From positions 1-64,000 of the IMG/VR virus record IMGVR_UViG_3300049141_000098: 64,000 bases of DNA; one strand, given 5' to 3'. How positions within the stretch are numbered: the first letter of the stretch is position 1; each line of letters begins with the position of its first letter. The position numbers and the translations under genes are program-made. The notes under the pieces were generated by a model. The model had not been told where the DNA came from and searched no databases. It worked only from the letters and a program-made list of their open reading frames with translations. Below are positions 1 through 64,000 of the stretch, in pieces. This stretch comes from a virus (taxonomy: Duplodnaviria; Caudoviricetes).

Positions 1-2
1 AC

Positions 3-284
3 GCTGCACGGCTTTCCCTCCAGCGCAGTAGCGAATATCCCGAGCGGCCAAGGATTCCGGGGGTGGTTGTGACGCCAGGGTCCCTGTTGCGCCGCTGGAG
101 TTCGCAACTGTTGGCACAGTGGCGCGGTGGCGGGTCTCTGCCCCGCCACCGGTCTCAGGGCGCGGACGAGCGCCTGGTCACCCTCTCTCCGGGGCGCGTT
201 GAGGCTCCTGGATCCGAAGGAAGGTTTCCTCCGGATCTTCTGGAACTAGTCAATCAAGCCAGTGTGACGAAAAGGAAACACTGA
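3..284 (+). CDS. 3' end of a hypothetical protein (open from the window edge)
   Basis: Frame is open from position 3 to TGA at 282-284; no recognisable motif. Confidence 0.3.
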   Translation, partial: AARLSLQRSSEYPERPRIPGVVVTPGSLLRRWSSQLLAQWRGGGSLPRHRSQGADERLVTLSPGRVEAPGSEGRFPPDLLELVNQASVTKRKH

Positions 285-398
285 AGGTCGCAGTGACGTT
301 TACGCAAGCCACCAAGGGGTGAAAAATCTTCCAGATTGCCTGCTTTCTCGGCTCCAGAAGAGTAGGTTCCGACGAATCTGAACCTGGAGGAAGCAGGC

Positions 399-584
399 AT
401 GGGAGACAAGGACTACCCCAATCCGGTCCTGGTGACCGAGTCCAACGGGGTGGTGAACATCTCCTATGACCACGTCACGGTCGACATCCCGGCCACGGGC
501 CCGGTTCCCGCTGACACTCCGGCTCTGGCTTGCCGCGTATTCGAGGCGGTGAAGGATCTCCGGAGCGATTCCCGTGCAGAATAG
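399..584 (+). CDS. Small hypothetical protein
   Basis: GGAGG RBS upstream of the ATG; 61 aa; sits directly ahead of the head-tail genes. Confidence 0.6.
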   Translation: MGDKDYPNPVLVTESNGVVNISYDHVTVDIPATGPVPADTPALACRVFEAVKDLRSDSRAE

Positions 585-589
585 GCTGC

Positions 590-1159
590 ATGGCCCCTCT
601 CAACAGGCGAACCGCTCTTGACCCGCGCTGGGCCTGGCATCAGCGCTCGGTCCCGATCGGCCACATGAATGCAGCGGTCGAAATCTTCCGCAGGCCCGGA
701 CAGGGCAGCGACTATGGATTCGACCCGGCGACCGGCGGCCTGACGATTCCTGACGGCCAAGGTGGGGAAACGTTCCCTCAGTTGACTCTGCTGTACCGGG
801 GATGCGCTCGCGTTGTAAACAACAAGGACTGGCGCGCGAGGGTCAGAACTCAGCGCGGCGACATGGGCACCGATCATGCCATTCGCGTGCAGGCACCCAT
901 TCGGCTGTGCCCCCCGGTTCACGCCAATGACCTGATCAGGGCGTTCGTGCCGGAGAAGAGTGATCCGGAACTCGGCCACCTCAGGCTGGGTGACCCAGAG
1001 CTGACGCATTATCTCTTCCATGTGCGTAACCCCCTGATGTCTTCGGACGCCTGGTTGCGCAACCTCCTGTGCGACGTGGATGCGGCGCACCCTCAGACTC
1101 TGCCGCCGCCGTACACGATGGAGCCGATCACCTTTCGCAACAATGTGACGGGTCCCTAA
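590..1159 (+). CDS. Putative head-to-tail stopper (actinophage DUF6093-like)
   Basis: Position before neck and terminator genes; beta-rich 'LLYRGCARV...IRVQAP' pattern; ATG at 590 follows the previous stop. Confidence 0.55.
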   Translation: MAPLNRRTALDPRWAWHQRSVPIGHMNAAVEIFRRPGQGSDYGFDPATGGLTIPDGQGGETFPQLTLLYRGCARVVNNKDWRARVRTQRGDMGTDHAIRVQAPIRLCPPVHANDLIRAFVPEKSDPELGHLRLGDPELTHYLFHVRNPLMSSDAWLRNLLCDVDAAHPQTLPPPYTMEPITFRNNVTGP

Positions 1160-1176
1160 GGAAGGGGTGGGGGGAA

Positions 1177-2079
1177 GTGGGCCTGAAGATTGCCCTCATA
1201 AGCCGAGACAATGGCGTCGGCCTGTCGCTGGATGTTGAGCTTCTGACCGAACTGTTCGGTTCTGCGGGCCATGAAGTGACATTTCACGATTGGCGAGATT
1301 CGTCAATGCCGCATGCGGACATCGCCTTTCATTTGGAACTCGTGAGTAGAACCCTCGCGCAACAGGCCGACCGGAACATCGGCATGCTCAACCTGGAGTG
1401 GTACCCCACGGAGTGGCTGAAGTTCCTTCCTGCTTTCGACCAGATCTGGGCCAAGAGTGAGTACGCTCACAAGTTTTGCCGACAGCGGGGTGCCCGGAAT
1501 GTTCACCTCACCGGCTTTTTGGGGCGCGACCGCTTCGATCCGACGATCAAGCGAGAAGCAAAATGTCTTCACCTGCGTGGCAAATCGCAGATGAAAGGTA
1601 CTGAGGAGGTCGTGGCAGCCTGGCGACTCAAGCCTGACTTGCCTCCACTAACGATCGTCTCGAAGGATCCAGTGCATGCACCGGACTACGTGACGGTCGT
1701 GAACTCCCCTACGGATGCCGAGCTGAGCCGACTGCTGAACTCGCACCAGATCCACTTGTGTCCCTCCATCGCTGAAGGTTGGGGACACTACATCACCGAG
1801 GGCATGTCGGTCGGTGCGACGGTCATCACTACCGACGCCTCGCCGATGAACGAGCACATCCGTCCGGAGTGGGGCTACTTGCTGGGAATCGCGAAGACTG
1901 GGACGCATCACCAGGCCGTACAAACCCATACGAGCCCTAGCATGATCATCGAGGCAGTGGAGCGTGCAGTGGCACTTGGCCCGAGGCGTCGTCAGGGCGT
2001 AGGCCAGAAGGCCCGAGCGCACTTCCTGCGGCGCAACAGCGCCTTCCGCAGTACGGCCCTGAGATTGGTGGAGCAGTGA
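1177..2079 (+). CDS. GT-B fold glycosyltransferase (GT4-like)
   Basis: C-terminal GT4 signature 'HLCPSIAEGWGHYITEGMSVGATVITTDASPMNE'; GTG start at 1177. Confidence 0.85.
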   Translation: MGLKIALISRDNGVGLSLDVELLTELFGSAGHEVTFHDWRDSSMPHADIAFHLELVSRTLAQQADRNIGMLNLEWYPTEWLKFLPAFDQIWAKSEYAHKFCRQRGARNVHLTGFLGRDRFDPTIKREAKCLHLRGKSQMKGTEEVVAAWRLKPDLPPLTIVSKDPVHAPDYVTVVNSPTDAELSRLLNSHQIHLCPSIAEGWGHYITEGMSVGATVITTDASPMNEHIRPEWGYLLGIAKTGTHHQAVQTHTSPSMIIEAVERAVALGPRRRQGVGQKARAHFLRRNSAFRSTALRLVEQ

Positions 2080-2924
2080 AGCACACGGTTCTGATTCCAG
2101 CGTGGCGCAGGCCCGACATGCTGCACGCCTGTCTGTCCCGGCTGGAGCTGGCGGCAACGGAGGACGTTTCGCTCGTCGTCAGTCTCGATCGAGGCAGCGA
2201 TCCAGGGTGCAGGACCGTTGCAGAAACCTTTTCCCGGCGCTTTCCGTCGATCTACCTGCGAGAGATGTACGAACACCCATTCCGAGGAAATTCTTGCAAC
2301 GTCATATCGGGCATTAAGGATTGCCTGAAGATGGGAGGTGACCTCCTCCATGTCGTTGAGGAGGACGTCCTCGTGGCGCGGGGCTACTTCGAGTTCCACG
2401 AGGCCATGCACAAAGTGGCGCCGACCGCCTTCGCCGTGAGCGCCTGCCGGAACCAGAACCAGATCCGGCCGGTGGACCAGGCCGCCTACCTGCACCCCTC
2501 GTATCAGTCCCTTGGCGTCTCCATGAGGGCGGAGGTCGCGGAGCGGGTCATCGTCCATGACACACCGCTGTACTACGGAAACATGGTGGGTTACTGCTCG
2601 AAGGTTTTCACCAGCAGCATCATTCCGTCAGGACACGCGGAGCAGGATGGCCTGATCAATCGCATCCGGGAACTGGCCTCTGGGCGCACCGTGTACACGA
2701 ACCGCCCTCGGGCTTTCCATGCTGGATTTCACGGCTACAACCGGCCCGGTACGCGGCTGACTGGCGGGACTGTAGCCGAGCGAGCTGCCCACATTCTGGC
2801 GATGACGTCACAAGAAATGAATGCGCTTGCCGGGGACCTGAAGGATCATGAGGTAATCGACCTGGAGGAATGCCTGTCTGTCGAGCCGGAGCGGGATGCT
2901 CTGAGCGCAGCACTTCGGGTATAG
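2076..2924 (+). CDS. GT-A fold glycosyltransferase
   Basis: N-terminal 'VLIPAWRRPD' strand and 'HVVEEDV' (DxD-like) motif; GTGA overlap with the upstream GT; paralog at 39530-40429. Confidence 0.75.
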   Translation: MKHTVLIPAWRRPDMLHACLSRLELAATEDVSLVVSLDRGSDPGCRTVAETFSRRFPSIYLREMYEHPFRGNSCNVISGIKDCLKMGGDLLHVVEEDVLVARGYFEFHEAMHKVAPTAFAVSACRNQNQIRPVDQAAYLHPSYQSLGVSMRAEVAERVIVHDTPLYYGNMVGYCSKVFTSSIIPSGHAEQDGLINRIRELASGRTVYTNRPRAFHAGFHGYNRPGTRLTGGTVAERAAHILAMTSQEMNALAGDLKDHEVIDLEECLSVEPERDALSAALRV

Positions 2925-2939
2925 CTGAAAGGGTACGCA

Positions 2940-3353
2940 ATGGCCCACATCGGGATAAAGTACAACTATAGGTTCGGCGGCGCCCAGAGGTACTACGGCG
3001 GCGGAACGCCTTCTGGCGCATTCGACATCGGACTGTCGGCATTCGTCGTCGACCACCTCAACAAGTCACGTCAGCGCCTTGTGCTCGACATGTCCAACTC
3101 CCGGCGCCGAGGTGAGGCGCTGGTACGGGCGAAGTCCCGCGTCGACACTGGCCGCATGCAGTCTTCGGTCCGGGGGACGGGTGACTTCGGTACCGACATC
3201 CTGAAGATCTCCTTCGGCTGGGAGCACAACGACCCCTTCTATGCCCCCTTCCAGGAGTTCGGTACCCGGACCGGTATCACGCCGATGATGGCCGTCCTCG
3301 ACGCCTTCAACTCTGTCACCGCCGAACTCTCGGCACGCCTCGGAGGCCGGTGA
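2940..3353 (+). CDS. HK97 gp10-like neck/tail-completion protein
   Basis: 'SRVDTGRMQSS' and 'YAPFQEFGT' motifs typical of the HK97-gp10 family. Confidence 0.8.
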   Translation: MAHIGIKYNYRFGGAQRYYGGGTPSGAFDIGLSAFVVDHLNKSRQRLVLDMSNSRRRGEALVRAKSRVDTGRMQSSVRGTGDFGTDILKISFGWEHNDPFYAPFQEFGTRTGITPMMAVLDAFNSVTAELSARLGGR

Positions 3354-3835
3354 TGGTCTCCGTCCTGGACTGGCAGCTCGACATCTACCGGCGCATCGAC
3401 ACCGGGTTGCCGAATACTCCTGTGCACCTGGAGGGCCTCGGGGAGAGCACCGACATCACGCCAGATCCGTCCGGGTTCTATAAGCCGTCGGTCATCCTGT
3501 GGTTCGGTCAGGCTTTCGACCTCTCCGGGTTCGGCGGCCGTCTCACCGTCACCGACCTCTGCGGTTTGGGCGGCAGCGGGGAGACGACGAAGCAAGCCGC
3601 GTTCATCACGCAGCTCGTCGCCCCCTCCGGCCTCTCTTTGCTTCAGCTCGGCCAGGCGGTACGAGATTTGGTCGAGGGGTACGCCCCGTTGGGCCAGGGG
3701 GAGCTGAGCGAAGCGGGGTCAGGAACAGTCCGGGATCCATACCCTGTAGGTATCGGCGACACTCTGCGGTTCTACCTGGCGATCGGCTACAAGGGCACCC
3801 TGAACACGAGCCCGTACAGCGAAGTGGGTTCCTGA
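3350..3835 (+). CDS. Tail terminator protein
   Basis: Follows the gp10-like gene with GTGA coupling; size and position fit a terminator. Confidence 0.6.
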   Translation: MMVSVLDWQLDIYRRIDTGLPNTPVHLEGLGESTDITPDPSGFYKPSVILWFGQAFDLSGFGGRLTVTDLCGLGGSGETTKQAAFITQLVAPSGLSLLQLGQAVRDLVEGYAPLGQGELSEAGSGTVRDPYPVGIGDTLRFYLAIGYKGTLNTSPYSEVGS

Positions 3836-3944
3836 TCGGTCGTCCGGGATGATGGGTTCAAGCCAGAGAGAGTGCCAGTGCGCCAGGTTTCCATGGGAGT
3901 GCAACTTCGGCCCCGGTGCGCGCCCTTGTGCCGCAAGTGGCAAG

Positions 3945-3950
3945 TAGAAT
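3945..3950 (+). promoter_or_regulatory. -10 box TAGAAT of a probable leaderless transcript for the MurG-like gene
   Basis: TAGAAT lies 7 nt before the GTG at 3958; no RBS visible. Confidence 0.55.
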
Positions 3951-3957
3951 ACCGAGA

Positions 3958-5133
3958 GTGATCACTACAGCCCCCCTCCCCCGCTCGCTTCGCCTGGCCG
4001 TCACTGGCGGAGGCACGGGCGGCCACACTTATCCGGCCCTGACCGTGATCCGTGTCCTGCGCGATCGACTCGCGGAGACGGGGGGGGCGCTAGATGTCCT
4101 GTGGGTAGGGTCGGAGGACGGGCTTGAGGCGAAGGTCGCCGCCTCGGAAGGAATCGCCTTCGCCCCGGTGGCCACAGGCAAAATCCGTCGGTCCAGCAAC
4201 CCCTTGAAACTGGCCAGCCCGGCGAACGTGCGCGACATGGCCCGGGTGCCTCTGGGGGTCGCGCAGGCGCGGAAAGCCATCTCGGATTTTCAGCCGGATG
4301 TCGTTCTCGCGACGGGCGGTTATGTGGCCGTACCTGCTGGCCTCGCAGCACGCATGTGTCGTCGCCCCTTGGTGTTGCATGAACAGACGGTGCGTCTGGG
4401 TCTGGCCAATCGCAAGCTCGCGAGTTCGGCAACCCTGATCGCTCTCTCCTCGGAGTCCTCCCTGGGCCTGCTCCCCCAGGCAATGCGCAGCCTTGGGGTA
4501 GTGACCGGCAATCCGATCCGGTCCGAGATCTTGTCCGGCCAGGCCGACAGGGCGGTTGCGTCTTTGGGTTTGCACGGCTTCGACCGGAGTCTCCCCACGG
4601 TGTACGTCACGGGAGGGGCGCAGGGGTCACGGCAGATCAATGCGGTGGTCAGCGATTCGTTGCCGTGGATTCTCCAGCGGGCTAACGTCATCCACCAGTG
4701 CGGCCCAGGCAACGTCGAGGCCATGCGTACTGGCGCCGGGCGCCTGTCTGGCGATCTGGTTGGCAGGTATCACCTGACGGACTTCATCGGCCCTGAACTG
4801 CCGGATGTTCTGGCGCTCTGCGACGTGATGATCTCGCGGAGCGGAGCGGGAACGCTGGCTGAGGTGACCGCTCTGGGTAAGGCCGCCCTGTTCATTCCTC
4901 TCGCCACGGCAGCGGGGAGCGAGCAGGCCCACAATGCCCGCCACCTGGTGGACGCAGGTGCAGCTGCGGCCTTGTTGGACGAGGTCACACCTGCGAGCCT
5001 GCGCAAGGCCCTGGAGCCGCTCCTGACGGACCCTGAAGCCCGGCAAGGTCTTGCGGCGCGGGCGCGCACGCATGGGCGCCCTGACGCGGCAGACAGGCTC
5101 GCTGACGTAGTCCTGTCTGCCGTGGCCAGTTGA
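3958..5133 (+). CDS. MurG-like GT28 glycosyltransferase (paralog outside a dcw cluster)
   Basis: 'GGGTGGHTYP', 'ATGGYVAVP', 'HEQT', 'TGNPIR', 'GGAQGS', 'SRSGAGT' and 'EQAHNA' G-loops and motifs of the MurG family. Confidence 0.9.
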   Translation: MITTAPLPRSLRLAVTGGGTGGHTYPALTVIRVLRDRLAETGGALDVLWVGSEDGLEAKVAASEGIAFAPVATGKIRRSSNPLKLASPANVRDMARVPLGVAQARKAISDFQPDVVLATGGYVAVPAGLAARMCRRPLVLHEQTVRLGLANRKLASSATLIALSSESSLGLLPQAMRSLGVVTGNPIRSEILSGQADRAVASLGLHGFDRSLPTVYVTGGAQGSRQINAVVSDSLPWILQRANVIHQCGPGNVEAMRTGAGRLSGDLVGRYHLTDFIGPELPDVLALCDVMISRSGAGTLAEVTALGKAALFIPLATAAGSEQAHNARHLVDAGAAAALLDEVTPASLRKALEPLLTDPEARQGLAARARTHGRPDAADRLADVVLSAVAS

Positions 5134-5139
5134 GGCAGT

Positions 5140-6288
5140 TCAGGGGCTTGTGCCCAAGGCAGCCCGTGTCGACTTGAGGGCACGTTCGAGAGACGTCACC
5201 ACGTGGTCGATGTCCGTCTTGGTTAGATGCTGATGGAACGGTAGAGTCAGGATTTCCGTGGCAACCTGCTCAGTGGCGGGCATACTTCGCCTCCAGGGTG
5301 CGAACGCTGCCTGAAGATGGTTGGGCGGGTAGTGAACACCTACGCCAACACCCTGAGACCGCAAATGCGCGAATACCGCATCCCGCCGACTCACCCGGAC
5401 CTGACAGAGATGCGGCACGGAGCGGTCTGCATCGACATCTATGAGCGTCACGCCGTCCAGCGGCTCAAGGGCAGACCGGTAAGCGCGCCACAGGTCGCGG
5501 CGTGCGCGCTCTGTGGTCTCGAAGTGGTCGAGCTGCGCAAGTCCGATGGCGGCGTTGATGCCGGAGAGCTGGTAGCGCAGCCCGAAGGTCTCCACGTGAT
5601 AGGTGGTGATATTCGCCCGTTCGGCCTGAGACTGGACAACTCCGAGAAGACGGAGTCGTCGCAGGGTGTCGGCCTCTTCACTGGACCGAGGGATCACCAT
5701 GCCGCCCTGACCGCATGTCAGGGTCTTGATCGGGCCAAAGGAGAAGCAGGTCAGGTCACCCGTCGCCCCAACTTTGCGGGCGCCGTTACGGGAGCCGAAG
5801 GCGTGCGCGGCATCCTCGATAACGGCGATGTTCCGGTCGGACAGCTCTCTGCGTACGCCGGAGAAGTCGATGGCCCGGCCGCCGAAGAGAACGGGCATCA
5901 CCGCGCGGGTGTGTTCGGTGACGGCCCCCATGATGAGCCGGTCTGTCACACACAGCGTGGCTGGGTCGACGTCCACGAAGACCGGGGTGGCGCCGACGGC
6001 CAGAATCGCCTGGATGGTCGCACAGAACGTCATGCTCGGAACGATCACCTCGTCACCAGATCCAATACCTGTAGCGACAAGGGCCAGATGGAGGGCGGCC
6101 GTGCCGGACGCGACGGCCACGGCGTCAGGGACGCCGAGGAATTCGGCGACACGGCGTTCGAATTCCTCGGTGACTTCGCTGTGCCCGTACTGTCCGGAAT
6201 CCAGCACCCGGGCTACGGCCGCCGCCTCCTCTCCGTAGAGGAACGGGCTGGCGTTGCGCCGGGCGTCCGGCCTCGATGACTCGGTCAC
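5140..6288 (-). CDS. DegT/DnrJ/EryC1/StrS PLP-dependent sugar aminotransferase
   Basis: 'ASGTAALHLAL', 'IEDAAHAFG' and 'CFSFGPIKTLTCGQGG' (PLP lysine). Confidence 0.92.
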   Translation of the reverse strand: MTESSRPDARRNASPFLYGEEAAAVARVLDSGQYGHSEVTEEFERRVAEFLGVPDAVAVASGTAALHLALVATGIGSGDEVIVPSMTFCATIQAILAVGATPVFVDVDPATLCVTDRLIMGAVTEHTRAVMPVLFGGRAIDFSGVRRELSDRNIAVIEDAAHAFGSRNGARKVGATGDLTCFSFGPIKTLTCGQGGMVIPRSSEEADTLRRLRLLGVVQSQAERANITTYHVETFGLRYQLSGINAAIGLAQLDHFETTERARRDLWRAYRSALEPLDGVTLIDVDADRSVPHLCQVRVSRRDAVFAHLRSQGVGVGVHYPPNHLQAAFAPWRRSMPATEQVATEILTLPFHQHLTKTDIDHVVTSLERALKSTRAALGTSP

Positions 6289-7526
6289 GACTCCCCCTCG
6301 CTGACGTCGTTGATGGGACGGACGATTGGCTGGATCAATGCACTTGCCGCCTCTATGGCCGACGACACGTCCGTCACCGTCGATCCACTGGCGAGGAGCA
6401 TGCCGATCTTGTGGCCGGATTGGTCATGTGGGCGTACGCGGTCACCTGGCTCGGCGTACAGCTCGACCTCGGTGATCCCGGGAATGCTGCGGGCCTCGGC
6501 GACGCCCTTCCATGCGACCAACTCGCCGTCCACGGCGAGCGGTGACCCGATCAGCTCGACCGCCGCATGCGCTTTGCGCGTTGGCACCAGGTAGTCCTCG
6601 AACGGCTCGCCCAGTGCGAGTGCAACCAGGGCGCCCACAACGTTCACGCCGTAGGCGGCTGCATGCAGTCGCGGAATGCTGTCACCGCTGAGGCGCGGAT
6701 TGGCCTCGATGATGCGCCCTTGACCATCCGGCCCAAGGACGAGGTCGAAGTTCGCAGGTCCGTTGGTGATGCCGAGCGTGCGGCACAGCCGCTCGGCGGT
6801 CGCCTCAAGGTGGCCGTGCTCCACCGGAGACAGTTGCGCTGTGCCGATCCGCTTGACGACAAACCCCCCGGCGACGAGTTCCTGATCTTTGATGCAGGTC
6901 ATCACCGACGCGCCGTTCAGTAGGAAAAGATCGATGGTCAACTGGCGGCCCCGTACGAACTCCTCGGCCATCACGGTCCGGGAGGGCGAGTAGGTGCGGG
7001 CGTGGGTGACGGCGGCGGGCAGGCCACCCACGCTGGTGACGCACGTGACGCCCTTGCTTCCCGACCCGTCTACGGGTTTGACCATGAGTGGGAAGCGCAG
7101 CCGAGCCGCTTTCGCGACGACCTTCTCCGGATCGCCTGATGCGACCCATCCGTAGCTGGCGACGCCGCACGATGCGGCAATCTCATGGAAGGCGGCCTTG
7201 TCGAGGGCGGCAACGAGCGCCTTCTCGGGGTACACGTAGGGAGTGCCGTACCGCAGACTCAGGGTGCGCCAACTGGCCAGTGCGGCATCACTCGCGCCGA
7301 CCACGATTCCGGCGGGGCGCACGTCGCCCAGCGCGTCGGCAATGGCATCGGCGTCCCGGGTGGAGATCTGGAGAACCGCGTCGGCGAACGGGAACGCGGG
7401 GGCATCCGCCCGCATGTCCACCGCGATGGCCGGGATGCCGCGACGATGCGCCTCCTGGTACAGCGGAATGTGCTCTTCCGATGCGCCGAGCACGAGCAGT
7501 CCGTTGTTCGGCAACTGGTCAGACAT
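6285..7526 (-). CDS. ATP-grasp fold ligase
   Basis: 'VKPVDGSGSKGV', 'EEFVRG' and 'IEANPRLSG'; start overlaps the rfbB stop and end overlaps the DegT start (ATGA). Confidence 0.85.
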   Translation of the reverse strand: MSDQLPNNGLLVLGASEEHIPLYQEAHRRGIPAIAVDMRADAPAFPFADAVLQISTRDADAIADALGDVRPAGIVVGASDAALASWRTLSLRYGTPYVYPEKALVAALDKAAFHEIAASCGVASYGWVASGDPEKVVAKAARLRFPLMVKPVDGSGSKGVTCVTSVGGLPAAVTHARTYSPSRTVMAEEFVRGRQLTIDLFLLNGASVMTCIKDQELVAGGFVVKRIGTAQLSPVEHGHLEATAERLCRTLGITNGPANFDLVLGPDGQGRIIEANPRLSGDSIPRLHAAAYGVNVVGALVALALGEPFEDYLVPTRKAHAAVELIGSPLAVDGELVAWKGVAEARSIPGITEVELYAEPGDRVRPHDQSGHKIGMLLASGSTVTDVSSAIEAASALIQPIVRPINDVSEGES

Positions 7527-8541
7527 GCTGCGGCTCCCGAGGAGTATTGGTGGTGACGCGTGGACGGGGGGTGGCAGCGCCGTGCTGCGGCAGCGCCCAC
7601 CGGCCGGGACTGCGGCGGTACCACTCGACGGTCTCAGCCAGGGCTTCACGGAAGTCGCGCTGGGGCTTGTAGCCGAGCTGGCCGGATATCTTGTCCCAGG
7701 TCATCGCGTACCTGTAATCGTTGGCCTGCCGGTCCGGAACGTACGTGACCAGATCCCAATCAGCGCTGCACAGGTGCAGCAGCTCTCCGGTCAGCTCCTT
7801 GCTCGTCAGGTCGGTGCCGCCACCGATGTTGTAGACCTCGCCGGGCGTGCCTTCGCGCAGGACCAGTTCAATACCGGCGCAGTTGTCGCTGACGTGGAGC
7901 CAATTGCGCACGTGCTGCCCCCGGTCGTGCAGGGTCACCAGTTCGCCGCGAAGGAGGCGGGTCGTGAACAGCGGAATGATCTTCTCTGGATACTGGTGGG
8001 ATCCATAGTTGTTGGAGGACCGGGTAACGCAGACCGGCACGCCGTGGGTGTGCCAGTAGCTGAGAGCCACCAGGTCGCTAGCCGCCTTCGACGCCGCATA
8101 CGGGACGCCTGGACGCAGAGGGAATTCCTCTGTCGCGGCACCGACAGAGAGGGATCCGTAGACCTCATCGGTGGAGACGTGCACAAAACGCTGGACGCCG
8201 TGACGCGTGGCGGCATCCAGGAGGGTCTGGGTGCCGAGGACGTTGGTGTGGACGAAGTCGGCGGCTCCGCTGATCGAGCGGTCGACGTGGGACTCGGCAG
8301 CGAAGTGCACGATCGCGTCGTGTCGGCTGGCAAGGTCGTCCACCAGGGCCTTGTCGTTGATGCTGCCCTCGACGAACGTCAGCTTCGGATCGAGGAGTAC
8401 GTCACCGAGGTTCGCCAGGCTCCCTGCATAGGTGAGGGCGTCGAGCACGGTAATCGTGGCGATGTCGCCGGACTTCACTATGCGCTTGACGAAGTGCGAT
8501 CCGATGAAACCAGCCCCACCCGTCACCAGTACGTTGTCCAT
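7519..8541 (-). CDS. rfbB: dTDP-glucose 4,6-dehydratase (RmlB/RfbB)
   Basis: 'VTGGAGFIGS', 'HFAAESHVDRSI', 'STDEVYG', 'YAASK' and 'NNYGSHQYPEKIIP'. Confidence 0.93.
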   Translation of the reverse strand: MDNVLVTGGAGFIGSHFVKRIVKSGDIATITVLDALTYAGSLANLGDVLLDPKLTFVEGSINDKALVDDLASRHDAIVHFAAESHVDRSISGAADFVHTNVLGTQTLLDAATRHGVQRFVHVSTDEVYGSLSVGAATEEFPLRPGVPYAASKAASDLVALSYWHTHGVPVCVTRSSNNYGSHQYPEKIIPLFTTRLLRGELVTLHDRGQHVRNWLHVSDNCAGIELVLREGTPGEVYNIGGGTDLTSKELTGELLHLCSADWDLVTYVPDRQANDYRYAMTWDKISGQLGYKPQRDFREALAETVEWYRRSPGRWALPQHGAATPRPRVTTNTPREPQHV

Positions 8542-8836
8542 AATGTCTCCGATGTGAATGCGAACAGTTCGAAAGTTCGCAAAGAAGGCCGCTCGACATA
8601 TCTGCGGGCAGTGCGCCCTGCGCTGCGACTGTGGATCCCTTTACCGGGGCCCTGTCGAAGGCGGCAGACAGCATCCTGACCGCCCGTCAGTCCGTCTGAG
8701 AAGGGCACCTCCACTGCCTCGCGCTGCCTCGATTTGCCTCCCTTTGCCTCTCGATGCGTCCTTCTTGACCCGTCAGTACCACCGTGTTGGACACTGGCGG
8801 TATCGGATCGGAGTAGAAAAGGGCGGGAGGCGCGGT

Positions 8837-10201
8837 ATGTCCACATCCATGGAAGAGGACTTGATTCAGCGCGTACTCGATCTGTTGGGCTGCCGAGATC
8901 ACGCCACGTTCTTAAGGCGCCTGGCGGAATGTCACAACGCCCTCGGTTACGGGCACATGGCGACCAGACCAGAGAAGATCAGCCGCTGGAAGCGGGGAGT
9001 GCGCCCCGACCGGTACGCCGAGATGGCCCTGGCCTCCATGCTCGGCGTACCGGTGGAGCAAGTCCGAACGTTGGGCTGGCCAGACTGGCTGCGCGTTGCC
9101 CTGGACGCCGATCAGATACTGCTGAATGCCCCTTGGACTCCGGCCGGTGCCCTCGAAGTGCTGGACCATCTAGGAAAGCCGGACGGTATGGATCGACGAT
9201 CAGCAATTCTCAGCGGCGGCGCTCTGACCGCAGCCATCCTCACGAACTGGACCTCGGCGTCTGCGGCCACTGCGGTACATGACCCGAGCCGACCACGCGT
9301 CACCGACCGCAGCGCCGCACTGATCGACGCCCGCCTTGCGGCGTTGCGCCAGCTCGACGACGAGATCGGATCCACTGAGACGTACGCACTGGCGCGCGCG
9401 GAGCGGGCGTCCATCGTCACGGTGCTGCGCACTCGGTCCTTCAGCGAGGCCGTTACGCGGCGGCTCTTCTCGGCTGCCGCAGAAGCGTCACGGATATGCG
9501 GATGGTGCGCCTTCGACTCCGGGAGTATGGCTGCGGCCGAGCATCACTACATGGGGGCTGCGAGGGCCGCCGCGACTGCGCAGGACTCCGTAGTCACGGC
9601 CAACCTGTTCAACTTCTGGGCCATGGTCAGGTACAGCGACGGGGACACCTCCGGGGCTCTGGATTACGCCGAAGAGGCCCTCAGGCAGGCACGGCGCACT
9701 GGCTCCCCCCGGCTGATCGCCCTGACCCACGCCCGAATTTCCCGCGCTCACGCCAAGGCGGGGGATCTCCTGTCCAGCCGACGGGCCGAGGAGGCCGCCT
9801 TCACGGCCTTCGAGGCGGCCGGTGACCCGGGCGACGAGCCGGGCTGTGTCTACTGGGTCAGCAGGGAGGAACTGCACAGTTGGGCGGCGAGCAATGCGTC
9901 CGACCTCAACGACCCGCGCCGGGCACTGTCTCACTACGGCGCCATCTCAGCTCTTCATCGCGCGGCGGCGAATCAGGGCACCTATCCGCGCTCGCGTGCT
10001 CTGCGCCTGGTACGTGAAGCGAAGACTCACCTGTCCCTGCGGGATGTCGATGCCGCGCTGCACGCGGCCGATCAGGCCGTTCAGACGATGGGGGGTGTGA
10101 CCTCTCCTCGGGGCGCGACCATACTGACAGGCCTGCGCAGCAAGCTTCAAGCGCATGGGCAACTTCCCGGAGTGCGCGGATTCCTTGAGCGAACTGCCTG
10201 A
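8837..10201 (+). CDS. Streptomyces-type transcriptional regulator (N-terminal XRE-like HTH, C-terminal TPR-like helices); contains an in-frame TTA
   Basis: 'KISRWKRGVRPD...ALASMLGV' HTH, 'MDRRSAILSGG' linker and alanine-rich helical repeats; RBS GGGAGG; divergent from rfbB. Confidence 0.75.
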   Translation: MSTSMEEDLIQRVLDLLGCRDHATFLRRLAECHNALGYGHMATRPEKISRWKRGVRPDRYAEMALASMLGVPVEQVRTLGWPDWLRVALDADQILLNAPWTPAGALEVLDHLGKPDGMDRRSAILSGGALTAAILTNWTSASAATAVHDPSRPRVTDRSAALIDARLAALRQLDDEIGSTETYALARAERASIVTVLRTRSFSEAVTRRLFSAAAEASRICGWCAFDSGSMAAAEHHYMGAARAAATAQDSVVTANLFNFWAMVRYSDGDTSGALDYAEEALRQARRTGSPRLIALTHARISRAHAKAGDLLSSRRAEEAAFTAFEAAGDPGDEPGCVYWVSREELHSWAASNASDLNDPRRALSHYGAISALHRAAANQGTYPRSRALRLVREAKTHLSLRDVDAALHAADQAVQTMGGVTSPRGATILTGLRSKLQAHGQLPGVRGFLERTA

Positions 10202-10390
10202 AAGCAAACTCGTTCCGACCCTGCGTGAGACGCCCTCCGGAGTCCCGATGGGGGCGAAGCGGATTGACTCCGAAAAGGGCAACGACAGGAATGGGTAAGG
10301 AAGTAGACTTTAAACTCGAATAAACTTGAAGTTGTGCAGGGGCTATGCCGCACTAAACGGCAGGTTCTGCACCGCTCTTGACGGAAGCAG

Positions 10391-10434
10391 AAAGCCCCCA
10401 TTCGGTGATGCACAGTCACCCGAATGGGGGCTTT
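10391..10434. terminator. Bidirectional terminator-like hairpin
   Basis: Perfect 14-bp inverted repeat AAAGCCCCCATTCG / CGAATGGGGGCTTT. Confidence 0.75.
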
Positions 10435-10489
10435 CCCCGTTATGATCCGGCTGAAAGATCATGCCTTCCGGCCGGAGGTACAAACCGAC

Positions 10490-11056
10490 ATGGCAGCAGT
10501 GAAGAGTTTGCCACCCTCCTTGACCATCTGGTGGGTGGATGAGTCGGATCAGACGGCCCTCGGTTACGAGGGAACGTACGGCGAGGGATTCGCTGATATC
10601 GACCACCCGACCGCCGCCGAGATCAACGCGGGCCTGAACATCTCGTGCGCCCTGACCACCGACATCACGCTCGGCTGGACGGACCGCGACACGGATGACA
10701 CCCGTGGTCTCTGCGACGACTCGAACGTGGCGACGCCAACAGCCAAGAATTACGAAGGCCAGTTGAACGTCTTCCTCGACCGCGACCCGAACAAGCTCGA
10801 CCCGAGCATCTACAACGACGTGATGCGGCTTTTCAAGAAGCCGCTGAGGTCGGGCTATCTCGTGCAGCGGATCTCAAAGCACCCGGTTCGGGATCCGCAG
10901 GCGTCGAACACCGACTGGGTCACCGTCTACAAGTTCCTCAGTGGCGACCCCAATGTCATCAACGACGCCACCGCCCCGCTCCAGCTCCAGCCGACGATGT
11001 ACCCCCAGGGGCAGTCGTCGGATGGCCTGGTGCAGGTCGGCAGCACTGGTAGCTGA
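10490..11056 (+). CDS. Major tail (tube) protein
   Basis: 'PTAAEINAGLNISCAL...DTRGLCD' actinophage tail-tube pattern; GGAGG RBS; precedes chaperone and tape measure. Confidence 0.85.
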   Translation: MAAVKSLPPSLTIWWVDESDQTALGYEGTYGEGFADIDHPTAAEINAGLNISCALTTDITLGWTDRDTDDTRGLCDDSNVATPTAKNYEGQLNVFLDRDPNKLDPSIYNDVMRLFKKPLRSGYLVQRISKHPVRDPQASNTDWVTVYKFLSGDPNVINDATAPLQLQPTMYPQGQSSDGLVQVGSTGS

Positions 11057-11082
11057 CAGAACAACCCAAGGGACGGAACAGC

Positions 11083-11892
11083 ATGACGCAGGACAACTCG
11101 GTGCCGGGCAACCCGGAGCCCGGCCCGGACAACTTCAACTTCGAGGACTACCTGGAAGGCGTTTCGACTTTCCCGGTATTCGACCACGTGGCCTACCTCG
11201 ACCAGCGCAGCGGAGCCGAACTGGCGCGCGTTCTGGACGAGCTGGAGGAGGTGGTCGGCGAGCAGGCGCAACTGGACAAGCGGATCGAGGCGCGTACTCA
11301 GCAGTCGACGAATTCCTTCGTCGATGCGGCTCTCGACTCAATGCTCGAAGAGCGCGAGGACTTGAACGGTCACATCGAGAAGCTGCTGGCGCGGCGGGAC
11401 AAGCTGACCGAGAAGATCAAGACGTCGTCTCTCAAGCTCCTCTTCCAGGTCAAGACCCCGGAGGAGCTTGGCACTGTCACCCGCGAGGCGACGCGGCAGT
11501 TCCACAAGGAGAACCAGCACTTCAAGAATGCCAGCGACGATGATCTCGATTACATCACCGCCCGCAGCCGCTATCTGCTCACCGCGCAGATAGCGCACTT
11601 CTGCACAGGCATGACGCTGCCTGACGGACGAAACGTTCCTCCGCCGACGCGGCAGGGCGCGGAGAAGCTGCTGGGGTCGCTGATCTCGTCGGAGATGATG
11701 CGCCTGATGGAGTCGGTCGGCACTGGCCTGTCTGCCTCGCAGGACTGGGCGGACAAGCTCGATGCCGGATTTCCTGGCCGAGGCTCTGACGTGGAAGAGG
11801 AACGCGTGGCTGAGGACCGCGCTGAAGGCGGCGAAGTCGTGGGGCCTGCCCCCTCTCACGATGATCACCGGGAACCCCTCAGACTGGGCTGA
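11083..11892 (+). CDS. Tail assembly chaperone (gpG equivalent)
   Basis: Position between tail tube and tape measure; helical and acidic. Confidence 0.75.
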   Translation: MTQDNSVPGNPEPGPDNFNFEDYLEGVSTFPVFDHVAYLDQRSGAELARVLDELEEVVGEQAQLDKRIEARTQQSTNSFVDAALDSMLEEREDLNGHIEKLLARRDKLTEKIKTSSLKLLFQVKTPEELGTVTREATRQFHKENQHFKNASDDDLDYITARSRYLLTAQIAHFCTGMTLPDGRNVPPPTRQGAEKLLGSLISSEMMRLMESVGTGLSASQDWADKLDAGFPGRGSDVEEERVAEDRAEGGEVVGPAPSHDDHREPLRLG

Positions 11893-12196
11893 CGAACGCA
11901 ACAGGAAGCTGGCCATGGCGACAACGATCTTGGAGGAGGAGTCGTGCAAGAGCTGCGGCACGCCCGCCTGGATCGGCATGTCGACCAACAACGAGATCGT
12001 CTTCGACATCAAGTCGACGACTTGCTACGCCTGCGCCGAGCTGGAGAAAGACCGGGAGAGCTACGAAAAGGGGCGGGGCGGAAAGCCGAGACAGAAGGGC
12101 GAGACGCGATACGCGAGGCCGCGCAACGTGTGGGGTGAGGGTCATTCCCTTCCTTCGAGGGCGCACTCCTATCAGCACGACATGCCGGAGGACTAG
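11771..12196 (+). CDS. Tail assembly chaperone extension (gpT equivalent), probably reached by a +1 frameshift
   Basis: Overlapping +1 frame with strong GC3 and 'WGLPP...CKSCGTPAW'; stop abuts the tape measure GTG. Confidence 0.7.
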   Translation, partial: FLAEALTWKRNAWLRTALKAAKSWGLPPLTMITGNPSDWADERNRKLAMATTILEEESCKSCGTPAWIGMSTNNEIVFDIKSTTCYACAELEKDRESYEKGRGGKPRQKGETRYARPRNVWGEGHSLPSRAHSYQHDMPED

Positions 12197-15100
12197 GTGG
12201 CGACGAGCTTCGATGCAACGGCTCGAATAAACCTTGACATCCGGTCATTCGCGCAGGGGGCGGCGGCCGTCACCAAGTCCGGCGGTCAGATGGAGCAGGT
12301 TTTCCAGAACCTGAACACCGTCATGGGCAAGGTGGCCCACGTCAATGCCGACCTCGCGAGCAAGATTCGCACCTCGGCGTCCGCATACAACGCCGCCCTT
12401 TCGGTGGTAAGGAACTTCGCCCAGGTCAGCGCGCAGCTTCAGAAGAGTGAGCAAAATCAGGCCAACGTCACCAAGACGCTGGTCAATGTGTTCGGTCAAC
12501 TACGCAGCGCTCTCGCTCAGGTTCAGGGCCTGAGCGAGAAGGAGTACCAGCGAATCAACAGGACAGTCGCGATCTACGAGCGCTTGGCCAAGGTTGTGCT
12601 GGCTCTGGCCAATGCGCAGAAGTCGATGTCCTCGGTTACACAGAACGCCATAGCCGCGCAGCAGAAAGAGGAGCAGGCCAAGCGGAAGGCGGCCGAAACC
12701 GCTCAGCGTCTCGCGCTCGAAGAGCAGAAGCTGGCCATCCAGCGCGAAAGGCTGGCCCAGTCGGCTCAGCGCATTGCCCAGCAGGAGCAGGCGCTGGCCA
12801 ACGCAAGAGCCAGGACTGCGCAGGCGACACAGAGTGCCCACCAGTCAACGGTCTCCTACTCGGGTTCAACCTTCGCCCTGCGCAACACCGTTGGAGAGCT
12901 GGAAAGCTCCTTCCAGTCGTTGTACAACGTCCTCTCGAAGGTGCCTACCGCGCTTGCCGGGGCGGCCATCTCCCAGGAGGCGGCGTTCGCTCAGGTCGCC
13001 CGTGTTGTTGGCGAAGCGGAAGCCGCATCCGTTGGCCTGCTGGAGCGCTTCCAGAAGATCGCCCAGCAGGCCCCGATCTCCTTCGAAGAGGTCGCCCGCA
13101 TCGGTCAGCTCGGTGCCGCGATCGGCATCTCGGAGCAGAATCTGGGTGACTTCACCGACACTATCGTGAAGTTCTCACTGACCACGGGCGTGGCATCCGA
13201 GGAAGCCACAATCATGCTGGGCCGAATAGCACAGATGCAGAACGTGCCGATCTCCGAGATCGATCAGCTCGGCTCCGCGATCCTCGCCCTGGGTACAGCC
13301 TCGGCCGCCACCGACCAGGAAATCCTGCGCGTCAACGCCTCGATTGCCACCGTCTCCAACCTGTTCGGCCTCACCGCACAGCAGACGGCAGGTCTGTCGG
13401 CCGCCCTCGCCACCCTCCAAGTCCGGCCCGAGTTGTCCCGTGGTGCCCTGACTCGCGTGTTCAACGAGTTGTCCACGGCGGTATCCGAGGGCGGCACTGA
13501 ACTGAGCAAGCTGGCCAAGGTCATGGGGATGACCGACGAGGAGGTCACGAAGCTCCACAGCAACCCGGCCACACGAGGCGACTTCCTGCTCGCCTTCATC
13601 CAGGGCCTGAGCCGGGCCGCCGGAGCCGGTGGCGACGTCCAAGGCGTGCTCCGCGAATTGGGTGTCAATGCGGTTCGCGATATTGACGTGTTCTCCCGAC
13701 TCGCAAACAACGTGGACGTCGTCCGTGAGTCCTTTGACAGGGCGAACCTGGAGTTCGCTCGTGGAACTGAGCTGAACAAGCAGTCGAAAGGCATCTACTC
13801 AACCACGGCCGCCGAGATTCAGAACCTCTCTGACGCCTTCAAGACGCTGCTGGCCACCCTTGGCGGACCGCTGGCTACGGCGATCGGCACGATCGCCAGC
13901 AGCGTGGCCGAAGGGGTTGGAATTCTTGCCCACCTCGGCCCCATCGTTCCCATCCTTGGCACCCTGGGCGCTGTAGCGGTGACGGCAGCGGCGGGCTGGG
14001 CCCTGTACCAAGTCGTTCTGGCCAAGTCGATTCAGTCCGTCATCGCCTTCCGGGAACTCCAGGAACGCTTGAAGGTCACCACACTGAGCGCCCGCCTCGC
14101 TATCGATCTCTATCGCAACGGTTTCGCTGGGACGGTCGAGGCGCAGGCTGTGGCGGCCAACTCGCAGCGTCAGCTCACGACCAGCACGCAGGCTCTGACG
14201 GCTTCCCTGACGGCCTCCTCGCGGGCCATTCAGGGTTACGCACTGACGGCCGGACAGTCCGCTTCCGGATTGAATGCCATGGGTGTCGCCAGCGCGAACG
14301 CCGCGCGGGGCCAGGACGCGCTGTTCGCCTCGACGATGCTGACGCAGAACGCGATGAGGCAGGTCAGCGCTCAGGCGACGGCTTCCGCTCTGGCCATGGC
14401 GAACGTCTCGAACGTCAACCGCAATCTGGCTCTCACGCAGACGCAGATGGCCGCCTCGTCTCGCATGTTCGCCGGTCAGACAGCCATTGCCGCGACAGCC
14501 GTCAACGGACTGAACACGGCCGCCTTGCGCACGGTGCCCATCATGAACCAGATGTCGGCATCCATCCGCACCGCCGCCCTGGCTGGCACACAGATGGGCG
14601 CGGGCATGAACGCCGCCGCCATCTCCAGTGCGACGGCGGCAGGGGCGTTCACCCGGGCCACCACGAGCATTACGGCATCCGGCGTGGCTGCTCGTGCAGC
14701 AGCCTTCGCGTTCGGTCCCTGGGGTATCGCCATCGCCACGGCGGGCATCTTGCTCGGCCCGCTCATCGGCAAGATGTTCGATTTCCGTAGTGAGTCCGAG
14801 AAGATTGCGGATGCCGCCTTCGAAGCGACCGGCGGCACGCAGGCTCTGGCGAACGCGATCAAGGCCGACACGGATGCAGCAATCCGCGCCGCCGGTGGTG
14901 TCGAGCAGTACAACGCCGCCGTAAGGAATGGATCGAAGAGCGCACTAGCCGCCATCGGCGTGTACCGCACAGTCACTACAACAAAGAGCGACCTTGCCAA
15001 CGCGGATGCCAAGTCGGCCGAAGCTGCACGAGCCGAGGCGCGCGAACGTCTGCGGGCGATCGAGGCGACGAAGGGGTCCAAGGAGGCTCTGGCGGAGCAG

Positions 15101-17446
15101 GCGAAAGGCCACGGCACGGGTGCGCAGGCGGCGGCGCGGTACGTACGTGAGATCTCCAAGCAGGAAGGGATCATCCGTCAGACGACTGAGGCGCTCGGCA
15201 AGAACACGGCCGCTCTCGGCGAGAACGCCAAGCAGTGGCTGCTGGACACTGCCCAGGCTGCCGTCGAGACGTCGAAGCTGGCTGATGGCAGCGACATCAG
15301 CCGCCGGTCCATGGAGCAGCTCGGCGCGACCGGAGTCAATGTCGGCAATCTGCTACAACTGTCGCTCACCGAACCCGACAAGGCTCTGAAGCAGCTCGAC
15401 GCGGCGATCAAGGAAGTCGGCAAGACGGCCGACAACTACGCCCCTGCGGGGAGCGGCAAGCTCGGCGAGCAGATGAACAACGAGGCGGCATCGGCCATCC
15501 GCCTGAAGGGTTTCCTGGAGGCCCTGCGCACCACGATCTCCGCTGAGGACAGTGCCTCGACCAAGCTATCCATCACCAAGGGACTGCTCGCCGACGCCTT
15601 GGATGAGACGGGCCAGTCGGCTGGTTCGGCCAGTGGGAACATCAAGCTCACCCGGGATGCTCTGGAGGATCTCGACAGCACAGGCGAAGAGGCCCAGCAG
15701 GCGATCGACCAGCTCGCAACCACGTTCGAGAAGTTCGGCTCCCCGCTGGATGCCTTCAAGTCTGCGGCCGAGTCGGCTTTCGGTTCGGCGTCCGACGCGA
15801 TGCAGAAGTTCTCACTCCAGTCCAAGGGTGGCCTGGATGCGTACATCAGGGAACTGGAGAAGATCGCCAAGGCGCAGCGGGATTGGTCGAAGAACCTGAT
15901 CCAGATCTCCACGACACTCGGCCCTGACATTGCGGAGCAGTTCCGCAAGCTGGGACCGGAAGCCGCCCCGGCGGTCGCCGAACTGGCGGACCTCTCAGTG
16001 AAGGAGCTGGAGAGGCTGGGCCCGCGCCTGAAGGAGATCGGTGCCAACGCGACCAGCGATCTGGCCGCCTCGATCGTTCAGAACTCCGGCAAGATCGAGA
16101 ACGCCACCCTCCAGACCCGGACGGTCATCGCCGACATCTTCGGCAACATGATCGACAAGGCGAAGACCGCCGAGGACTTCGCAGGAGTGTCCAACGAGTA
16201 CCAGAAGCTGGTGCAGACGCTCGGCAAGTCGAAGGTGAAGATCGACATCACGGCCGATCAGGCGAAGGCCTTCAAGTCTCTCAACGACATCAAGCTCTAC
16301 ATCGACCTGATCAACACCTACAAGATCAAGCCTGAGGTCGCGATCGACATCATCGCAGCCCAGGGCAACATCGCCAAGCTTCAGGAAGCCATCAGGGCCG
16401 CCGAGGCCTCCGGCTCCCTCAACCCCAAGGGCAAGGCTCAGCTCGAATCCCTGCTCTTCCAGGCTCAGCTCACCCAGCTCACGACCTTCGTGGACGGACT
16501 GGAGGCCGCTGGCGGCCTCGACCCCAAGGGCCGCAGCAAGCTGGAGGACCAGGAGTACCGGGGAAAGGTTCTGGCCCTCACGGAGTTCCTGGCATCCGCA
16601 GAAGGTCAGGGCCTGCTCAACCCCAAGGGCAAGGCGCAACTCAACGACGCGAACTACCGGGCTCAGATGCAGGCCCTGGCCAACCTCATCCTCGGCAAGG
16701 AAGCGGCTGGAGAGTTCGATGTCAACGGCGACGGCAAGCTGAACGACGACGAGTTCAACCGGCTGCTGGAGGCCCTGAAGGGCGCTGTGGCCGACGCCAA
16801 TCGGGGGAAGCTGGACGCCAAGGGCAAGGTCACTCTGGCCAACGTGCAGGGCTTCAAAACCCAACTGGGCGGCATCGTGCAGGCCGCCTATTCGGCGGGC
16901 TCTCGCATCCAGAGTGCCCTCACTCGTAGCGCCACCGTGTCGGTTGGCTACCTGTACTACCAGAAGAACAGCCCGCCGAAGGGTGGTGGCGGGGTTGCGA
17001 ACACTGCTGTCGCCGCCGCCACGGGCGGGTGGATCAACGGTCCGGGAGGGCCCAAGTCAGATTCGATTCCAGCGTGGCTCAGCAACGGGGAGTTTGTGGT
17101 CAATGCTGCCGCCGCCAAGAGGTTCGGTGTCCTGCTGGAGGTCATCAACCGGGCAGGGGGGCGAGGGTTCTCGGACATCACCAGGAACCTGCTGGGCGCC
17201 TCCGTGACCGGCGGCTCGAAGCCCATCGCCCTCACGCAGGGCAGCAACGGCAACACGATGCTGGGGCAGGGCCTGATGTCCCGCATACCTCCAGAGTCCG
17301 TTTCTGTCTTCGCGGCACGCATGGCGATGCCGGGTGGCGGTCCGACGAACGTCTTCAACATCAACAACCAGTACCCGCAGGCGGAGCCGACGTCTACGAC
17401 GATCAACCGGTCTCTGGCCTACGCGGCGACCATCAGTGGGGTGTGA
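12197..17446 (+). CDS. Tape measure protein (1749 aa)
   Basis: Length, Ala/Gln-rich helices, TP901-like N-terminal domain, central hydrophobic stretches, C-terminal 'ATGGWINGPGGPKSDSIPAWLSNGEFVVNA'. Confidence 0.95.
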   Translation: MATSFDATARINLDIRSFAQGAAAVTKSGGQMEQVFQNLNTVMGKVAHVNADLASKIRTSASAYNAALSVVRNFAQVSAQLQKSEQNQANVTKTLVNVFGQLRSALAQVQGLSEKEYQRINRTVAIYERLAKVVLALANAQKSMSSVTQNAIAAQQKEEQAKRKAAETAQRLALEEQKLAIQRERLAQSAQRIAQQEQALANARARTAQATQSAHQSTVSYSGSTFALRNTVGELESSFQSLYNVLSKVPTALAGAAISQEAAFAQVARVVGEAEAASVGLLERFQKIAQQAPISFEEVARIGQLGAAIGISEQNLGDFTDTIVKFSLTTGVASEEATIMLGRIAQMQNVPISEIDQLGSAILALGTASAATDQEILRVNASIATVSNLFGLTAQQTAGLSAALATLQVRPELSRGALTRVFNELSTAVSEGGTELSKLAKVMGMTDEEVTKLHSNPATRGDFLLAFIQGLSRAAGAGGDVQGVLRELGVNAVRDIDVFSRLANNVDVVRESFDRANLEFARGTELNKQSKGIYSTTAAEIQNLSDAFKTLLATLGGPLATAIGTIASSVAEGVGILAHLGPIVPILGTLGAVAVTAAAGWALYQVVLAKSIQSVIAFRELQERLKVTTLSARLAIDLYRNGFAGTVEAQAVAANSQRQLTTSTQALTASLTASSRAIQGYALTAGQSASGLNAMGVASANAARGQDALFASTMLTQNAMRQVSAQATASALAMANVSNVNRNLALTQTQMAASSRMFAGQTAIAATAVNGLNTAALRTVPIMNQMSASIRTAALAGTQMGAGMNAAAISSATAAGAFTRATTSITASGVAARAAAFAFGPWGIAIATAGILLGPLIGKMFDFRSESEKIADAAFEATGGTQALANAIKADTDAAIRAAGGVEQYNAAVRNGSKSALAAIGVYRTVTTTKSDLANADAKSAEAARAEARERLRAIEATKGSKEALAEQAKGHGTGAQAAARYVREISKQEGIIRQTTEALGKNTAALGENAKQWLLDTAQAAVETSKLADGSDISRRSMEQLGATGVNVGNLLQLSLTEPDKALKQLDAAIKEVGKTADNYAPAGSGKLGEQMNNEAASAIRLKGFLEALRTTISAEDSASTKLSITKGLLADALDETGQSAGSASGNIKLTRDALEDLDSTGEEAQQAIDQLATTFEKFGSPLDAFKSAAESAFGSASDAMQKFSLQSKGGLDAYIRELEKIAKAQRDWSKNLIQISTTLGPDIAEQFRKLGPEAAPAVAELADLSVKELERLGPRLKEIGANATSDLAASIVQNSGKIENATLQTRTVIADIFGNMIDKAKTAEDFAGVSNEYQKLVQTLGKSKVKIDITADQAKAFKSLNDIKLYIDLINTYKIKPEVAIDIIAAQGNIAKLQEAIRAAEASGSLNPKGKAQLESLLFQAQLTQLTTFVDGLEAAGGLDPKGRSKLEDQEYRGKVLALTEFLASAEGQGLLNPKGKAQLNDANYRAQMQALANLILGKEAAGEFDVNGDGKLNDDEFNRLLEALKGAVADANRGKLDAKGKVTLANVQGFKTQLGGIVQAAYSAGSRIQSALTRSATVSVGYLYYQKNSPPKGGGGVANTAVAAATGGWINGPGGPKSDSIPAWLSNGEFVVNAAAAKRFGVLLEVINRAGGRGFSDITRNLLGASVTGGSKPIALTQGSNGNTMLGQGLMSRIPPESVSVFAARMAMPGGGPTNVFNINNQYPQAEPTSTTINRSLAYAATISGV
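16418..16850 (+). repeat. About five 33-aa tandem repeats in the tape measure C-terminal region
   Basis: L(N/D)PKG(K/R)xxL units begin at 16418, 16517 and 16616, with degenerate units at 16715 and 16811 (99-nt period, last 96 nt). Confidence 0.75.
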
Positions 17447-17449
17447 CCG

Positions 17450-18292
17450 GTGGCCACTGCGTACAAGATCAACGGATACACGATCGGCGGCAAGGCGATC
17501 ACCACCGGCATGTACCTGCTGGAAGGCACCGAGTACGCCCCCGCCCTGGCACCTCGACGGGCCGTCATCGAAACACCGGGAACCCACTATGCGATCCCTC
17601 AGTGGAACGACCCACTGTCACAGATCACGGTTGCCCTGAAGATCCGCGTCGTCGACCTGACGCCGGAGGCACTGGCATCTCGCTGGAACGTCCTCATGGG
17701 GCTATTGGGGATGGGTACGAATCAGCCCATCACCCTCACGCGAGTGCGGGGTTCGATCGAGGAGACGGCTGACGCTCAGCTTGTCTCGATGAACACTCCG
17801 GACTTCTCCTGCCCGTCGAACCGGGCCGACGCCACCATCATCTTCAACGTTCCCGGCGGGGCCTGGCGCGGGACGCAGTCCGACGTCAACTTCTTCAACA
17901 ACTCCGCCAACGTGCTTCCCAATGCCCTGGCTTCCACGGTTCCGATAGCCGATGCTCTGCTTTTGCTCCGAGGTCCGGCGACCGCAGTCCAGATCAGCGA
18001 CAACAACTCGAACACCACCATCTTCTGGGGAGACGGATCCAGCTCCATCAGCATCAATCAATGGCTCCTGATCGACCCCAGGTACATGCGTGCACGCATC
18101 CAGACGTCCGAGACCTGGAGCTTCTCCACGGGGACAAACGTCACCGGCGCGCTCGAATTTCGAGGGAACGGACCACTCACTTTCACGTCGAGAGGGTCGG
18201 GCTCTTTCGGCAACCGCACTGGTACCTTTTCCGTGAACATATCCGGCGGGAACAACGGGGTGCAGGTGCGATCCAAGTATGCGGTGGTGTAG
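17450..18292 (+). CDS. Distal tail (Dit-like) protein
   Basis: Directly after the tape measure gene; beta-rich 280 aa. Confidence 0.7.
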   Translation: MATAYKINGYTIGGKAITTGMYLLEGTEYAPALAPRRAVIETPGTHYAIPQWNDPLSQITVALKIRVVDLTPEALASRWNVLMGLLGMGTNQPITLTRVRGSIEETADAQLVSMNTPDFSCPSNRADATIIFNVPGGAWRGTQSDVNFFNNSANVLPNALASTVPIADALLLLRGPATAVQISDNNSNTTIFWGDGSSSISINQWLLIDPRYMRARIQTSETWSFSTGTNVTGALEFRGNGPLTFTSRGSGSFGNRTGTFSVNISGGNNGVQVRSKYAVV

Positions 18293-18295
18293 CTC

Positions 18296-21200
18296 ATGGC
18301 CCTCGTAAATACGCTGGTCGTCCGCTTCCGGATCTACGCACCAAATGGCGCCTCTCGGGGCATTCTTCCGCACCCCCTCTCTTGGGAAGCGGGCATTCCG
18401 TACAACGACATGCCGTCTCTGACTCTGACCTACCCAGACGGCTCAGAGGCCGCGAACCTGCTGAAGAACCCCTGCGAAGTTGCGCTTGAGCTGCGCGATC
18501 CAGTGACGGGAACCTTCACCGAGCATCCGGGCTGCCGGTTCCTCAACATTCGCCGGGCCACCGACCTCTCCGACCGGCCGCGCATCCTCTCCTTCACCAT
18601 GCCGTCGTACGGCTGGATGCTGAAGAAGGTGCGCTTCCTGGACCCCGACAACCCTCGCCTCAATAAAGACGGCCAGGTCGTCTACCGGGCCGTTCACACC
18701 CCAGCGCAGCCTCTCGTTGACATCATCGACCTGGCCAAAGCGCGCGGCAACGTGCCGGGACTCACGATCCCCTTCACCCCCTACCTGGACACCAACGGGG
18801 ACGGGTGGCCGGACGCGGTGCGGGGTCTGTCCTTCGACTACGGTCAGGACGCATGGTCGATTCTGGACAGCATGTCCAAGCAGGGATATTTCGACTGGAG
18901 GATGAACAAGCGGGCCCTTGAGCTGTACTCGCCGAACAAAATCCTCAAGCGCATGCTGGACACCGACACTGGCGTGCACATCCATAGCATGCTGAGCATG
19001 ACCGAGGAGCCGGTCGAGCGCACCTGGGAAGAGATAGCCGGGACCCTTGTCGCCGTTGGAGACAAGGGTGTCACGTCGGGCATGGTGGTCCTCCCTGACG
19101 ATCCGGCGAACTTCCCTTGGGGCATGTGGGACGAGATGATCTCTGCCAGCGGCGTCTCCGACGTGCAGATGCTCGCGCAGATCACCGACCGGTTGCTTGA
19201 GTCGAAGTACAAGTCGCGTACGCAGTACACGAAGAAGTTCTCCTGGACCGAGGGCGCCCCCGTCCCCCTGGTCGACTACCGTCCGGGCGACTTCATCCGC
19301 GCCATGAGCGATGCCACCACAGGCGCGCAGAAAGCCTCCATGCGCGTCTACCAGATCACGCTCTCGGGGCAGGACCCCTACGGTGTTGGGATCTCTCTCA
19401 CCCTGAACGACCGGTTCACCGACCGCGCACTTCAGGTAGACCGCTGGGTCTCCCGGGTGACCGGCGGAGGAGGCCCGGTGGGCGGCGGAGGAACCGGAGC
19501 CGGAGGGACCAGGCCCCAACCTCCAATCGACAGCACTCCGCCCAAGACGCCCGTCCTCACGGCGGTGAGCAACGACCCCTACTTCAATGAACTCGGCGAG
19601 CCGGTGTCGATGGCCGACGTTGCCTTCAAGGTGGTCACCCAGGACATCAACGACAGGTCCATCGACGTCGTCCGGTACAACGTGGCCGCACGCCGGGCTG
19701 ACTTCAACTGGCAGCAGGCTCGCACAGTCATCGTGGCTCAGCCCGATTCCCCTTCCACGGGGCAAGTCATTCACGCGAAGGTGCCGCTGCTCGACTCCGG
19801 TCATTCTTACGAATTCCGGGTTCAGGCGATCCGGTTGTCCGGATACACCTCAGACTGGTCGAACGCCATCTCGCAGACGATGGCATACGCGACCGAAGCA
19901 CCTGAGGTGCCCTCGGAGCCGATCCTGTCGTCCAAGCTGAGCACGATCAAGGCCGAGTGGGACGGCAACGACTCGACGGGGGCTGCGTATCCGCCCGAGT
20001 TCCGCGAAGTGCAGGTCGAGGCCTCCAAGAATCAGACTGCCTGGTTCCACGTAGGAGACATCTTCTCCCCCGGCTCCTCGGTCATCATGAGCGGCAAAGG
20101 TGGAGCACTCACCTGGAACGTGGGCGAGACCGTCTACGTTCGCTTCCGCGCCCGCAACAGCGCATCGGTCATCTCGCAGCCCTCCGACGCGTCCTCCATC
20201 ACCGTGGTGGGCGTCACTGGCCCCGACATCGCCGCCAACACGGTCACCGCAAACAACGTGGTGACGGGCACTCTGACGGCAGAGCAGATCAAGGTGCACT
20301 CGCTCAGCGTGGACCGGATCGCCATCGGCGACACAGCGAACATGATCGCCGACCCGCTGTTCTACGACACGGCGTCACTGAACCCCTACCGGCTCCAGAA
20401 GGCGAACGACGCCACCACACCGGCAGCCAGCACGTGGTCCATCTCCAACGGCCGGGCCGTCCTCACGGCGGGCAGCACGGCCAACATCACCGGATGGTTC
20501 GGTCTCTACAACCACGTCAACCCGCTTCCAGCACTCAATTCAAGCGGCCCCATATCTTCCCCCGGCCTGGCCATCCCGTTCACTCGGCCGTTCAACACGA
20601 CGAGCGGAGCAGGAACCCTCAAAGGCCGCATGCGGTTCGTCATCGCCGGTACGGCACTGCCGGGGGGTGCCTCCGTATCGGTCGGTCTCGCCGCGCGGTT
20701 CTACGACCGCAACGGCACCATGCTGTCCAACGTTTTCGTCATCAGCTCGGCGGCCTACACGACTGCAACGGATGTTGTCATCCAGTCCACTACCGGCGTG
20801 ATCGCCCCGGTGGGGACTGTGGGCTTCATTCCCTACGTCTTCATCTCTACATCGGGCGGGGTCGCCACCGGCACGACCATCTCCGTGTCCGAGTTCGAGA
20901 TGTGGCAGGAAAGCTCCGTCCTCATCGGCGATGGCATGGTCAAAGCCCCACTGGTGGCGAGCAACGCCATCACTACGGACAAGCTCGACGCCGACGCCAT
21001 CACGGCCAAGCACTCGATCCGCTCGGCGTACTACGAGATGGTCAGCCAGTCCGGTCTGGCGGTCGTGAAGATCACCGAGAACGCGAACCACAGCGGCCAG
21101 TCCGGCATCCGGTGGGACGGCGTTTCGAACTACGGTCCCCGCATCTTCCAAACAGACGCCTCCGGGACAGGAGGGTGGGACCCTCGCGGCTTCGTCATTA

Positions 21201-21607
21201 CCGGCCCCGAGCAGACAGTCAACTCTTCCGGACGTATAGACCTCCAGTTTGCATACGGAGTCGGGGGGTCAAAGGTGGCTCGGGCGTACGGATCGGAAAC
21301 CATCAGCACCCAGGGCATCTTCTGGGACACGTCCGTCGCTAGGTTTCGCATCGGAGGGATGTTCAACACTTCCCACTTCAGCAACGACATGATGAGGATG
21401 GACCGGGTCGGTTTCCAGAACGGAACCTACAGTTACGGCATTACGACCTCTCGGCGGTACTACCCCATCATCACTCCAAACGCCGGAAATACCCCTGCGA
21501 CCACCTCCGTCGTCTCCTTCCCCAACGGAACGGAGGGTGGATTCCAGTACGTTTCCAGCTCAGGCACGACCGAGGTATTCTTCATCGCCGTCTGCGGAAC
21601 GCCGTGA
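18296..21607 (+). CDS. Large minor tail protein (baseplate hub/fibre with FN3-like domains)
   Basis: Tal-like position; FN3-like 'YEFRVQAIRLSGYTSDWS'; 'TANNVVTGTLTAEQI' tail-fibre linker. Confidence 0.85.
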   Translation: MALVNTLVVRFRIYAPNGASRGILPHPLSWEAGIPYNDMPSLTLTYPDGSEAANLLKNPCEVALELRDPVTGTFTEHPGCRFLNIRRATDLSDRPRILSFTMPSYGWMLKKVRFLDPDNPRLNKDGQVVYRAVHTPAQPLVDIIDLAKARGNVPGLTIPFTPYLDTNGDGWPDAVRGLSFDYGQDAWSILDSMSKQGYFDWRMNKRALELYSPNKILKRMLDTDTGVHIHSMLSMTEEPVERTWEEIAGTLVAVGDKGVTSGMVVLPDDPANFPWGMWDEMISASGVSDVQMLAQITDRLLESKYKSRTQYTKKFSWTEGAPVPLVDYRPGDFIRAMSDATTGAQKASMRVYQITLSGQDPYGVGISLTLNDRFTDRALQVDRWVSRVTGGGGPVGGGGTGAGGTRPQPPIDSTPPKTPVLTAVSNDPYFNELGEPVSMADVAFKVVTQDINDRSIDVVRYNVAARRADFNWQQARTVIVAQPDSPSTGQVIHAKVPLLDSGHSYEFRVQAIRLSGYTSDWSNAISQTMAYATEAPEVPSEPILSSKLSTIKAEWDGNDSTGAAYPPEFREVQVEASKNQTAWFHVGDIFSPGSSVIMSGKGGALTWNVGETVYVRFRARNSASVISQPSDASSITVVGVTGPDIAANTVTANNVVTGTLTAEQIKVHSLSVDRIAIGDTANMIADPLFYDTASLNPYRLQKANDATTPAASTWSISNGRAVLTAGSTANITGWFGLYNHVNPLPALNSSGPISSPGLAIPFTRPFNTTSGAGTLKGRMRFVIAGTALPGGASVSVGLAARFYDRNGTMLSNVFVISSAAYTTATDVVIQSTTGVIAPVGTVGFIPYVFISTSGGVATGTTISVSEFEMWQESSVLIGDGMVKAPLVASNAITTDKLDADAITAKHSIRSAYYEMVSQSGLAVVKITENANHSGQSGIRWDGVSNYGPRIFQTDASGTGGWDPRGFVITGPEQTVNSSGRIDLQFAYGVGGSKVARAYGSETISTQGIFWDTSVARFRIGGMFNTSHFSNDMMRMDRVGFQNGTYSYGITTSRRYYPIITPNAGNTPATTSVVSFPNGTEGGFQYVSSSGTTEVFFIAVCGTP

Positions 21608-21613
21608 GGAACC

Positions 21614-22375
21614 ATGCCAAAATTTCACGTCCTTCGACATGTCCTGCGTCCACACAAGCCATGGGGAAGCGAAGAGCACGACCCCGGCTCGGACATGCTC
21701 ATCGTCGTCCACAAGAACCCCAACGATCCGGACGATCCAACTGAGTTCGGGCACCACTTGCGACTTCAGGCCCTGGCCCATCGCAAGGAGATGTGGGGAC
21801 TGCCGGACTACGCCAGTGCGATCGACATGGAATTGAAGGATTTGGAACGGTATTACCATCGTCAGGATCGGGTGGACTACGGCCCTCATCCGCTGGCGGA
21901 TATGACGGCCCACTACTTCGAGGCGCCGCCCGAGAGGATGCAGTCCTTCGCCCCGGCATATGCGATGCAGCGGATCTCTCAGGGGGTAATGCCCTTCACT
22001 ACCGACGGAATCATGCGCATGTGCATCGATGCCACACTCTCCGGAGTGGACGACGTTAAGTCCTGTCTGGCGTCTCCAGAGAAGATGAAATTTCCCTGCA
22101 AAGGGATGACTGGATTGTCCTCAGACAGTGTGATGACCCGGTCAGATGTCATGCACCGCATGGGAGAGCAGACTCAGCAAATTGAGCTGGCCTCCTCCAA
22201 GCCGCTCGACGACATACGCCAGCTTCTCACGGATCGGGAGGGCGATCTCGAAGGCGTGCGCAACCGCTTCGTGGATCACGTCCTTATGGAGACTCAGGTT
22301 CCCGAGATCATGCGGCAGCGCACAATAGAGACGGCAGCCAGGGAAGGCCTGCTGCCGGAAAGGTGGAGGACGTGA
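21614..22375 (+). CDS. Hypothetical protein
   Basis: GAGGA RBS; continues the late operon. Confidence 0.65.
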   Translation: MPKFHVLRHVLRPHKPWGSEEHDPGSDMLIVVHKNPNDPDDPTEFGHHLRLQALAHRKEMWGLPDYASAIDMELKDLERYYHRQDRVDYGPHPLADMTAHYFEAPPERMQSFAPAYAMQRISQGVMPFTTDGIMRMCIDATLSGVDDVKSCLASPEKMKFPCKGMTGLSSDSVMTRSDVMHRMGEQTQQIELASSKPLDDIRQLLTDREGDLEGVRNRFVDHVLMETQVPEIMRQRTIETAAREGLLPERWRT

Positions 22376-22566
22376 CGGACCTTTCGACGGTTTCTTCGGA
22401 CGACGTGATCGAGTCGTATCGCAAGCAGCTTTCCGACGCCCATCATCTGCTCGCCATAACGGAAGCGCGCCTTGCGAAAGCGCTCAAGATGCTGAACGAA
22501 CGCCCTTCGGAGACACCACGGCCATCGCCGCTAGAGATAGACTTCCCCGTTGAACAGGGAGCCTGA
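22372..22566 (+). CDS. Small coiled-coil hypothetical protein
   Basis: GTGA coupling with the upstream stop; GGAGGA RBS. Confidence 0.55.
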   Translation: MTDLSTVSSDDVIESYRKQLSDAHHLLAITEARLAKALKMLNERPSETPRPSPLEIDFPVEQGA

Positions 22567-22567
22567 A

Positions 22568-23029
22568 GTGGACGCCAGGGAAATTCCGCCCGATGGAGTA
22601 TCAGCCGAATTCTCCGTAGACATACCCATCCCATCCGGGCTGGAGTACATCAACGGTATTCAGATTCGATTCGCGTTCGAGACGGACATCCCCGCCCAGT
22701 TCTTTCCTGTGGCGACACTGGACGGAGAAGACATTCCGCTCGATGAGTATGCCCGTGACGTTCTGAGTCTCACCCGGGTTGGACAACTTCCCGAGAGCTT
22801 CTCGGGCACCGTATCCCTCAGCGTGGCCATCAACAGAGAAGGCCACCTAGCCCCCGGCAACTCGGTAACCATCTACGCCTGGGGTGTGCAGATCCTCAAG
22901 AATGCAGATCTTCCTGGTCCAGCGACCGTCAGTAATCCGACCACCCTGGACGACGCCGTCGAAGTCGGAATTGTCGAAGTCATGACCTGGCCCGAGTGGT
23001 ACAGACTTACCGGACGGGACGGCTCGTAG
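22568..23029 (+). CDS. Hypothetical beta-rich protein, last gene of the late operon
   Basis: GTG just after the previous stop; converges on and overlaps the RuvC-like gene. Confidence 0.55.
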   Translation: MDAREIPPDGVSAEFSVDIPIPSGLEYINGIQIRFAFETDIPAQFFPVATLDGEDIPLDEYARDVLSLTRVGQLPESFSGTVSLSVAINREGHLAPGNSVTIYAWGVQILKNADLPGPATVSNPTTLDDAVEVGIVEVMTWPEWYRLTGRDGS

Positions 23030-23558
23030 CGGACAGGCGTCTTTCGCGCCGGGGGTAAGCGACCTGGCACACCGGAAGGTAGCCGCGATTTGCCAGGTGA
23101 ACCACGGCGTGCCGGTTCGCGTCGCGCACATGCCGCTGCGCGTCAGCATGATCCAGATGCAAGTCCAGCTTCTCCAGTTTCTCGTCGGTGCCCATGTACT
23201 TGCCCTTGGTGGGGATCTGATCGAAGACGGCTTCGTAGATGTTGCCTCGTTCGTACATCATCTGCTCCATCGCTCCGATCACCCTCAAAGAGGTGGTGTC
23301 GGTAGACGCCGCGTTATCGGTATTGCGCAGATTGAACTCTTCGTAGAGAAGGTGATGGGTGCCGGGGTACTCCAGCCGCCACTCCACGAGAGTCGCGACG
23401 GGGTTGAGGCCCTCCCGAGGTCTCCACTGCACCGTGGCGTATTCCAGCAGCCGGAAGCTGTCCGGCTTGACGTGGAACAGGCTCATGCCGGTGTCGCCGC
23501 CCGGGTCGACACTGGTCAGGAAGTAGCCTTCGGGGTCTTTTCGGGTATGCGCATCCAT
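23007..23558 (-). CDS. RuvC-like Holliday junction resolvase (RNase H fold)
   Basis: 'SVDPGGDTG', 'LYEEF' and 'HVRDANRH' catalytic pattern. Confidence 0.75.
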   Translation of the reverse strand: MDAHTRKDPEGYFLTSVDPGGDTGMSLFHVKPDSFRLLEYATVQWRPREGLNPVATLVEWRLEYPGTHHLLYEEFNLRNTDNAASTDTTSLRVIGAMEQMMYERGNIYEAVFDQIPTKGKYMGTDEKLEKLDLHLDHADAQRHVRDANRHAVVHLANRGYLPVCQVAYPRRERRLSATSRPVR

Positions 23559-23564
23559 GGAACG

Positions 23565-23570
23565 AGTCTA
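23565..23570 (-). promoter_or_regulatory. -10 box TAGACT, probable leaderless start of the RuvC-like gene
   Basis: TAGACT-cgttcc-ATG; no RBS. Confidence 0.6.
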
Positions 23571-23621
23571 CGGTTTTTGAGGAAATTGCTGGCTCTTTTC
23601 AGGGGTTAGGTATACCCCTTT

Positions 23622-24203
23622 TCAGTACGCCATGACGTCTGTGATCTTGGTTGTCAGTTGAGTTCCGTTGCTGGGAGTCTGCACCAAGATCTCGGAGGCG
23701 ACGTACTTCAGGTCATCCCCCTGCCGCGTCGCCTCGATCGTCTCGGTGACGGGCCCGTCACTCGCCCCCCTGACCTCGAAGGTGATGGAGACTGTCACGT
23801 CGGGATCGGGGAGGAAGACGTCGTTGTACACCAACTCCGGCTGGACGGTGACGTTACACCCGGCAGAGCCGAAGCATTTCTCGCGCTTCGTCTTCAGACT
23901 CAGGTCGAAATCTTCGGCCGCCGGGTCCTCGTTGTACGTCTCGGTTTCGACATCCTCTGACCCTGCCGCGCTCTCCTCGACAGGGTCAGAGAGGGGAGAG
24001 GGAGTCGAGGACGAACTGGCTTGAGCTGCGGGTTCACCGTCGTCTCCGACGACGACCGCCGTGATGGCGACAGAGGCTCCGACCAGGGCCAGCGCGCCCA
24101 CCGCCAGGCCGATCACGGTCGCCTTCCGCACCCGCCGGGGCGGCGTGGGCGGGAACGGCGGCGGGGGAGGTGTGGGTCCGCTGCTCGGCGCGTCCTCGTT
24201 CAC
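23622..24203 (-). CDS. Membrane-anchored extracytoplasmic protein (Pro-rich N-terminus, one TM helix)
   Basis: 'PPPPPFPP', hydrophobic 'VIGLAVGALALVGASVAITAVVV', C-terminal domain with a 'CFGSAGC' pair. Confidence 0.7.
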   Translation of the reverse strand: MNEDAPSSGPTPPPPPFPPTPPRRVRKATVIGLAVGALALVGASVAITAVVVGDDGEPAAQASSSSTPSPLSDPVEESAAGSEDVETETYNEDPAAEDFDLSLKTKREKCFGSAGCNVTVQPELVYNDVFLPDPDVTVSITFEVRGASDGPVTETIEATRQGDDLKYVASEILVQTPSNGTQLTTKITDVMAY

Positions 24204-24318
24204 TGCGTTCTCCTCATTTCCGAAGTTGCGGATAGATCCCCGTAGTTAAGCGCAAGTTGAGACCTGTGCGATGAAAGTTGCCGCACTTGTGACCCCTTGG
24301 TGAAGGTGGCGGCAGGTT

Positions 24319-26337
24319 CTAGTAGCAGCCCACCCAGGACTGCGATGCGGGTGAGACGCCGCAGGTGATCGGCACGCCCTCGAAGGTCGTGGTGAGGGCG
24401 TCCATGGCCTTGGTGCCGATCTCCTCAACACGGTCCTCCGGGACCTCCAGCACGATCTCGTCGTGGATGACGAGGCACAGCATGTCGAGCACTTCGTCGT
24501 CCATGCGCAGCAGCCCATCGCACAGCAAGTCCCGGGTGGTGGACTGGCCGACCTGGGCGGGGGCCTGGGTGTACTCCTGGGATGGGATGACCCGCAGTGG
24601 GCGGCTCCACTTGCTGGGGACCATGCCAGTGCGTTCAGCGTGCTTGCGGATCCGGCTGCGCCAGTTGCACAGGACCGGGAACGCCTTCTTCATCCCGTCG
24701 TCGAACTTCTTGGTGATCTCGATCGGCAAGCCGGTGGCTATGGAAGCACCCATGGGGCCCTGGCCGTAGTTCCAGGCGTGAGTGATGGCCTTGGTGTTGC
24801 CGCGCCTCTCCTTGCACTCCGGGCAGTCACGGCAGTCGTCGCAGGAGCCGGGCCCGTAGACGCGCAGGGCCACTTCGTAGTGCATGTCCATGCCGGGGCG
24901 GGCCAGCGCCATGTAGGCGGGGTCCTGGCAGTGTCCTGCGATGGCTCGCGCGTCGACCTGGTCGAGGTCGATCGCGATGAAGACGTGGCCACTCTTGGCC
25001 TTGAGCATGGCGCGCTGCCGGAGCTGGGCGTCGCCGCGTTTGCCGATGTTCGTGATGGACGGCTCGACGTGCGCCCATCGTCCGGAAGCCTGGATATCGC
25101 CGATGCGTGGATGTACGCGGCCGTCAGGGCAGATGTTCTTCTTGACTTCTTCAGCCTTGGCCGATGCGGAGGTGATGAGGATGGCCGCTTCACACAGCTC
25201 GCGCATGGCGGAGTTGCGTGGGTACTTCCGCATGAGGCCGGGTATGGACTCCTGCCCCCGCAGCCAGGACCCGTCCCCGAGGGCATGCTTGGACAGGGCC
25301 AGCGTGCCGCTCTCCGTGTAGGGAATGTCCTTGTCGGCCACTCCAGCGGCCCGTAGAGCCGCCTCGAAGGCGGCCCTGCCCTCGGTGGTCACCAGCGGGG
25401 AGACGCCGATGGTCTTGGTGCGCCACCTCACGCCCTGCCGGATGTCGGGGCACGCCCGGTGGAATATCGCCTCATAGCGGCGCCGGATCATCTTGCCGCG
25501 CGGAGTGGTGCGAGGAACCCTCACCGGCACCTTCTCTGCCCACCGGACCTCCGAGTGCGGCAGCGGGACGCCCGCCTTCTCGTGCAGCAGGATGTACGCC
25601 TCGGCGCGCTGCTTCTCCGCAAGATCGACCTGGGCGTCCACCTCCAGCTCGTCCACACCCATGCCTTTGAGGTGCATGCCGCTCTGGATCCCGGCGATGC
25701 CCATCTCGCGCTTGGCGACGTTGATCAGGCCTTTCGCCTGAGCCCGTCGGCCCATCTCGCGGTAGACCTCACGAGCGCAATAGAGATCGCCGAGCAGGTA
25801 GTTCCGGTACCGCCAGTCATCGAGGGGGATCTTGTCGTAGCCGCCATACTGCGCGGCGATCAAGGCCAGGTCGTTCGTCTTGCCGGGCAGGCCGTAACGT
25901 GCAGCCACGTCGTCGAGGCGGTAGCTGATGCGCAGATCAGCGAAGGTCATTCGCCGCTTGCGCAAGGCGATGGCCAGGCGATCCCGGCCCTTTTTGCCGC
26001 TGTGCAGTTTCGGGTAGGGCGGGTTGATGGTGCGTTCGCCCACGAGGGTGTCGATGCTCTTGCGGGCGAGGCTGCGATAGTCGGCGCCGTGATGCCAGGC
26101 GAGGGCCAGCAAGTCGAAGTCGAGGATGTTGTGCCCGTAGATGACGCGGGCCTCGTTGAGAACTTCGATCAGGTCGGCCGCATTGGTGGAGATCTGCGGT
26201 TCTCCGTCGTCGATGACCCAGCCGAAGAGTCGGCAGAACGGGCCTTCGTGTCCCCCCTTGAACAGAAGCTCGGCGTCGGCGGTCTCGATATCGAAGCCGA
26301 CTATCCCCCCAGCCCCCACCGTCACCCCCTCCTTCAT
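24319..26337 (-). CDS. polA: Family A DNA polymerase with 3'-5' exonuclease domain
   Basis: Exo I 'FDIET', Exo II 'GHNILDFD', Exo III 'YLLGD'; motif A 'DLDQVDAR', motif B 'RGNTKAITHAWNYG', motif C 'IHDEI'. Confidence 0.9.
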   Translation of the reverse strand: MKEGVTVGAGGIVGFDIETADAELLFKGGHEGPFCRLFGWVIDDGEPQISTNAADLIEVLNEARVIYGHNILDFDLLALAWHHGADYRSLARKSIDTLVGERTINPPYPKLHSGKKGRDRLAIALRKRRMTFADLRISYRLDDVAARYGLPGKTNDLALIAAQYGGYDKIPLDDWRYRNYLLGDLYCAREVYREMGRRAQAKGLINVAKREMGIAGIQSGMHLKGMGVDELEVDAQVDLAEKQRAEAYILLHEKAGVPLPHSEVRWAEKVPVRVPRTTPRGKMIRRRYEAIFHRACPDIRQGVRWRTKTIGVSPLVTTEGRAAFEAALRAAGVADKDIPYTESGTLALSKHALGDGSWLRGQESIPGLMRKYPRNSAMRELCEAAILITSASAKAEEVKKNICPDGRVHPRIGDIQASGRWAHVEPSITNIGKRGDAQLRQRAMLKAKSGHVFIAIDLDQVDARAIAGHCQDPAYMALARPGMDMHYEVALRVYGPGSCDDCRDCPECKERRGNTKAITHAWNYGQGPMGASIATGLPIEITKKFDDGMKKAFPVLCNWRSRIRKHAERTGMVPSKWSRPLRVIPSQEYTQAPAQVGQSTTRDLLCDGLLRMDDEVLDMLCLVIHDEIVLEVPEDRVEEIGTKAMDALTTTFEGVPITCGVSPASQSWVGCY

Positions 26338-27281
26338 GTCGTCCCCGCGATAGCCGGAAGTAGGTACTTCTCTTCCCAGGCGTAGAGCCGCTGGTAGTAG
26401 CGCACCCCTAGGTGCCTGGCGCGCTCCAGTGAGGGCAGTTCGGGAATGCAAATATGGTAGCATTCCTCCCCGTTTCTAGGGACCGGGGTAGCCGTAAAAA
26501 TGTTCTCCTTCAACATAGTTTCCGGGAAGATGTCGCGGACCCACTCCTGGTCGTAAACCTGTGGCATCAGCCTCTTCCGGCGCTCACTGAGGGTGCCGAG
26601 CCACATCAGGTGCTCCTCGCGCGGGCGCACCGACAGCATCGTCAGGTCCGGACCTACGGGCGTGAACTGCACTCCCCGGCTGGGTTCGAGCAGCCCCGGG
26701 ATCGGCACTCCGAACATCCGCGAGGCCGCCGCCTCGGGCACCCCTTTGGTGCGCACGATGTCCGCCACGAACACACGAAAGGGCTCATCTCCCCGAGTTG
26801 CCGCCTCTAGCGCCAGGTGTACCAGCCGCAGGTCGCATGTTCCGGTCACCCGACGGGGCAGCATCCCCTCGGGCCGGACCATCCACTTGGAGGCATTCTT
26901 GAAGGGGATGTCGGTCATCTCCTCGAAGAACGGTGAGGAGAACAGCATCAGCGGGCTGAGCAACGTGACTGCTGCCAGCTTCCTCCGTCGATCCCAGTGC
27001 CTGCGGTTGATGTAGGCCCACCAAACGAATGCCAGGATCTGCCCCCGTTCGACGGGGCTGTACACGTGCAGCAGATCCACGTCTTGCGGGTGCGCGTTGT
27101 AGGGGCTGCGGAAGACCGTCTGATTCGGCAGCTCCATCGCCCGGTCGACGGCCCGGAGGAGGTGCGGGAAGCGCCGCAGGGACGGGATGAGGGCTTTTGC
27201 TCTGTTTACCCGCTCCTGCGGCGTCCCGTAGCGGTCTCCTGGAGGCCGCCCCGGTGGTCGCCCAGTAGGCTTTCGGGGCAC
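26334..27281 (-). CDS. Hypothetical protein with an AT-hook-like N-terminus
   Basis: 'PRKPTGRPPGRPP'; ATGA coupling to polA. Confidence 0.65.
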   Translation of the reverse strand: MPRKPTGRPPGRPPGDRYGTPQERVNRAKALIPSLRRFPHLLRAVDRAMELPNQTVFRSPYNAHPQDVDLLHVYSPVERGQILAFVWWAYINRRHWDRRRKLAAVTLLSPLMLFSSPFFEEMTDIPFKNASKWMVRPEGMLPRRVTGTCDLRLVHLALEAATRGDEPFRVFVADIVRTKGVPEAAASRMFGVPIPGLLEPSRGVQFTPVGPDLTMLSVRPREEHLMWLGTLSERRKRLMPQVYDQEWVRDIFPETMLKENIFTATPVPRNGEECYHICIPELPSLERARHLGVRYYQRLYAWEEKYLLPAIAGTT

Positions 27282-27293
27282 GCCATCCTCCGG

Positions 27294-29585
27294 TCAGGCC
27301 CGTGCGACAGGGATGAAGCGAACCAGTCCCCGCTCCTGCCTCTTGTGAATCCACCCCGCCTTGGCCAAGACGTACAGGTTCATCTCCAGCTCCTTGACGG
27401 GCATCTTGTTGCCGAACCGGGAGTAGACCTCCCGCTCAGTGATTCCCTCTCTGCGCGACTGGATCGCTGTGAGGATCTCGTTCTGGTTGGACTCCCACTC
27501 GGTGTGCAGGATCTTGCCCGCCACCCGGGAGGTCGAGCGGTACCAGTCCTCCGTCAGATCCATGGCCTTGTACAGGTGCGGCAGCCGAACTCGCTTCTCC
27601 CTCTCCGACATCGCCACCAAAATGGCGGTCTTCATCATGGAGTCACCCATGCGAACCATGGTGGGCAGGAGGACCTCCGACAGCTCGTGCTTCTCGGCTG
27701 CCTTGTACAACTCGTACTTGGCCTTCTGGAGACGCTGCCACGTCTCGGGCTCGAAGTTGACCATGACAGTCTCGCCGGGCGGCGTGATGGCCATCCAGAA
27801 GGCGCGGGCGGCGGCGACATCGTTGAGCAGTCCACGACGCATCACGTCCTCATCGAGGGTTTGTCCCTCGAATTGCTCCATGTACATGTCCTCCTCGCTC
27901 AGCGGCGGCGGGTCGGCCTCCGCCACGAGGAAGCGCGCCATGTGGCCAGACTGGTAGCTCTCGATCGTCAGCGCGTTGGAAACCTGCTCCAGCGTGCCGC
28001 ACAGGAACCGGATGAAGTTGGTCTTTATCACCTTCGCCGGTTCACGTTCATCCTGATCCTTCATGGTGCCCGCGCGCAGGGTGGAGCGGACGCGACCGGA
28101 GAATAGTTCGGTCTCGTACTCCTGCGAGCCCACCAGGTAGCGCTTCTTCGACTGCTCCAGCAGCAGGCCATGCGCCTCGTCCCGGTAGTACACGGAGGTA
28201 CGGCCGTTCTTCTCGGGCAGCAGGACGTTGAGAGCCTCAGGCGTGGCGTCGGAGCCGATGATGTAGGCGAAGTCCTCGTCGGACAGGTCGTCAAGGAAGT
28301 CGACCCACATCATCATCGCGGTCGTCTTCCGGGCTCGGGTGGTGGGCCCGAGGATGAAAAACCACAACGTCAGATTGGTGTCGGTCTTGAGGGGGCACTT
28401 GCCGAACTCGCCGAACACTGCCGACAGGATGGTTGCCGCCCCGGCCCGGTGGTAGATGGCGGGGGCGTCGGTGCAAGTCGAAGCCCATTGTTCATATCGG
28501 TCTATGAAGGTGTCCGTCGGAACCTTGTCGCGCTCGTCGGGTCGCAGGATGTGCACGGACTGGGCGAAGCGTTCGAGCTTCTTCTCCGGGTTCTCCTCGC
28601 TCGCGTCGACCTCTTTGCGGAGGTTCGGGTCGATGAGGGAACTCTGCACCGGCTGGTTGTCGGGGTGGTCGTATGCCTTGCAAAGTTGCCTCCACAGGTC
28701 TTCCTCTGGGCGCCCATCCTCCTTGTACTTGTTGCACTTGGCGTCCCAGGCGATGTGCATGGCCGTAAGCCGGGATACGTTAAGGCGGGCCAGCTTGCTC
28801 AGGAGCTTCCACAGTGTCTTCGAGCGATCGCCGAGATCGATGCCACGCACGTCCCCCATGTACATGTCGTAGATGTCGGGGCTGGTGCGAAAGACCTCGG
28901 AAGACTCGCGAATCGACTGGGCGGTGTAGTACCACTCGGGCTTGGGCGGCATCGTGGACGCGGTTGAAGGCTTCTCCTGCGTGCTGTACGGAGGGTAGGC
29001 CGTGGCCAGCGCCTTCAGGGTGTAGGTCGGACCCATCTTCGGATGGCCCGAGATTTCCCAGCGGGGTTGGCCGAGGAGGGTGGGCTTGTTGTTTGAAGTG
29101 CCAGGCACACGCAGGAGCTGGCCCGCATCCCAGCCTCCGGGGTCGCAGCCATCGCCGCGATGCTCGTTGGCTATGGACCGGGATATGTCAACGAGCTGCT
29201 TCGGATCGTCGGTTTCGGTGACCCAGTAAAGATGGTGACGGCCATCGGACGTTTCGACCGTGAGCGTCGGCTCAGCCTTCACCTTGTCCAGCGGAAGCAT
29301 GTCAGCGTCGGCGTACGCGCACCACTGGTGAGCGATGTTGTGCCCCTTGCGACTGCCTCGCGCCTTGAACAGCGCCGGAACCGTGTAGACATCTTTGTCT
29401 GAATTGTGAAGGCAGAAGGCAACGAGGTCCTCGCGCTGCGACGGCCACGCGAAGTAGAGGGTCTGTGTGGGGCCTTCGCTCTCGCTAAAGGTTCCGCCCG
29501 GATACATGGAGATGGCGACGAAGCCCAGGTCTTTTCCATCCTCCGGGGTTCCCGGGAAGATGGCGTCGAAGAACAGGAAGCTCAT
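27294..29585 (-). CDS. Primase (RepB-like/AEP) fused to a DUF3987-like P-loop domain
   Basis: 'YADAD...ETSDGRHHLYW...DAGQLLRVPGTSNNK' primase motifs; 'GPTTRARKTT' and 'YYRDE' Walker-like motifs. Confidence 0.8.
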   Translation of the reverse strand: MSFLFFDAIFPGTPEDGKDLGFVAISMYPGGTFSESEGPTQTLYFAWPSQREDLVAFCLHNSDKDVYTVPALFKARGSRKGHNIAHQWCAYADADMLPLDKVKAEPTLTVETSDGRHHLYWVTETDDPKQLVDISRSIANEHRGDGCDPGGWDAGQLLRVPGTSNNKPTLLGQPRWEISGHPKMGPTYTLKALATAYPPYSTQEKPSTASTMPPKPEWYYTAQSIRESSEVFRTSPDIYDMYMGDVRGIDLGDRSKTLWKLLSKLARLNVSRLTAMHIAWDAKCNKYKEDGRPEEDLWRQLCKAYDHPDNQPVQSSLIDPNLRKEVDASEENPEKKLERFAQSVHILRPDERDKVPTDTFIDRYEQWASTCTDAPAIYHRAGAATILSAVFGEFGKCPLKTDTNLTLWFFILGPTTRARKTTAMMMWVDFLDDLSDEDFAYIIGSDATPEALNVLLPEKNGRTSVYYRDEAHGLLLEQSKKRYLVGSQEYETELFSGRVRSTLRAGTMKDQDEREPAKVIKTNFIRFLCGTLEQVSNALTIESYQSGHMARFLVAEADPPPLSEEDMYMEQFEGQTLDEDVMRRGLLNDVAAARAFWMAITPPGETVMVNFEPETWQRLQKAKYELYKAAEKHELSEVLLPTMVRMGDSMMKTAILVAMSEREKRVRLPHLYKAMDLTEDWYRSTSRVAGKILHTEWESNQNEILTAIQSRREGITEREVYSRFGNKMPVKELEMNLYVLAKAGWIHKRQERGLVRFIPVARA

Positions 29586-29625
29586 CGGCGCTTCTCCTTT
29601 TCTGTGCGACGTTTCTAATACGGAA

Positions 29626-29691
29626 ACGGGCGGGGCTCCTGGAGAGCCCCGCCCGTCAATGCCGGGCGGAAAATGATCGTATCCGCCCGGC
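29626..29691. terminator. Two adjacent hairpins between the 29705 gene and the primase gene
   Basis: 13-bp inverted repeat ACGGGCGGGGCTC / GAGCCCCGCCCGT (29626-29656) and 10-bp inverted repeat GCCGGGCGGA / TCCGCCCGGC (29661-29691). Confidence 0.6.
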
Positions 29692-29704
29692 CGGTTTTCC
29701 TCGA

Positions 29705-30991
29705 TCACATGGACGCGAGGGCCTCTTCCTGCGCCGCCTCCTTCGAGTCCTCCTTGGAACCGGAGAAGGTCTCCATGCCGCTGTCCTCGTCCGCCTTGGG
29801 CTTGGGCACCTCGACCCACTCGGTGCCGAACCACGTGGCCGTGATGGTCTTCCCGGCGTCCTGGCCGGTGCGGAGCAGGACGTCGACCTGGGCGCCAGAC
29901 ACGTTGCCCCGGGCCACGGCGCCGATGGTGTCGAGGGTGATCTCACCCTCGTCGTAGACCGCCTCGTCGCTGCCGCCGTTGACGCGCTCCACCTTTACCT
30001 TGCGCTCCGGCAGGGGCAGGAACGGCGGGTTGATGTAGTCGTTGAACGGGCGGTAGGCCTCGGTCAGCGGGCCCGAGAGTTCGCCGGTGTCGCGGATCGC
30101 GTAGCGGTTGCCCTCGACGTGCACGACCAGGGCCTCGTTGCCCTCCCAGATCTCACCGGTGGCCTCGTCGACGTAGCCGGAGCCGTCCTCGTGACGGAAG
30201 ACGGTGACCGGGTCGCCGGACGTCGGGTCCATCAGGACCATGATCTGCTTGCCCTCGGCGTCGAGGCGGTCGCGGAACCTCTCCTTCTTTCCCTGTACGA
30301 CGGAGACCTTGGCCAGGACGACCGCCTCGACCATCCGGCCCGCGACCTCGTGCATGTTGGCCTTGGAGACCTTGTCGCCGGTCGCGGTGGCACCGGTCGC
30401 GACGCGCAGGGAGCGGCCGTTGTCGTTCTGGTAGCCGGTGCGGTTGCGCTGCGCCTTGTGCAGGGCCGTCTTGATGGTGAAGACCGGAACCTCGATCTCC
30501 CAGTCCCAGCGACGCTCTCCGAAGCGGGGGGCGGCGTGGTTGGCGGTGCAGACGAAGTACGGCAGCGGAACCTCGCCGACGGTCTCCGTGCCACCGTTGC
30601 GCAGGGCTTCCTCAACCTGGTCGAACAGGACGAAAGTCCCGGGCTTCATCTTACCGGTCTTCTGGTCCATGATCTGACCCTTGGCGATGCAGGTCTTGGC
30701 CGACAGGCGCGGGACGTGCTTCTCCTGGACCGCGGCGGTCAGGATGCGCACCGGAACCCACATGCCGTCGATGAGGCCGACCTCGCGGGGGTCGTCGTAC
30801 TTCTTGGACGAGTCGTCGCGGACGCGGATGACCTCGCCAGACTCGGTCTCCTCCAGCTCCAGGCCGTCGAGGATGTCGCCGAACGGGTCGTCCTCACCTT
30901 CGCCGATGTTGTCCCAGGCGATGCCGTCGGCGTCAGCCGGAGCGGAGGTCTCGTCGGCCCACGGGTCGTTCTGCTGCATGTCGTCGCTCAC
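29705..30991 (-). CDS. Acidic hypothetical protein, possibly an ssDNA-binding protein
   Basis: Downstream of the RecT-like gene with GTGA coupling; acidic termini; strong GC3. Function inferred from position only. Confidence 0.6.
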   Translation of the reverse strand: MSDDMQQNDPWADETSAPADADGIAWDNIGEGEDDPFGDILDGLELEETESGEVIRVRDDSSKKYDDPREVGLIDGMWVPVRILTAAVQEKHVPRLSAKTCIAKGQIMDQKTGKMKPGTFVLFDQVEEALRNGGTETVGEVPLPYFVCTANHAAPRFGERRWDWEIEVPVFTIKTALHKAQRNRTGYQNDNGRSLRVATGATATGDKVSKANMHEVAGRMVEAVVLAKVSVVQGKKERFRDRLDAEGKQIMVLMDPTSGDPVTVFRHEDGSGYVDEATGEIWEGNEALVVHVEGNRYAIRDTGELSGPLTEAYRPFNDYINPPFLPLPERKVKVERVNGGSDEAVYDEGEITLDTIGAVARGNVSGAQVDVLLRTGQDAGKTITATWFGTEWVEVPKPKADEDSGMETFSGSKEDSKEAAQEEALASM

Positions 30992-32199
30992 TTCGCGTCC
31001 TCTTCCTCGTCCTTGTGACTTGTGTCAGCCGTGTTGTTGAGAGTGTCGATCTTGATTTGCAGGTAAGTGGCGAGCGAGCAGGTCTCATCGTCCTGCGCGA
31101 CCGTCTCGTCCCTGCGGCCCGTTTCGTTGACCGCCTTGAGGACGGCGTCGAGGCGGGAAATCTTCTCTTCGTCAGAGACTTCGGGGTTGTCCAGGCTCTG
31201 CTCGACGGCCTTCTTGATGCCTTCGGCATCCCTACCGCCGATGAGCTTCAGGGCCCCTCGGACCTTGCGGTCTTGGGTCTTGCTGACGCCGGGTGCCGTG
31301 ACGTTCACGACGCGACCCTTGAGGGGGCGGCCCTCCTCGTCGACTTCCACGCCCAGCTCTTCGGGGGTGTAGACGACGTTGGAGATGGCGATTTCGTCGT
31401 CCATGTCGCTGCTGTACTCCAGGCCGAGATCGTTCAGGATCCTCTTCACGCCGAGGATCACGTCGATCGCGCCGTCGCGGACCACGGAAGCCTTGGCGCG
31501 CGACTTGAGCATCTCGGGTCCGTAGCCCTGCCAGACAGACTTGCCGTCCAGACCGGCTTTCTTGGCTCGCGCCATGTTCCAGGCAGACTCGAAGCGGGTC
31601 AGTTCAGCCAGGTCGAACTTGCTCTGGGAGATCTGCTCCCGCAGCTTCTCGAAGTCGTATTTCTTGGAGAGCTGGAGGAGCTGCTGCCGCAGGGACTTGA
31701 TCTCCTCGTTCAGCTCATCCCCACCGCCGAGTTCGGCCAGGGCCTGGAGGTCTTCGATCCGTCCACGGATCTGGTCGCGCTCCATGTTGTAGAGACGCTG
31801 AGTGTCCTCCAGGAGAGCGAGCTTTCCGCGCCGCTCCTCTTCGCGCATCTGCCGGAAGCGGTCCAGCTTCTCGGGGGAGGTGTGGCGGATGAGAACTGCC
31901 TTGGCTTCCATGGCGTTGCCCTCGACCTTGACCTCGTGCCCGGCGGCCAGGGCCAGGGCGTGCATGAGGTGGGCGGACATCCCGGCCCGCAGACGGCCTT
32001 TGCCGTCAGGGAAGACGTAGATGTGCTGGAAGCCGCTGGTTGGGTCGATGCCGAGCGCTGCGGCGATGCGCATCACGTACTCGGCACTGGCTGCGTCGTT
32101 GGCGAGGTGCTCCGGTACCAGCTTGGACCGCGACATGCGGGCCGCCTGCTGGATGTCCACCTTCTCGGTCTCGCGTTGAGCAAGATCGGTCGACGTCAT
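30988..32199 (-). CDS. RecT-like single-strand annealing protein with a coiled-coil insert
   Basis: 'ALGIDP...IYV', 'ARAKKAGL..K..W..YGPEMLKSRA' and 'YTPEELG' motifs. Confidence 0.75.
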   Translation of the reverse strand: MTSTDLAQRETEKVDIQQAARMSRSKLVPEHLANDAASAEYVMRIAAALGIDPTSGFQHIYVFPDGKGRLRAGMSAHLMHALALAAGHEVKVEGNAMEAKAVLIRHTSPEKLDRFRQMREEERRGKLALLEDTQRLYNMERDQIRGRIEDLQALAELGGGDELNEEIKSLRQQLLQLSKKYDFEKLREQISQSKFDLAELTRFESAWNMARAKKAGLDGKSVWQGYGPEMLKSRAKASVVRDGAIDVILGVKRILNDLGLEYSSDMDDEIAISNVVYTPEELGVEVDEEGRPLKGRVVNVTAPGVSKTQDRKVRGALKLIGGRDAEGIKKAVEQSLDNPEVSDEEKISRLDAVLKAVNETGRRDETVAQDDETCSLATYLQIKIDTLNNTADTSHKDEEEDAK

Positions 32200-32212
32200 T
32201 CGACCCCCCAAA

Positions 32213-32264
32213 TCTTGTTCTCGTTCTCGTGTACTTCTTGTGTGCTCTCGTCTCTTGTTCTTGT
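32213..32264 (-). repeat. Seven ACRAGA hexamers in the recT leader
   Basis: TCTYGT on the + strand at 32213, 32219, 32225, 32236, 32246, 32253 and 32259. Confidence 0.85.
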
Positions 32265-32293
32265 GTCTCTACAGTACCAGAAATGAGAGGAGA

Positions 32294-32303
32294 GGCCTAG
32301 GCC
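32294..32303. promoter_or_regulatory. GGCCTAGGCC palindromic operator candidate (recT promoter region)
   Basis: Exact palindrome overlapping the Cas4-like stop codon; - strand TACTGT -10 box at 32271-32276. Confidence 0.6.
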
Positions 32304-34144
32304 GTTCTGCGACCGAACTTTGGGCGCTTCACACAGACCCAGCACTCAGGGTCGGGAGACAGTTCCGTCGCTCGCCCCGAGCGCACAACCTCAGCCAGGT
32401 GAGAGGCCCTGCGAATGACCGCCTCGGCGACGTCCGGACGGTAGGGGCAAGACGCCACCCACAGGTCGGTGATGTAGTTGGAGTCGCGAGGGATGAACAC
32501 CAGCACGGCGTAGTCCGCTTGACGACCCATCTTCCGCAGGCCGTACAGGTAGAGCATGGTCTGCCCCATGTACTCGGGCGGCACGCCGCCGGAGTTCGCC
32601 TCAGACCGGGACAGCAGCGACGTGAGCCGGGCGAGATCGACGTCGCCAGGCTTCAGCAGACCAGCCCGGTCCCTGATCTTGAGGTCATCGAGTTCGGTCC
32701 GCTCTTGTGCTGTCAGACCGAGGGTGTAGGCGTTGGGACCGGCTTGCTTCTTGTACTTCTCGATCTTCGCCTTGTCGCTGGTGTTGTGAGTCGGGATCAT
32801 CCCTTCGGTGCACAGGTATGTGCTGTCAGGTGAGTCCACCTTGATGCACTGCGTGGGCACCGTCAGAGTCGGTTCAACTGACTTGATGACACGCTGCCGG
32901 GCTCGCACCTCGAAACGCACGTCAACCAGGTCCGCCTTGACTGGGCTCAGGAACGGATTCAGTCCGTGCACCGGGGTGAAGGAAACCATGTAGGCCGTCA
33001 CCTCCTTCCCGAACCCCGTGCGTCGCACTTCGTTCACCACGGGGCGCTGACCAAGGCTTATGGCCAGCTCGTACACCCCGAGCGACATCCGCTTGTCAAC
33101 AGACTCGAACACCGCCTTCCGGCGCCCCTTGTTCCAGGTGCCGTCCGTGTCCATGAGGCCGCGCAGCAGGTCGAGTCGCTGCTGAATGGAGCCCCGGAAG
33201 TACCGGGGCGGAATGTGCTTGTTGTGCAGGAGGTCGCAGTCGGCCAAAAGCCCTCGCAGCCCATGGATGGTGCGGGCGCGACTGGTCTGATTGCCACTAC
33301 CCTGCGGCTTGCCGATCTGGAAGCCGCGCCCTCGGATCAACTCGAACAGGCCCTCGTCCGGCTTGCAGATCCTGGCCTCCGAGGCGTCGCCATCGCCGAG
33401 CCAGCACCCCAGGACATACGGGTCGATCGGAAGGTCGGCGTCCGGGAGTTCCAGGGCTCCGGCGTTCATCACTCGATGACGGCTTTGGCCGTTGCCCAGC
33501 TTGAGGGTTCGTCGAATCTCCTCAGTGCTGAGAACCCTCTCGGTAGCGCGGCTCCCCTCTCCGGAGGTGACGGCCCACAGGTGTTCGTCGTCGGCGACGG
33601 CCTGCTTGCCATCCTCGAACGTGATTCGGTAGCAGGTGCGGTGGTGGACTTCGGACTTGCCGAGCACCTTGCAGGGGCGCCCCTGAGAGTCGAACAGTTC
33701 GTCGCCGACCTGGATTTCACCCATGGTGGTCCAGCCGGTTGGCGTGGGCAGCTTGGTGTCGAGCGCCAAGCCCTTCCAGTCCACAACTGTGCGCTTGCGC
33801 GGAAGGAAGACGTCGGTATGCCCTTCCACCACGCCAAGGCCAGGGATGTCGCCGATGCGAACAGTGATCTCCACCTCGGCGTGCGGATAGATGCGGGGCA
33901 GCTCCCGCTCCAGCTTCTCGTGCACCGCCGTGCCGAGCCACGCTTTGAGGCTGAAGTCCTCGCTGACCTGTCCGCCCATGCCGAACGACGAGGCGATCTT
34001 CTTGGCCACGCAGACGTCGCACGTGTTCGCCAGGTCACTGGGGCCGCACGCCTTCTGCTGGTCGCGCCGAGAAGGATTTCTGATGACGGAAACCGCCAAT
34101 CCTTCGACGAAACTGCGGAGAATATTCTGTTCTTCTGCACTCAT
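32297..34144 (-). CDS. Cas4/RecB-like PD-(D/E)xK exonuclease containing an intein
   Basis: 'CDVC', 'GTAVHEKLE', 'GHTDVF...VVDWK|TS', 'QTMLYLYG' and C-terminal 'CWVC'. Confidence 0.85.
   Translation of the reverse strand: MSAEEQNILRSFVEGLAVSVIRNPSRRDQQKACGPSDLANTCDVCVAKKIASSFGMGGQVSEDFSLKAWLGTAVHEKLERELPRIYPHAEVEITVRIGDIPGLGVVEGHTDVFLPRKRTVVDWKGLALDTKLPTPTGWTTMGEIQVGDELFDSQGRPCKVLGKSEVHHRTCYRITFEDGKQAVADDEHLWAVTSGEGSRATERVLSTEEIRRTLKLGNGQSRHRVMNAGALELPDADLPIDPYVLGCWLGDGDASEARICKPDEGLFELIRGRGFQIGKPQGSGNQTSRARTIHGLRGLLADCDLLHNKHIPPRYFRGSIQQRLDLLRGLMDTDGTWNKGRRKAVFESVDKRMSLGVYELAISLGQRPVVNEVRRTGFGKEVTAYMVSFTPVHGLNPFLSPVKADLVDVRFEVRARQRVIKSVEPTLTVPTQCIKVDSPDSTYLCTEGMIPTHNTSDKAKIEKYKKQAGPNAYTLGLTAQERTELDDLKIRDRAGLLKPGDVDLARLTSLLSRSEANSGGVPPEYMGQTMLYLYGLRKMGRQADYAVLVFIPRDSNYITDLWVASCPYRPDVAEAVIRRASHLAEVVRSGRATELSPDPECWVCVKRPKFGRRTA
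32783..33772 (-). mobile_element. Class 3 intein (330 aa) with LAGLIDADG homing endonuclease
   Basis: N-terminal 'GLALDTKLPTPTGWTTMG', block B 'ADDEHLW', 'LGCWLGDG' and 'LRGLMDTDG', block F 'PTQCIKV', C-terminal 'IPTHN/T'. Confidence 0.9.
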
Positions 34145-34860
34145 ATCGCAACTCTACACCGCGAGATAGCAGCGTCGACAGACATTCGCGCCACCTTCAG
34201 AAGGTCATCCCAGGTCCCGTGGAGGCTCGCTTCCTGGTACTGGGCGAGCCGAGCCAGGGAGGCGGCCGACCCGGCATATCTGGTCAAACGGGTCGGCTTC
34301 TCATGCCACAGGTGGTACAGCGGGGCTTGCCCCCGCCACGGGGCTCCATGAAGACCGTTCAGGGCCATCGCCCACGCCTCATCCTCCTGCCCCCACCCCA
34401 CGAAAGCCGGATCCAAGGGGCAGTTGAGATATGCGTCTCGCCTGAGGACCGTAATGCCACCGCCCTCGAACCCTTTATAGGGGCTCTGGTCGAGCCAAAT
34501 CGTGCGGCCCGTGAGGGATCCTGGCGACGTTCCATCGTAGATCGCCTGGGTCGCATCCCGGCTCATCCGGTACACCTTCAGGTGGGGCATAGCCCAGTCC
34601 GAACCCTGCTCGACGGCCTGCACCGCCTGCTGGACCCCCGGAGTGATGCTGTCTGCATCCGCGATCACGACCACGGGTTCCGTGGTCTCCGCCAGGGCTT
34701 TGGTAACTGCACTGGCCTTGCACCAGCGCCCCTCGCAGAGTCCGAGCTGAATGTTGGCGCCTTCCAGGTTCTCGGCGTACCAGGATCGCGTGTACTCCAG
34801 CGCCTTCGCCCGCCATGGCGTCTCATTACCAAAAGGTATGAGTACAGCGATACGTTTCAT
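34141..34860 (-). CDS. GT-A glycosyltransferase (GT2/GT7-like)
   Basis: 'IAVLIPF', 'VIADADS' DxD motif, 'GGGITVLRR...FVGWGQEDEAW' galactosyltransferase-type C-terminus. Confidence 0.85.
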   Translation of the reverse strand: MKRIAVLIPFGNETPWRAKALEYTRSWYAENLEGANIQLGLCEGRWCKASAVTKALAETTEPVVVIADADSITPGVQQAVQAVEQGSDWAMPHLKVYRMSRDATQAIYDGTSPGSLTGRTIWLDQSPYKGFEGGGITVLRRDAYLNCPLDPAFVGWGQEDEAWAMALNGLHGAPWRGQAPLYHLWHEKPTRLTRYAGSAASLARLAQYQEASLHGTWDDLLKVARMSVDAAISRCRVAI

Positions 34861-34927
34861 GGGCCTATCCTGGCATGGAAACGGGCTCACGCTCAGGGGA
34901 TGGCGTGGGCCCGTTTCCATGCTCCGG

Positions 34928-35623
34928 TCAGGACGGGATGTCCTCCAGCTCGAAGACCTCGTCATCACTGGCAGGCGCCTTCTCGTCGAGCACCTTCAGC
35001 CGGTCCTCGTCGGTCGCCTCACGAACCTCCAGCTTGAGGCCGTGGCTCTTCATGCATGCCTTGAGCTTCTCGGGCTCGTTCTTGAAGACGAGGCGGGCCG
35101 TGGTTGCGTCGGGCTTCGAGACGGAGATCCGATGCAGGTCTGCGGTGCTCAGGTTCTGGATCGCCTTCCCCTCGTCGAACCGGTCGTTGGTGCTGTAGAC
35201 CAGGGCCAAAGAGCCGTGAAGTTCCAGGCCGGGAGACTTGCGACGCCCCTTGGCGACAGCCTTCGCCCGTTCGATGAGCGCCTTCGTCTCCGAGAGGATC
35301 TTCTGCTGCTCCGCGATCAGCTCGGCCAGCTCGGCCTCTGACAGCTTGTCGAGGTTGTCCAGCAGCTCCATGCGGTCGATCTCCGTCTTCATCGCGTGGG
35401 GGTGGTCACCCGGCAGAGACCGCACCGGGATGTACCCCGAGGTGTAGGGCCGACCATCGCTGGCCAGGTAGCTCTCGTGGAAAGAAGCGGCACGAACACG
35501 ACGAGGCGGACCATACCCGTCGTCGGTGACAGTGACGATCGTGAAGCTGGCGGGGCCTTCGTTGCGGGTCTCGATGAGGTTGCTGGTGCGGACGTTCACG
35601 TAACGGGTGCCAGGCACAGGCAC
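34928..35623 (-). CDS. Hypothetical protein with a central coiled coil
   Basis: AAGGAG RBS; strong GC3. Confidence 0.6.
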   Translation of the reverse strand: MPVPGTRYVNVRTSNLIETRNEGPASFTIVTVTDDGYGPPRRVRAASFHESYLASDGRPYTSGYIPVRSLPGDHPHAMKTEIDRMELLDNLDKLSEAELAELIAEQQKILSETKALIERAKAVAKGRRKSPGLELHGSLALVYSTNDRFDEGKAIQNLSTADLHRISVSKPDATTARLVFKNEPEKLKACMKSHGLKLEVREATDEDRLKVLDEKAPASDDEVFELEDIPS

Positions 35624-35804
35624 TCTCCTTTCCGAAAAGCCCCGTCACCGGGACTCATGAGAGCAACTCTACCATTGTGTCACGAGTTTCTGCGAAATTA
35701 TCGCAGATCACCGAGCCGACTCCCCCTGTCGTGACTGGTAGTCCACGCAGGCAGCCCGGCAAAGAGTCAGATCGCCTGCGTGGACCTGGCCTCGGCGAGC
35801 GCCG

Positions 35805-38800
35805 TCAGCCAACCGCTTCGATGCACCGGACGCCGAAAGCTCGCACGATCTCCGGCTCCACCCGATCTTTGTCTACTCGCGCGTCAAGCCGGTAGACCGT
35901 TGTCTTGCAGGGCCCGTTCACCCGAAGAAGGATGTCGGCCTCCCCCGGATGGTCGTTCAAGATCTGCTTCAGCGCCGAGACCGACTCGGGCGTGACCTTG
36001 GTCGAGGGGAACGTGATGCGAACGAGCGGGCCTCCCTCGACCTCGACGGAGGAGATGTCAAGAACCTGCACCTCCTGCCCGAACAGGCTGATGGCTCCGT
36101 CTCGCTCGTTGATCTGGCCTTGCACCGACACGACGGAGTCCTCGATCAGGACGCTGGAGGCCAGGGTGTACGCGCTGGCGAAGAAGAGGACGTCAATCTC
36201 TCCGTCTCGGTCCGCCAGGCTCACGATCGCGTAGGGCTTGCCCTTCTTTGTGACCTTGTGCTGGACGTTGGTGATCAAACCAGCCAGCCGGACGACTCCT
36301 TCCGTTCGGTCCGAAGTGAGCAGGTCGATCACCGTGCTGTCCCGGCGCTTCGAGAGGATGTGCTCCGTTCCGTCCAGGGGGTGGGCGGACACGTACAGAC
36401 CCAGCATTTCCCGCTCCAACGAGAGAAGGATCTTACGCGGCCATTCCTCCGACGAGATCTCAACTGGCAGGCCGAAGGAGACTCCACCGTCGACTCCGGT
36501 CGCTAGCTCGGAGAACAGATCGTCCTGACCGTACGATGCCGCCTTCTTTCCCGAGATTGCCGCATCGACAGCCATCTCGTACGCCGTCGACAGCCCCTTC
36601 CTGCTGTGCCCCAAGCTGTCGAAAGCACCCCCCTTGATCAGGGATTCGAGGCCCCTCTTGTTCAGTCCAGGCAGGTCCACCTTGTCGATGTAGTCCGCGA
36701 ACGACGTGAAGACGCCCTTGTCTTCCCGGGCCTTGACCACGGCCTCGATCAACCCGTCTCCGACATTGCGCACCGAGCGGAGGCCGAACCGGACGGCGTC
36801 ACCGACGGCAGTGAAGTCTCCGACAGACTCGTTGACGTCAGGAGGGAGCACCTTGATGCCCAGTCTGCGGGCATCCGCCAAGTACGTTCCAGCCTTGTCC
36901 TTGTCGTCTTCGACCGAGGTGAGCAACGCGGCCATGTACTCGGCCGGGTAGTTCGCCTTCAGATACGCGGTCCAGTACGAAATGAGGCCATATCCGGCAG
37001 TGTGGGATTTGTTGAACGCATAGCCGGAGAAGGGGAGCATGACGTCCCAGATGGCCTGTACGGCTTCGGGTGAGTATCCCTTGCCCTCCATGCCGGTGCG
37101 GAACTTGTCCCACTCGGCGGCCAACACTTCGGGTTTCTTCTTGCCCATGGCGCGGCGTAGCATGTCGGCGCCGCCGAGGGTGTATCCGGCCAGCTCTCGG
37201 GCCACCGCCATGATCTGCTCTTGGTAGACGAGCAAGTGGTGAGTGGATCCCAGGATCGGGTCGAGAACCTGCTTCAGTTCGGGGTGGATCGGCTCGGGCT
37301 TCTGCTTTCCGTTCTGGCGCAGTGCGTAGTTGGTGTGGGCGTTGGCGGCCATGGGGCCGGGTCGGTAGAGGGCAAGTGCTGCTGCAATGTCTTCGAAGCG
37401 GGTGGGCTCCATCAGCTTGAGCAGTGCGCGCATCCCGCCGCCGTCGAGCTGGAAGACGCCGAGGGTGTCACCCTTGGCGAGGAGGCCGAAGGTCTTCTTG
37501 TCGTCGAGCGGGATGACCTTCTTGTCCGGGTCCCCGTCCATGGGATCGACCGTGACGAGCTGGACATTACGGTTCTTCTTGATGATCTTCAGGGCGTGGT
37601 CGATGATGCCCAGGTTGCGCAGGCCCAGGAAGTCCATCTTCAGCAGGCCGAGCGCTTCGCATGACGGATAGTCGAAGCCCGCGATCCGCGCCCCGTCCTT
37701 GGCCCGCATGTGCAGCGGAATGCGTTCGACTAGCGGCGTCTTGGAGATGATCACAGCGGCGGCATGCACGCCAGTGTTGCGCGTCAGACCTTCGACGCCC
37801 TTGGCCGTGTCGATGATCTTCTTCACGTCCGGCTCGTTCTGGTACATCTCGCGGACGTCACCGCACTCCCCATATCGGGGGTGCTCGGGGTCGAGGATCC
37901 CGTCCAGTGGAACCGGGTTTCCATTGACGTCCGGCGGGAGCGCCTTGGTGATCCGCTCCCCCTGCTGATAGGGGAACTCCAGAATCCGCGCCGCGTCCTT
38001 GATCGCGTTCTTGGCCTTGATCTTGCCAAACGTGATCACCATCGAGGTGTATTCGGCGCCATACTTCTCAGCGACGTAGCGCACCATCTTCTCGCGCTGC
38101 CGGTCGTCGAAGTCCAGGTCAACATCCGGAGGATTGATGCGCTCCGGGTTGAGGAACCGCTCGAACAGCAGCCCCTGCTCCAGGGGGCACAGCTCGGTGA
38201 TTCGGGTGGCGTAGGCGACGATCGAGCCGGTGGCCGAGCCACGTCCGGGCCCTACCGGGATCTCGTTGTCACGGGCGTACCGGCAGATGTCCGCGACGAT
38301 GAGGAAGTACGAAGAGAAACCCATGGGGCCGATGACGGACATCTCGGTCTCGAAGCGTTGCATGACCTCCGCCGGAAGCGGCACGCCATAGCGCTTTTCC
38401 AGACCCTTCAAGCACTCCTGGCGAAGCCACTCCTCCTGAGTTACCCCGTCGGGAACGTCCGGGTAGTCCGGCATCTCGTCGACCATCGCGAAGACTTCGT
38501 CGTAGGACTCGACGCGCTCAGTGATCAGGAGAGTGTTGTCGCAGGCCTCGGGCAGCTCGGAGAAGAGGCTCCGCATCTCCTGTGCGGTCTTCAGGTAGTA
38601 GCCGGTGCCGGAGAACTTGAAGCGGTTCTCGTCCGACTTGTTCTTCCCGGTGCCAATGCACAGGAGGTTGTCGTGCGCGTCGGCCTGGCTGGCGTGAATG
38701 TAGTGGGCGTCGTTCGTCGCCAGCAGAGGGATGCCCAACTCCTTGGCCAGGCGCAGCAGGTCACCCCGAACCTGAGACTCGATGGACAAGCCGTGATCCA

Positions 38801-39398
38801 TCAGCTCCAGGAAGTAGTTCTCCTTGCCGAGGATCTCCTGGTAGGCAGCGGCCGTCTTGCGCGCTTCGTCGTACTGGCCCAGGCGCAGACGCGTCTGGAT
38901 GGCTCCGGAGGGGCAGCCGGTCGTGCCGATGATTCCCTCGGAGTGCTCGGCGATGAGTTCCATGTCCATCCGGGGCTTGCCAGCCGGGTACTGGCCTGTG
39001 TACGAGGCCTCCGTGGACAGGCGGAAGAGGTTGCGGAGCCCTCGGGCATTGCGGGCCCACATCGTCATGTGGGTGTAGCGGCCACCACCGGAGACGTCCT
39101 TGGTGGCCTCCATGTCGTCGGAGACCTGGCGCGCTCCTCCGGGGTTCCAGAACTCGCGCTTGCGGTTCAGCCGGGAGGAGGGGGCGACGTAGGCCTCGAT
39201 GCCGATGATCGGCTTGACGTCGGGGAACTTCTGGCTGGTGGAGTAGAAGTCGTAGGCGCCGAACATATTGCCGTGGTCGCTCATCGCGACGGCAGGCATC
39301 CCCTGACGGGCCACCTCTTCGAACATGGGCTTGAGCTTCTGGGCTCCGTCGAGCAGGGAGAATTCGGTGTGATTGTGCAGATGGGTAAAGCTGTCCAT
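35805..39398 (-). CDS. dnaE: DNA polymerase III alpha subunit (family C)
   Basis: PHP domain 'HLHNHTEFSLLDG', 'SDHGN', 'ATNDAHY'; 'GRGSATGS'; catalytic 'PPDVDLDFD'; 'MDFLGL'; C-terminal OB fold. Confidence 0.96.
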   Translation of the reverse strand: MDSFTHLHNHTEFSLLDGAQKLKPMFEEVARQGMPAVAMSDHGNMFGAYDFYSTSQKFPDVKPIIGIEAYVAPSSRLNRKREFWNPGGARQVSDDMEATKDVSGGGRYTHMTMWARNARGLRNLFRLSTEASYTGQYPAGKPRMDMELIAEHSEGIIGTTGCPSGAIQTRLRLGQYDEARKTAAAYQEILGKENYFLELMDHGLSIESQVRGDLLRLAKELGIPLLATNDAHYIHASQADAHDNLLCIGTGKNKSDENRFKFSGTGYYLKTAQEMRSLFSELPEACDNTLLITERVESYDEVFAMVDEMPDYPDVPDGVTQEEWLRQECLKGLEKRYGVPLPAEVMQRFETEMSVIGPMGFSSYFLIVADICRYARDNEIPVGPGRGSATGSIVAYATRITELCPLEQGLLFERFLNPERINPPDVDLDFDDRQREKMVRYVAEKYGAEYTSMVITFGKIKAKNAIKDAARILEFPYQQGERITKALPPDVNGNPVPLDGILDPEHPRYGECGDVREMYQNEPDVKKIIDTAKGVEGLTRNTGVHAAAVIISKTPLVERIPLHMRAKDGARIAGFDYPSCEALGLLKMDFLGLRNLGIIDHALKIIKKNRNVQLVTVDPMDGDPDKKVIPLDDKKTFGLLAKGDTLGVFQLDGGGMRALLKLMEPTRFEDIAAALALYRPGPMAANAHTNYALRQNGKQKPEPIHPELKQVLDPILGSTHHLLVYQEQIMAVARELAGYTLGGADMLRRAMGKKKPEVLAAEWDKFRTGMEGKGYSPEAVQAIWDVMLPFSGYAFNKSHTAGYGLISYWTAYLKANYPAEYMAALLTSVEDDKDKAGTYLADARRLGIKVLPPDVNESVGDFTAVGDAVRFGLRSVRNVGDGLIEAVVKAREDKGVFTSFADYIDKVDLPGLNKRGLESLIKGGAFDSLGHSRKGLSTAYEMAVDAAISGKKAASYGQDDLFSELATGVDGGVSFGLPVEISSEEWPRKILLSLEREMLGLYVSAHPLDGTEHILSKRRDSTVIDLLTSDRTEGVVRLAGLITNVQHKVTKKGKPYAIVSLADRDGEIDVLFFASAYTLASSVLIEDSVVSVQGQINERDGAISLFGQEVQVLDISSVEVEGGPLVRITFPSTKVTPESVSALKQILNDHPGEADILLRVNGPCKTTVYRLDARVDKDRVEPEIVRAFGVRCIEAVG

Positions 39399-39449
39399 CG
39401 AACGCCTCCGAGTCGTCACGAAGGGGTCAAGATACCGACCCACCTCACG

Positions 39450-39466
39450 TGGCCTAGGCCAGTCTA
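39450..39466. promoter_or_regulatory. TGGCCTAGGCCA operator candidate abutting the dnaE -10 box (TAGACT, - strand, 39461-39466)
   Basis: Perfect 12-bp palindrome in the divergent dnaE/GT intergenic region. Confidence 0.7.
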
Positions 39467-39529
39467 CAGGCTTTACCCCACTGATACACCCCCAGATCTA
39501 CCTCCCATTTGGTCCGTAGAGTGGGAAAC

Positions 39530-40429
39530 ATGGAGATCGTAAACGTCATCGCCTGGCGCAGACCCGACTTCCTCCTGGCCATGCTGATGCGGCTCGCCAA
39601 AGCCGACACGCCGGGGATCCACTATCGGGTCAACGTCGACCACGACCCGGACCCGCTGGTGCCGGAGGTGGCCGACCGGTTCTCCTGGAACGTCGGCCCC
39701 AAGCGGGTCGAAGTGGTGTACCGAGGCCCGTGCGAGGACCAGGGGCCTACACGGAACATGCTCCAGGCGCTGCATGAATCCATGAACTACGGCGCCGACT
39801 TGATCCACTTGATCGAAGACGACATCTTCGTCTCCACCGGGTACTTCACGTACCACCGCAGCGCCCACGAGCTGGCTCCGGACGCCTTCTGTGTGACCGC
39901 ATGCAAGCCGGACCTGGACGCCACCCCGACGAGTCCGCAGAGCTTCCGTCAGGCCACCCTGCGGCCCTTTGCCCCAACGGTCGGGACCAGCTTCCGGCCC
40001 GAGCGCCTACGGCAGATCCTGGACTACCTGCCCATGTCCTATCTGGAGGACCGGGTCGGGCATTTGCGCCGGACTTTCCCCCAGCACCCCTGCGCCCCGC
40101 ACCTGTGGAGCGGAATCGACGGGGCCATGGGGCGGGTGCGCCATCGCCTCGACAAGCTCACGGTCTTCCCCGAGATCGGACGCGCCTATCACGCAGGGTT
40201 CATCGGGGCGGGATGTGAGGGCGAGGCCTGCAACGGAGACACCGCGCGGGACGGGTACAACAACGGCCCGCACCGCCACGGCGCCGGACTGACCGGGACG
40301 GTGGCGGAGCGGGCCGCTCAACTGCTGAAGATGCGCGCCGAGGACTTTAACGCGCGAGCCGGGATCCGGGATCACGTCTGGTTCGACCCGGACGTGGACT
40401 ACGGACCAGTGACCGCGATCGCCCCCTAG
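39530..40429 (+). CDS. GT-A glycosyltransferase, paralog of 2076-2924
   Basis: 'VIAWRRPDFL', 'HLIEDDIFV', 'RAYHAGF' and 'LTGTVAERAA' match the paralog; TAGAGT -10 box 7 nt before the ATG. Confidence 0.8.
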   Translation: MEIVNVIAWRRPDFLLAMLMRLAKADTPGIHYRVNVDHDPDPLVPEVADRFSWNVGPKRVEVVYRGPCEDQGPTRNMLQALHESMNYGADLIHLIEDDIFVSTGYFTYHRSAHELAPDAFCVTACKPDLDATPTSPQSFRQATLRPFAPTVGTSFRPERLRQILDYLPMSYLEDRVGHLRRTFPQHPCAPHLWSGIDGAMGRVRHRLDKLTVFPEIGRAYHAGFIGAGCEGEACNGDTARDGYNNGPHRHGAGLTGTVAERAAQLLKMRAEDFNARAGIRDHVWFDPDVDYGPVTAIAP

Positions 40430-40435
40430 CGGGGG

Positions 40436-40672
40436 TCATTTGCCGACGACACGCCCATGGCGAAGCTTCCGGTTTACGGCCACTGGCCAGATGTGCAGCA
40501 CGAACAGGTACACCAGCGCCAGCATCGCATTGAACACTCGGTCGGCAGGTGAGTCGCTCACGCCGTTCTGGGTCATCTCTCGGCGCAGGCCAGCAGGCGG
40601 GTATGCGATGCCTCGTGTCAGGGCCAGCCAACCGACGCACAAATACAGGGCGTAAACCGACATTCCGAACAT
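40436..40672 (-). CDS. Small two-TM membrane protein
   Basis: Two hydrophobic segments; AAAGGAG RBS. Confidence 0.5.
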   Translation of the reverse strand: MFGMSVYALYLCVGWLALTRGIAYPPAGLRREMTQNGVSDSPADRVFNAMLALVYLFVLHIWPVAVNRKLRHGRVVGK

Positions 40673-40721
40673 GCGGCTCCTTTCGCTCACATGTCTCGCC
40701 GGGCCCGAGGAGAGCCCCGGG

Positions 40722-40940
40722 TTAGGTCCGATCGGTCTCGGCCGTGAAAGCCTCGTCGATCCGGGTCTTACGGAAGTCGGCGTTGGCATCTTCGAGGATC
40801 GCCACGAGCCGGTGGGTGGCCGCGAAGGCATCGTGATCGAGTGGACGGAAGTCGTCGAGCAGGTCGGCCACCTCGTTCTCGTCGATCTCAATGTGAATGC
40901 GTCGGCCATCGTGGCGCAGGTTTGTGTAGATGCGGTCCAT
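40722..40940 (-). CDS. Small hypothetical protein
   Basis: RBS and GC3 bias; follows the 40942 gene. Confidence 0.55.
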   Translation of the reverse strand: MDRIYTNLRHDGRRIHIEIDENEVADLLDDFRPLDHDAFAATHRLVAILEDANADFRKTRIDEAFTAETDRT

Positions 40941-40941
40941 C

Positions 40942-41847
40942 TCAGTAGCTCCCTTCTGAAGTCCACGTCTCGCCTTCGGCGTTCCGGTGTGTGGTGTGCT
41001 TGCCGTGGATCACGCAGTTGACGATGGGCTCGCCGTTGCGCAAGAACGGCGGGGCGGGGCAGCCGCAGTAGGCGGGCTGCGCCTCATGCTCGTGGGCGTC
41101 GTCGAGGTGACTCCAGTGCCCGGCCTTCGGCTCGCCGACCCATACGATCTGACCCTGGCAGGTGATGCACAGGCCGACCGAAGAGTCTTCCGCAAGGGGG
41201 CATGGACCGCCGTTGCAGGCCCCGGTGTCGCCGCACTGGGGGCAGCGATCCGGCGCCAGCTCGAAGTCCAGCTTCCACCCCAGGTACCGGCAGGCGGCCA
41301 TCACGGTGCTCACGGGGTGGCTCGCGATGTACTGGGCGAGAGCATGGGCGGCCGGATGGTCGGGCTCGCTCAGGGCGGCAGCAGGGGCCCTGTGCCGCTC
41401 CGGGAGGTCGCTGCGCCCCTTGTTGTGGCCAAGGGGCATGAGACATCCACCCCACGCCCCGCAGCGGGGGTAATCCTGGGACTCCAGATAGTCGTCGCAC
41501 TTGCAGTTCAGGCATCGCCGTCGGGTACTCATACCCAGACGGCCGTGGCCGTGGAAGTCATGTCCGCACTTACAGGGCGCGGCCGGGTGGGTGCCGTCGC
41601 TGCACCTCGGACACGTGGTGCTCCGCTTCGCGAAGGCGCCCTTGACCAGTTCGTCCAGGGTCACCGTAGGCGCGGGCGGCGGCAGCTCCGTGACTTCGAC
41701 CTCGGTGAGGTCGTCGCGATCGGACAGTCCGTCCTCGATCCACGTCTTCACATGTCGCAGCATGTCTGCCGGGTCGGCGTAATAGCTGCCGTCCTCACGG
41801 GTCTCCACGTCGACCCTGACCGAGGCGCGCATAGGCCGACTTGTCAT
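40942..41847 (-). CDS. Cys/His-rich multi zinc-finger-like hypothetical protein
   Basis: Many CxxC and CxC...H motifs (CPRC, CKCGH, CLNCKC, CPQC, CITC). Confidence 0.6.
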   Translation of the reverse strand: MTSRPMRASVRVDVETREDGSYYADPADMLRHVKTWIEDGLSDRDDLTEVEVTELPPPAPTVTLDELVKGAFAKRSTTCPRCSDGTHPAAPCKCGHDFHGHGRLGMSTRRRCLNCKCDDYLESQDYPRCGAWGGCLMPLGHNKGRSDLPERHRAPAAALSEPDHPAAHALAQYIASHPVSTVMAACRYLGWKLDFELAPDRCPQCGDTGACNGGPCPLAEDSSVGLCITCQGQIVWVGEPKAGHWSHLDDAHEHEAQPAYCGCPAPPFLRNGEPIVNCVIHGKHTTHRNAEGETWTSEGSY

Positions 41848-42341
41848 GACGCCCCCTCGTGGTTGCCCTCTTCACGGAAGGCCAGGTTGTTCCGGATGAT
41901 GTCGGCGATTTCGTCGTAGGCCCGCTGATTGAGTTCGAGATGGGGATCCAGGGCGACATGGAACGCGGCACAGACCGGGTTGGTTTCGACCCCACGCACG
42001 AGCCGGTGCTTGACAGGACTCAGACCCTCGGCGCCACAGTCAACGGCATATCGAGAAAGGTCGACGGCCCCCTCGACCAGCCCCACGACTGCACCGAAGG
42101 CCTCCTGGAACAGGTCATCCGAAAGCCCCTTCCAGTGGGGGCGATCGGCCATGGCGGCGGTCACCTCCAGGCCATCCCAGTCGGTTCCGACGTACCGCGC
42201 GGCCTCGGCCCGCAGGTCGCCCTCGGTGTAGGGAGGATTGGGCCGACAGGGCGTGAGGTTCGAGTGCGCATCCTTCCCGCAGCCACACCGGTAGCCGCTG
42301 GGGCCGTAGGCGAGGGGGTCGGGACTCGGACGGTTGGTCAC
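41844..42341 (-). CDS. Hypothetical protein
   Basis: ATGA coupling to the next gene; N-terminal 'CGCGKDAH' motif. Confidence 0.55.
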   Translation of the reverse strand: MTNRPSPDPLAYGPSGYRCGCGKDAHSNLTPCRPNPPYTEGDLRAEAARYVGTDWDGLEVTAAMADRPHWKGLSDDLFQEAFGAVVGLVEGAVDLSRYAVDCGAEGLSPVKHRLVRGVETNPVCAAFHVALDPHLELNQRAYDEIADIIRNNLAFREEGNHEGAS

Positions 42342-42379
42342 AGACTTCTTCCCTTCCGGTGATCTCTTCTGGATCTGAG

Positions 42380-42898
42380 CTACGTGTATTGCGCGGCGAG
42401 AAGCTCTTGGTGCACATCGGCCGCCCCTTGAAGGAGGTCACACATCCAGTCGTGCTCCTCCCCCGTGAGCGGATTCTTGGCCGAGGAGCCGGTGCGGGCG
42501 AGCTGAATCAGGTGCAGACGCCCATGTAGCTCTTCGGCCGTCACCCAGTCGACATCCCGGGCCGTCAGCTTGGGGCTGCGAGTGCACCCCCGGAACTCAA
42601 AGGCGGCGAACTGGGTGAGCTTGTTGGTGTAGTCGTCGCGGCGCTTGGACTGCATCCACAGCCAGCGGGCGAACGTCGGCTCCAGCAGGTCACCGGCCCG
42701 AGCCCTGGATCCGGGGCACCGGGTGATGATGTAGCCATCATCGTCGCAGTAGATCGGAGCGTCGGGGTCGTACGCCCTCTCGTGCTTGTACACGGTCCCG
42801 TCAGCTCGCACCTGAATCTCGTTCTCGCACTCCAGGCACAAAGTCAGCTTCGGCAGTGGTACGGCGATGCCTGCGAAGGTATCGATCGTCTTGGTCAC
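42380..42898 (-). CDS. Hypothetical protein (Cys motif plus YozE-like C-terminus)
   Basis: 'CLEC...HER...CPGS' and 'TFARWLW'. Confidence 0.55.
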   Translation of the reverse strand: MTKTIDTFAGIAVPLPKLTLCLECENEIQVRADGTVYKHERAYDPDAPIYCDDDGYIITRCPGSRARAGDLLEPTFARWLWMQSKRRDDYTNKLTQFAAFEFRGCTRSPKLTARDVDWVTAEELHGRLHLIQLARTGSSAKNPLTGEEHDWMCDLLQGAADVHQELLAAQYT

Positions 42899-43224
42899 GC
42901 TCCCTCGAACCTCCTCAGGTCGACGTCACGAGGGTTGTTGCTGCTCCAATGTTCGGCCTTCCTGTCCATGTGCCGCTGGTGGACGTCACGCTCGACACAG
43001 AAGAGCCACTCGCCCCCCGATGACCAGTAGGCATGCCCGCAGGGGTAGTCCACTTCAGTCCAATCCGGGCTCGCCGCCAGCCGCATGGGTCCGAGGACTG
43101 CGTCCACCACGCGTTGGGCCTGTTCAGGTTCGAGTCCCGTATGTTGGATGACGGCTGACTCAAGGTCTCCGTACAGCCCCATCGGGATACGCAGCACCTG
43201 CTCAGCAGGACGGTAGTCGGTCAC
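42895..43224 (-). CDS. Hypothetical protein
   Basis: GTGA coupling; AGGAAGGGAG RBS. Confidence 0.5.
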   Translation of the reverse strand: MTDYRPAEQVLRIPMGLYGDLESAVIQHTGLEPEQAQRVVDAVLGPMRLAASPDWTEVDYPCGHAYWSSGGEWLFCVERDVHQRHMDRKAEHWSSNNPRDVDLRRFEGA

Positions 43225-43364
43225 CTTTCTCTCCCTTCCTCATCCGCGCCACAAGCGCGGCCGGTGCTGGCACTTGCGCCAGAACCACCGAATCGTGTCG
43301 CAGCGGTGACAGTAGCCCTTGAAGCCTTGGCGGTAGATCCAGCGGCCGACGTGGGCTCGGAGCA

Positions 43365-43997
43365 TCACGACCCCAGCCGCTCAACACCGCTAGCGACCCG
43401 TACGGCCTGCGAGTGCTCCATCAGGAACTCGTGGACCTCGCGATCCCACTGAGCGTCCGCCATGGCGTGGTGGGCGGTGTTCGGATCCTTATCAGGAAGC
43501 GGAGTGCCGTCGGGGAGTCGGCCGTCCTCGACGCCTGCAAGATCTTCCAGAGTGGCCAGGTCGATGAACGGTCGCCGGGGGACGGAGGAGGGCATCTGAT
43601 CGAACCAGTCGTTGCCGAACAGGTTGTGGATCCGCTGCATGTCCTGGGTGCCATGGTCTGCGACGATGCCGACGTGCTTGCGGTAATTTCGACCCCCGGT
43701 CAGCGCGTGGAAGTACTCCCCCACCTCTTCGGCCATGTTGCGATACGAGTAGACATCGGGATGCCTGGTGTCGATGTCTCCCACCGGACGCAAGGGCAGC
43801 TTCGGCAGGATGTGTTCACGCTGGAAAGGTATGGCGCGCAGGTCGACGAGCCTGGAATTGACGTTCTCGTTCACCATGTACTTGGATCCGCGCTCCGAGT
43901 GCAGGGCGAGCGAGATGAGGCCGTACGGCGAAAGGTCGTCGGGGAGGAACTCCGCGTCGATGTACACGAAGGTGAAGTCCGGGAAGAATGTCTTCAT
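43365..43997 (-). CDS. DEDDh 3'-5' exo(ribo)nuclease, Rv2179c-like
   Basis: 'YIDAEF', 'LISLAL', 'QDMQRI' and 'HHAMADAQW'. Confidence 0.75.
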   Translation of the reverse strand: MKTFFPDFTFVYIDAEFLPDDLSPYGLISLALHSERGSKYMVNENVNSRLVDLRAIPFQREHILPKLPLRPVGDIDTRHPDVYSYRNMAEEVGEYFHALTGGRNYRKHVGIVADHGTQDMQRIHNLFGNDWFDQMPSSVPRRPFIDLATLEDLAGVEDGRLPDGTPLPDKDPNTAHHAMADAQWDREVHEFLMEHSQAVRVASGVERLGS

Positions 43998-44023
43998 TGG
44001 TTTCTTTCCTTTCCGTTGCAGTA

Positions 44024-44305
44024 TTACAGGAATTCGCTGGACTGCCCACAGAACAGACAGACATCCTCTTCCGCTTCGTCCCCGTAAACGCAGTTCGCGA
44101 CAGGGGACGTCTCACATGGGCGCTTTCCGATAATGATGCTGTCGGCCGATTCGCCGACCACCTCTGCCAAAAGGGCTACGTACTCCCGGTGTTCGCCCAC
44201 GAGCAAGTCCTTCAGCCCTCGTATGAGGAGGTCAACCTGCTCAATGCCGTTCCGCCTTCGTCGCAGTTGTGTCGCGGTCTTCTCGTCGCAATTGACGATA
44301 GTCAC
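44024..44305 (-). CDS. Small Cys4 protein, tandem paralog B
   Basis: C-terminal 'CETSPVANCVY...CLFCGQ'. Confidence 0.6.
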   Translation of the reverse strand: MTIVNCDEKTATQLRRRRNGIEQVDLLIRGLKDLLVGEHREYVALLAEVVGESADSIIIGKRPCETSPVANCVYGDEAEEDVCLFCGQSSEFL

Positions 44306-44313
44306 GGATCCCC

Positions 44314-44595
44314 CTACTTGCGCTCGCTGGGCTGTTCACAGAACAGGCACTCGTCATCCCGCTCGTCCGTTGAAAGATCGTAGACGCACGACTTGGTGGG
44401 CGATCCCTCGCATTCCCAGTGGCCGAGTTCGAGGTTCTGCGGATCCCGTTCCAAGATCCTCCCCAGCTCATCCAGATAGCTCTGGCGTGCCTCGCTTCTC
44501 ACTCTGCCCAGCTCACTGAGCGCGATGTCGAGGTTATGGACGCGCTGCCTTCTCTGTTCAAGCTGGTACAGAGATTTGCCTTCCCATTTCTTCAT
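44314..44595 (-). CDS. Small Cys4 protein, tandem paralog A
   Basis: C-terminal 'CEGSPTKSCVY...CLFCEQ'; also 93 aa. Confidence 0.6.
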   Translation of the reverse strand: MKKWEGKSLYQLEQRRQRVHNLDIALSELGRVRSEARQSYLDELGRILERDPQNLELGHWECEGSPTKSCVYDLSTDERDDECLFCEQPSERK

Positions 44596-44610
44596 GATTC
44601 TCCTTGCTAC

Positions 44611-45243
44611 TCACGCGCCAGATTCCTTCTTCTTGATTCGCTCGGCGATCGAGCGTGCCTTACCTAGACACGCCTTGCAGGTCGGCCACCGGTCGTCGTA
44701 CTCGCCCTCGACCGGGAAGTAGTCCAGATCCTTGGCCCGACTTGGGGTCCAACACAGGACGTATCCCGCCTCGCGGCGCAGGCGGCCGAACGTGAGGCTG
44801 TCCTTGAGGTAGATGTGGTCTGCGCCTTGGGTGTAGCCGTCCAGATGACGATGCGAGGTGTAGTTGTGACGCACTGTTGCCCGGGTGCCCACCTCCTCCA
44901 GCGCGGCCTTCAAGCGCAGCCACTCTTTGAAAAGTTGCCCGTTCCTCTCGGCTTCCGCCGCCCGGCGCTGCTTCTCCTCCTGCTCATATGCCAAGCGACG
45001 GGCTGTTTCGAGCGGAGGCGGGGGCGGATCGGACTCGGCCTGCTTGGCGATATAAAGCAGATACACCTCAGGCCACGTCAGACCCCTCGGATTACTGCGC
45101 TCTCCAATGATTTCGGCGGCCCATTCGGGGTTGTGCGAATAAGAACTCGACGTGATGGCCGGATTGGTGAAGGGTCCGGCCTCCCGACGTGCCCTTTCCC
45201 GTAGCTCAGCGATCTGCTCGTCGGTCAGATTGGTGGCCCTCAT
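44611..45243 (-). CDS. Hypothetical protein
   Basis: ATGA coupling with the upstream gene; C-terminal 'CKAC'. Confidence 0.6.
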   Translation of the reverse strand: MRATNLTDEQIAELRERARREAGPFTNPAITSSSYSHNPEWAAEIIGERSNPRGLTWPEVYLLYIAKQAESDPPPPPLETARRLAYEQEEKQRRAAEAERNGQLFKEWLRLKAALEEVGTRATVRHNYTSHRHLDGYTQGADHIYLKDSLTFGRLRREAGYVLCWTPSRAKDLDYFPVEGEYDDRWPTCKACLGKARSIAERIKKKESGA

Positions 45244-45659
45244 CGCTTCACCTTCTGTTCGTGCACCACAATGATGTGACGGCGCTTGACTCCGGTGGAC
45301 TTGATTTCAGTGGTATCTCCGACGAGCTTCCAGCCGTGAGTGATACCACCTTCTCCGTGGTATTTACCAAGGCACTGGCAGTCGCATTCACGGCCTTTCG
45401 CCTTCTTGCAGCGAGTGTCGCATTTGTCGACGCCCCGGAAATCGATGTAGACGTCGATGCGTCCAAGGCGTTTTGCCATCGCCTCGACCACGGTGGGGAA
45501 GTGATTGCGCGCGACCCACCAGCACCTGTTGGGTTTGTCCCACTCGGGTCGTATTCGGGCTCCCAGAGTTTCTTTGAGCCAGGTCCGATTGGTGCGGGCG
45601 TAAGGCATGCGAATGGCGACGCGGCCTTCGATTGGACGAGTCACCCAATATTGCGGCAT
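45240..45659 (-). CDS. Hypothetical Cys-rich protein
   Basis: ATG at 45659 with GGGAGGG RBS; 'CDTRC..AKGRECDCQCLG..HG'. Confidence 0.6.
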   Translation of the reverse strand: MPQYWVTRPIEGRVAIRMPYARTNRTWLKETLGARIRPEWDKPNRCWWVARNHFPTVVEAMAKRLGRIDVYIDFRGVDKCDTRCKKAKGRECDCQCLGKYHGEGGITHGWKLVGDTTEIKSTGVKRRHIIVVHEQKVKR

Positions 45660-45676
45660 TCCACCCTCCCCTTCTT

Positions 45677-46204
45677 TTACTGCTTGGGCGTCCCTGGCTC
45701 GATATAAGCGTCCAGCATCAACTCGCGACTTCCCTTTTCCTGGGCCGTGAGGTGAAAAGCCCGGGGGTTCTCGCTGCACCGGTATGAACGCTGCACGCCA
45801 GACTTGCCGTATCGATGAGCCAGGTCGCGGGCGTACCGTCGAGCCCGAGCCTCGGACCGATGGACCATCTGACGACAGGAGCAAATCGTCTTCTTGATCC
45901 TGAAGTGCCCCCGCTTCAGGCCTGGGGGGCCATCCGCCAGAAATCCTTCGAACGCGTCCTGGTCGCAGGTCAGCCACTCTTCTTCGTTCCACAGCAGGAC
46001 GTAGCGGCGAACGCGAACGCGGCCGTTGACGATGCGAGCCATCACCATTGACTCGTGCGTCGACTTGGACCGGGTGCCCTTCGTTGCGTGGACGAAGGCG
46101 AGCTTCGACCTCCTCCAATACCGCTCGGTGGTGTGCCAGCGGCGCTGGCCGAACTCCGTCAGGTAGTCGGCCAGCGCCGCTGCGAGGCGGTCCTGGTCAC
46201 CCAT
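45677..46204 (-). CDS. Hypothetical protein
   Basis: Overlaps the UvrD stop; C-terminal 'YRC...FHLT'. Confidence 0.55.
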   Translation of the reverse strand: MGDQDRLAAALADYLTEFGQRRWHTTERYWRRSKLAFVHATKGTRSKSTHESMVMARIVNGRVRVRRYVLLWNEEEWLTCDQDAFEGFLADGPPGLKRGHFRIKKTICSCRQMVHRSEARARRYARDLAHRYGKSGVQRSYRCSENPRAFHLTAQEKGSRELMLDAYIEPGTPKQ

Positions 46205-47762
46205 TGCCGACGGCGACCGGCTCCGCCTCCTGAGCCGGAGCCGGGTACTTGTCGATCCACTTCAGACCGGACCGGTCGAGATGCTCCTGGGCCCGAGTGA
46301 CGGCAACGTAGTGGACCATCGCTTCATGCCGATCGATCTCGCCGGGCTCCAGCGTCTTGGTCTGCTCGTTCTCGACGGGGGCGGGCTCACGGAAATCGTC
46401 GGCGATCTGAACTCGCCTCCACTCCAGGCCCTTGATCGAATGGCAGGTGCTGATGGCCAGGTCATGCTTCGGGTAGCGAGGACTGTAGTCCACGATCTTC
46501 TCGCAGGCATCGAGCAGCCTCCCCACTCCATAGGACTGGACGAGGCGGACGAGCGGCTTGTACTGCCCTCCTGCGGGCTCGTCGGTGAACTCGACGAACT
46601 CGGCCCAACTGGTGAAGTGACTCAACTCCACGTCGCTCGGGCGCTCGCCCTTCATGAGGGAGTTTGCCGCATAGGCGAGGCTCTGGATCTGCTCCTTGCC
46701 ACGCACCAGGGCCACTCGCTTGCCGACGGTGAGGTAGCTCATCGCCCACTCCATAGCCCCCGCGTTGGACCGGGTCAGCACCACGTCCGGGTCAGGCATC
46801 TGTCCTTCGGTGACGCTGTCCTTGATCGTAGGAAGACCCTTGATCGTGATGCCGGTCTTCGTGTGGGCAAGATGCTTGGTCGCCTCCTCTGCCACGGCCG
46901 GTCCGAAGCGGAACGACTGCGTGAGGTACAGGCGCGGGCCATCGAACTTCAGGATCTGATCCGAGGCTCCACGCCACTGGTACAGCGTCTGCGCGGGGTC
47001 GCCGATCAGTACGGCCTGGGCCTTCTGGTTGTCGATGAAGCGCATCGTCGTGTCGTTCGAGTCCTGCGCCTCGTCGCAGATCACCACGTCGTAACCGTAG
47101 TTGACGCCGCCGTCGGAGATGAGCTTGAAGGCCATGTTCATCGAGAAGCGCAGGTTGGAGTCCGGCTGGATGGAGCGGCTCCACAGCTTCCGGGCAAGGT
47201 TGGCAATGTACCTGCGGGCGGCCTCAAGAACGGCAGGCTCAACGCCGTGGACCACGAGAGGCACGTCGTAGGACGTGATCTTCGGGCGGTTGGAGTTGCA
47301 GAATCGCTCGATCGCTTCCTGGGCTAGCTTGGCCTGGGCGTACCCATCGAGGAAGAGGTTGTCGCCGAAATCTACGTCGTCGAGCCTCATGCGCCGGGCG
47401 ACCTCGCGGGCAGGGATGGCCTTCGCCTTGGGGTCCATGCGGAGTACGTACTTCTCCGCGATCTCCTTGCCTCGCCCGGGGTGGCTTGCCTCGTGACGCT
47501 TGTGGTCGGCATACGCCCGCCAGGCGAACGAACTGGTGGTGCGTACGTCCACCCACGTCATGCCAGCCTGCGCGAACTTGCGCTCCGCGTCCAGCTTGGC
47601 CGACTTGTTGTAGACGAGGTAGAGAACCTTCAGCCCCTTCCGTACGCCCCCCATGCCGAGGGCTGTGGCGCTCTTGCCGGAACCGGCGGGAGCTACGAGG
47701 GCGAAGGACTCTCCCTCGGCGGCGAGGTCTATGGCGGCCTGCTGCTCCTCCGTGAACTTCAC
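46197..47762 (-). CDS. SF1 UvrD/Rep-like helicase
   Basis: 'APAGSGKS', 'DEAQD', 'IGDPAQTLYQWRGA', 'SFRFG', 'TCHSIKGLEW' and 'YVAVTRA'. Confidence 0.9.
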   Translation of the reverse strand: MKFTEEQQAAIDLAAEGESFALVAPAGSGKSATALGMGGVRKGLKVLYLVYNKSAKLDAERKFAQAGMTWVDVRTTSSFAWRAYADHKRHEASHPGRGKEIAEKYVLRMDPKAKAIPAREVARRMRLDDVDFGDNLFLDGYAQAKLAQEAIERFCNSNRPKITSYDVPLVVHGVEPAVLEAARRYIANLARKLWSRSIQPDSNLRFSMNMAFKLISDGGVNYGYDVVICDEAQDSNDTTMRFIDNQKAQAVLIGDPAQTLYQWRGASDQILKFDGPRLYLTQSFRFGPAVAEEATKHLAHTKTGITIKGLPTIKDSVTEGQMPDPDVVLTRSNAGAMEWAMSYLTVGKRVALVRGKEQIQSLAYAANSLMKGERPSDVELSHFTSWAEFVEFTDEPAGGQYKPLVRLVQSYGVGRLLDACEKIVDYSPRYPKHDLAISTCHSIKGLEWRRVQIADDFREPAPVENEQTKTLEPGEIDRHEAMVHYVAVTRAQEHLDRSGLKWIDKYPAPAQEAEPVAVGNG

Positions 47763-47840
47763 GTCTTCTCCTACTCCATCTTCGCGTATCAGGCCCCGGA
47801 GAGTCATTCTCCAGGTTGTCGCCCTCCAGCGCCGGAGTTT

Positions 47841-48167
47841 CTAGCGGTCACCCTCCGCCTGCCGTGCGCTTTCAGACGCCTCGTCACCTGGGCCCCAGTC
47901 ATCATTGGGGCCCGGCACGAAGTCCATGGGGTACTTGTGAAAGTACGTGGCCAGCTTGTCGAGGTCTTCTGCACTCCAGGTGCCCGCATCGATCTTGCGT
48001 GGCATGTAGGGGCGGGAGACTCCCATAAAGTCGGCCAACTCGTTTTGCTTCTCCGTGTACAACCTGCGAGGGTTTCTGCTGGTCGCCAGCGCATCTCTGT
48101 CCTCGCTGACCGCATCGGCCAACAGGTTCTTCACGGTCTGACTGATGATGTCCCCAGTGGAACGCAC
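47841..48167 (-). CDS. XRE/Cro-like HTH protein
   Basis: 'KQNELADFMGVSRPYM...WSAEDLDKLATYF'; GAGGAGG RBS. Confidence 0.7.
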   Translation of the reverse strand: MRSTGDIISQTVKNLLADAVSEDRDALATSRNPRRLYTEKQNELADFMGVSRPYMPRKIDAGTWSAEDLDKLATYFHKYPMDFVPGPNDDWGPGDEASESARQAEGDR

Positions 48168-48242
48168 AGGTACCTCCTCGTGAGCGCGTTGCTCAAAGAT
48201 ACCTGGATTTAGCGTGTACCTGCGATTCTATCACCAGCGTCG

Positions 48243-48878
48243 TCAACCAGACCACAGAGATGTGAGGTGCTGAACCAGTTCCTGATCCTTCCCGTCAACC
48301 CGAAGCGTGAAGTGGAGAACGCCGGAAGATTCGGCTTCATCCCGAAGACGCTGCCTGTGCTCCTCGACCTTCGCCACCAGAGCGCGCTTGTAGATGCTCT
48401 CCGCCCGCTTCTCCTTGACCCTGTTGAGGTACGAGCGCGCGTTGGACTGCTCCTTGGTCGCAGATCCGCGCGCTTCGATCGGGATGATGTCCGCGACCGG
48501 ACTCCCCCCTTCCACTCCCTCGCATGCGCCAGTCGAGGCGACTGGATCGACGGGGGGCTGAGGCTCTGAGGGGGTGGCCGGAAGTTCCGGCTCCGGAAGG
48601 GGGACGTCCTGCACCGGTCGCTGCTCGCGCAGCTCTACGTCCTTCACGGCGGGTGTCTGCTGCTTGTCGCTCGTTCCGTAGATGCGGAGAGCTTCCTCGC
48701 GACCGCCTTGCACGTAACCGTAGAAGACGTCAGCGACGAAGAGGACGTCCTCGATGTTCGGGATCCCCCTGCGAATGCTTCCGTCCGGCATCTGCTGGTC
48801 GGCGACGCCGCTGATGGGTGCGCAGAACGAGGCGGCAGCCGAGATGGCGGTGGCCCTTGCTTCCTGATCAGGAGTCAC
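48243..48878 (-). CDS. Hypothetical protein
   Basis: GAAAGGAAAG RBS; Pro-rich linker. Confidence 0.6.
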   Translation of the reverse strand: MTPDQEARATAISAAASFCAPISGVADQQMPDGSIRRGIPNIEDVLFVADVFYGYVQGGREEALRIYGTSDKQQTPAVKDVELREQRPVQDVPLPEPELPATPSEPQPPVDPVASTGACEGVEGGSPVADIIPIEARGSATKEQSNARSYLNRVKEKRAESIYKRALVAKVEEHRQRLRDEAESSGVLHFTLRVDGKDQELVQHLTSLWSG

Positions 48879-48896
48879 GTCCCTTTCCTTTCCGGC

Positions 48897-49058
48897 TCAT
48901 TTCCAGCGGGGAAGCGTCTGATAGAACGCTAGGTACCCGATGATGTAGAGCGCCGACAGTGCGACAAGGATGACGGCACTCTCGACCAGCGCGACGCCGA
49001 GTCGGCGCAGGTAGTCCCCCACCCGGGCTCCTGTGTGCGCTGATGAATCATGTGGCAT
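48897..49058 (-). CDS. Small membrane protein
   Basis: One long hydrophobic helix. Confidence 0.4.
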   Translation of the reverse strand: MPHDSSAHTGARVGDYLRRLGVALVESAVILVALSALYIIGYLAFYQTLPRWK

Positions 49059-49253
49059 GTGCGACCACCTGTCATCGCCCCATCTTCCGGACCTCATTCA
49101 CGTCGTCGAGGCGATAGCCGATGCCCGTCAGTGTGCGGACGGGCTTCACGTTCCGGCCGAGGATGTTCCTTGCCCGCCGCATGTTCACGCCCATGCGAGC
49201 TGCGGCTTCCGGGAGGGTGACCACGGGGTCATTGGGGTTCATGTGCATGGCAG

Positions 49254-49796
49254 CTACTCTGCCACGTCCTTTTCCAATGCGGAACTGATCAGATCCAGTT
49301 GACGAAACGCCAAGGTGAGAACGACCTCCCCGAGAGAGCCCAAGCCCAAGACTCGCTGCGCCTTCTTCAGATCTGCACTTCTCTCATGCACGAGTTGCTC
49401 GAATTGAATCTGCTTCTTCGCTAGGGCCACGACGTCGTTCATGGATTCCAAGCCCGCGCTACTTGCCGCCTTGCGGACCTGAACCTGCTCCATCGCCAGC
49501 GGCACAAGTTCGTCCGTAGATTCAAAACCTGCACCACTCGCGGCTGCTTCAAGACTGCTCTGCTTCTTTGCCAGGACGATCAGTTCGTCCACGGACGCCG
49601 ATGCATCGGCTCTGGAGCTTACGATCTCTTGAACTTGACACTGCCTCAGGGACAGGGCCCTGATCACATCCACCTCGTACTTGAGGCCCAACTCCTTCTG
49701 CGCCTCTTTGATTTGATGCATCTCCGTCGGAGTCCATCGGATAGCGGTTCGTTCACTACGGACCTCTGCGTCCGACTCCCTGCTTCGTCCAGCCAT
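49254..49796 (-). CDS. Ribbon-helix-helix DNA-binding protein (CopG/MobC-like) with internal repeats
   Basis: 'RTAIRWTPTEMHQIKEAQKELGLKYEVDVIR'; GAAGGAGG RBS; repeated 'DELxxLAxxQ...AAxxAGxES' units. Confidence 0.6.
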   Translation of the reverse strand: MAGRSRESDAEVRSERTAIRWTPTEMHQIKEAQKELGLKYEVDVIRALSLRQCQVQEIVSSRADASASVDELIVLAKKQSSLEAAASGAGFESTDELVPLAMEQVQVRKAASSAGLESMNDVVALAKKQIQFEQLVHERSADLKKAQRVLGLGSLGEVVLTLAFRQLDLISSALEKDVAE

Positions 49797-49813
49797 GCCC
49801 CCTCCTTCCTGGT

Positions 49814-49866
49814 GGCCTAGGTCAATCATACGCACGAATGGCAGCCATTCGCAATGGCTGCCATTC
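49814..49866. promoter_or_regulatory. Promoter of the RHH gene with a GGCCTAGGTC operator variant and two tandem AATGGCWGCCATT palindromes
   Basis: - strand TTGCGA-18 nt-TATGAT; palindromes at 49836-49850 and 49853-49866. Confidence 0.65.
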
Positions 49867-49895
49867 AAGGGATGCGACCCAGCCCCCCGGGAGGT

Positions 49896-50312
49896 TCAGT
49901 TCTCGTACTGCCGCCCTGGGCTGGAGGTCAGGGCGAAGACCACCGCGAGAGCTGCGATGACTGCGTTGACCAGGGAGTATGTGAGGAAGGCGGCGACGCC
50001 GCTGACGCCTGCCACGATCCACATGCCCACATAGAGACGGTAGTCATGCACCTTGTGCTCGACGACTTCCTCGCGGATGTAGGGCGACTCCTGCTGGATG
50101 CGGGTTGTCAGCTCGTAGTCCATCTCGCGGGCGCGCACGGTCGCCTCGGGCCCGTGGGCGCTTGCTTCTGGTGGCAGGCGTGCAGAATCCGCGCCGGTTG
50201 CGTGCTCAACGGGGGTGTAACCCTGCGTTGGCACAGTGCGGGTCTCCAGGCGCGCAGAAGCCAGAGTGCGACGTGACCGTGCACCCCATACCTCATCCTT
50301 CTCGTAAGTCAC
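49896..50312 (-). CDS. Membrane protein with C-terminal TM helices
   Basis: Hydrophobic C-terminus; start uncertain. Confidence 0.5.
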   Translation of the reverse strand: MTYEKDEVWGARSRRTLASARLETRTVPTQGYTPVEHATGADSARLPPEASAHGPEATVRAREMDYELTTRIQQESPYIREEVVEHKVHDYRLYVGMWIVAGVSGVAAFLTYSLVNAVIAALAVVFALTSSPGRQYEN

Positions 50313-50412
50313 TGCTGTCGCATCACCTTTCCCTCCACTTCCGAACTCGATTGTGCGGCATATGGCCGCAGTCTGCAAAGCATCAAGTAGCCCGACCGGA
50401 GCCGGGTTTCTG

Positions 50413-51201
50413 TCACAACTGCAAGAACACCAGCAGCGCGTTCGCTGCCAGGGAGACGCCGATGGCGGGCCCCTTCTCCCGCGAAGAGCCGGAGGTCACC
50501 GCCCGGCCTAACAGCCGAATGCTCCACCAGCGTTTGCCCTGGATGGGGATGGGCCAGAAGGCGGGCACGCCGCCCTTCGTGCAAGCGTCGGCCACGATGT
50601 GACTCAGGTAGCCCCCCGCAGCAGCAAGTGCCATCAGCCATGGATTCAGCAGGAGTGCGCTTCCCGCAGCCGTCATTGCGGCGCCGATCACGACCAAACC
50701 GGCCGCCCCTCGATGTAGGGGTCGGAGCAGGAAGACGCCAAACGCAGCCGCGAGTGCAGCGGTGATGGGGCCAGCGAAGGTCAGAATGTAGGCCATCACG
50801 CCAACCATCAAGCTGGCAGCAATGGTGTGGGTGAGGGTGCGGTGGTAGGGATCCCTCCATCGTCTCGCCCGAGCCCACTCGATGGAGGCCAGATCGCGGT
50901 GTGTTCCGGTGCTGCGGTACACCCCCGAGCACACTTTGTGAACGACCTTGTGGGCAGCACCCCCAAGTGCCCGGTCGGCCGCCGCGTTGCGGCAGTCGAT
51001 GTCGGGAAGCAGAGAGTATCCGGCGGATACCGCCGCCATCGCGACACCCTGAAAGATCGTTACGTGTTGCGTAATGACAAGACCAATCGGTGTCGACGCC
51101 CCGATTGCCGCGTGCACAGACCCTTTCACCCCAACACCTGCCGCTTCAGCGTGGCCTCCTCCTGTGTTGCCCGAGATGGTGAGGTGCAGCATGGAGTCCA
51201 T
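50413..51201 (-). CDS. YdjM-like membrane metal-dependent hydrolase
   Basis: 'SLLPDID', 'HRTLTH' and 'GYLSHIVADACT..GVP'; start uncertain. Confidence 0.8.
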   Translation of the reverse strand: MDSMLHLTISGNTGGGHAEAAGVGVKGSVHAAIGASTPIGLVITQHVTIFQGVAMAAVSAGYSLLPDIDCRNAAADRALGGAAHKVVHKVCSGVYRSTGTHRDLASIEWARARRWRDPYHRTLTHTIAASLMVGVMAYILTFAGPITAALAAAFGVFLLRPLHRGAAGLVVIGAAMTAAGSALLLNPWLMALAAAGGYLSHIVADACTKGGVPAFWPIPIQGKRWWSIRLLGRAVTSGSSREKGPAIGVSLAANALLVFLQL

Positions 51202-51366
51202 CGCCCTTCCTTGGCGCGCCAGCCGCGACCGAGGCACCAGGGGCACGGCCGACCCCTCCGGCAGTTCGCGCAGAAGGATCGGGTGCTCTTTATGGCGGTG
51301 CAGCCGTCACAGTCCGATTCGGGTGGGCTGATGCTTGTGTATCGGACGGCGCTCTGTTCGCTCACG

Positions 51367-51684
51367 TCAGTTCCCCCAGCCGTTTCCGTCGAGCACTGTG
51401 TAAACCTCTTTCCGATATCCGAGGGCGACTATCGACTTGCCTGGAATGAAGATCACTCGCAGTTTGTCGTGGGCAACTTTCCATGGGAGTGCGCCGAAGC
51501 GACCACGCGTGGCCTGGCCGTTGGTCATTCGAACGCTCCCCCGGGGCGTCTCCCCTGTCAAGATTTGATCAACCAGTCTCTGAATCCGCTTGGCTGCCTG
51601 CGCGTCAGTCTTGTGAAGCTTCTTCAAAGCTCGTCTTGCAACCGGCTCAATCTCAACCCTTGCAGCCACACCCGTTCCTGACAC
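51367..51684 (-). CDS. RelE/ParE-like toxin
   Basis: 'VEIEPVARRALKKL...AKRIQRLVDQI...LRVIF...VALGYRKEVY'. Confidence 0.65.
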   Translation of the reverse strand: MSGTGVAARVEIEPVARRALKKLHKTDAQAAKRIQRLVDQILTGETPRGSVRMTNGQATRGRFGALPWKVAHDKLRVIFIPGKSIVALGYRKEVYTVLDGNGWGN

Positions 51685-51752
51685 AGCTTCTCTTCCTTTC
51701 CAAATACAGAAGGCGGCCGAAGCGATGCGCTCCGGCCGCCCATGGCGCTGCT

Positions 51753-52220
51753 TCAGGCCTTCTGGTTCTCCTCGTGCTCGGCCCACAGTTCGCTGAAGGT
51801 CTTGCCGTCGTCCTCAGAGAGCGAGATCTCCGTGCTCTCCGAGATGGACTTGCCCGCCTTGGCCTCCTGGACCCGGCGCAGGCGGCTCTTGGCCCGCTCC
51901 GTTGTGCACTTGGTCTTGATCGCCAGCGAAGTGACGGGGTCCTGGTCGCGCGCCACGGCTTCGTCGTGGATCCGGGTCCACTCAGGCAGATCCTTGCGAA
52001 GGGACGCCTCCGCCAGTTCGACCGCGTGCGGATGCCGGTCCTTGGTGTCCTTGAGAAGGAGCTTGAAGATCTCCCGCTCGATACCCTCGTTGCTGCCGTC
52101 CTCAGCGCGAAGCGTCGCCTCGAAGCTGCGGAGGACCAGGTAGATGGCGCCCTCTCGGGAGACGCCGAGCTTCTGCATCTCTGCCTCCAGGAGGGCCGTC
52201 GGACTGTCGGGCATCTTCAT
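51753..52220 (-). CDS. Putative antitoxin
   Basis: Directly upstream of the RelE-like gene; acidic C-terminus 'DGKTFSELWAE'. Confidence 0.45.
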   Translation of the reverse strand: MKMPDSPTALLEAEMQKLGVSREGAIYLVLRSFEATLRAEDGSNEGIEREIFKLLLKDTKDRHPHAVELAEASLRKDLPEWTRIHDEAVARDQDPVTSLAIKTKCTTERAKSRLRRVQEAKAGKSISESTEISLSEDDGKTFSELWAEHEENQKA

Positions 52221-52273
52221 GCTGTTCTCCCATGTGATTCGATATGGCGGGGTGTTGACTGAGCGGATCTCGT

Positions 52274-52879
52274 CTACAGGCCAACTCGCGTGGCCCCGTA
52301 GTAGTCAGGCATGTAGTGGACCTTGTCGACTCGGATGAGGGTGCCGGTCCGGGGGGCGTGCAGCATCTTCCCGTCGCCTACATAGATGCCCACATGGTGA
52401 ATCGACCGCCAGTTGCCCTTCTGTCCGAAGAACACCAGGTCGCCCGGTTGCAGCTCGTTCCAAGCGGGGTGGACGTCGGTCGTCTTGTACTGGTCATTGG
52501 CCACGCGAGGCAGCCTGACGCCAGCTTTCGCATACGCCGCCTGGGTCAGCCCTGAGCAGTCGAACCGGCCGCCCTGGGCCGACGAACCCGTGCCGCCCCA
52601 GAGGTAGGGCACGCCAATCTTCGTCTTGGCGTATGCGATGGCCACGGCTGCGGCATCCCCCGAGCGGGAGCGGGAGACGCTTGAGGCGTCCTCCTCCTGC
52701 TGATCGGCTTCCTGCCGCCGCCTCTCCGGGGAGTACCAGTTGACCTCCTCGATCGCCGGGTTGTCGTTGGCCTTAGCGTTCGAGATGGGTGCGGCTTTGA
52801 GGGCCGCGCAGGACGTCATGATGGGCGTGAGTAGGGCCGCCGAAGCGACTGCGGCGATCACGCGCGGGGCTCGATTCAC
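52274..52879 (-). CDS. NlpC/P60 peptidoglycan endopeptidase, predicted lipoprotein
   Basis: 'PYLWGG...FDCSGL', 'PGDLVFF', 'HHVGIYVG..MLHAP'; signal peptide ending 'MTSC'. Confidence 0.9.
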   Translation of the reverse strand: MNRAPRVIAAVASAALLTPIMTSCAALKAAPISNAKANDNPAIEEVNWYSPERRRQEADQQEEDASSVSRSRSGDAAAVAIAYAKTKIGVPYLWGGTGSSAQGGRFDCSGLTQAAYAKAGVRLPRVANDQYKTTDVHPAWNELQPGDLVFFGQKGNWRSIHHVGIYVGDGKMLHAPRTGTLIRVDKVHYMPDYYGATRVGL

Positions 52880-53511
52880 CGCTCGTACTTCCTCGTCTTC
52901 CGCTCGATCATCTTCACGTACGTGTAGGTCTCGCAGTTAGCGAAGGAGCAGGGCGGGACGCCGCCGTACTGCTTCACCCGGAAGCCGCCCGCGTTGTATC
53001 CGGCGAGCATGTTCTTCCAGGTCGGGCCCGGCACGTCCTTCAAGCCCTTGGCCAGCTTGCAGTCGAACGTGGCGGCAGACGGGATGGCATCTTCGGGGTC
53101 GTACTTGTTTCTCTTGCCGTCCCCGTTGGCGTCGATCCCCTCCGTAGCCCAGGTCGAGTCGATGAACTGAGCCATACCCTTGGCGGAGGCCGGGGAGTTC
53201 AAGCGCCCGTCGATGACCTCCGGCTTGAAGTTCATGCTTTCCTGCTCAAGCTGGGCCGCGAGCAGTGCAGGGGTTAGCGTCTTGCACTTGTTGCCCCACT
53301 TGTTCACCAGCTCTTCCCACCGCTTCTTCGGCAGGGATCCTTCGCGGATCTGGGCACTGGAGCCAGTGAACTTGTAGCCCTGTTTTGCCTCAGGCTTCGC
53401 GACTGGAACCGCGTTTGCGGCGGACGGCACTGCCGGGATGAAACCTGTGATTGCCTGCACCGCTCCCGTGGCCAAGAAGATGCCAACGAAGGCGCCTCCA
53501 GCCCTACGCAT
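52876..53511 (-). CDS. Secreted lytic transglycosylase (SLT/GH23)
   Basis: 'LAAQLEQES', 'AKGMAQFIDSTW' and 'LAGYNAG'; signal peptide; GTGA coupling to NlpC/P60. Confidence 0.85.
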   Translation of the reverse strand: MRRAGGAFVGIFLATGAVQAITGFIPAVPSAANAVPVAKPEAKQGYKFTGSSAQIREGSLPKKRWEELVNKWGNKCKTLTPALLAAQLEQESMNFKPEVIDGRLNSPASAKGMAQFIDSTWATEGIDANGDGKRNKYDPEDAIPSAATFDCKLAKGLKDVPGPTWKNMLAGYNAGGFRVKQYGGVPPCSFANCETYTYVKMIERKTRKYER

Positions 53512-53551
53512 TCCCTTCTCCTTTCCTTGTAGCTGACACCACCATAACAAC

Positions 53552-53561
53552 GGCCTAGGCC
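53552..53561. promoter_or_regulatory. GGCCTAGGCC operator candidate within the spacer of the SLT promoter
   Basis: - strand TTGTTA-aatGGCCTAGGCCgttgt-TATGGT (18-nt spacer). Confidence 0.7.
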
Positions 53562-53628
53562 ATTTAACAAGGTGGTTCAGCACGGGACTTGAGGCAAGGA
53601 GGGTTTCCAGGCCGGGCCGGGAAACGCC

Positions 53629-53665
53629 GAAGCGGCTCACCTCCGCGAGGGAGGCGAGCCGCTTC
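53629..53665 (-). terminator. Hairpin after the 53674 gene
   Basis: GAAGCGGCTC / GAGCCGCTTC inverted repeat. Confidence 0.55.
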
Positions 53666-53673
53666 GAAGCCGT

Positions 53674-54267
53674 TCAGCCGATGTGCAGCAGCTGAGGGAT
53701 CCAGTGGCCGACGTTGAAGGTGATCTCGGAGAACGTGCCGCCTCCGAGGGGAAACACCAGGCCGCAGACGGCCCCGTAGGCCAGATCCTTCATGTCGTCA
53801 TCCCGGTTCCGCAGCGACAGGAGGACCAGGATGAAGCACAGGCCCGCCGCTCCGATGTCCGCCAGGATAGGAAAGCCCGACAGGGAGAGGATCAAATCCT
53901 GAACCCACTGGGCGAGGCTCAGCACCGCGCCCGGCTGACTGCTCAGGATGGCGGTCATGCCGAAGAGGCCGAACATGAACGTCATGAGGGACTTCCAGTC
54001 GAGCCCCTCGCTGTCGTTCCGCTTGGACAGGTTGTCCATGAGCCTCTTCGTGGTATCCCCGATGAGACGGTCGCCGAGCGAGACGAAGAGAGGGCCCCAG
54101 GGGCCCATCGGAACCATCTCGCCGGAGCCCCGACGCTTGCGGCCCCGGATGAACCAGGCCGACATGACGAGCAGGATGATGCCGACGCCAGCCATGGACA
54201 TGTGGCCGACCCAGGATGTCTCCGGGACGTCGACCTGCTGCTGTTGGACTACCGCCAGGGTGTTCAC
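53674..54267 (-). CDS. Polytopic membrane protein (putative transfer/spread function)
   Basis: Four hydrophobic segments; AAGGAGAAGAAAG RBS. Confidence 0.65.
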   Translation of the reverse strand: MNTLAVVQQQQVDVPETSWVGHMSMAGVGIILLVMSAWFIRGRKRRGSGEMVPMGPWGPLFVSLGDRLIGDTTKRLMDNLSKRNDSEGLDWKSLMTFMFGLFGMTAILSSQPGAVLSLAQWVQDLILSLSGFPILADIGAAGLCFILVLLSLRNRDDDMKDLAYGAVCGLVFPLGGGTFSEITFNVGHWIPQLLHIG

Positions 54268-54476
54268 CTTTCTTCTCCTTTTCGGTGTGGAGCGCTGGGC
54301 TTGGCGCCCCCTGCTCTTACTTGCCGTGTGTGGGCGTCAGGATCGGCAGGTCGTTGTTGTTGTTGCGCATCTCGTTCTTTCTCCTTTCCGAGCGTTGGCC
54401 CGCAGGCCACGCTTAGCGCGCTCCGGCCGTTGTGAGGCGGCACCGCACCCATAAGGTGCGTCGGAGGCTTGATGCA

Positions 54477-55436
54477 TCACCAGGCTGCATCCGGTGCGTT
54501 GAGTAGAGCGCCTGAGATGATCGAGGCGAGTGGGATCATGAGGATCGCGTGGAAGAGACCGGGCCCCATCTTGCTGCTCCGCTCCAACTCCTCCTCCGAC
54601 ATGGCCTGCCGGGCGTGGTAGAGCTTTTCCATGCGATCAAAGACCCACATCGTGCAGTAGTAGGCCGCGCAGAACAGGCCAGCGACCCAGATTTGCCACC
54701 ACCCCAGCGTCCACGGCTGGCCGAACCAGGCCGTGATGTAGTCCGGGTAGGCCACGCCCACCAGGAAGGTGGCCGGGACCATCCAGGGCAGCCTGGTCAG
54801 CCACTTAACGGCGAGTTCGGCTGCCTTGCCGTAGTAGGGCGATCGCTTGATGTGCTCGACCGCCGCGCTTCTGAAGCTGAACAGGACCATGGGTGCGAGG
54901 CCAAGACAGATTGCCGCGATGAGGCCGACCGTCTGACCCGTCTCACTGGCCATCCGTAACGTGTCCCGGAACCATCGCCCAGGCCCCTGGAGGAGGCCCC
55001 AGTCGATGGTGCTGGTGCCGTAGCGGATCCGTTCATAGGCGGCGGCCAGAAGGAACTGCGGGCCAACAGCCCAGGACGCAGCCACCGAGATCATGAACGA
55101 GGTGACGTACGGCCTCGTCTTTCCGTTCTTCGGAGCGAGAGTCCTTCTGACGGCCTTGATGACCGGTTGTACCGTCTCGCGGGCGACCTCTCCCTCTCTA
55201 CTGACTTTCTGCTTGGCGGGAGCCAGGATTTCTCCCGCTTCCCGGCGGATGTTTTGCTTCTTTCCCTCAGCCGATTTCCTCGCGTCCACCCACTTGGAGT
55301 GAGACGACGAGATCTTCCCCTTCAGGTTCTTGAGGTCCCCCTTCAGGGTGCGCGGTGGCTTCCGCGTCCCAGAGGGCTTCAGGTGCACATCAGGGTCATA
55401 CGTCGGCTTCGGCGGAGTCTTGACCGGCGCGGTCAC
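54477..55436 (-). CDS. Polytopic membrane protein with a basic N-terminal domain
   Basis: Lys/Arg-rich N-terminus followed by several TM helices; GGGAGGGAG RBS. Confidence 0.65.
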   Translation of the reverse strand: MTAPVKTPPKPTYDPDVHLKPSGTRKPPRTLKGDLKNLKGKISSSHSKWVDARKSAEGKKQNIRREAGEILAPAKQKVSREGEVARETVQPVIKAVRRTLAPKNGKTRPYVTSFMISVAASWAVGPQFLLAAAYERIRYGTSTIDWGLLQGPGRWFRDTLRMASETGQTVGLIAAICLGLAPMVLFSFRSAAVEHIKRSPYYGKAAELAVKWLTRLPWMVPATFLVGVAYPDYITAWFGQPWTLGWWQIWVAGLFCAAYYCTMWVFDRMEKLYHARQAMSEEELERSSKMGPGLFHAILMIPLASIISGALLNAPDAAW

Positions 55437-55496
55437 ATCTCTCCCTCCCGATGAGGAGTTTGGCCAGAAGTCCTTCCGATACCCTGCTCACGGATT

Positions 55497-55506
55497 GGCC
55501 TAGGCT
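55497..55506. promoter_or_regulatory. GGCCTAGGCT operator variant upstream of the 55436 gene
   Basis: 9/10 match, flanked by the direct repeat CGATACCCTG (55477 and 55509). Confidence 0.55.
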
Positions 55507-55652
55507 GGCGATACCCTGGAGAGGGTCAGTCCGTGAGAGGAGGTCGAACTTCGTCTGGAGCCCCGGAAGGTTCCAGTTCCTCCTCGTTTGCCATGCTGTG
55601 CGACGTCTGCCCTTCTTCGGCTGGCGTCGCGGACTCCAGCATGACACAATTC

Positions 55653-55662
55653 GGCCTAGGCC
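55653..55662. promoter_or_regulatory. GGCCTAGGCC operator candidate upstream of gntR
   Basis: Exact palindrome 23 nt before the GntR start. Confidence 0.7.
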
Positions 55663-55685
55663 ACAAGTAGAAGTGAGGAGAGAGC

Positions 55686-56420
55686 GTGAGCGAGCAAATC
55701 CCCAAGTTCCGGTCTATCGCGCAGAAGTTGAGGTCTCAGGTGACCTCCGGAGCGCTGGCGCCCGGTACCCCCCTCGCGTCGCGTCGAAGGCTTGCGAAGG
55801 ATTTCCAGACGTCGCGCGTCACGATCGACAAGGTCGTTGAGCTGCTGACAGCGGAAGGAGTTTTCGAGCCTTCCGACGGCAATCGACCACCAGTTGTTGC
55901 GGATATCTCGCAACGAGTCGTCAGCGTGCAGGACCGGGTGGACAGTCATGCCACCAACGGTCGGGCGTTGCGAGCCAATGAGGTCTCGAAGATCTTGTCG
56001 GTCGAGAAGACGCCATGCCCAGCCGACATCGCCCCCTTGCTCGGCGTCGCTCCGGGCAAGGAGGTTCTTTGCCGAACCCGACTGAACCTGGTCGACGACC
56101 ATCCGGATGCCACGGGCTACTCCTACTACCCACCGGAGGTGGTGGAGTTGGTGCCGGAGCTGGCACAGCCCGAATCCCTCCCCGAGGGCTCCCGGGAGTT
56201 GGTGAGCGAACGCATGGGGTCCCGGCAGAAGTACCGAAGGGACATCGTCACGTCTCGTCTGGCCACCGATCGGGAGCGTGAACTTCTCCAGTTGGGTGGC
56301 ACCTTGAATGTCGTGACACAGGACATGCGCCATGTGACCCTGGCCAACGGCAAGGTCATCGAGGTGGCCGTAAAGATCACCGAAGGAAACCGTCCGATCT
56401 CGTTTCTCTCGGAGCTGTGA
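55686..56420 (+). CDS. GntR/HutC-family repressor with UTRA domain (KorA/TraR-like)
   Basis: 'FRSIAQKLRSQVTSGALAPGTPLASRRRLAKDFQTSRVTIDKVVELL' wHTH plus a UTRA-like C-terminus; divergent from the transfer-like genes. Confidence 0.9.
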   Translation: MSEQIPKFRSIAQKLRSQVTSGALAPGTPLASRRRLAKDFQTSRVTIDKVVELLTAEGVFEPSDGNRPPVVADISQRVVSVQDRVDSHATNGRALRANEVSKILSVEKTPCPADIAPLLGVAPGKEVLCRTRLNLVDDHPDATGYSYYPPEVVELVPELAQPESLPEGSRELVSERMGSRQKYRRDIVTSRLATDRERELLQLGGTLNVVTQDMRHVTLANGKVIEVAVKITEGNRPISFLSEL

Positions 56421-56459
56421 AGCCTGACGGCGGTCAGCAGGACGCCGCTTTACGACGAA

Positions 56460-56505
56460 GGGCCCGGTTGCAGGGAGGCCACAACCCTGCAACCGGGCCC
56501 GTTTT
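56460..56505 (+). terminator. Intrinsic terminator between convergent genes
   Basis: 16-bp perfect inverted repeat GGGCCCGGTTGCAGGG / CCCTGCAACCGGGCCC followed by GTTTT. Confidence 0.8.
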
Positions 56506-56512
56506 GTTGCGC

Positions 56513-57256
56513 TCAGGGGACGTGGTCGAGCTTGAAGGCGTCGTCGCCACGCGCCAGCTCCTCGCGCATCTCCTCGTACTGCCAAAGATGTCCCTGAGGG
56601 TGGAGCCAGACCAGCTCCTCCATGTAGGCGGGAAGCTTCTCGCCTTGCATCTCCAGGGGGATGTGCAGGCACTCTGACGGTCCGACCCCGTACAGCCAAG
56701 TGAGGGCGCCGAATCCGATGAAGTGCCGCTGACCACCAGACGTGACGTAGCCGGGGCAGACGGCATACTTCTTCCCCGCTACGTCCTCGGGCCGGAACTC
56801 TCGATCAGGCGGGTCGCCAGGTTCTGCAACTCGTCGGCGATCCTCTCGGCGTCCCTCGCTCCGTATCGATCCTCGATGCTCTCCTGCCACCCGCTGGCCA
56901 GGGCGGACTCCAGGATCAGTCCGGCGCGGAACTTCGCTTCCCGCTTCGCCTGCCTGCCATCCATCGGGGATGGGCCTCCACTTTCTATCAGTCTTCCTGC
57001 GTTCAGGGTCCCAAAGAGCTGGCCCTCCCGCCCGGATCCAGCTCCGTACGTCCGCCAGACTAGGGGCGACCAGCACCTGCCACCGGGTCCACCTGTCCAG
57101 TCCGACACTGAATCGGGTGTCGCGCACTGTCCAGTACTGCGGCTTCGACGACCCGCAGTACTCGGGTTCGACCACGAGGTGACTGTGCCCGGAGATCTCG
57201 TAGTGCAGGTCGTCAGTCCGATCGCTGCCCCGACGGTGCAGCAGAGGCTTCGTCAC
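56513..57256 (-). CDS. Hypothetical protein, possibly a fusion of two small genes
   Basis: GTGA-coupled start; GC3 strong in the C-terminal part but poor where it overlaps 56779-56964. Confidence 0.4.
   Translation of the reverse strand: MTKPLLHRRGSDRTDDLHYEISGHSHLVVEPEYCGSSKPQYWTVRDTRFSVGLDRWTRWQVLVAPSLADVRSWIRAGGPALWDPERRKTDRKWRPIPDGWQAGEAGSEVPRRTDPGVRPGQRVAGEHRGSIRSEGRREDRRRVAEPGDPPDREFRPEDVAGKKYAVCPGYVTSGGQRHFIGFGALTWLYGVGPSECLHIPLEMQGEKLPAYMEELVWLHPQGHLWQYEEMREELARGDDAFKLDHVP
56779..56964 (-). CDS. Small hypothetical protein nested in another frame
   Basis: GGAGG RBS, ATG, strong GC3. Confidence 0.5.
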   Translation of the reverse strand: MDGRQAKREAKFRAGLILESALASGWQESIEDRYGARDAERIADELQNLATRLIESSGPRT

Positions 57257-57594
57257 GGCCGTTCCAGGAAGTACCACTCATCTCCGTCAAAGCGAAGGTC
57301 GCCGAAGTCGGTTCCGATCGTGACATCGCCCGAGCTGTGTGCGGTCACTGCGGCATCCCCCTGCGTGGTCAGCAGGTTCAGACCAGAAGCAAGCACATTG
57401 CCCAGCTCTCTGCCTTGGGACATGGGGTCATCTCCAGCGACCAGCTCGGCCATCGCGGCTTCCACGTCTTTCGTCAGTGACCTGCTGGAGCCGAGCCTTG
57501 CGAGTTCCTTCTCCGCCTTGTCGACGATGAGCCACAGCTCCGCAACACGCGCATTGCGCTCCGCCCTGTTCACGCTTTCCCCTCTCCGTGTCAA
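57253..57594 (-). CDS. Hypothetical protein
   Basis: Coupled to both neighbours by 4-nt overlaps. Confidence 0.5.
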   Translation of the reverse strand: MTRRGESVNRAERNARVAELWLIVDKAEKELARLGSSRSLTKDVEAAMAELVAGDDPMSQGRELGNVLASGLNLLTTQGDAAVTAHSSGDVTIGTDFGDLRFDGDEWYFLERP

Positions 57595-58292
57595 CCCTCG
57601 TCGCTCACAGCCACCAGATCTCCCGAGAGGTCCAGTAGAGCTACCTGGTGTGGAGCTGTCTTCGTGGAGAACTCGACCGTACCTTCGACGACTTCGCCGG
57701 GTTCGATGGCCCGCAACCCGGGGGCCAACGTACCCTCGCCGACAATCGCTGGGCGACCGTCACCCTTCACCATCGTGGCAAGCACGGTCACCTGTTCGTC
57801 AGTGCTGTTGCGGATGGTCACCTTCATGACAACGCCGACTTGCCCTTTGCCCGCAGGGGTGGCCGAGAGCGTGACAACCTTCGCCGTCGGCTGCCCAGGT
57901 GGAGGGGTTGCCCTCGATGGACTCTGCGCCGGACCTTCTCCTGCGGCTGGGAGGTCTTCACCAGAAACACCTCCGCCAGCAGGGGGAAGGTCTGCACTCT
58001 GACTGGTGGATGTGGTGGCGGGGGACTTCCCCTCCTGCTCGCTTCCGTCAGTCGCGGCGTTGAGGAACAGTGAGCCCACGATGACCGCGCCCGCCACGCC
58101 GCCGACTACCTTCACGACCCTGCCCCGAGAATTGCCAGAGGTGGGGGCGTCCGGCTTGTCGCTGTCCGGCTCTTCCCGCGTGGGGTTGACCGGAGGCTGC
58201 GAAGGTTGAGGGAGCGCCGCTATGGGCGGTGCGATCGACTCCTTGATGCCTTCGCCCGTGGCGGGCTGCGTACTCCACCAGTCGGTAGTCAT
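57591..58292 (-). CDS. Membrane-anchored protein with a Pro-rich linker and Ig-like C-terminus
   Basis: One TM helix 'VVGGVAGAVIVGSLFL'; beta-rich C-terminus. Confidence 0.6.
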   Translation of the reverse strand: MTTDWWSTQPATGEGIKESIAPPIAALPQPSQPPVNPTREEPDSDKPDAPTSGNSRGRVVKVVGGVAGAVIVGSLFLNAATDGSEQEGKSPATTSTSQSADLPPAGGGVSGEDLPAAGEGPAQSPSRATPPPGQPTAKVVTLSATPAGKGQVGVVMKVTIRNSTDEQVTVLATMVKGDGRPAIVGEGTLAPGLRAIEPGEVVEGTVEFSTKTAPHQVALLDLSGDLVAVSDEG

Positions 58293-58498
58293 CCCTTCCT
58301 CCCTCCCTTCAGCTTTTTGCGGATGTTGAGCGCCGCTCCGGTTACGGCTCCGGCCACAAACGCTTCTTTCGACGGAACACCGATGGCCACGAAGGTGGCA
58401 CTGTCCAGTGCGGCGCCCATCAGGGCGGCCGTGGTTACGCCGGGGTCGACCTCTTCCATGCCTTGCTGTATGGCCCAGGTGACGGCTTTCTCCATCAC
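58289..58498 (-). CDS. Small hydrophobic protein
   Basis: Gly/Ala-rich helices; ATGA coupling. Confidence 0.4.
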   Translation of the reverse strand: MMEKAVTWAIQQGMEEVDPGVTTAALMGAALDSATFVAIGVPSKEAFVAGAVTGAALNIRKKLKGGRKG

Positions 58499-58926
58499 GG
58501 CAGAAGCACCGTCCTCTTGTTTTTCACCCTCACGATCCTTTTCCTTTCCGAAGTACAGATCTACGCTTGGATCCGCGTCAGATCATGAGCACCCCAAAGT
58601 GCCAGATAATCGAACGTCCAGATCGAAGACTCCCCATCCTCACCCCCGCGCTCTTCGACAACCGGGGGTCGGAGGATGGTGAACTCCAGACCGTCGCGAT
58701 GCCGGTACACAATGCCAGGGGGCCAGATCGGCATGGTCGGATGTTCGTGACCGCCCGTAGGGGTGATTCGAATGCGAACATGTTTGATCTTTCCCGTGGG
58801 ATCCTCGTCGGACTCAATCGGCTGGATGACGATCAGATTGGCGCCTGTTGCGCCAGAAGCCTCAAGGCGCCAGGTCATGGCCCCTCCTTTCACGTATCAA
58901 TACATCGAGAATACAAGCAAGTTGAT

Positions 58927-58963
58927 ACAAATGAAGCCCCCTCTTTGAGGGGGCTTCATTTGT
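58927..58963. terminator. Bidirectional terminator-like hairpin
   Basis: 17-bp perfect inverted repeat ACAAATGAAGCCCCCTC / GAGGGGGCTTCATTTGT with a 3-nt loop. Confidence 0.8.
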
Positions 58964-58973
58964 TGAGACACGC

Positions 58974-60089
58974 TCAGTCGGACGAATTTACCAGCCAGTC
59001 CGCGAGATTGTTCTCGATGAACCACTCACGCGGGAAGCTGGTCGTGGCCTCCGACAGTCGAGAAGGGTGCTTGATCTCGTTGGCGGAGCAGAAGTCGATT
59101 CGCTTAACGCCACCCAGGGCGTAGTCCGCTGCGTAGTAACGGCGAGCCAGTTCCGCCTTCCGTGCCTGAGGTTCAGACAGGCCCAGCGCCATCAGCTCAA
59201 TGAGTGAGGCGTCAACCCCATCGGATCCCGTCAGGGCCGGACGGGAAGCGGGGTTGACGACCTGACCGGAGATCATGCGTGGGCGACGAAGACTCATTTC
59301 CCAATCATGGTCGTCACGCATCCGGTCAACATTCGCGCGGGAGGACAGCTCAGCAATTCGGAGTTCCTCCTTCAGGCTGATGTCCAGCGCCTTGAGTCGA
59401 TTCTCCTGTCGCAGCTCCAGCTCCTTCAGCTCGAAGTCGCTCTGCTTCTTCAGGAGCTTGCGCTCGCCCTCGGCCCGCTCGTCCTCCAGGATGCGGTCGT
59501 TCTCACGGCGTCGGGCTTCCATCTCGGCCTTGTGCTTCTCCTCTGTAGCCTTGATCTTCTCGAACTCGACGTTGGCCGCGCGCCTCGTCTCATTGATTTC
59601 GCGCATCTCTTCGTCGGTCGGCGCGACGGGGTCACGCAGATCATCGAGCGCCAGCGACCACGTGAACTTCGTGGCGAGCGGCAGGATCGCAGTGAAGGCC
59701 GCCGTCCAGCCGCCAAGCTCATGGCCGTGGTAGCCGAGCATTGCGGCGACTGCGACTGCTTCGACCCAGCCGATGAACGGGAGAATGTTCCTCGACGTCC
59801 CCTTCGCGCCCCAGCCCGTCCACATGATCTTTTTGCCCTGGTACTCGGCCACCATCGTGGCGCTCCAGAAAACATCCATCGCCGCTGCGGCCGACAGGCC
59901 GACGAGGCTCAGGCCGCCGAGCCTCTCGATGGGAACTGCGGTGACCTGGTTCAGGTCCAGGAACGACCACGTCGAGTAGGCGAGCGATCCGAGGGACATG
60001 AAGCAGGCGAGGCCTACCAGGAAGCTGAACCTGCGCTTCATGTCCTTCTTCTCGGTTTGAGGATTCGTCTCGTTCACCGTCTCAGCCAT
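58974..60089 (-). CDS. SpdB-like membrane protein (TM helices plus a long coiled coil)
   Basis: N-terminal TM helices then an E/R/K-rich coiled coil, the architecture of Streptomyces plasmid spread proteins. Confidence 0.6.
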   Translation of the reverse strand: MAETVNETNPQTEKKDMKRRFSFLVGLACFMSLGSLAYSTWSFLDLNQVTAVPIERLGGLSLVGLSAAAAMDVFWSATMVAEYQGKKIMWTGWGAKGTSRNILPFIGWVEAVAVAAMLGYHGHELGGWTAAFTAILPLATKFTWSLALDDLRDPVAPTDEEMREINETRRAANVEFEKIKATEEKHKAEMEARRRENDRILEDERAEGERKLLKKQSDFELKELELRQENRLKALDISLKEELRIAELSSRANVDRMRDDHDWEMSLRRPRMISGQVVNPASRPALTGSDGVDASLIELMALGLSEPQARKAELARRYYAADYALGGVKRIDFCSANEIKHPSRLSEATTSFPREWFIENNLADWLVNSSD

Positions 60090-60139
60090 CTTGCCGTTTC
60101 TCCCTCTTTCCGAAAGTGCCCGTGGGGGCGACATGCACG

Positions 60140-60184
60140 ACTTTTCCAGATGGCCTAGGCCGTGTCAAGCGAACCTGGAAAAGT
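60140..60184. promoter_or_regulatory. Promoter of the SpdB-like gene with GGCCTAGGCC (60152-60161) next to TTGACA
   Basis: - strand TTGACA-cGGCCTAGGCCatctgg-AAAAGT; flanked by a 10-bp inverted repeat ACTTTTCCAG / CTGGAAAAGT. Confidence 0.7.
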
Positions 60185-60334
60185 TCGTTCCAGAAGACGT
60201 TCTGTCCGTTTCGCTAGCTTCGAAGGGGTTAGCGGCGTCTTGCGGTGCCTCAATGCACCCCTTCGTCCGTTTCACCCACTGAACCACCTATCTTCTTTCG
60301 GCAGGTTCCAGTGAGATGGAAGCCCTTCCGTCTC

Positions 60335-60766
60335 TCAGGAAGACGGGCTGCGACGAAACAGACGTGAGAGGAAGCCCTTTCGCGCCCCACCATCCTCGGT
60401 GGAAGTCGCAGAACCCGATGAAGTCGCTGGTGTGGTGGACGAAGGGAGGTCTCCTGTCCGGTTCTGACCCGATTCGCCGCCTGGAACATCCGAAGAACCG
60501 CCGCCCAGGAGGCGAAGATCGAGGGCGTATATGTTCGCCCCCCGCAGTCCGTTGACCGAGAAGCCGGGCTCGGTGCGCAGCAGGCCCCGCTGGGTCAGTT
60601 CAGTGCGAGCGCGCACCAGGGCACCCTGCGTGAGGCCAGAGGCTTTCAGAAGAGCTGTCGTGGGCACTTGCGCCCGGCCCGCGCCATCGACGCGGTCCAG
60701 GAGAGTCTCAAGCAGCTTTCCTGCCTCGTAACCGAGGATGCTGCGGTCGAATGTCACGTCAGTCAT
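60335..60766 (-). CDS. Winged-helix DNA-binding protein
   Basis: 'TTALLKASGLTQGALVRARTELTQRGLL' HTH plus a wing. Confidence 0.6.
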   Translation of the reverse strand: MTDVTFDRSILGYEAGKLLETLLDRVDGAGRAQVPTTALLKASGLTQGALVRARTELTQRGLLRTEPGFSVNGLRGANIYALDLRLLGGGSSDVPGGESGQNRTGDLPSSTTPATSSGSATSTEDGGARKGFLSRLFRRSPSS

Positions 60767-60865
60767 GGGGGTGCCTTTCCGGGTAGGACCTGTCGGTGAT
60801 CAGGGTACGCAGAAGGGACGCTGGAACCATGTCCAGCGCCCCTTCTGGTGAGCTGCGCTCGCGAC

Positions 60866-62347
60866 CTACTCGTCTTCCGCATCCGCCCAGGGGTCGCGCC
60901 CCAGCCAGTTCGCGATAGTCGTCTTGCTGACCCCCAGCATCAAGCCAGCACTTCGCTGGCTCTGCCGGTTGGCAGGAACCTCCCTCCTGACCCACTCGAT
61001 CGCGTTCCTGCGCGCCGCTTCCTTCTCCTCCTCCGACACGTTCGGCATGCCCTGAAGAGCCCGGTAAACGAGTACCGCCGGGTCGATCCCGGAGGAGCCC
61101 TTCTCCTCGCCAGGGGGCTCGGGAACCTGGTGAGATTCCGGCCTAGAGGTGGCATCAGGTTCCGGCTCCGGAGCCGCCTCAGGTTCCTCCTCCGGCTCAA
61201 CGTCGGGTTTCGTGAGGAACCAGTCGCCTGCCATGGGGGCTTCGGTTACCTCGTAGGGCCCCTGCTCAGCCTGGAGTTCGGACGTTTCCGGTGGGGTGAC
61301 CACATCCTTGTCGAGGCTGACCTGCGGAAATAGCTCCTCCTGGATGGGGTTGGTTGCCACCGTGGTGACCGCTTCTCCGTGCGGGGCCAGCTCGGCGCCG
61401 TTGTCACCTTCCGTGACCGTGAGAGAAGACCACTCTGGACGGCTCGGGGTGGTGTTGATTGCCACCTGGTCACCTGCTCTGACCTGGGGATTTCCCCTTT
61501 CGTCGAAGGAGGGGATGACCGGGTTGCCACCCGATTTCGCAGCGGCCAGAGGGACGGTCGGATTGTCCAGCTCCAGTGCGTCCGGAATCTGGGGGTTTGC
61601 CCCCTCTGATCCAAGGTCTCTGGCCGGACGTGTTGCCACCTGGACAAGGGTCTTCATATCCCCGTGGTCACCCCGTCCGACCTGCACAAAAGGGCTTTCG
61701 GAGGCCTCCTTGTGAGCAGTCTCGGCGAGAGGGGTGACCACCTGGGTGGCCAGATCAGAAGAGATCTGTGACGTTTGATCGCTTACGTCCGGAATGTCAC
61801 CCGGGGTGACCACCTCGGTTTCTGAAGACGTCTCGCTGACCTGCTGGTTTTCCAGCACCTCGGTGGGTGCTTCCGGAGCGGGGTCCACCTTGGTCTCCCG
61901 CTCGGAATCGTCACTACGCGTACCCAAGTCCGGGAGATCGGCCCATGGTTCCTCACGGCCGAGACGACGCTCCCGAGCGGACAGGAAGGCCAGGCCTCCC
62001 AGCGCCACCAGTACCGCAGTGAGAAGGGCCTGCCAGACACTGATCTGCCGACCACCCCGCTCGGGGCCGCCAGTGACTGCGCTGAGCACGATCCAGAGCG
62101 GCGCCAGAACGACGGCAGCTCTCATCAACTTGACCCAAGGACCCCTGGGGATGCCGTCCTCGTCAGGCTCCAGGACCCAGTTCTTGGCGCCGTGCAGCCC
62201 ACGCCGAAGCATGAGGCCGACGCCTCTACGGCCATGTTGCACCTCAACGGAGCGACTGATGCCAGCCATCCGAGGTGGGGCGGTCCTTGCCATCTTTCCT
62301 TCTCCTTTCCGGCGACCCGAGGTGTCCGGGCTCATCGTTTGTTCCAT
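60866..62347 (-). CDS. Two-TM membrane protein with a long acidic linker and C-terminal HTH
   Basis: Two TM helices, P/E/T-rich region, 'SQRSAGLMLGVSKTTIANWL'. Confidence 0.65.
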   Translation of the reverse strand: MEQTMSPDTSGRRKGEGKMARTAPPRMAGISRSVEVQHGRRGVGLMLRRGLHGAKNWVLEPDEDGIPRGPWVKLMRAAVVLAPLWIVLSAVTGGPERGGRQISVWQALLTAVLVALGGLAFLSARERRLGREEPWADLPDLGTRSDDSERETKVDPAPEAPTEVLENQQVSETSSETEVVTPGDIPDVSDQTSQISSDLATQVVTPLAETAHKEASESPFVQVGRGDHGDMKTLVQVATRPARDLGSEGANPQIPDALELDNPTVPLAAAKSGGNPVIPSFDERGNPQVRAGDQVAINTTPSRPEWSSLTVTEGDNGAELAPHGEAVTTVATNPIQEELFPQVSLDKDVVTPPETSELQAEQGPYEVTEAPMAGDWFLTKPDVEPEEEPEAAPEPEPDATSRPESHQVPEPPGEEKGSSGIDPAVLVYRALQGMPNVSEEEKEAARRNAIEWVRREVPANRQSQRSAGLMLGVSKTTIANWLGRDPWADAEDE

Positions 62348-62536
62348 CTCCCCCGCCCGGCTCGACCCACCAAGTCGATGCCTTTACGCTGGCGGCACCT
62401 GGCGGGTCACCGCACTGGTCGCAAAGGCCACGAGCCCGGTTCCACCTGTTTCCTCGTTGGCCCGAGAGGTGGTTCGGGGCTCGTGGCATCCTCATGTCGG
62501 CAAGCTGCCACCACAAGGGTGGTCCGCTTCCGACTC

Positions 62537-62749
62537 TCACCCAGCCGTTGCGCCCATGAGGAGCTTGAAATCGGGCGAACCGGGCTGAACCTCCTTGAAC
62601 CGGCGGCAGGAACACTTGATCCGGCGCCCGCTGGATTCATTGCCGAGGTTCTTGGTGCAGGCCGTCTTGGGCCCCTCATCGTGGGTGCCGTTGTGACAGC
62701 CCCTCAGGTGGGTGCACCGTTGGCACCGCATTGCGTCACGTGCGCTCAT
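62537..62749 (-). CDS. Small Cys/His-rich protein
   Basis: 'CQRCTH...CHNGTH...C...CSCRRF'; GTGA coupling. Confidence 0.5.
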   Translation of the reverse strand: MSARDAMRCQRCTHLRGCHNGTHDEGPKTACTKNLGNESSGRRIKCSCRRFKEVQPGSPDFKLLMGATAG

Positions 62750-62997
62750 CGCCCCTCCTTGTGTGCCCTGTTGCTGCGTTCCAGGCTGCTCACGACGTGA
62801 TCAAGGCACCCTTGACCGAAGCCAGGGATGTCCAACAGATCACCGTAGGTCGCCGCCTTCAGGCGAGACGGCGTGCCGATTCCGTACCTGATGAGGCAGT
62901 TCACGATGCGCGTCGCAAGCGCGCCATACCCCAGGATTTCGTGCAGACCGGCGCGGTCGATCGAGGGACGACCTCCCGCGCCAGCGCCCCTCATCAC
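62746..62997 (-). CDS. Stand-alone RNA polymerase alpha-CTD-like (HhH) protein
   Basis: 'LATRIVNCLIRYGIGTPSRLKAATYGDLLDIPGFGQGCLDHV' aligns by eye with the alpha-CTD pattern 'LSVRxxNCLKRxGIxTxxxL...LLxxxNFGxKSLxEI'. Confidence 0.7.
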   Translation of the reverse strand: MMRGAGAGGRPSIDRAGLHEILGYGALATRIVNCLIRYGIGTPSRLKAATYGDLLDIPGFGQGCLDHVVSSLERSNRAHKEGR

Positions 62998-63338
62998 TGC
63001 ACAGCCTCCTCGTCGCCCCAGGTACGCCCCTGATAGTCCTTGTGATCCGTCTCGGGGTAATGACCGCGCTCCTCCTCGCAAACCCCGTTGTGTTCGGCGT
63101 TCTCGGACATGCAGTCCAGCAGTACGCCGTGCTCCTTGAAGGCAGCCACGACGGCGGGCTCATCCTCGTAGAGACCGAGGGAGGCGTCAGCGTTGTCCCA
63201 GTGCAGCTCCAGCAGGCCTTTCACCAGCTTTGACGCGATCCGCTGTAGGGCGGCGTCGCTGATCTGCCCCTTCAGGGGGAGTAGTTCGTCTATCACGGGC
63301 TCGAAGACCAGATCACCGGCCTCGTACTTGGCACCCAC
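62994..63338 (-). CDS. Hypothetical protein
   Basis: GTG immediately after the upstream stop; GC3 bias. Confidence 0.55.
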   Translation of the reverse strand: MGAKYEAGDLVFEPVIDELLPLKGQISDAALQRIASKLVKGLLELHWDNADASLGLYEDEPAVVAAFKEHGVLLDCMSENAEHNGVCEEERGHYPETDHKDYQGRTWGDEEAVQ

Positions 63339-63339
63339 G

Positions 63340-63588
63340 TCAGCCCTCCATCGGCTCGTCGAAGCAGACGATCGTCTGTTTGGCCAGGCGACTTTCCCGA
63401 CCCGTCCGCATGTTCCGGTAGACCCGCAGGAGCTGGCGCGCACTCTGCTCGAAGTCCCCGGAGAGCCCTGGTGTGTTGTCGTTCTCCGTGCGCCACGATT
63501 CGTTCTCATCCGCGCGGGACTGGATGGCCCATCGCACAGACTGGATAGCAACCTCGGCGTTGGCAGGGATCTCGCCCTTACTGACCAC
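63340..63588 (-). CDS. Hypothetical protein
   Basis: GAAAGG RBS. Confidence 0.5.
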   Translation of the reverse strand: MVSKGEIPANAEVAIQSVRWAIQSRADENESWRTENDNTPGLSGDFEQSARQLLRVYRNMRTGRESRLAKQTIVCFDEPMEG

Positions 63589-63641
63589 AGTTCACCTTTC
63601 CGAAGGTTCTTCTAGTTGTTCGCCCTGGAATGCAAGGTGAA

Positions 63642-64000
63642 CTAACGCTTCACCTCGGCGTAATAGGCCTTGGGTGGTCCGGCGGTGTACTCCGAGATCG
63701 GGGCGAGCACAACCCGCTTGCCTCGGTAACTGCCGGAGTTGGCGTTCCACATCCAGCCCTTGCCATCCTTCCAGCCCGCATAGATGCCGACGTGGTAGAT
63801 CGAGCGGGAGGAGGTGCCGATGAAGACCAAGTCGCCCACCTTGCGGCTGGAGGCGTTGACCTTGGCGAGCTTGTCGTACTGCCCCTGCGCGGTGCGCGGC
63901 AGCGTCCTGCCGTGGCGCTTATAGGAGTAGTAGATGAGGCCTGAGCAGTCGAAGGCGTCGGGGCCCGCCGCCTTGGGGCGATAGGGGTCGTTCTTCTGGG
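63642..64000 (-). CDS. Second NlpC/P60 protein (5' end outside the window)
   Basis: 'GPDAFDCSGLIYYSY', 'LPRTAQGQY', 'GDLVF' and 'YHVGIYAG'. Confidence 0.85.
   Translation of the reverse strand, partial: QKNDPYRPKAAGPDAFDCSGLIYYSYKRHGRTLPRTAQGQYDKLAKVNASSRKVGDLVFIGTSSRSIYHVGIYAGWKDGKGWMWNANSGSYRGKRVVLAPISEYTAGPPKAYYAEVKR

Follow-up and report, generated by a model that had tools for sequence, protein, structure and literature searches.

A conserved module of a Satis-like Streptomyces jumbo phage on a replicon with relatives of plasmid transfer and spread genes

The stretch flagged in the original prediction (positions 49,254 to 64,000 of a window of 64,000 nucleotides) is well supported as a conserved non-structural core module of the Satis-like phage lineage. 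Sequence comparisons also support the presence on the same replicon of relatives of genes for the transfer and spread of Streptomyces plasmids, namely a KorA-like GntR regulator, an SpdB-family protein and a translocase. The original observation is partly confirmed and its interpretation, a plasmid-like transfer region joined to a tail module in a probable conjugative plasmid-phage, is partly supported: a lifestyle as a phage-plasmid is plausible, the phage may spread or persist independently of virions, and conjugation is unproven.

The window covers the first quarter of a 259.5-kb jumbo phage genome, complete and circularly assembled. A terminal overlap of 127 bp gives a circle of 259,519 bp, and the IMG/VR virus record is rated 100% complete. 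This genome is well supported as that of a jumbo siphophage of Streptomyces, a larger relative of Satis (cluster BM). The window is collinear with Satis, and 176 of the 393 genes of the genome match Satis in the same order (79% identity for the terminase, 85% for the portal, 89% for the capsid and 70% for the DNA polymerase). Satis is a prolate siphovirus that forms plaques, and its terminal repeats are 1 kb long (PMC6687918). Thus, circular assembly of the 260-kb phage is no proof of a circular plasmid. Close relatives of 253-280 kb were found as separate contigs in three assemblies of cultured Streptomyces isolates.

The flagged genes correspond one-to-one, in order, to Satis gp87-117; seven cultured phages and distant metagenomic lineages share this collinearity, indicating that the block is no chance assemblage. 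It belongs to the core of Satis-like jumbo phages, retained in cultured ones without ParA and recombinase, and is no plasmid region attached to a tail module. The core order (SpdB-like gene, opposite-strand GntR gene, rare helical membrane protein, small membrane protein, SLT and/or endopeptidase, YdjM) was recovered in lineages whose helical membrane protein shares only 27-42% identity, which excludes near-identical copies of a single lineage. The type of wall enzyme is swapped across distant lineages (SLT, Peptidase_M23 or NlpC/P60) at a constant position. This linkage of SpdB-like, GntR and wall-enzyme genes across deep divergence, with the hydrolases exchanged, points to one envelope function. 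The module adjoins or sits among replication genes for helicase, primase and polymerase.

Features of the flagged stretch and its surroundings, with the translocase gene located outside the window.
Position	Strand	Feature	Evidence
49072..49248	-	58-aa small DNA-binding-like protein	60% identity to Satis gp87, annotated 'helix-turn-helix DNA binding domain protein'
49254..49721	-	155-aa protein	no Pfam or PHROG family; no Satis match
49896..50234	-	112-aa protein, C-terminal membrane helix	hydropathy; 70% identity to Satis
50413..51201	-	YdjM-family membrane protein, putative membrane-bound metal-dependent hydrolase	PF04307, E 5.6e-16
51753..52220	-	155-aa cytoplasmic protein	no family match; 42% identity to Satis
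52274..52879	-	NlpC/P60 peptidoglycan endopeptidase, putatively exported	PF00877, E 1.3e-26; 76% identity to Satis gp96
52876..53511	-	SLT-type lytic transglycosylase, putatively exported	PF01464, E 9e-10; 77% identity to Satis gp97
53674..54267	-	197-aa membrane protein, 2-4 helices	hydropathy
54477..55436	-	319-aa helical membrane protein, rare unnamed family	gene invariably divergent from that of GntR; hydropathy
55437..55685	.	divergent control region	two GGCCTAGGCC-type palindromes: 55497-55506 (one mismatch), 55653-55662 (exact)
55686..56420	+	HutC-subfamily GntR regulator (wHTH and UTRA), KorA/TraR-like	PF00392 and PF07702
56513..57573	-	two genes (254 and 106 aa)	no Satis match; first matches only a PHROG of unknown function
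57591..58292	-	233-aa single-pass membrane protein, extracytoplasmic beta-rich C-terminal part	hydropathy; partial Satis match
58289..58878	-	two small conserved proteins (69 and 105 aa)	48% and 54% identity to Satis gp103 and gp104; no family
58974..60089	-	SpdB-family membrane protein	3-4 N-terminal helices (hydropathy), charged coiled coil, C-terminal domain
60335..60766	-	143-aa conserved protein	50% identity to Satis gp106; no family
60866..62212	-	448-aa protein	hydropathy and sequence: two N-terminal membrane helices
62746..62994	-	82-aa protein resembling RNA polymerase alpha subunit C-terminal domain	PF03118, E 4.9e-6; no Satis counterpart
62994-63338, 63340-63588	-	two small genes (114 and 82 aa)	no Pfam family
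63642..64124	-	second NlpC/P60 endopeptidase, putatively exported	PF00877, E 8.5e-18; 58% identity to Satis gp112
83646-84947		truncated TraB/pIJ101-Tra-type translocase	FtsK-type motor and C-terminal winged helix

The several membrane proteins noted in the original prediction were borne out by hydropathy, which identified six. The one described as SpdB-like, with membrane helices and a coiled coil, proved to be related to SpdB: PF27080 'SpdB_N' is carried by 5 of its 16 homologues, one of them 80% identical, and its profile matched the pIJ101 SpdB family with 77-80% probability (hhalign, E 1.4e-5 to 2e-5; controls under 1%). All seven cluster BM records contain the gene. It also occurs on 85-94-kb Streptomyces plasmids such as pSAM1, where it adjoins GntR, VirD4-like and terminase genes. 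SpdB2 homologues have been described on actinophages and proposed to aid the spread of phage DNA (Thoma et al. 2015, PMC4447253).

The 319-aa membrane protein belongs to a family with only 21 representatives among 1.84 billion proteins. Its AF2 model (pLDDT about 90 for the membrane bundle, residues 150-312) displays a long N-terminal helix (35-100) before the bundle. The model had no match in a PDB fold search, nor did the profile match the Tra N-terminus or SpdB. The position of the 197-aa protein is filled by a 167-221-aa gene in every relative examined; in relatives, a 450-486-aa gene takes that of the 448-aa protein. The long middle part of the 448-aa protein is acidic and disordered and contains GNPxIP repeats; an HTH-like C-terminal end follows (weak HTH matches at 417-440; Atlas model pLDDT 0.46). 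A plasmid search with the 319-aa, 448-aa and 197-aa proteins gave no match, and family searches found none for the 233-aa protein.

The secreted SLT and two NlpC/P60 enzymes were recovered as family matches, and all three carry an N-terminal hydrophobic export signal. In the first NlpC/P60 protein, the signal is accompanied by a Cys at about residue 24, and the start of its gene overlaps the SLT gene by 4 nt. The second NlpC/P60 gene crosses the window end. The YdjM-like hydrolase was likewise identified by its family (59 bits against a cut-off of 29), and its position is constant in all relatives examined. To our knowledge, the classical Tra/Spd system contains no wall hydrolases.

The presence of a GntR repressor divergent from the 319-aa protein gene was verified by family search. 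The regulator matched pIJ101 KorA (E 9e-19), the pSAM1 GntR protein (37% identity) and six PDB entries (E 3e-10 to 1e-7), NagR/YvoA and DasR among them. The palindrome of its control region recurs at the corresponding place in four relatives, and a fifth has a variant there. Over the whole genome, GGCCTAGGCC occurs in 20 exact copies (0.29 expected), 18 of them intergenic. With one mismatch allowed, there are about 32 intergenic sites, many between promoter-like boxes; the genome scan found none in the virion module. Copies lie upstream of the SLT gene (53552) and the SpdB-like gene (60152), and the operon ending in the TraB-like gene is preceded by a copy with one mismatch. The palindrome TGGCCTAGGCCA, found at about 30 promoters, is most likely the GntR binding site; we infer its assignment to this GntR from position and family habit only, and two other GntR-like proteins are encoded (74389-74814 and 230504-231481). 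Since the operator is common to about 30 promoters, joint control of module and translocase is not specific. The Kor/TraR type invoked in the original prediction holds as regards likeness to KorA, but the regulator looks genome-wide, not a dedicated Kor.

The window contains no TraB/FtsK gene, as originally stated, yet a TraB-type translocase is encoded elsewhere on the replicon, 24 kb from the SpdB-like gene and not in the same operon. By sequence, its nearest non-phage relatives are, with good support, the DNA pumps (Tra/TraB) of conjugative plasmids from Streptomyces. Indeed, 13 of the 14 PLSDB records matched are Streptomyces plasmids, mostly small (7-16 kb), and include pIJ101 Tra (33% identity; phmmer E 8e-45); one 5-kb match is labelled Pseudomonas. 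Among the PLSDB hits and the named hits of the protein search, all other non-phage relatives are conjugative translocases encoded on plasmids or chromosomal elements of Streptomyces, with no chromosomal FtsK. The Walker A motif GTSGSGKS is kept, and the AF2 model (pLDDT 93.6) gave TcpA, a coupling protein of conjugation, and the FtsK motor as best PDB folds. Plasmid TraB uses a membrane domain for its membrane seat and pore, whereas the phage protein lacks this N-terminal domain: it begins just beyond the membrane exit of plasmid Tra proteins, is devoid of membrane helices and is predicted to be soluble. It therefore cannot alone form the TraB membrane pore.

Similarly, no integrase lies in the window, yet an Xer-like tyrosine recombinase is encoded at 239185-240291. 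The original prediction had proposed inspecting the rest of the contig, where the translocase, this recombinase, a ParA cassette with four palindromes (69-73 kb) and the terminal overlap were all found. The ParA cassette and the isolate contigs fit a plasmid-phage. ParA and recombinase are missing from Satis, Frankenweenie and JustBecause, all of which keep the TraB-like gene, as do all cultured BM phages. Relatives with no partition genes carry the Tra/Spd-like genes to the same extent; these are thus not tied to plasmid life. A clt-like cluster of short repeats and a skewed guide motif were looked for and not found, and no VirB4-type ATPase was detected on the replicon.

As a hypothesis, we propose that the module and the TraB-like motor mediate spread of the phage. 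The membrane proteins and exported wall enzymes would form an envelope complex opening peptidoglycan, most plausibly at hyphal cross-walls. The soluble motor would dock to this complex, and double-stranded phage DNA would move between hyphal compartments, much as Tra/Spd proteins move plasmids. GntR would bind TGGCCTAGGCCA, which is placed between the -35 box and the -10 box both in GntR's own divergent promoters and in about 30 further non-structural ones, and would act as a genome-wide repressor, not as a dedicated kil/kor switch. The 260-kb member, with its partition cassette, could probably persist as a plasmid. Taken as a whole, this combination of conserved phage module, genome-wide GntR, DNA-moving envelope complex and plasmid persistence is our best explanation, held tentatively at somewhat less than even confidence.

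The genes might instead be ordinary accessories of the lytic cycle, the hydrolases and membrane proteins serving lysis, release or superinfection exclusion in thick-walled hyphae and the cytoplasmic motor serving replication or concatemers; plasmid likeness would then reflect old gene exchange, with no DNA transfer between compartments or cells. The module and translocase are indeed core genes of plaque-forming phages devoid of ParA and recombinase, the predicted solubility of the motor, the neighbouring replication genes and the missing clt-like site agree with this, and a replication role has been proposed in a published note for the FtsK-like protein of phage Geonosis (PMC11536984). However, separate endolysin and holin-like genes at 66.6-69.3 kb indicate that the exported enzymes do not make up the main lysis cassette, and both the deep linkage of the module despite hydrolase swaps and the conjugative nature of the motor's non-phage relatives (the Pseudomonas-labelled record apart) speak against it. 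We regard this explanation as rather unlikely.

The conjugative plasmid-phage originally predicted, combining plasmid maintenance with TraB-type mating from donor to recipient hyphae and pock formation besides virions, appears improbable. It draws on the TraB-type motor, SpdB-family protein and KorA-like GntR, the partition cassette and recombinase, the separate isolate contigs, and an SpdB-like gene shared with terminase-carrying pSAM1-type plasmids. These relatives of transfer genes and ParA stand, but the motor lacks the membrane domain, clt-like repeats and VirB4 were not found, the Tra/Spd-like genes do not follow the partition genes, and no precedent was found in the literature for a 260-kb replicon transferred by TraB-type mating. 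A coincidental grouping of unrelated accessory genes with no common function is very improbable. Most proteins of the stretch match no family and the genes at 49254-49721, 56513-57573 and 62746-62994 have no Satis counterpart, but the core order is kept down to 27% protein identity in several lineages, a synteny that disfavours coincidence, and the genes of the module share an operator.

Among the remaining genes, the 58-aa protein gave a weak Rv2175c_wHTH match (E 0.0023), below the cut-off. The presumed RHH protein (first 155-aa protein) and the presumed TA-like pair (likely the 114- and 82-aa genes) were not substantiated by the family searches. Near the former gene, promoter-like boxes (TTGCGA-18-TATGAT, 49854-49825) and a variant of the operator (49814) speak for the ATG start at 49721 and against a 204-aa TTG form. 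Finally, the PF03118 match of the other 82-aa protein scored 26.6 bits against a cut-off of 23.8.

The window is part of a complete phage genome. The contig is 259,646 bp long; in the genome search it came up as an IMG/VR virus record carrying direct terminal repeats, with a completeness rating of 100%. Its first 127 bases recur at its end, giving a 259,519-bp circle; circularity or terminal repeats had been suggested as a check on the original prediction of a conjugative plasmid-phage. The genome has a GC content of 63.6% and holds 393 genes by our own gene calls and ten tRNA genes, the latter all outside the window. Its DNA polymerase is 70-71% identical to those of seven Streptomyces phages of 184-200 kb, which are its cluster BM relatives: Satis (MH576962), Kradal, EhyElimayoE, Quantum, Frankenweenie (OQ921725), JustBecause (MH744418) and Kela. 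Satis and JustBecause, which founded the cluster, form plaques and have a siphovirus morphology with long prolate heads; their genomes have terminal repeats of about 1 kb (PMC6687918).

All genes were compared, as protein against DNA, with the whole Satis genome; 176 of the 393 matched, with their order kept. The virion gene set is complete (terminase, portal, protease, capsid, tape measure and tail genes) and matches Satis throughout, with identities of 79% for the terminase, 85% for the portal and 89% for the major capsid protein. The full tail module, earlier taken to be joined to a plasmid region, is the phage's own tail block at 10.5-22.4 kb. This genome is collinear with the cluster BM phages throughout, with hallmark proteins 70-89% identical, and is 60-75 kb larger. 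Its additions over the Satis-type phages are a ParA cassette that includes four palindromes, a Xer-like recombinase and two blocks, one of 23 kb at the Satis genome ends and one of 22 kb at 111-134 kb. The 23-kb block lies exactly at these ends, has no Satis counterparts and opens with about 3.8 kb free of called genes; in a Pfam search of ten of its proteins, the matches were confined to a second GntR and a RAMA domain, and none indicated a replication initiator. Five genes inserted in the tail-region block have either no Satis counterpart or a distant one, and one of them gave a weak TPR match. A 1197-aa gene with a strong coding signal and without Satis counterpart is inserted among the replication genes.

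Coordinates of the genes and sequence elements discussed in the text
Feature	Position	Strand	Remarks
Tail-block insert genes (five with those of the next row)	5140-8541	-	
Tail-block insert genes, continued	3958-5133, 8837-10201	+	
615-aa protein	32297-34144	-	
1197-aa gene	35805-39398	-	
'RHH' protein	49254-49721		
YdjM	50413-51201		
NlpC/P60	52274-52879		
SLT	52876-53511		
Rare membrane protein	54477-55436	-	319 aa
GntR regulator	55686-56420	+	PF00392 + PF07702 (wHTH + UTRA, HutC subfamily)
SpdB-like protein	58974-60089	-	371 aa
448-aa membrane protein	60866-62212	-	
Repeats in 448-aa gene	61354-61640		four same-strand GTTGCCACC copies within 290 bp
82-aa protein	62746-62994	-	
'TA-like' pair	62994-63588		
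Second NlpC/P60	63642-64124		
YAcAr (SLOG-family) protein	64258-64737	-	just past the window
GGCCTAGGCC-type sites in window	32294, 39451, 49814, 53552, 55497, 55653, 60152		
ParA-type ATPase	69438-70334		CbiA and MipZ matches over cut-offs
Partner protein	follows ParA		303 aa; no family match
Partition palindrome GTTGTATCGCGCGATACAAC	71215, 71250, 71886, 73128		four copies (span 71215-73147)
Whole ParA cassette	69438-73147		5.4-9.1 kb past the window end
Other GntR-like proteins	74389-74814, 230504-231481		
Ro-like protein	80411-82018	-	535 aa
TraB-like translocase	83646-84947	-	433 aa; Satis gp143 'FtsK-like DNA translocase'
23-kb block	210458-233625		
Recombinase block	237413-240291		
Xer-like tyrosine recombinase	239185-240291		368 aa; SAM-like N-terminal domain; nearest XerC/XerD, below their cut-offs

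The stretch at 49254-64000, originally described as a plasmid-like transfer and maintenance region, is a core phage module. Genes at 49072-66530 correspond in series to Satis gp87-117 with 37-77% identity, including the SLT/NlpC-P60 pair (gp96/97), the rare membrane protein (gp99) and the SpdB-like protein (gp105). On one side of them are replication genes (helicase, primase, polymerase) and on the other, at 66.6-69.3 kb, the endolysin and its holin-like genes. Most module genes are labelled 'hypothetical protein' or 'membrane protein' in public cluster BM records. Family searches bore out the GntR regulator with its UTRA domain, YdjM, SLT and both NlpC/P60 proteins. The three wall enzymes, described as secreted, all start with hydrophobic export signals, and membrane helices were found in six further proteins of the stretch, in line with the several multi-TM proteins noted earlier. 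Neither an integrase nor an FtsK-type gene is present within the window, as had been stated. Two assignments did not hold up in the same way: the supposed RHH protein had no Pfam or PHROG family match and the TA-like pair (probably the two small genes) no Pfam family match, and Pfam, PHROGs and NCBIfam together returned nothing for these or for most small genes. The 82-aa protein next to this pair gave a match to the RNA polymerase alpha C-terminal domain just above the Pfam cut-off, and might serve as decoy or adaptor to transcription factors of the host; at the equivalent position, a relative has an 83-aa gene with a faint HHH_5 match.

The gene order of the module is conserved well beyond the cultured phages. 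The rare membrane protein has 21 representatives at E 0.001 among 1.84 billion proteins. At six distant loci, where it is 27-42% identical, the same order was kept wherever the contig extends far enough: a 450-480-aa protein, a Pfam SpdB_N protein, a GntR+UTRA gene on the opposite strand, the rare membrane protein, a 167-221-aa gene, SLT and/or Peptidase_M23 or NlpC/P60, YdjM and, further on, a UvrD-type helicase. The type of wall enzyme varies among relatives while its position is constant; this swapping of the enzyme in a fixed place suggests that the module has a common role at the envelope for which peptidoglycan has to be cleaved. In the phage there is a 4-nt overlap between the SLT and NlpC/P60 genes, whose products are predicted from their N-terminal signals to be exported. 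A lytic transglycosylase-type enzyme is likewise paired with an NlpC/P60 endopeptidase in RpfB-RipA, the septal hydrolase pair of actinobacteria, which is offered here as an analogy only.

The rare membrane protein had no PDB fold match and no usable Atlas match, and tblastn against plasmids found nothing. The idea that it supplies the other part of a split TraB found no support, as its comparison with profiles of the missing Tra N-terminus and of SpdB gave probabilities below 1%. For the 448-aa membrane protein, there was no plasmid match and no Atlas lead. The GTTGCCACC copies in its gene fall where the GNPxIP peptide repeats of the disordered central part are encoded, so that any role at the DNA level is inseparable from the peptide repeat; the 8-mer core, TTGCCACC, has nine genome copies with both strands counted.

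The SpdB-like protein begins with three or four helices, followed by a charged coiled coil and a C-terminal domain. Its link to PF27080, named SpdB_N in the contig tables, runs via homologues: the domain is precomputed on 5 of 16, one of which is 80% identical. In hhalign, its family profile matched the pIJ101 SpdB family with 77-80% probability (E 1.4e-5 to 2e-5), against less than 1% in three control comparisons. Our local Pfam copy, which has no PF27080 model, returned nothing for pIJ101 SpdB itself; therefore, its silence on the window protein means little. SpdB2 of pSVH1 has been reported to form an oligomeric pore and to bind DNA and peptidoglycan, and Thoma et al. (2015) noted SpdB2 homologues on the temperate phages phiC31 and VWB and suggested spreading of phage DNA (PMC4447253). 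An SpdB-family gene is likewise found here on an actinophage. Compared with phiC31 and VWB as cited there, it belongs to a larger module with GntR, wall enzymes and membrane proteins, plus a TraB-type motor.

Plasmid matches of the SpdB-like protein were restricted to Streptomyces replicons, most of 85-94 kb. On these plasmids, of which pSAM1 (NZ_CP012383) is an example, phage genes are also carried, and the homologue (same subfamily, 28-34% identical) lies in an operon, with a divergent GntR gene before it and a VirD4-like gene and a terminase after it. Only three genes (GntR, SpdB-like and DnaB helicase) are common to the phage and the plasmid regions compared, and the plasmids have a VirD4-like protein of 764 aa in place of the short TraB.

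A TraB-type translocase, the first item sought in the rest of the contig, was found outside the window. Outside phages, it is closest to Tra proteins of plasmids or AICEs and not to chromosomal FtsK. Among the 14 PLSDB records that match it, 13 are Streptomyces plasmids, mostly of 7-16 kb and including that of pIJ101 Tra (phmmer E 8e-45); the other is a 5-kb record labelled Pseudomonas. It shares the Walker A sequence GTSGSGKS and a DEG motif with pIJ101 Tra, as expected of an FtsK/HerA-type motor. The best solved folds for its AF2 model (pLDDT 93.6) were the conjugation coupling protein TcpA (Foldseek E 4e-15) and the FtsK motor (TM 0.6-0.68). Its alignment begins directly past the Tra membrane segment, with about 190 N-terminal residues missing, and neither the translocase nor the overlapping upstream gene has a hydrophobic segment. 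The C-terminal segment is about 40 residues shorter than that of plasmid Tra; in the last 55 residues the model has a winged-helix-like unit of three helices and a hairpin (377-431), with a weak wHTH Pfam match. In a large protein collection, this short form of about 430 aa occurred mostly on long contigs of up to 280 kb, whereas relatives of 610-660 aa (32-37% identical) were mostly on 3-16-kb contigs or small plasmids, or on chromosomes. Among phages, the translocase was found in 20 Streptomyces phage records only.

Other components of plasmid transfer were sought in the genome. A phmmer comparison of the 393 proteins with pIJ101 and two other small plasmids returned only GntR-type proteins and the translocase, bar one marginal match (E 0.0025) to the reverse frame of a rep gene. 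No relatives of SpdA or KilB were found, also in an all-protein comparison with pIJ101, and no AAA_10 match indicating a VirB4-type ATPase was obtained anywhere in the genome. A clt-like cluster of at least four 8-mers in 300 bp was not found near 83-86 kb, clt sequences being variable between plasmids; the cluster search returned only the peptide-coding repeat of the 448-aa gene and the partition palindromes. No over-represented, strand-skewed 8-mer able to guide the motor was found. The TraB-like gene is 24 kb from the SpdB-like gene, and thus the latter is not part of an spd operon beside traB.

Compared with the Tra/KorA/Spd systems of pIJ101 (NC_001387) and pSVH1 (PMC4447253), the phage likewise has a Tra-related, FtsK-type double-stranded-DNA motor, a HutC-type GntR divergent from membrane-protein genes and an SpdB-family membrane protein with a coiled coil. 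However, its motor is truncated by the N-terminal 190 residues, which include the membrane segment, its gene is not linked to those of GntR and SpdB, equivalents of SpdA, KilB and clt were not found, and the putative operator is genome-wide. On the plasmid side, nothing corresponds to YdjM, the rare membrane protein or the exported wall enzymes (SLT and NlpC/P60).

The GntR regulator matched pIJ101 KorA with E 9e-19 and is 37% identical to the GntR of pSAM1; its six solved relatives include NagR and DasR. The divergent region between its gene and that of the rare membrane protein contains two copies of GGCCTAGGCC (extended form YGGCCTAGGCCR), one of them mismatched. The exact 10-mer occurs 20 times in the genome, 18 of them intergenic, against 0.29 expected from a second-order Markov model, and is by far the commonest 10-bp palindrome. 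Allowing one mismatch gave about 32 intergenic sites, none of which is in the virion block. They lie mostly in promoter spacers of non-structural genes: many directly follow a -35-like box, with a -10-like TAnnnT a few bases further on, and a terminator-like hairpin is often found ahead of them. Sites are present upstream of the SLT gene, the SpdB-like gene and the gene for a 155-aa protein, and one with a central mismatch precedes an operon of three genes, the last of which is the TraB-like one.

Satis has five GGCCTAGGCC copies against 0.16 expected. Four relatives, including distant ones, also have the palindrome in the control region of their GntR gene, and a fifth has two copies of the variant TTGCCTAGGC, with G or T, then A. 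It was not found in pSAM1, pIJ101, the S. seoulensis plasmid or the S. californicus plasmid. Repressors of KorA/TraR type act as dedicated switches of a divergent transfer operon through sites in the shared intergenic region; here two palindromes lie in that region, as they do in relatives, and the site is also present at about 30 other promoters. The operator of DasR, dre, is TGGTCTAGACCA, which differs from the 12-bp palindrome found here at two symmetric positions. By sequence, the phage protein falls in the same subfamily as the HutC regulators of DasR/NagR type, but it is phage-encoded and its putative sites are spread over promoter spacers across a 260-kb phage genome. It is thus likely to bind the candidate operator TGGCCTAGGCCA, and we infer that it is a genome-wide regulator of non-structural promoters, although the genome encodes two other GntR-like proteins.

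A ParAB system and an integrase had also been proposed for inspection. The genome encodes a ParA accompanied by four palindromes, which is a partition system of the kind expected in phage-plasmids, but no ParB_N protein. Plasmid SCP2 ParATS is a CTP-independent partition system (PMC12260392), and pSLE1, which is syntenic with pZL12 and with it represents the described plasmid-phage type, encodes both ParA and ParB (PMC4487206). A Xer-like tyrosine recombinase is present far from the window. It is preceded by a 91-aa gene and divergent from the gene of a 227-aa protein, whose N-terminus is XRE-type HTH-like by eye and has no Pfam match; the whole resembles a lysogeny or dimer-resolution block. 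Neither ParA nor the recombinase has a match in Satis, Frankenweenie or JustBecause, all of which keep the TraB-like gene. In the Streptomyces sp. NPDC058947 assembly, a contig of 252,977 bp has the ParA gene in the corresponding position. Two more Streptomyces isolate assemblies, those of sp. 5-10 and NPDC000927, have relatives on contigs of 272,101 and 279,965 bp, and S. cucumeris has a Satis-sized relative on a scaffold of 185,382 bp, in which no homologue of this ParA was found. These contigs have the sizes of whole phage genomes, which fits carriage as a separate replicon but may also reflect a carrier-state infection.

Streptomyces grows as compartmented hyphae, and plasmids reach neighbouring compartments by means of TraB and Spd proteins. 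A virus in one compartment would likewise gain if its DNA reached the neighbours. Here, an SpdB-type protein, a KorA-like regulator, a TraB-type motor and exported wall enzymes are conserved as a set throughout a lineage of very large Streptomyces phages, and some members, found inside cultured strains, also have plasmid partition genes. The homologies are solid; a function in spreading is put forward as a hypothesis. Because cultured plaque-forming relatives keep the Tra/Spd-like genes, these are not tied to plasmid life, and the motor, judged by its sequence, has lost the membrane part that plasmid TraB needs. On these two grounds, the reading we prefer is a phage function patterned on the spreading of plasmids. 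In it, the exported wall enzymes, the SpdB-like protein and further membrane proteins would form an envelope complex that opens hyphal cross-walls, and the soluble motor would dock on it and move phage DNA into neighbouring compartments. The main rival is that the genes are ordinary lytic-cycle helpers, the motor serving replication. Of the three readings, we rank full conjugative mating last. The idea of a conjugative plasmid-phage gained support from genes outside the window, but its motor is without the TraB membrane part. A plasmid-prophage lifestyle is plausible for the 260-kb member.

The 2015 proposal that SpdB homologues act in the spread of phages has, to our knowledge, never been tested, and our literature search found no paper describing this module or testing the spread of phage DNA by it. 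A bolder version is that the jumbo lineage adopted the plasmid spread machinery (TraB-type motor, SpdB-type protein, new membrane partners and septum-cutting enzymes) and pushes its 180-280-kb genome through cross-walls or into touching hyphae without virions, that this is controlled by the phage GntR, with a UTRA domain that might sense wall-derived amino sugars, and that the partition-bearing 250-280-kb prophage-plasmids are self-transmissible; as a whole, we consider this unlikely. If true, virion-independent spread would be added to phage biology in filamentous bacteria, and the boundary between phage, plasmid and conjugative element would be blurred. If false, the module would still be an unannotated conserved envelope system of jumbo actinophages.

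Two other loci gave minor observations. Only 26% of the 615-aa protein is covered by its match to the Satis Cas4-family exonuclease, and it has weak LAGLIDADG/homing-endonuclease matches at residues 318-373; it may carry an intein or endonuclease insertion. The Ro-like protein shares 72% identity with its Satis counterpart, annotated 'Ro-like RNA binding protein', and its gene is followed by two tRNA genes.
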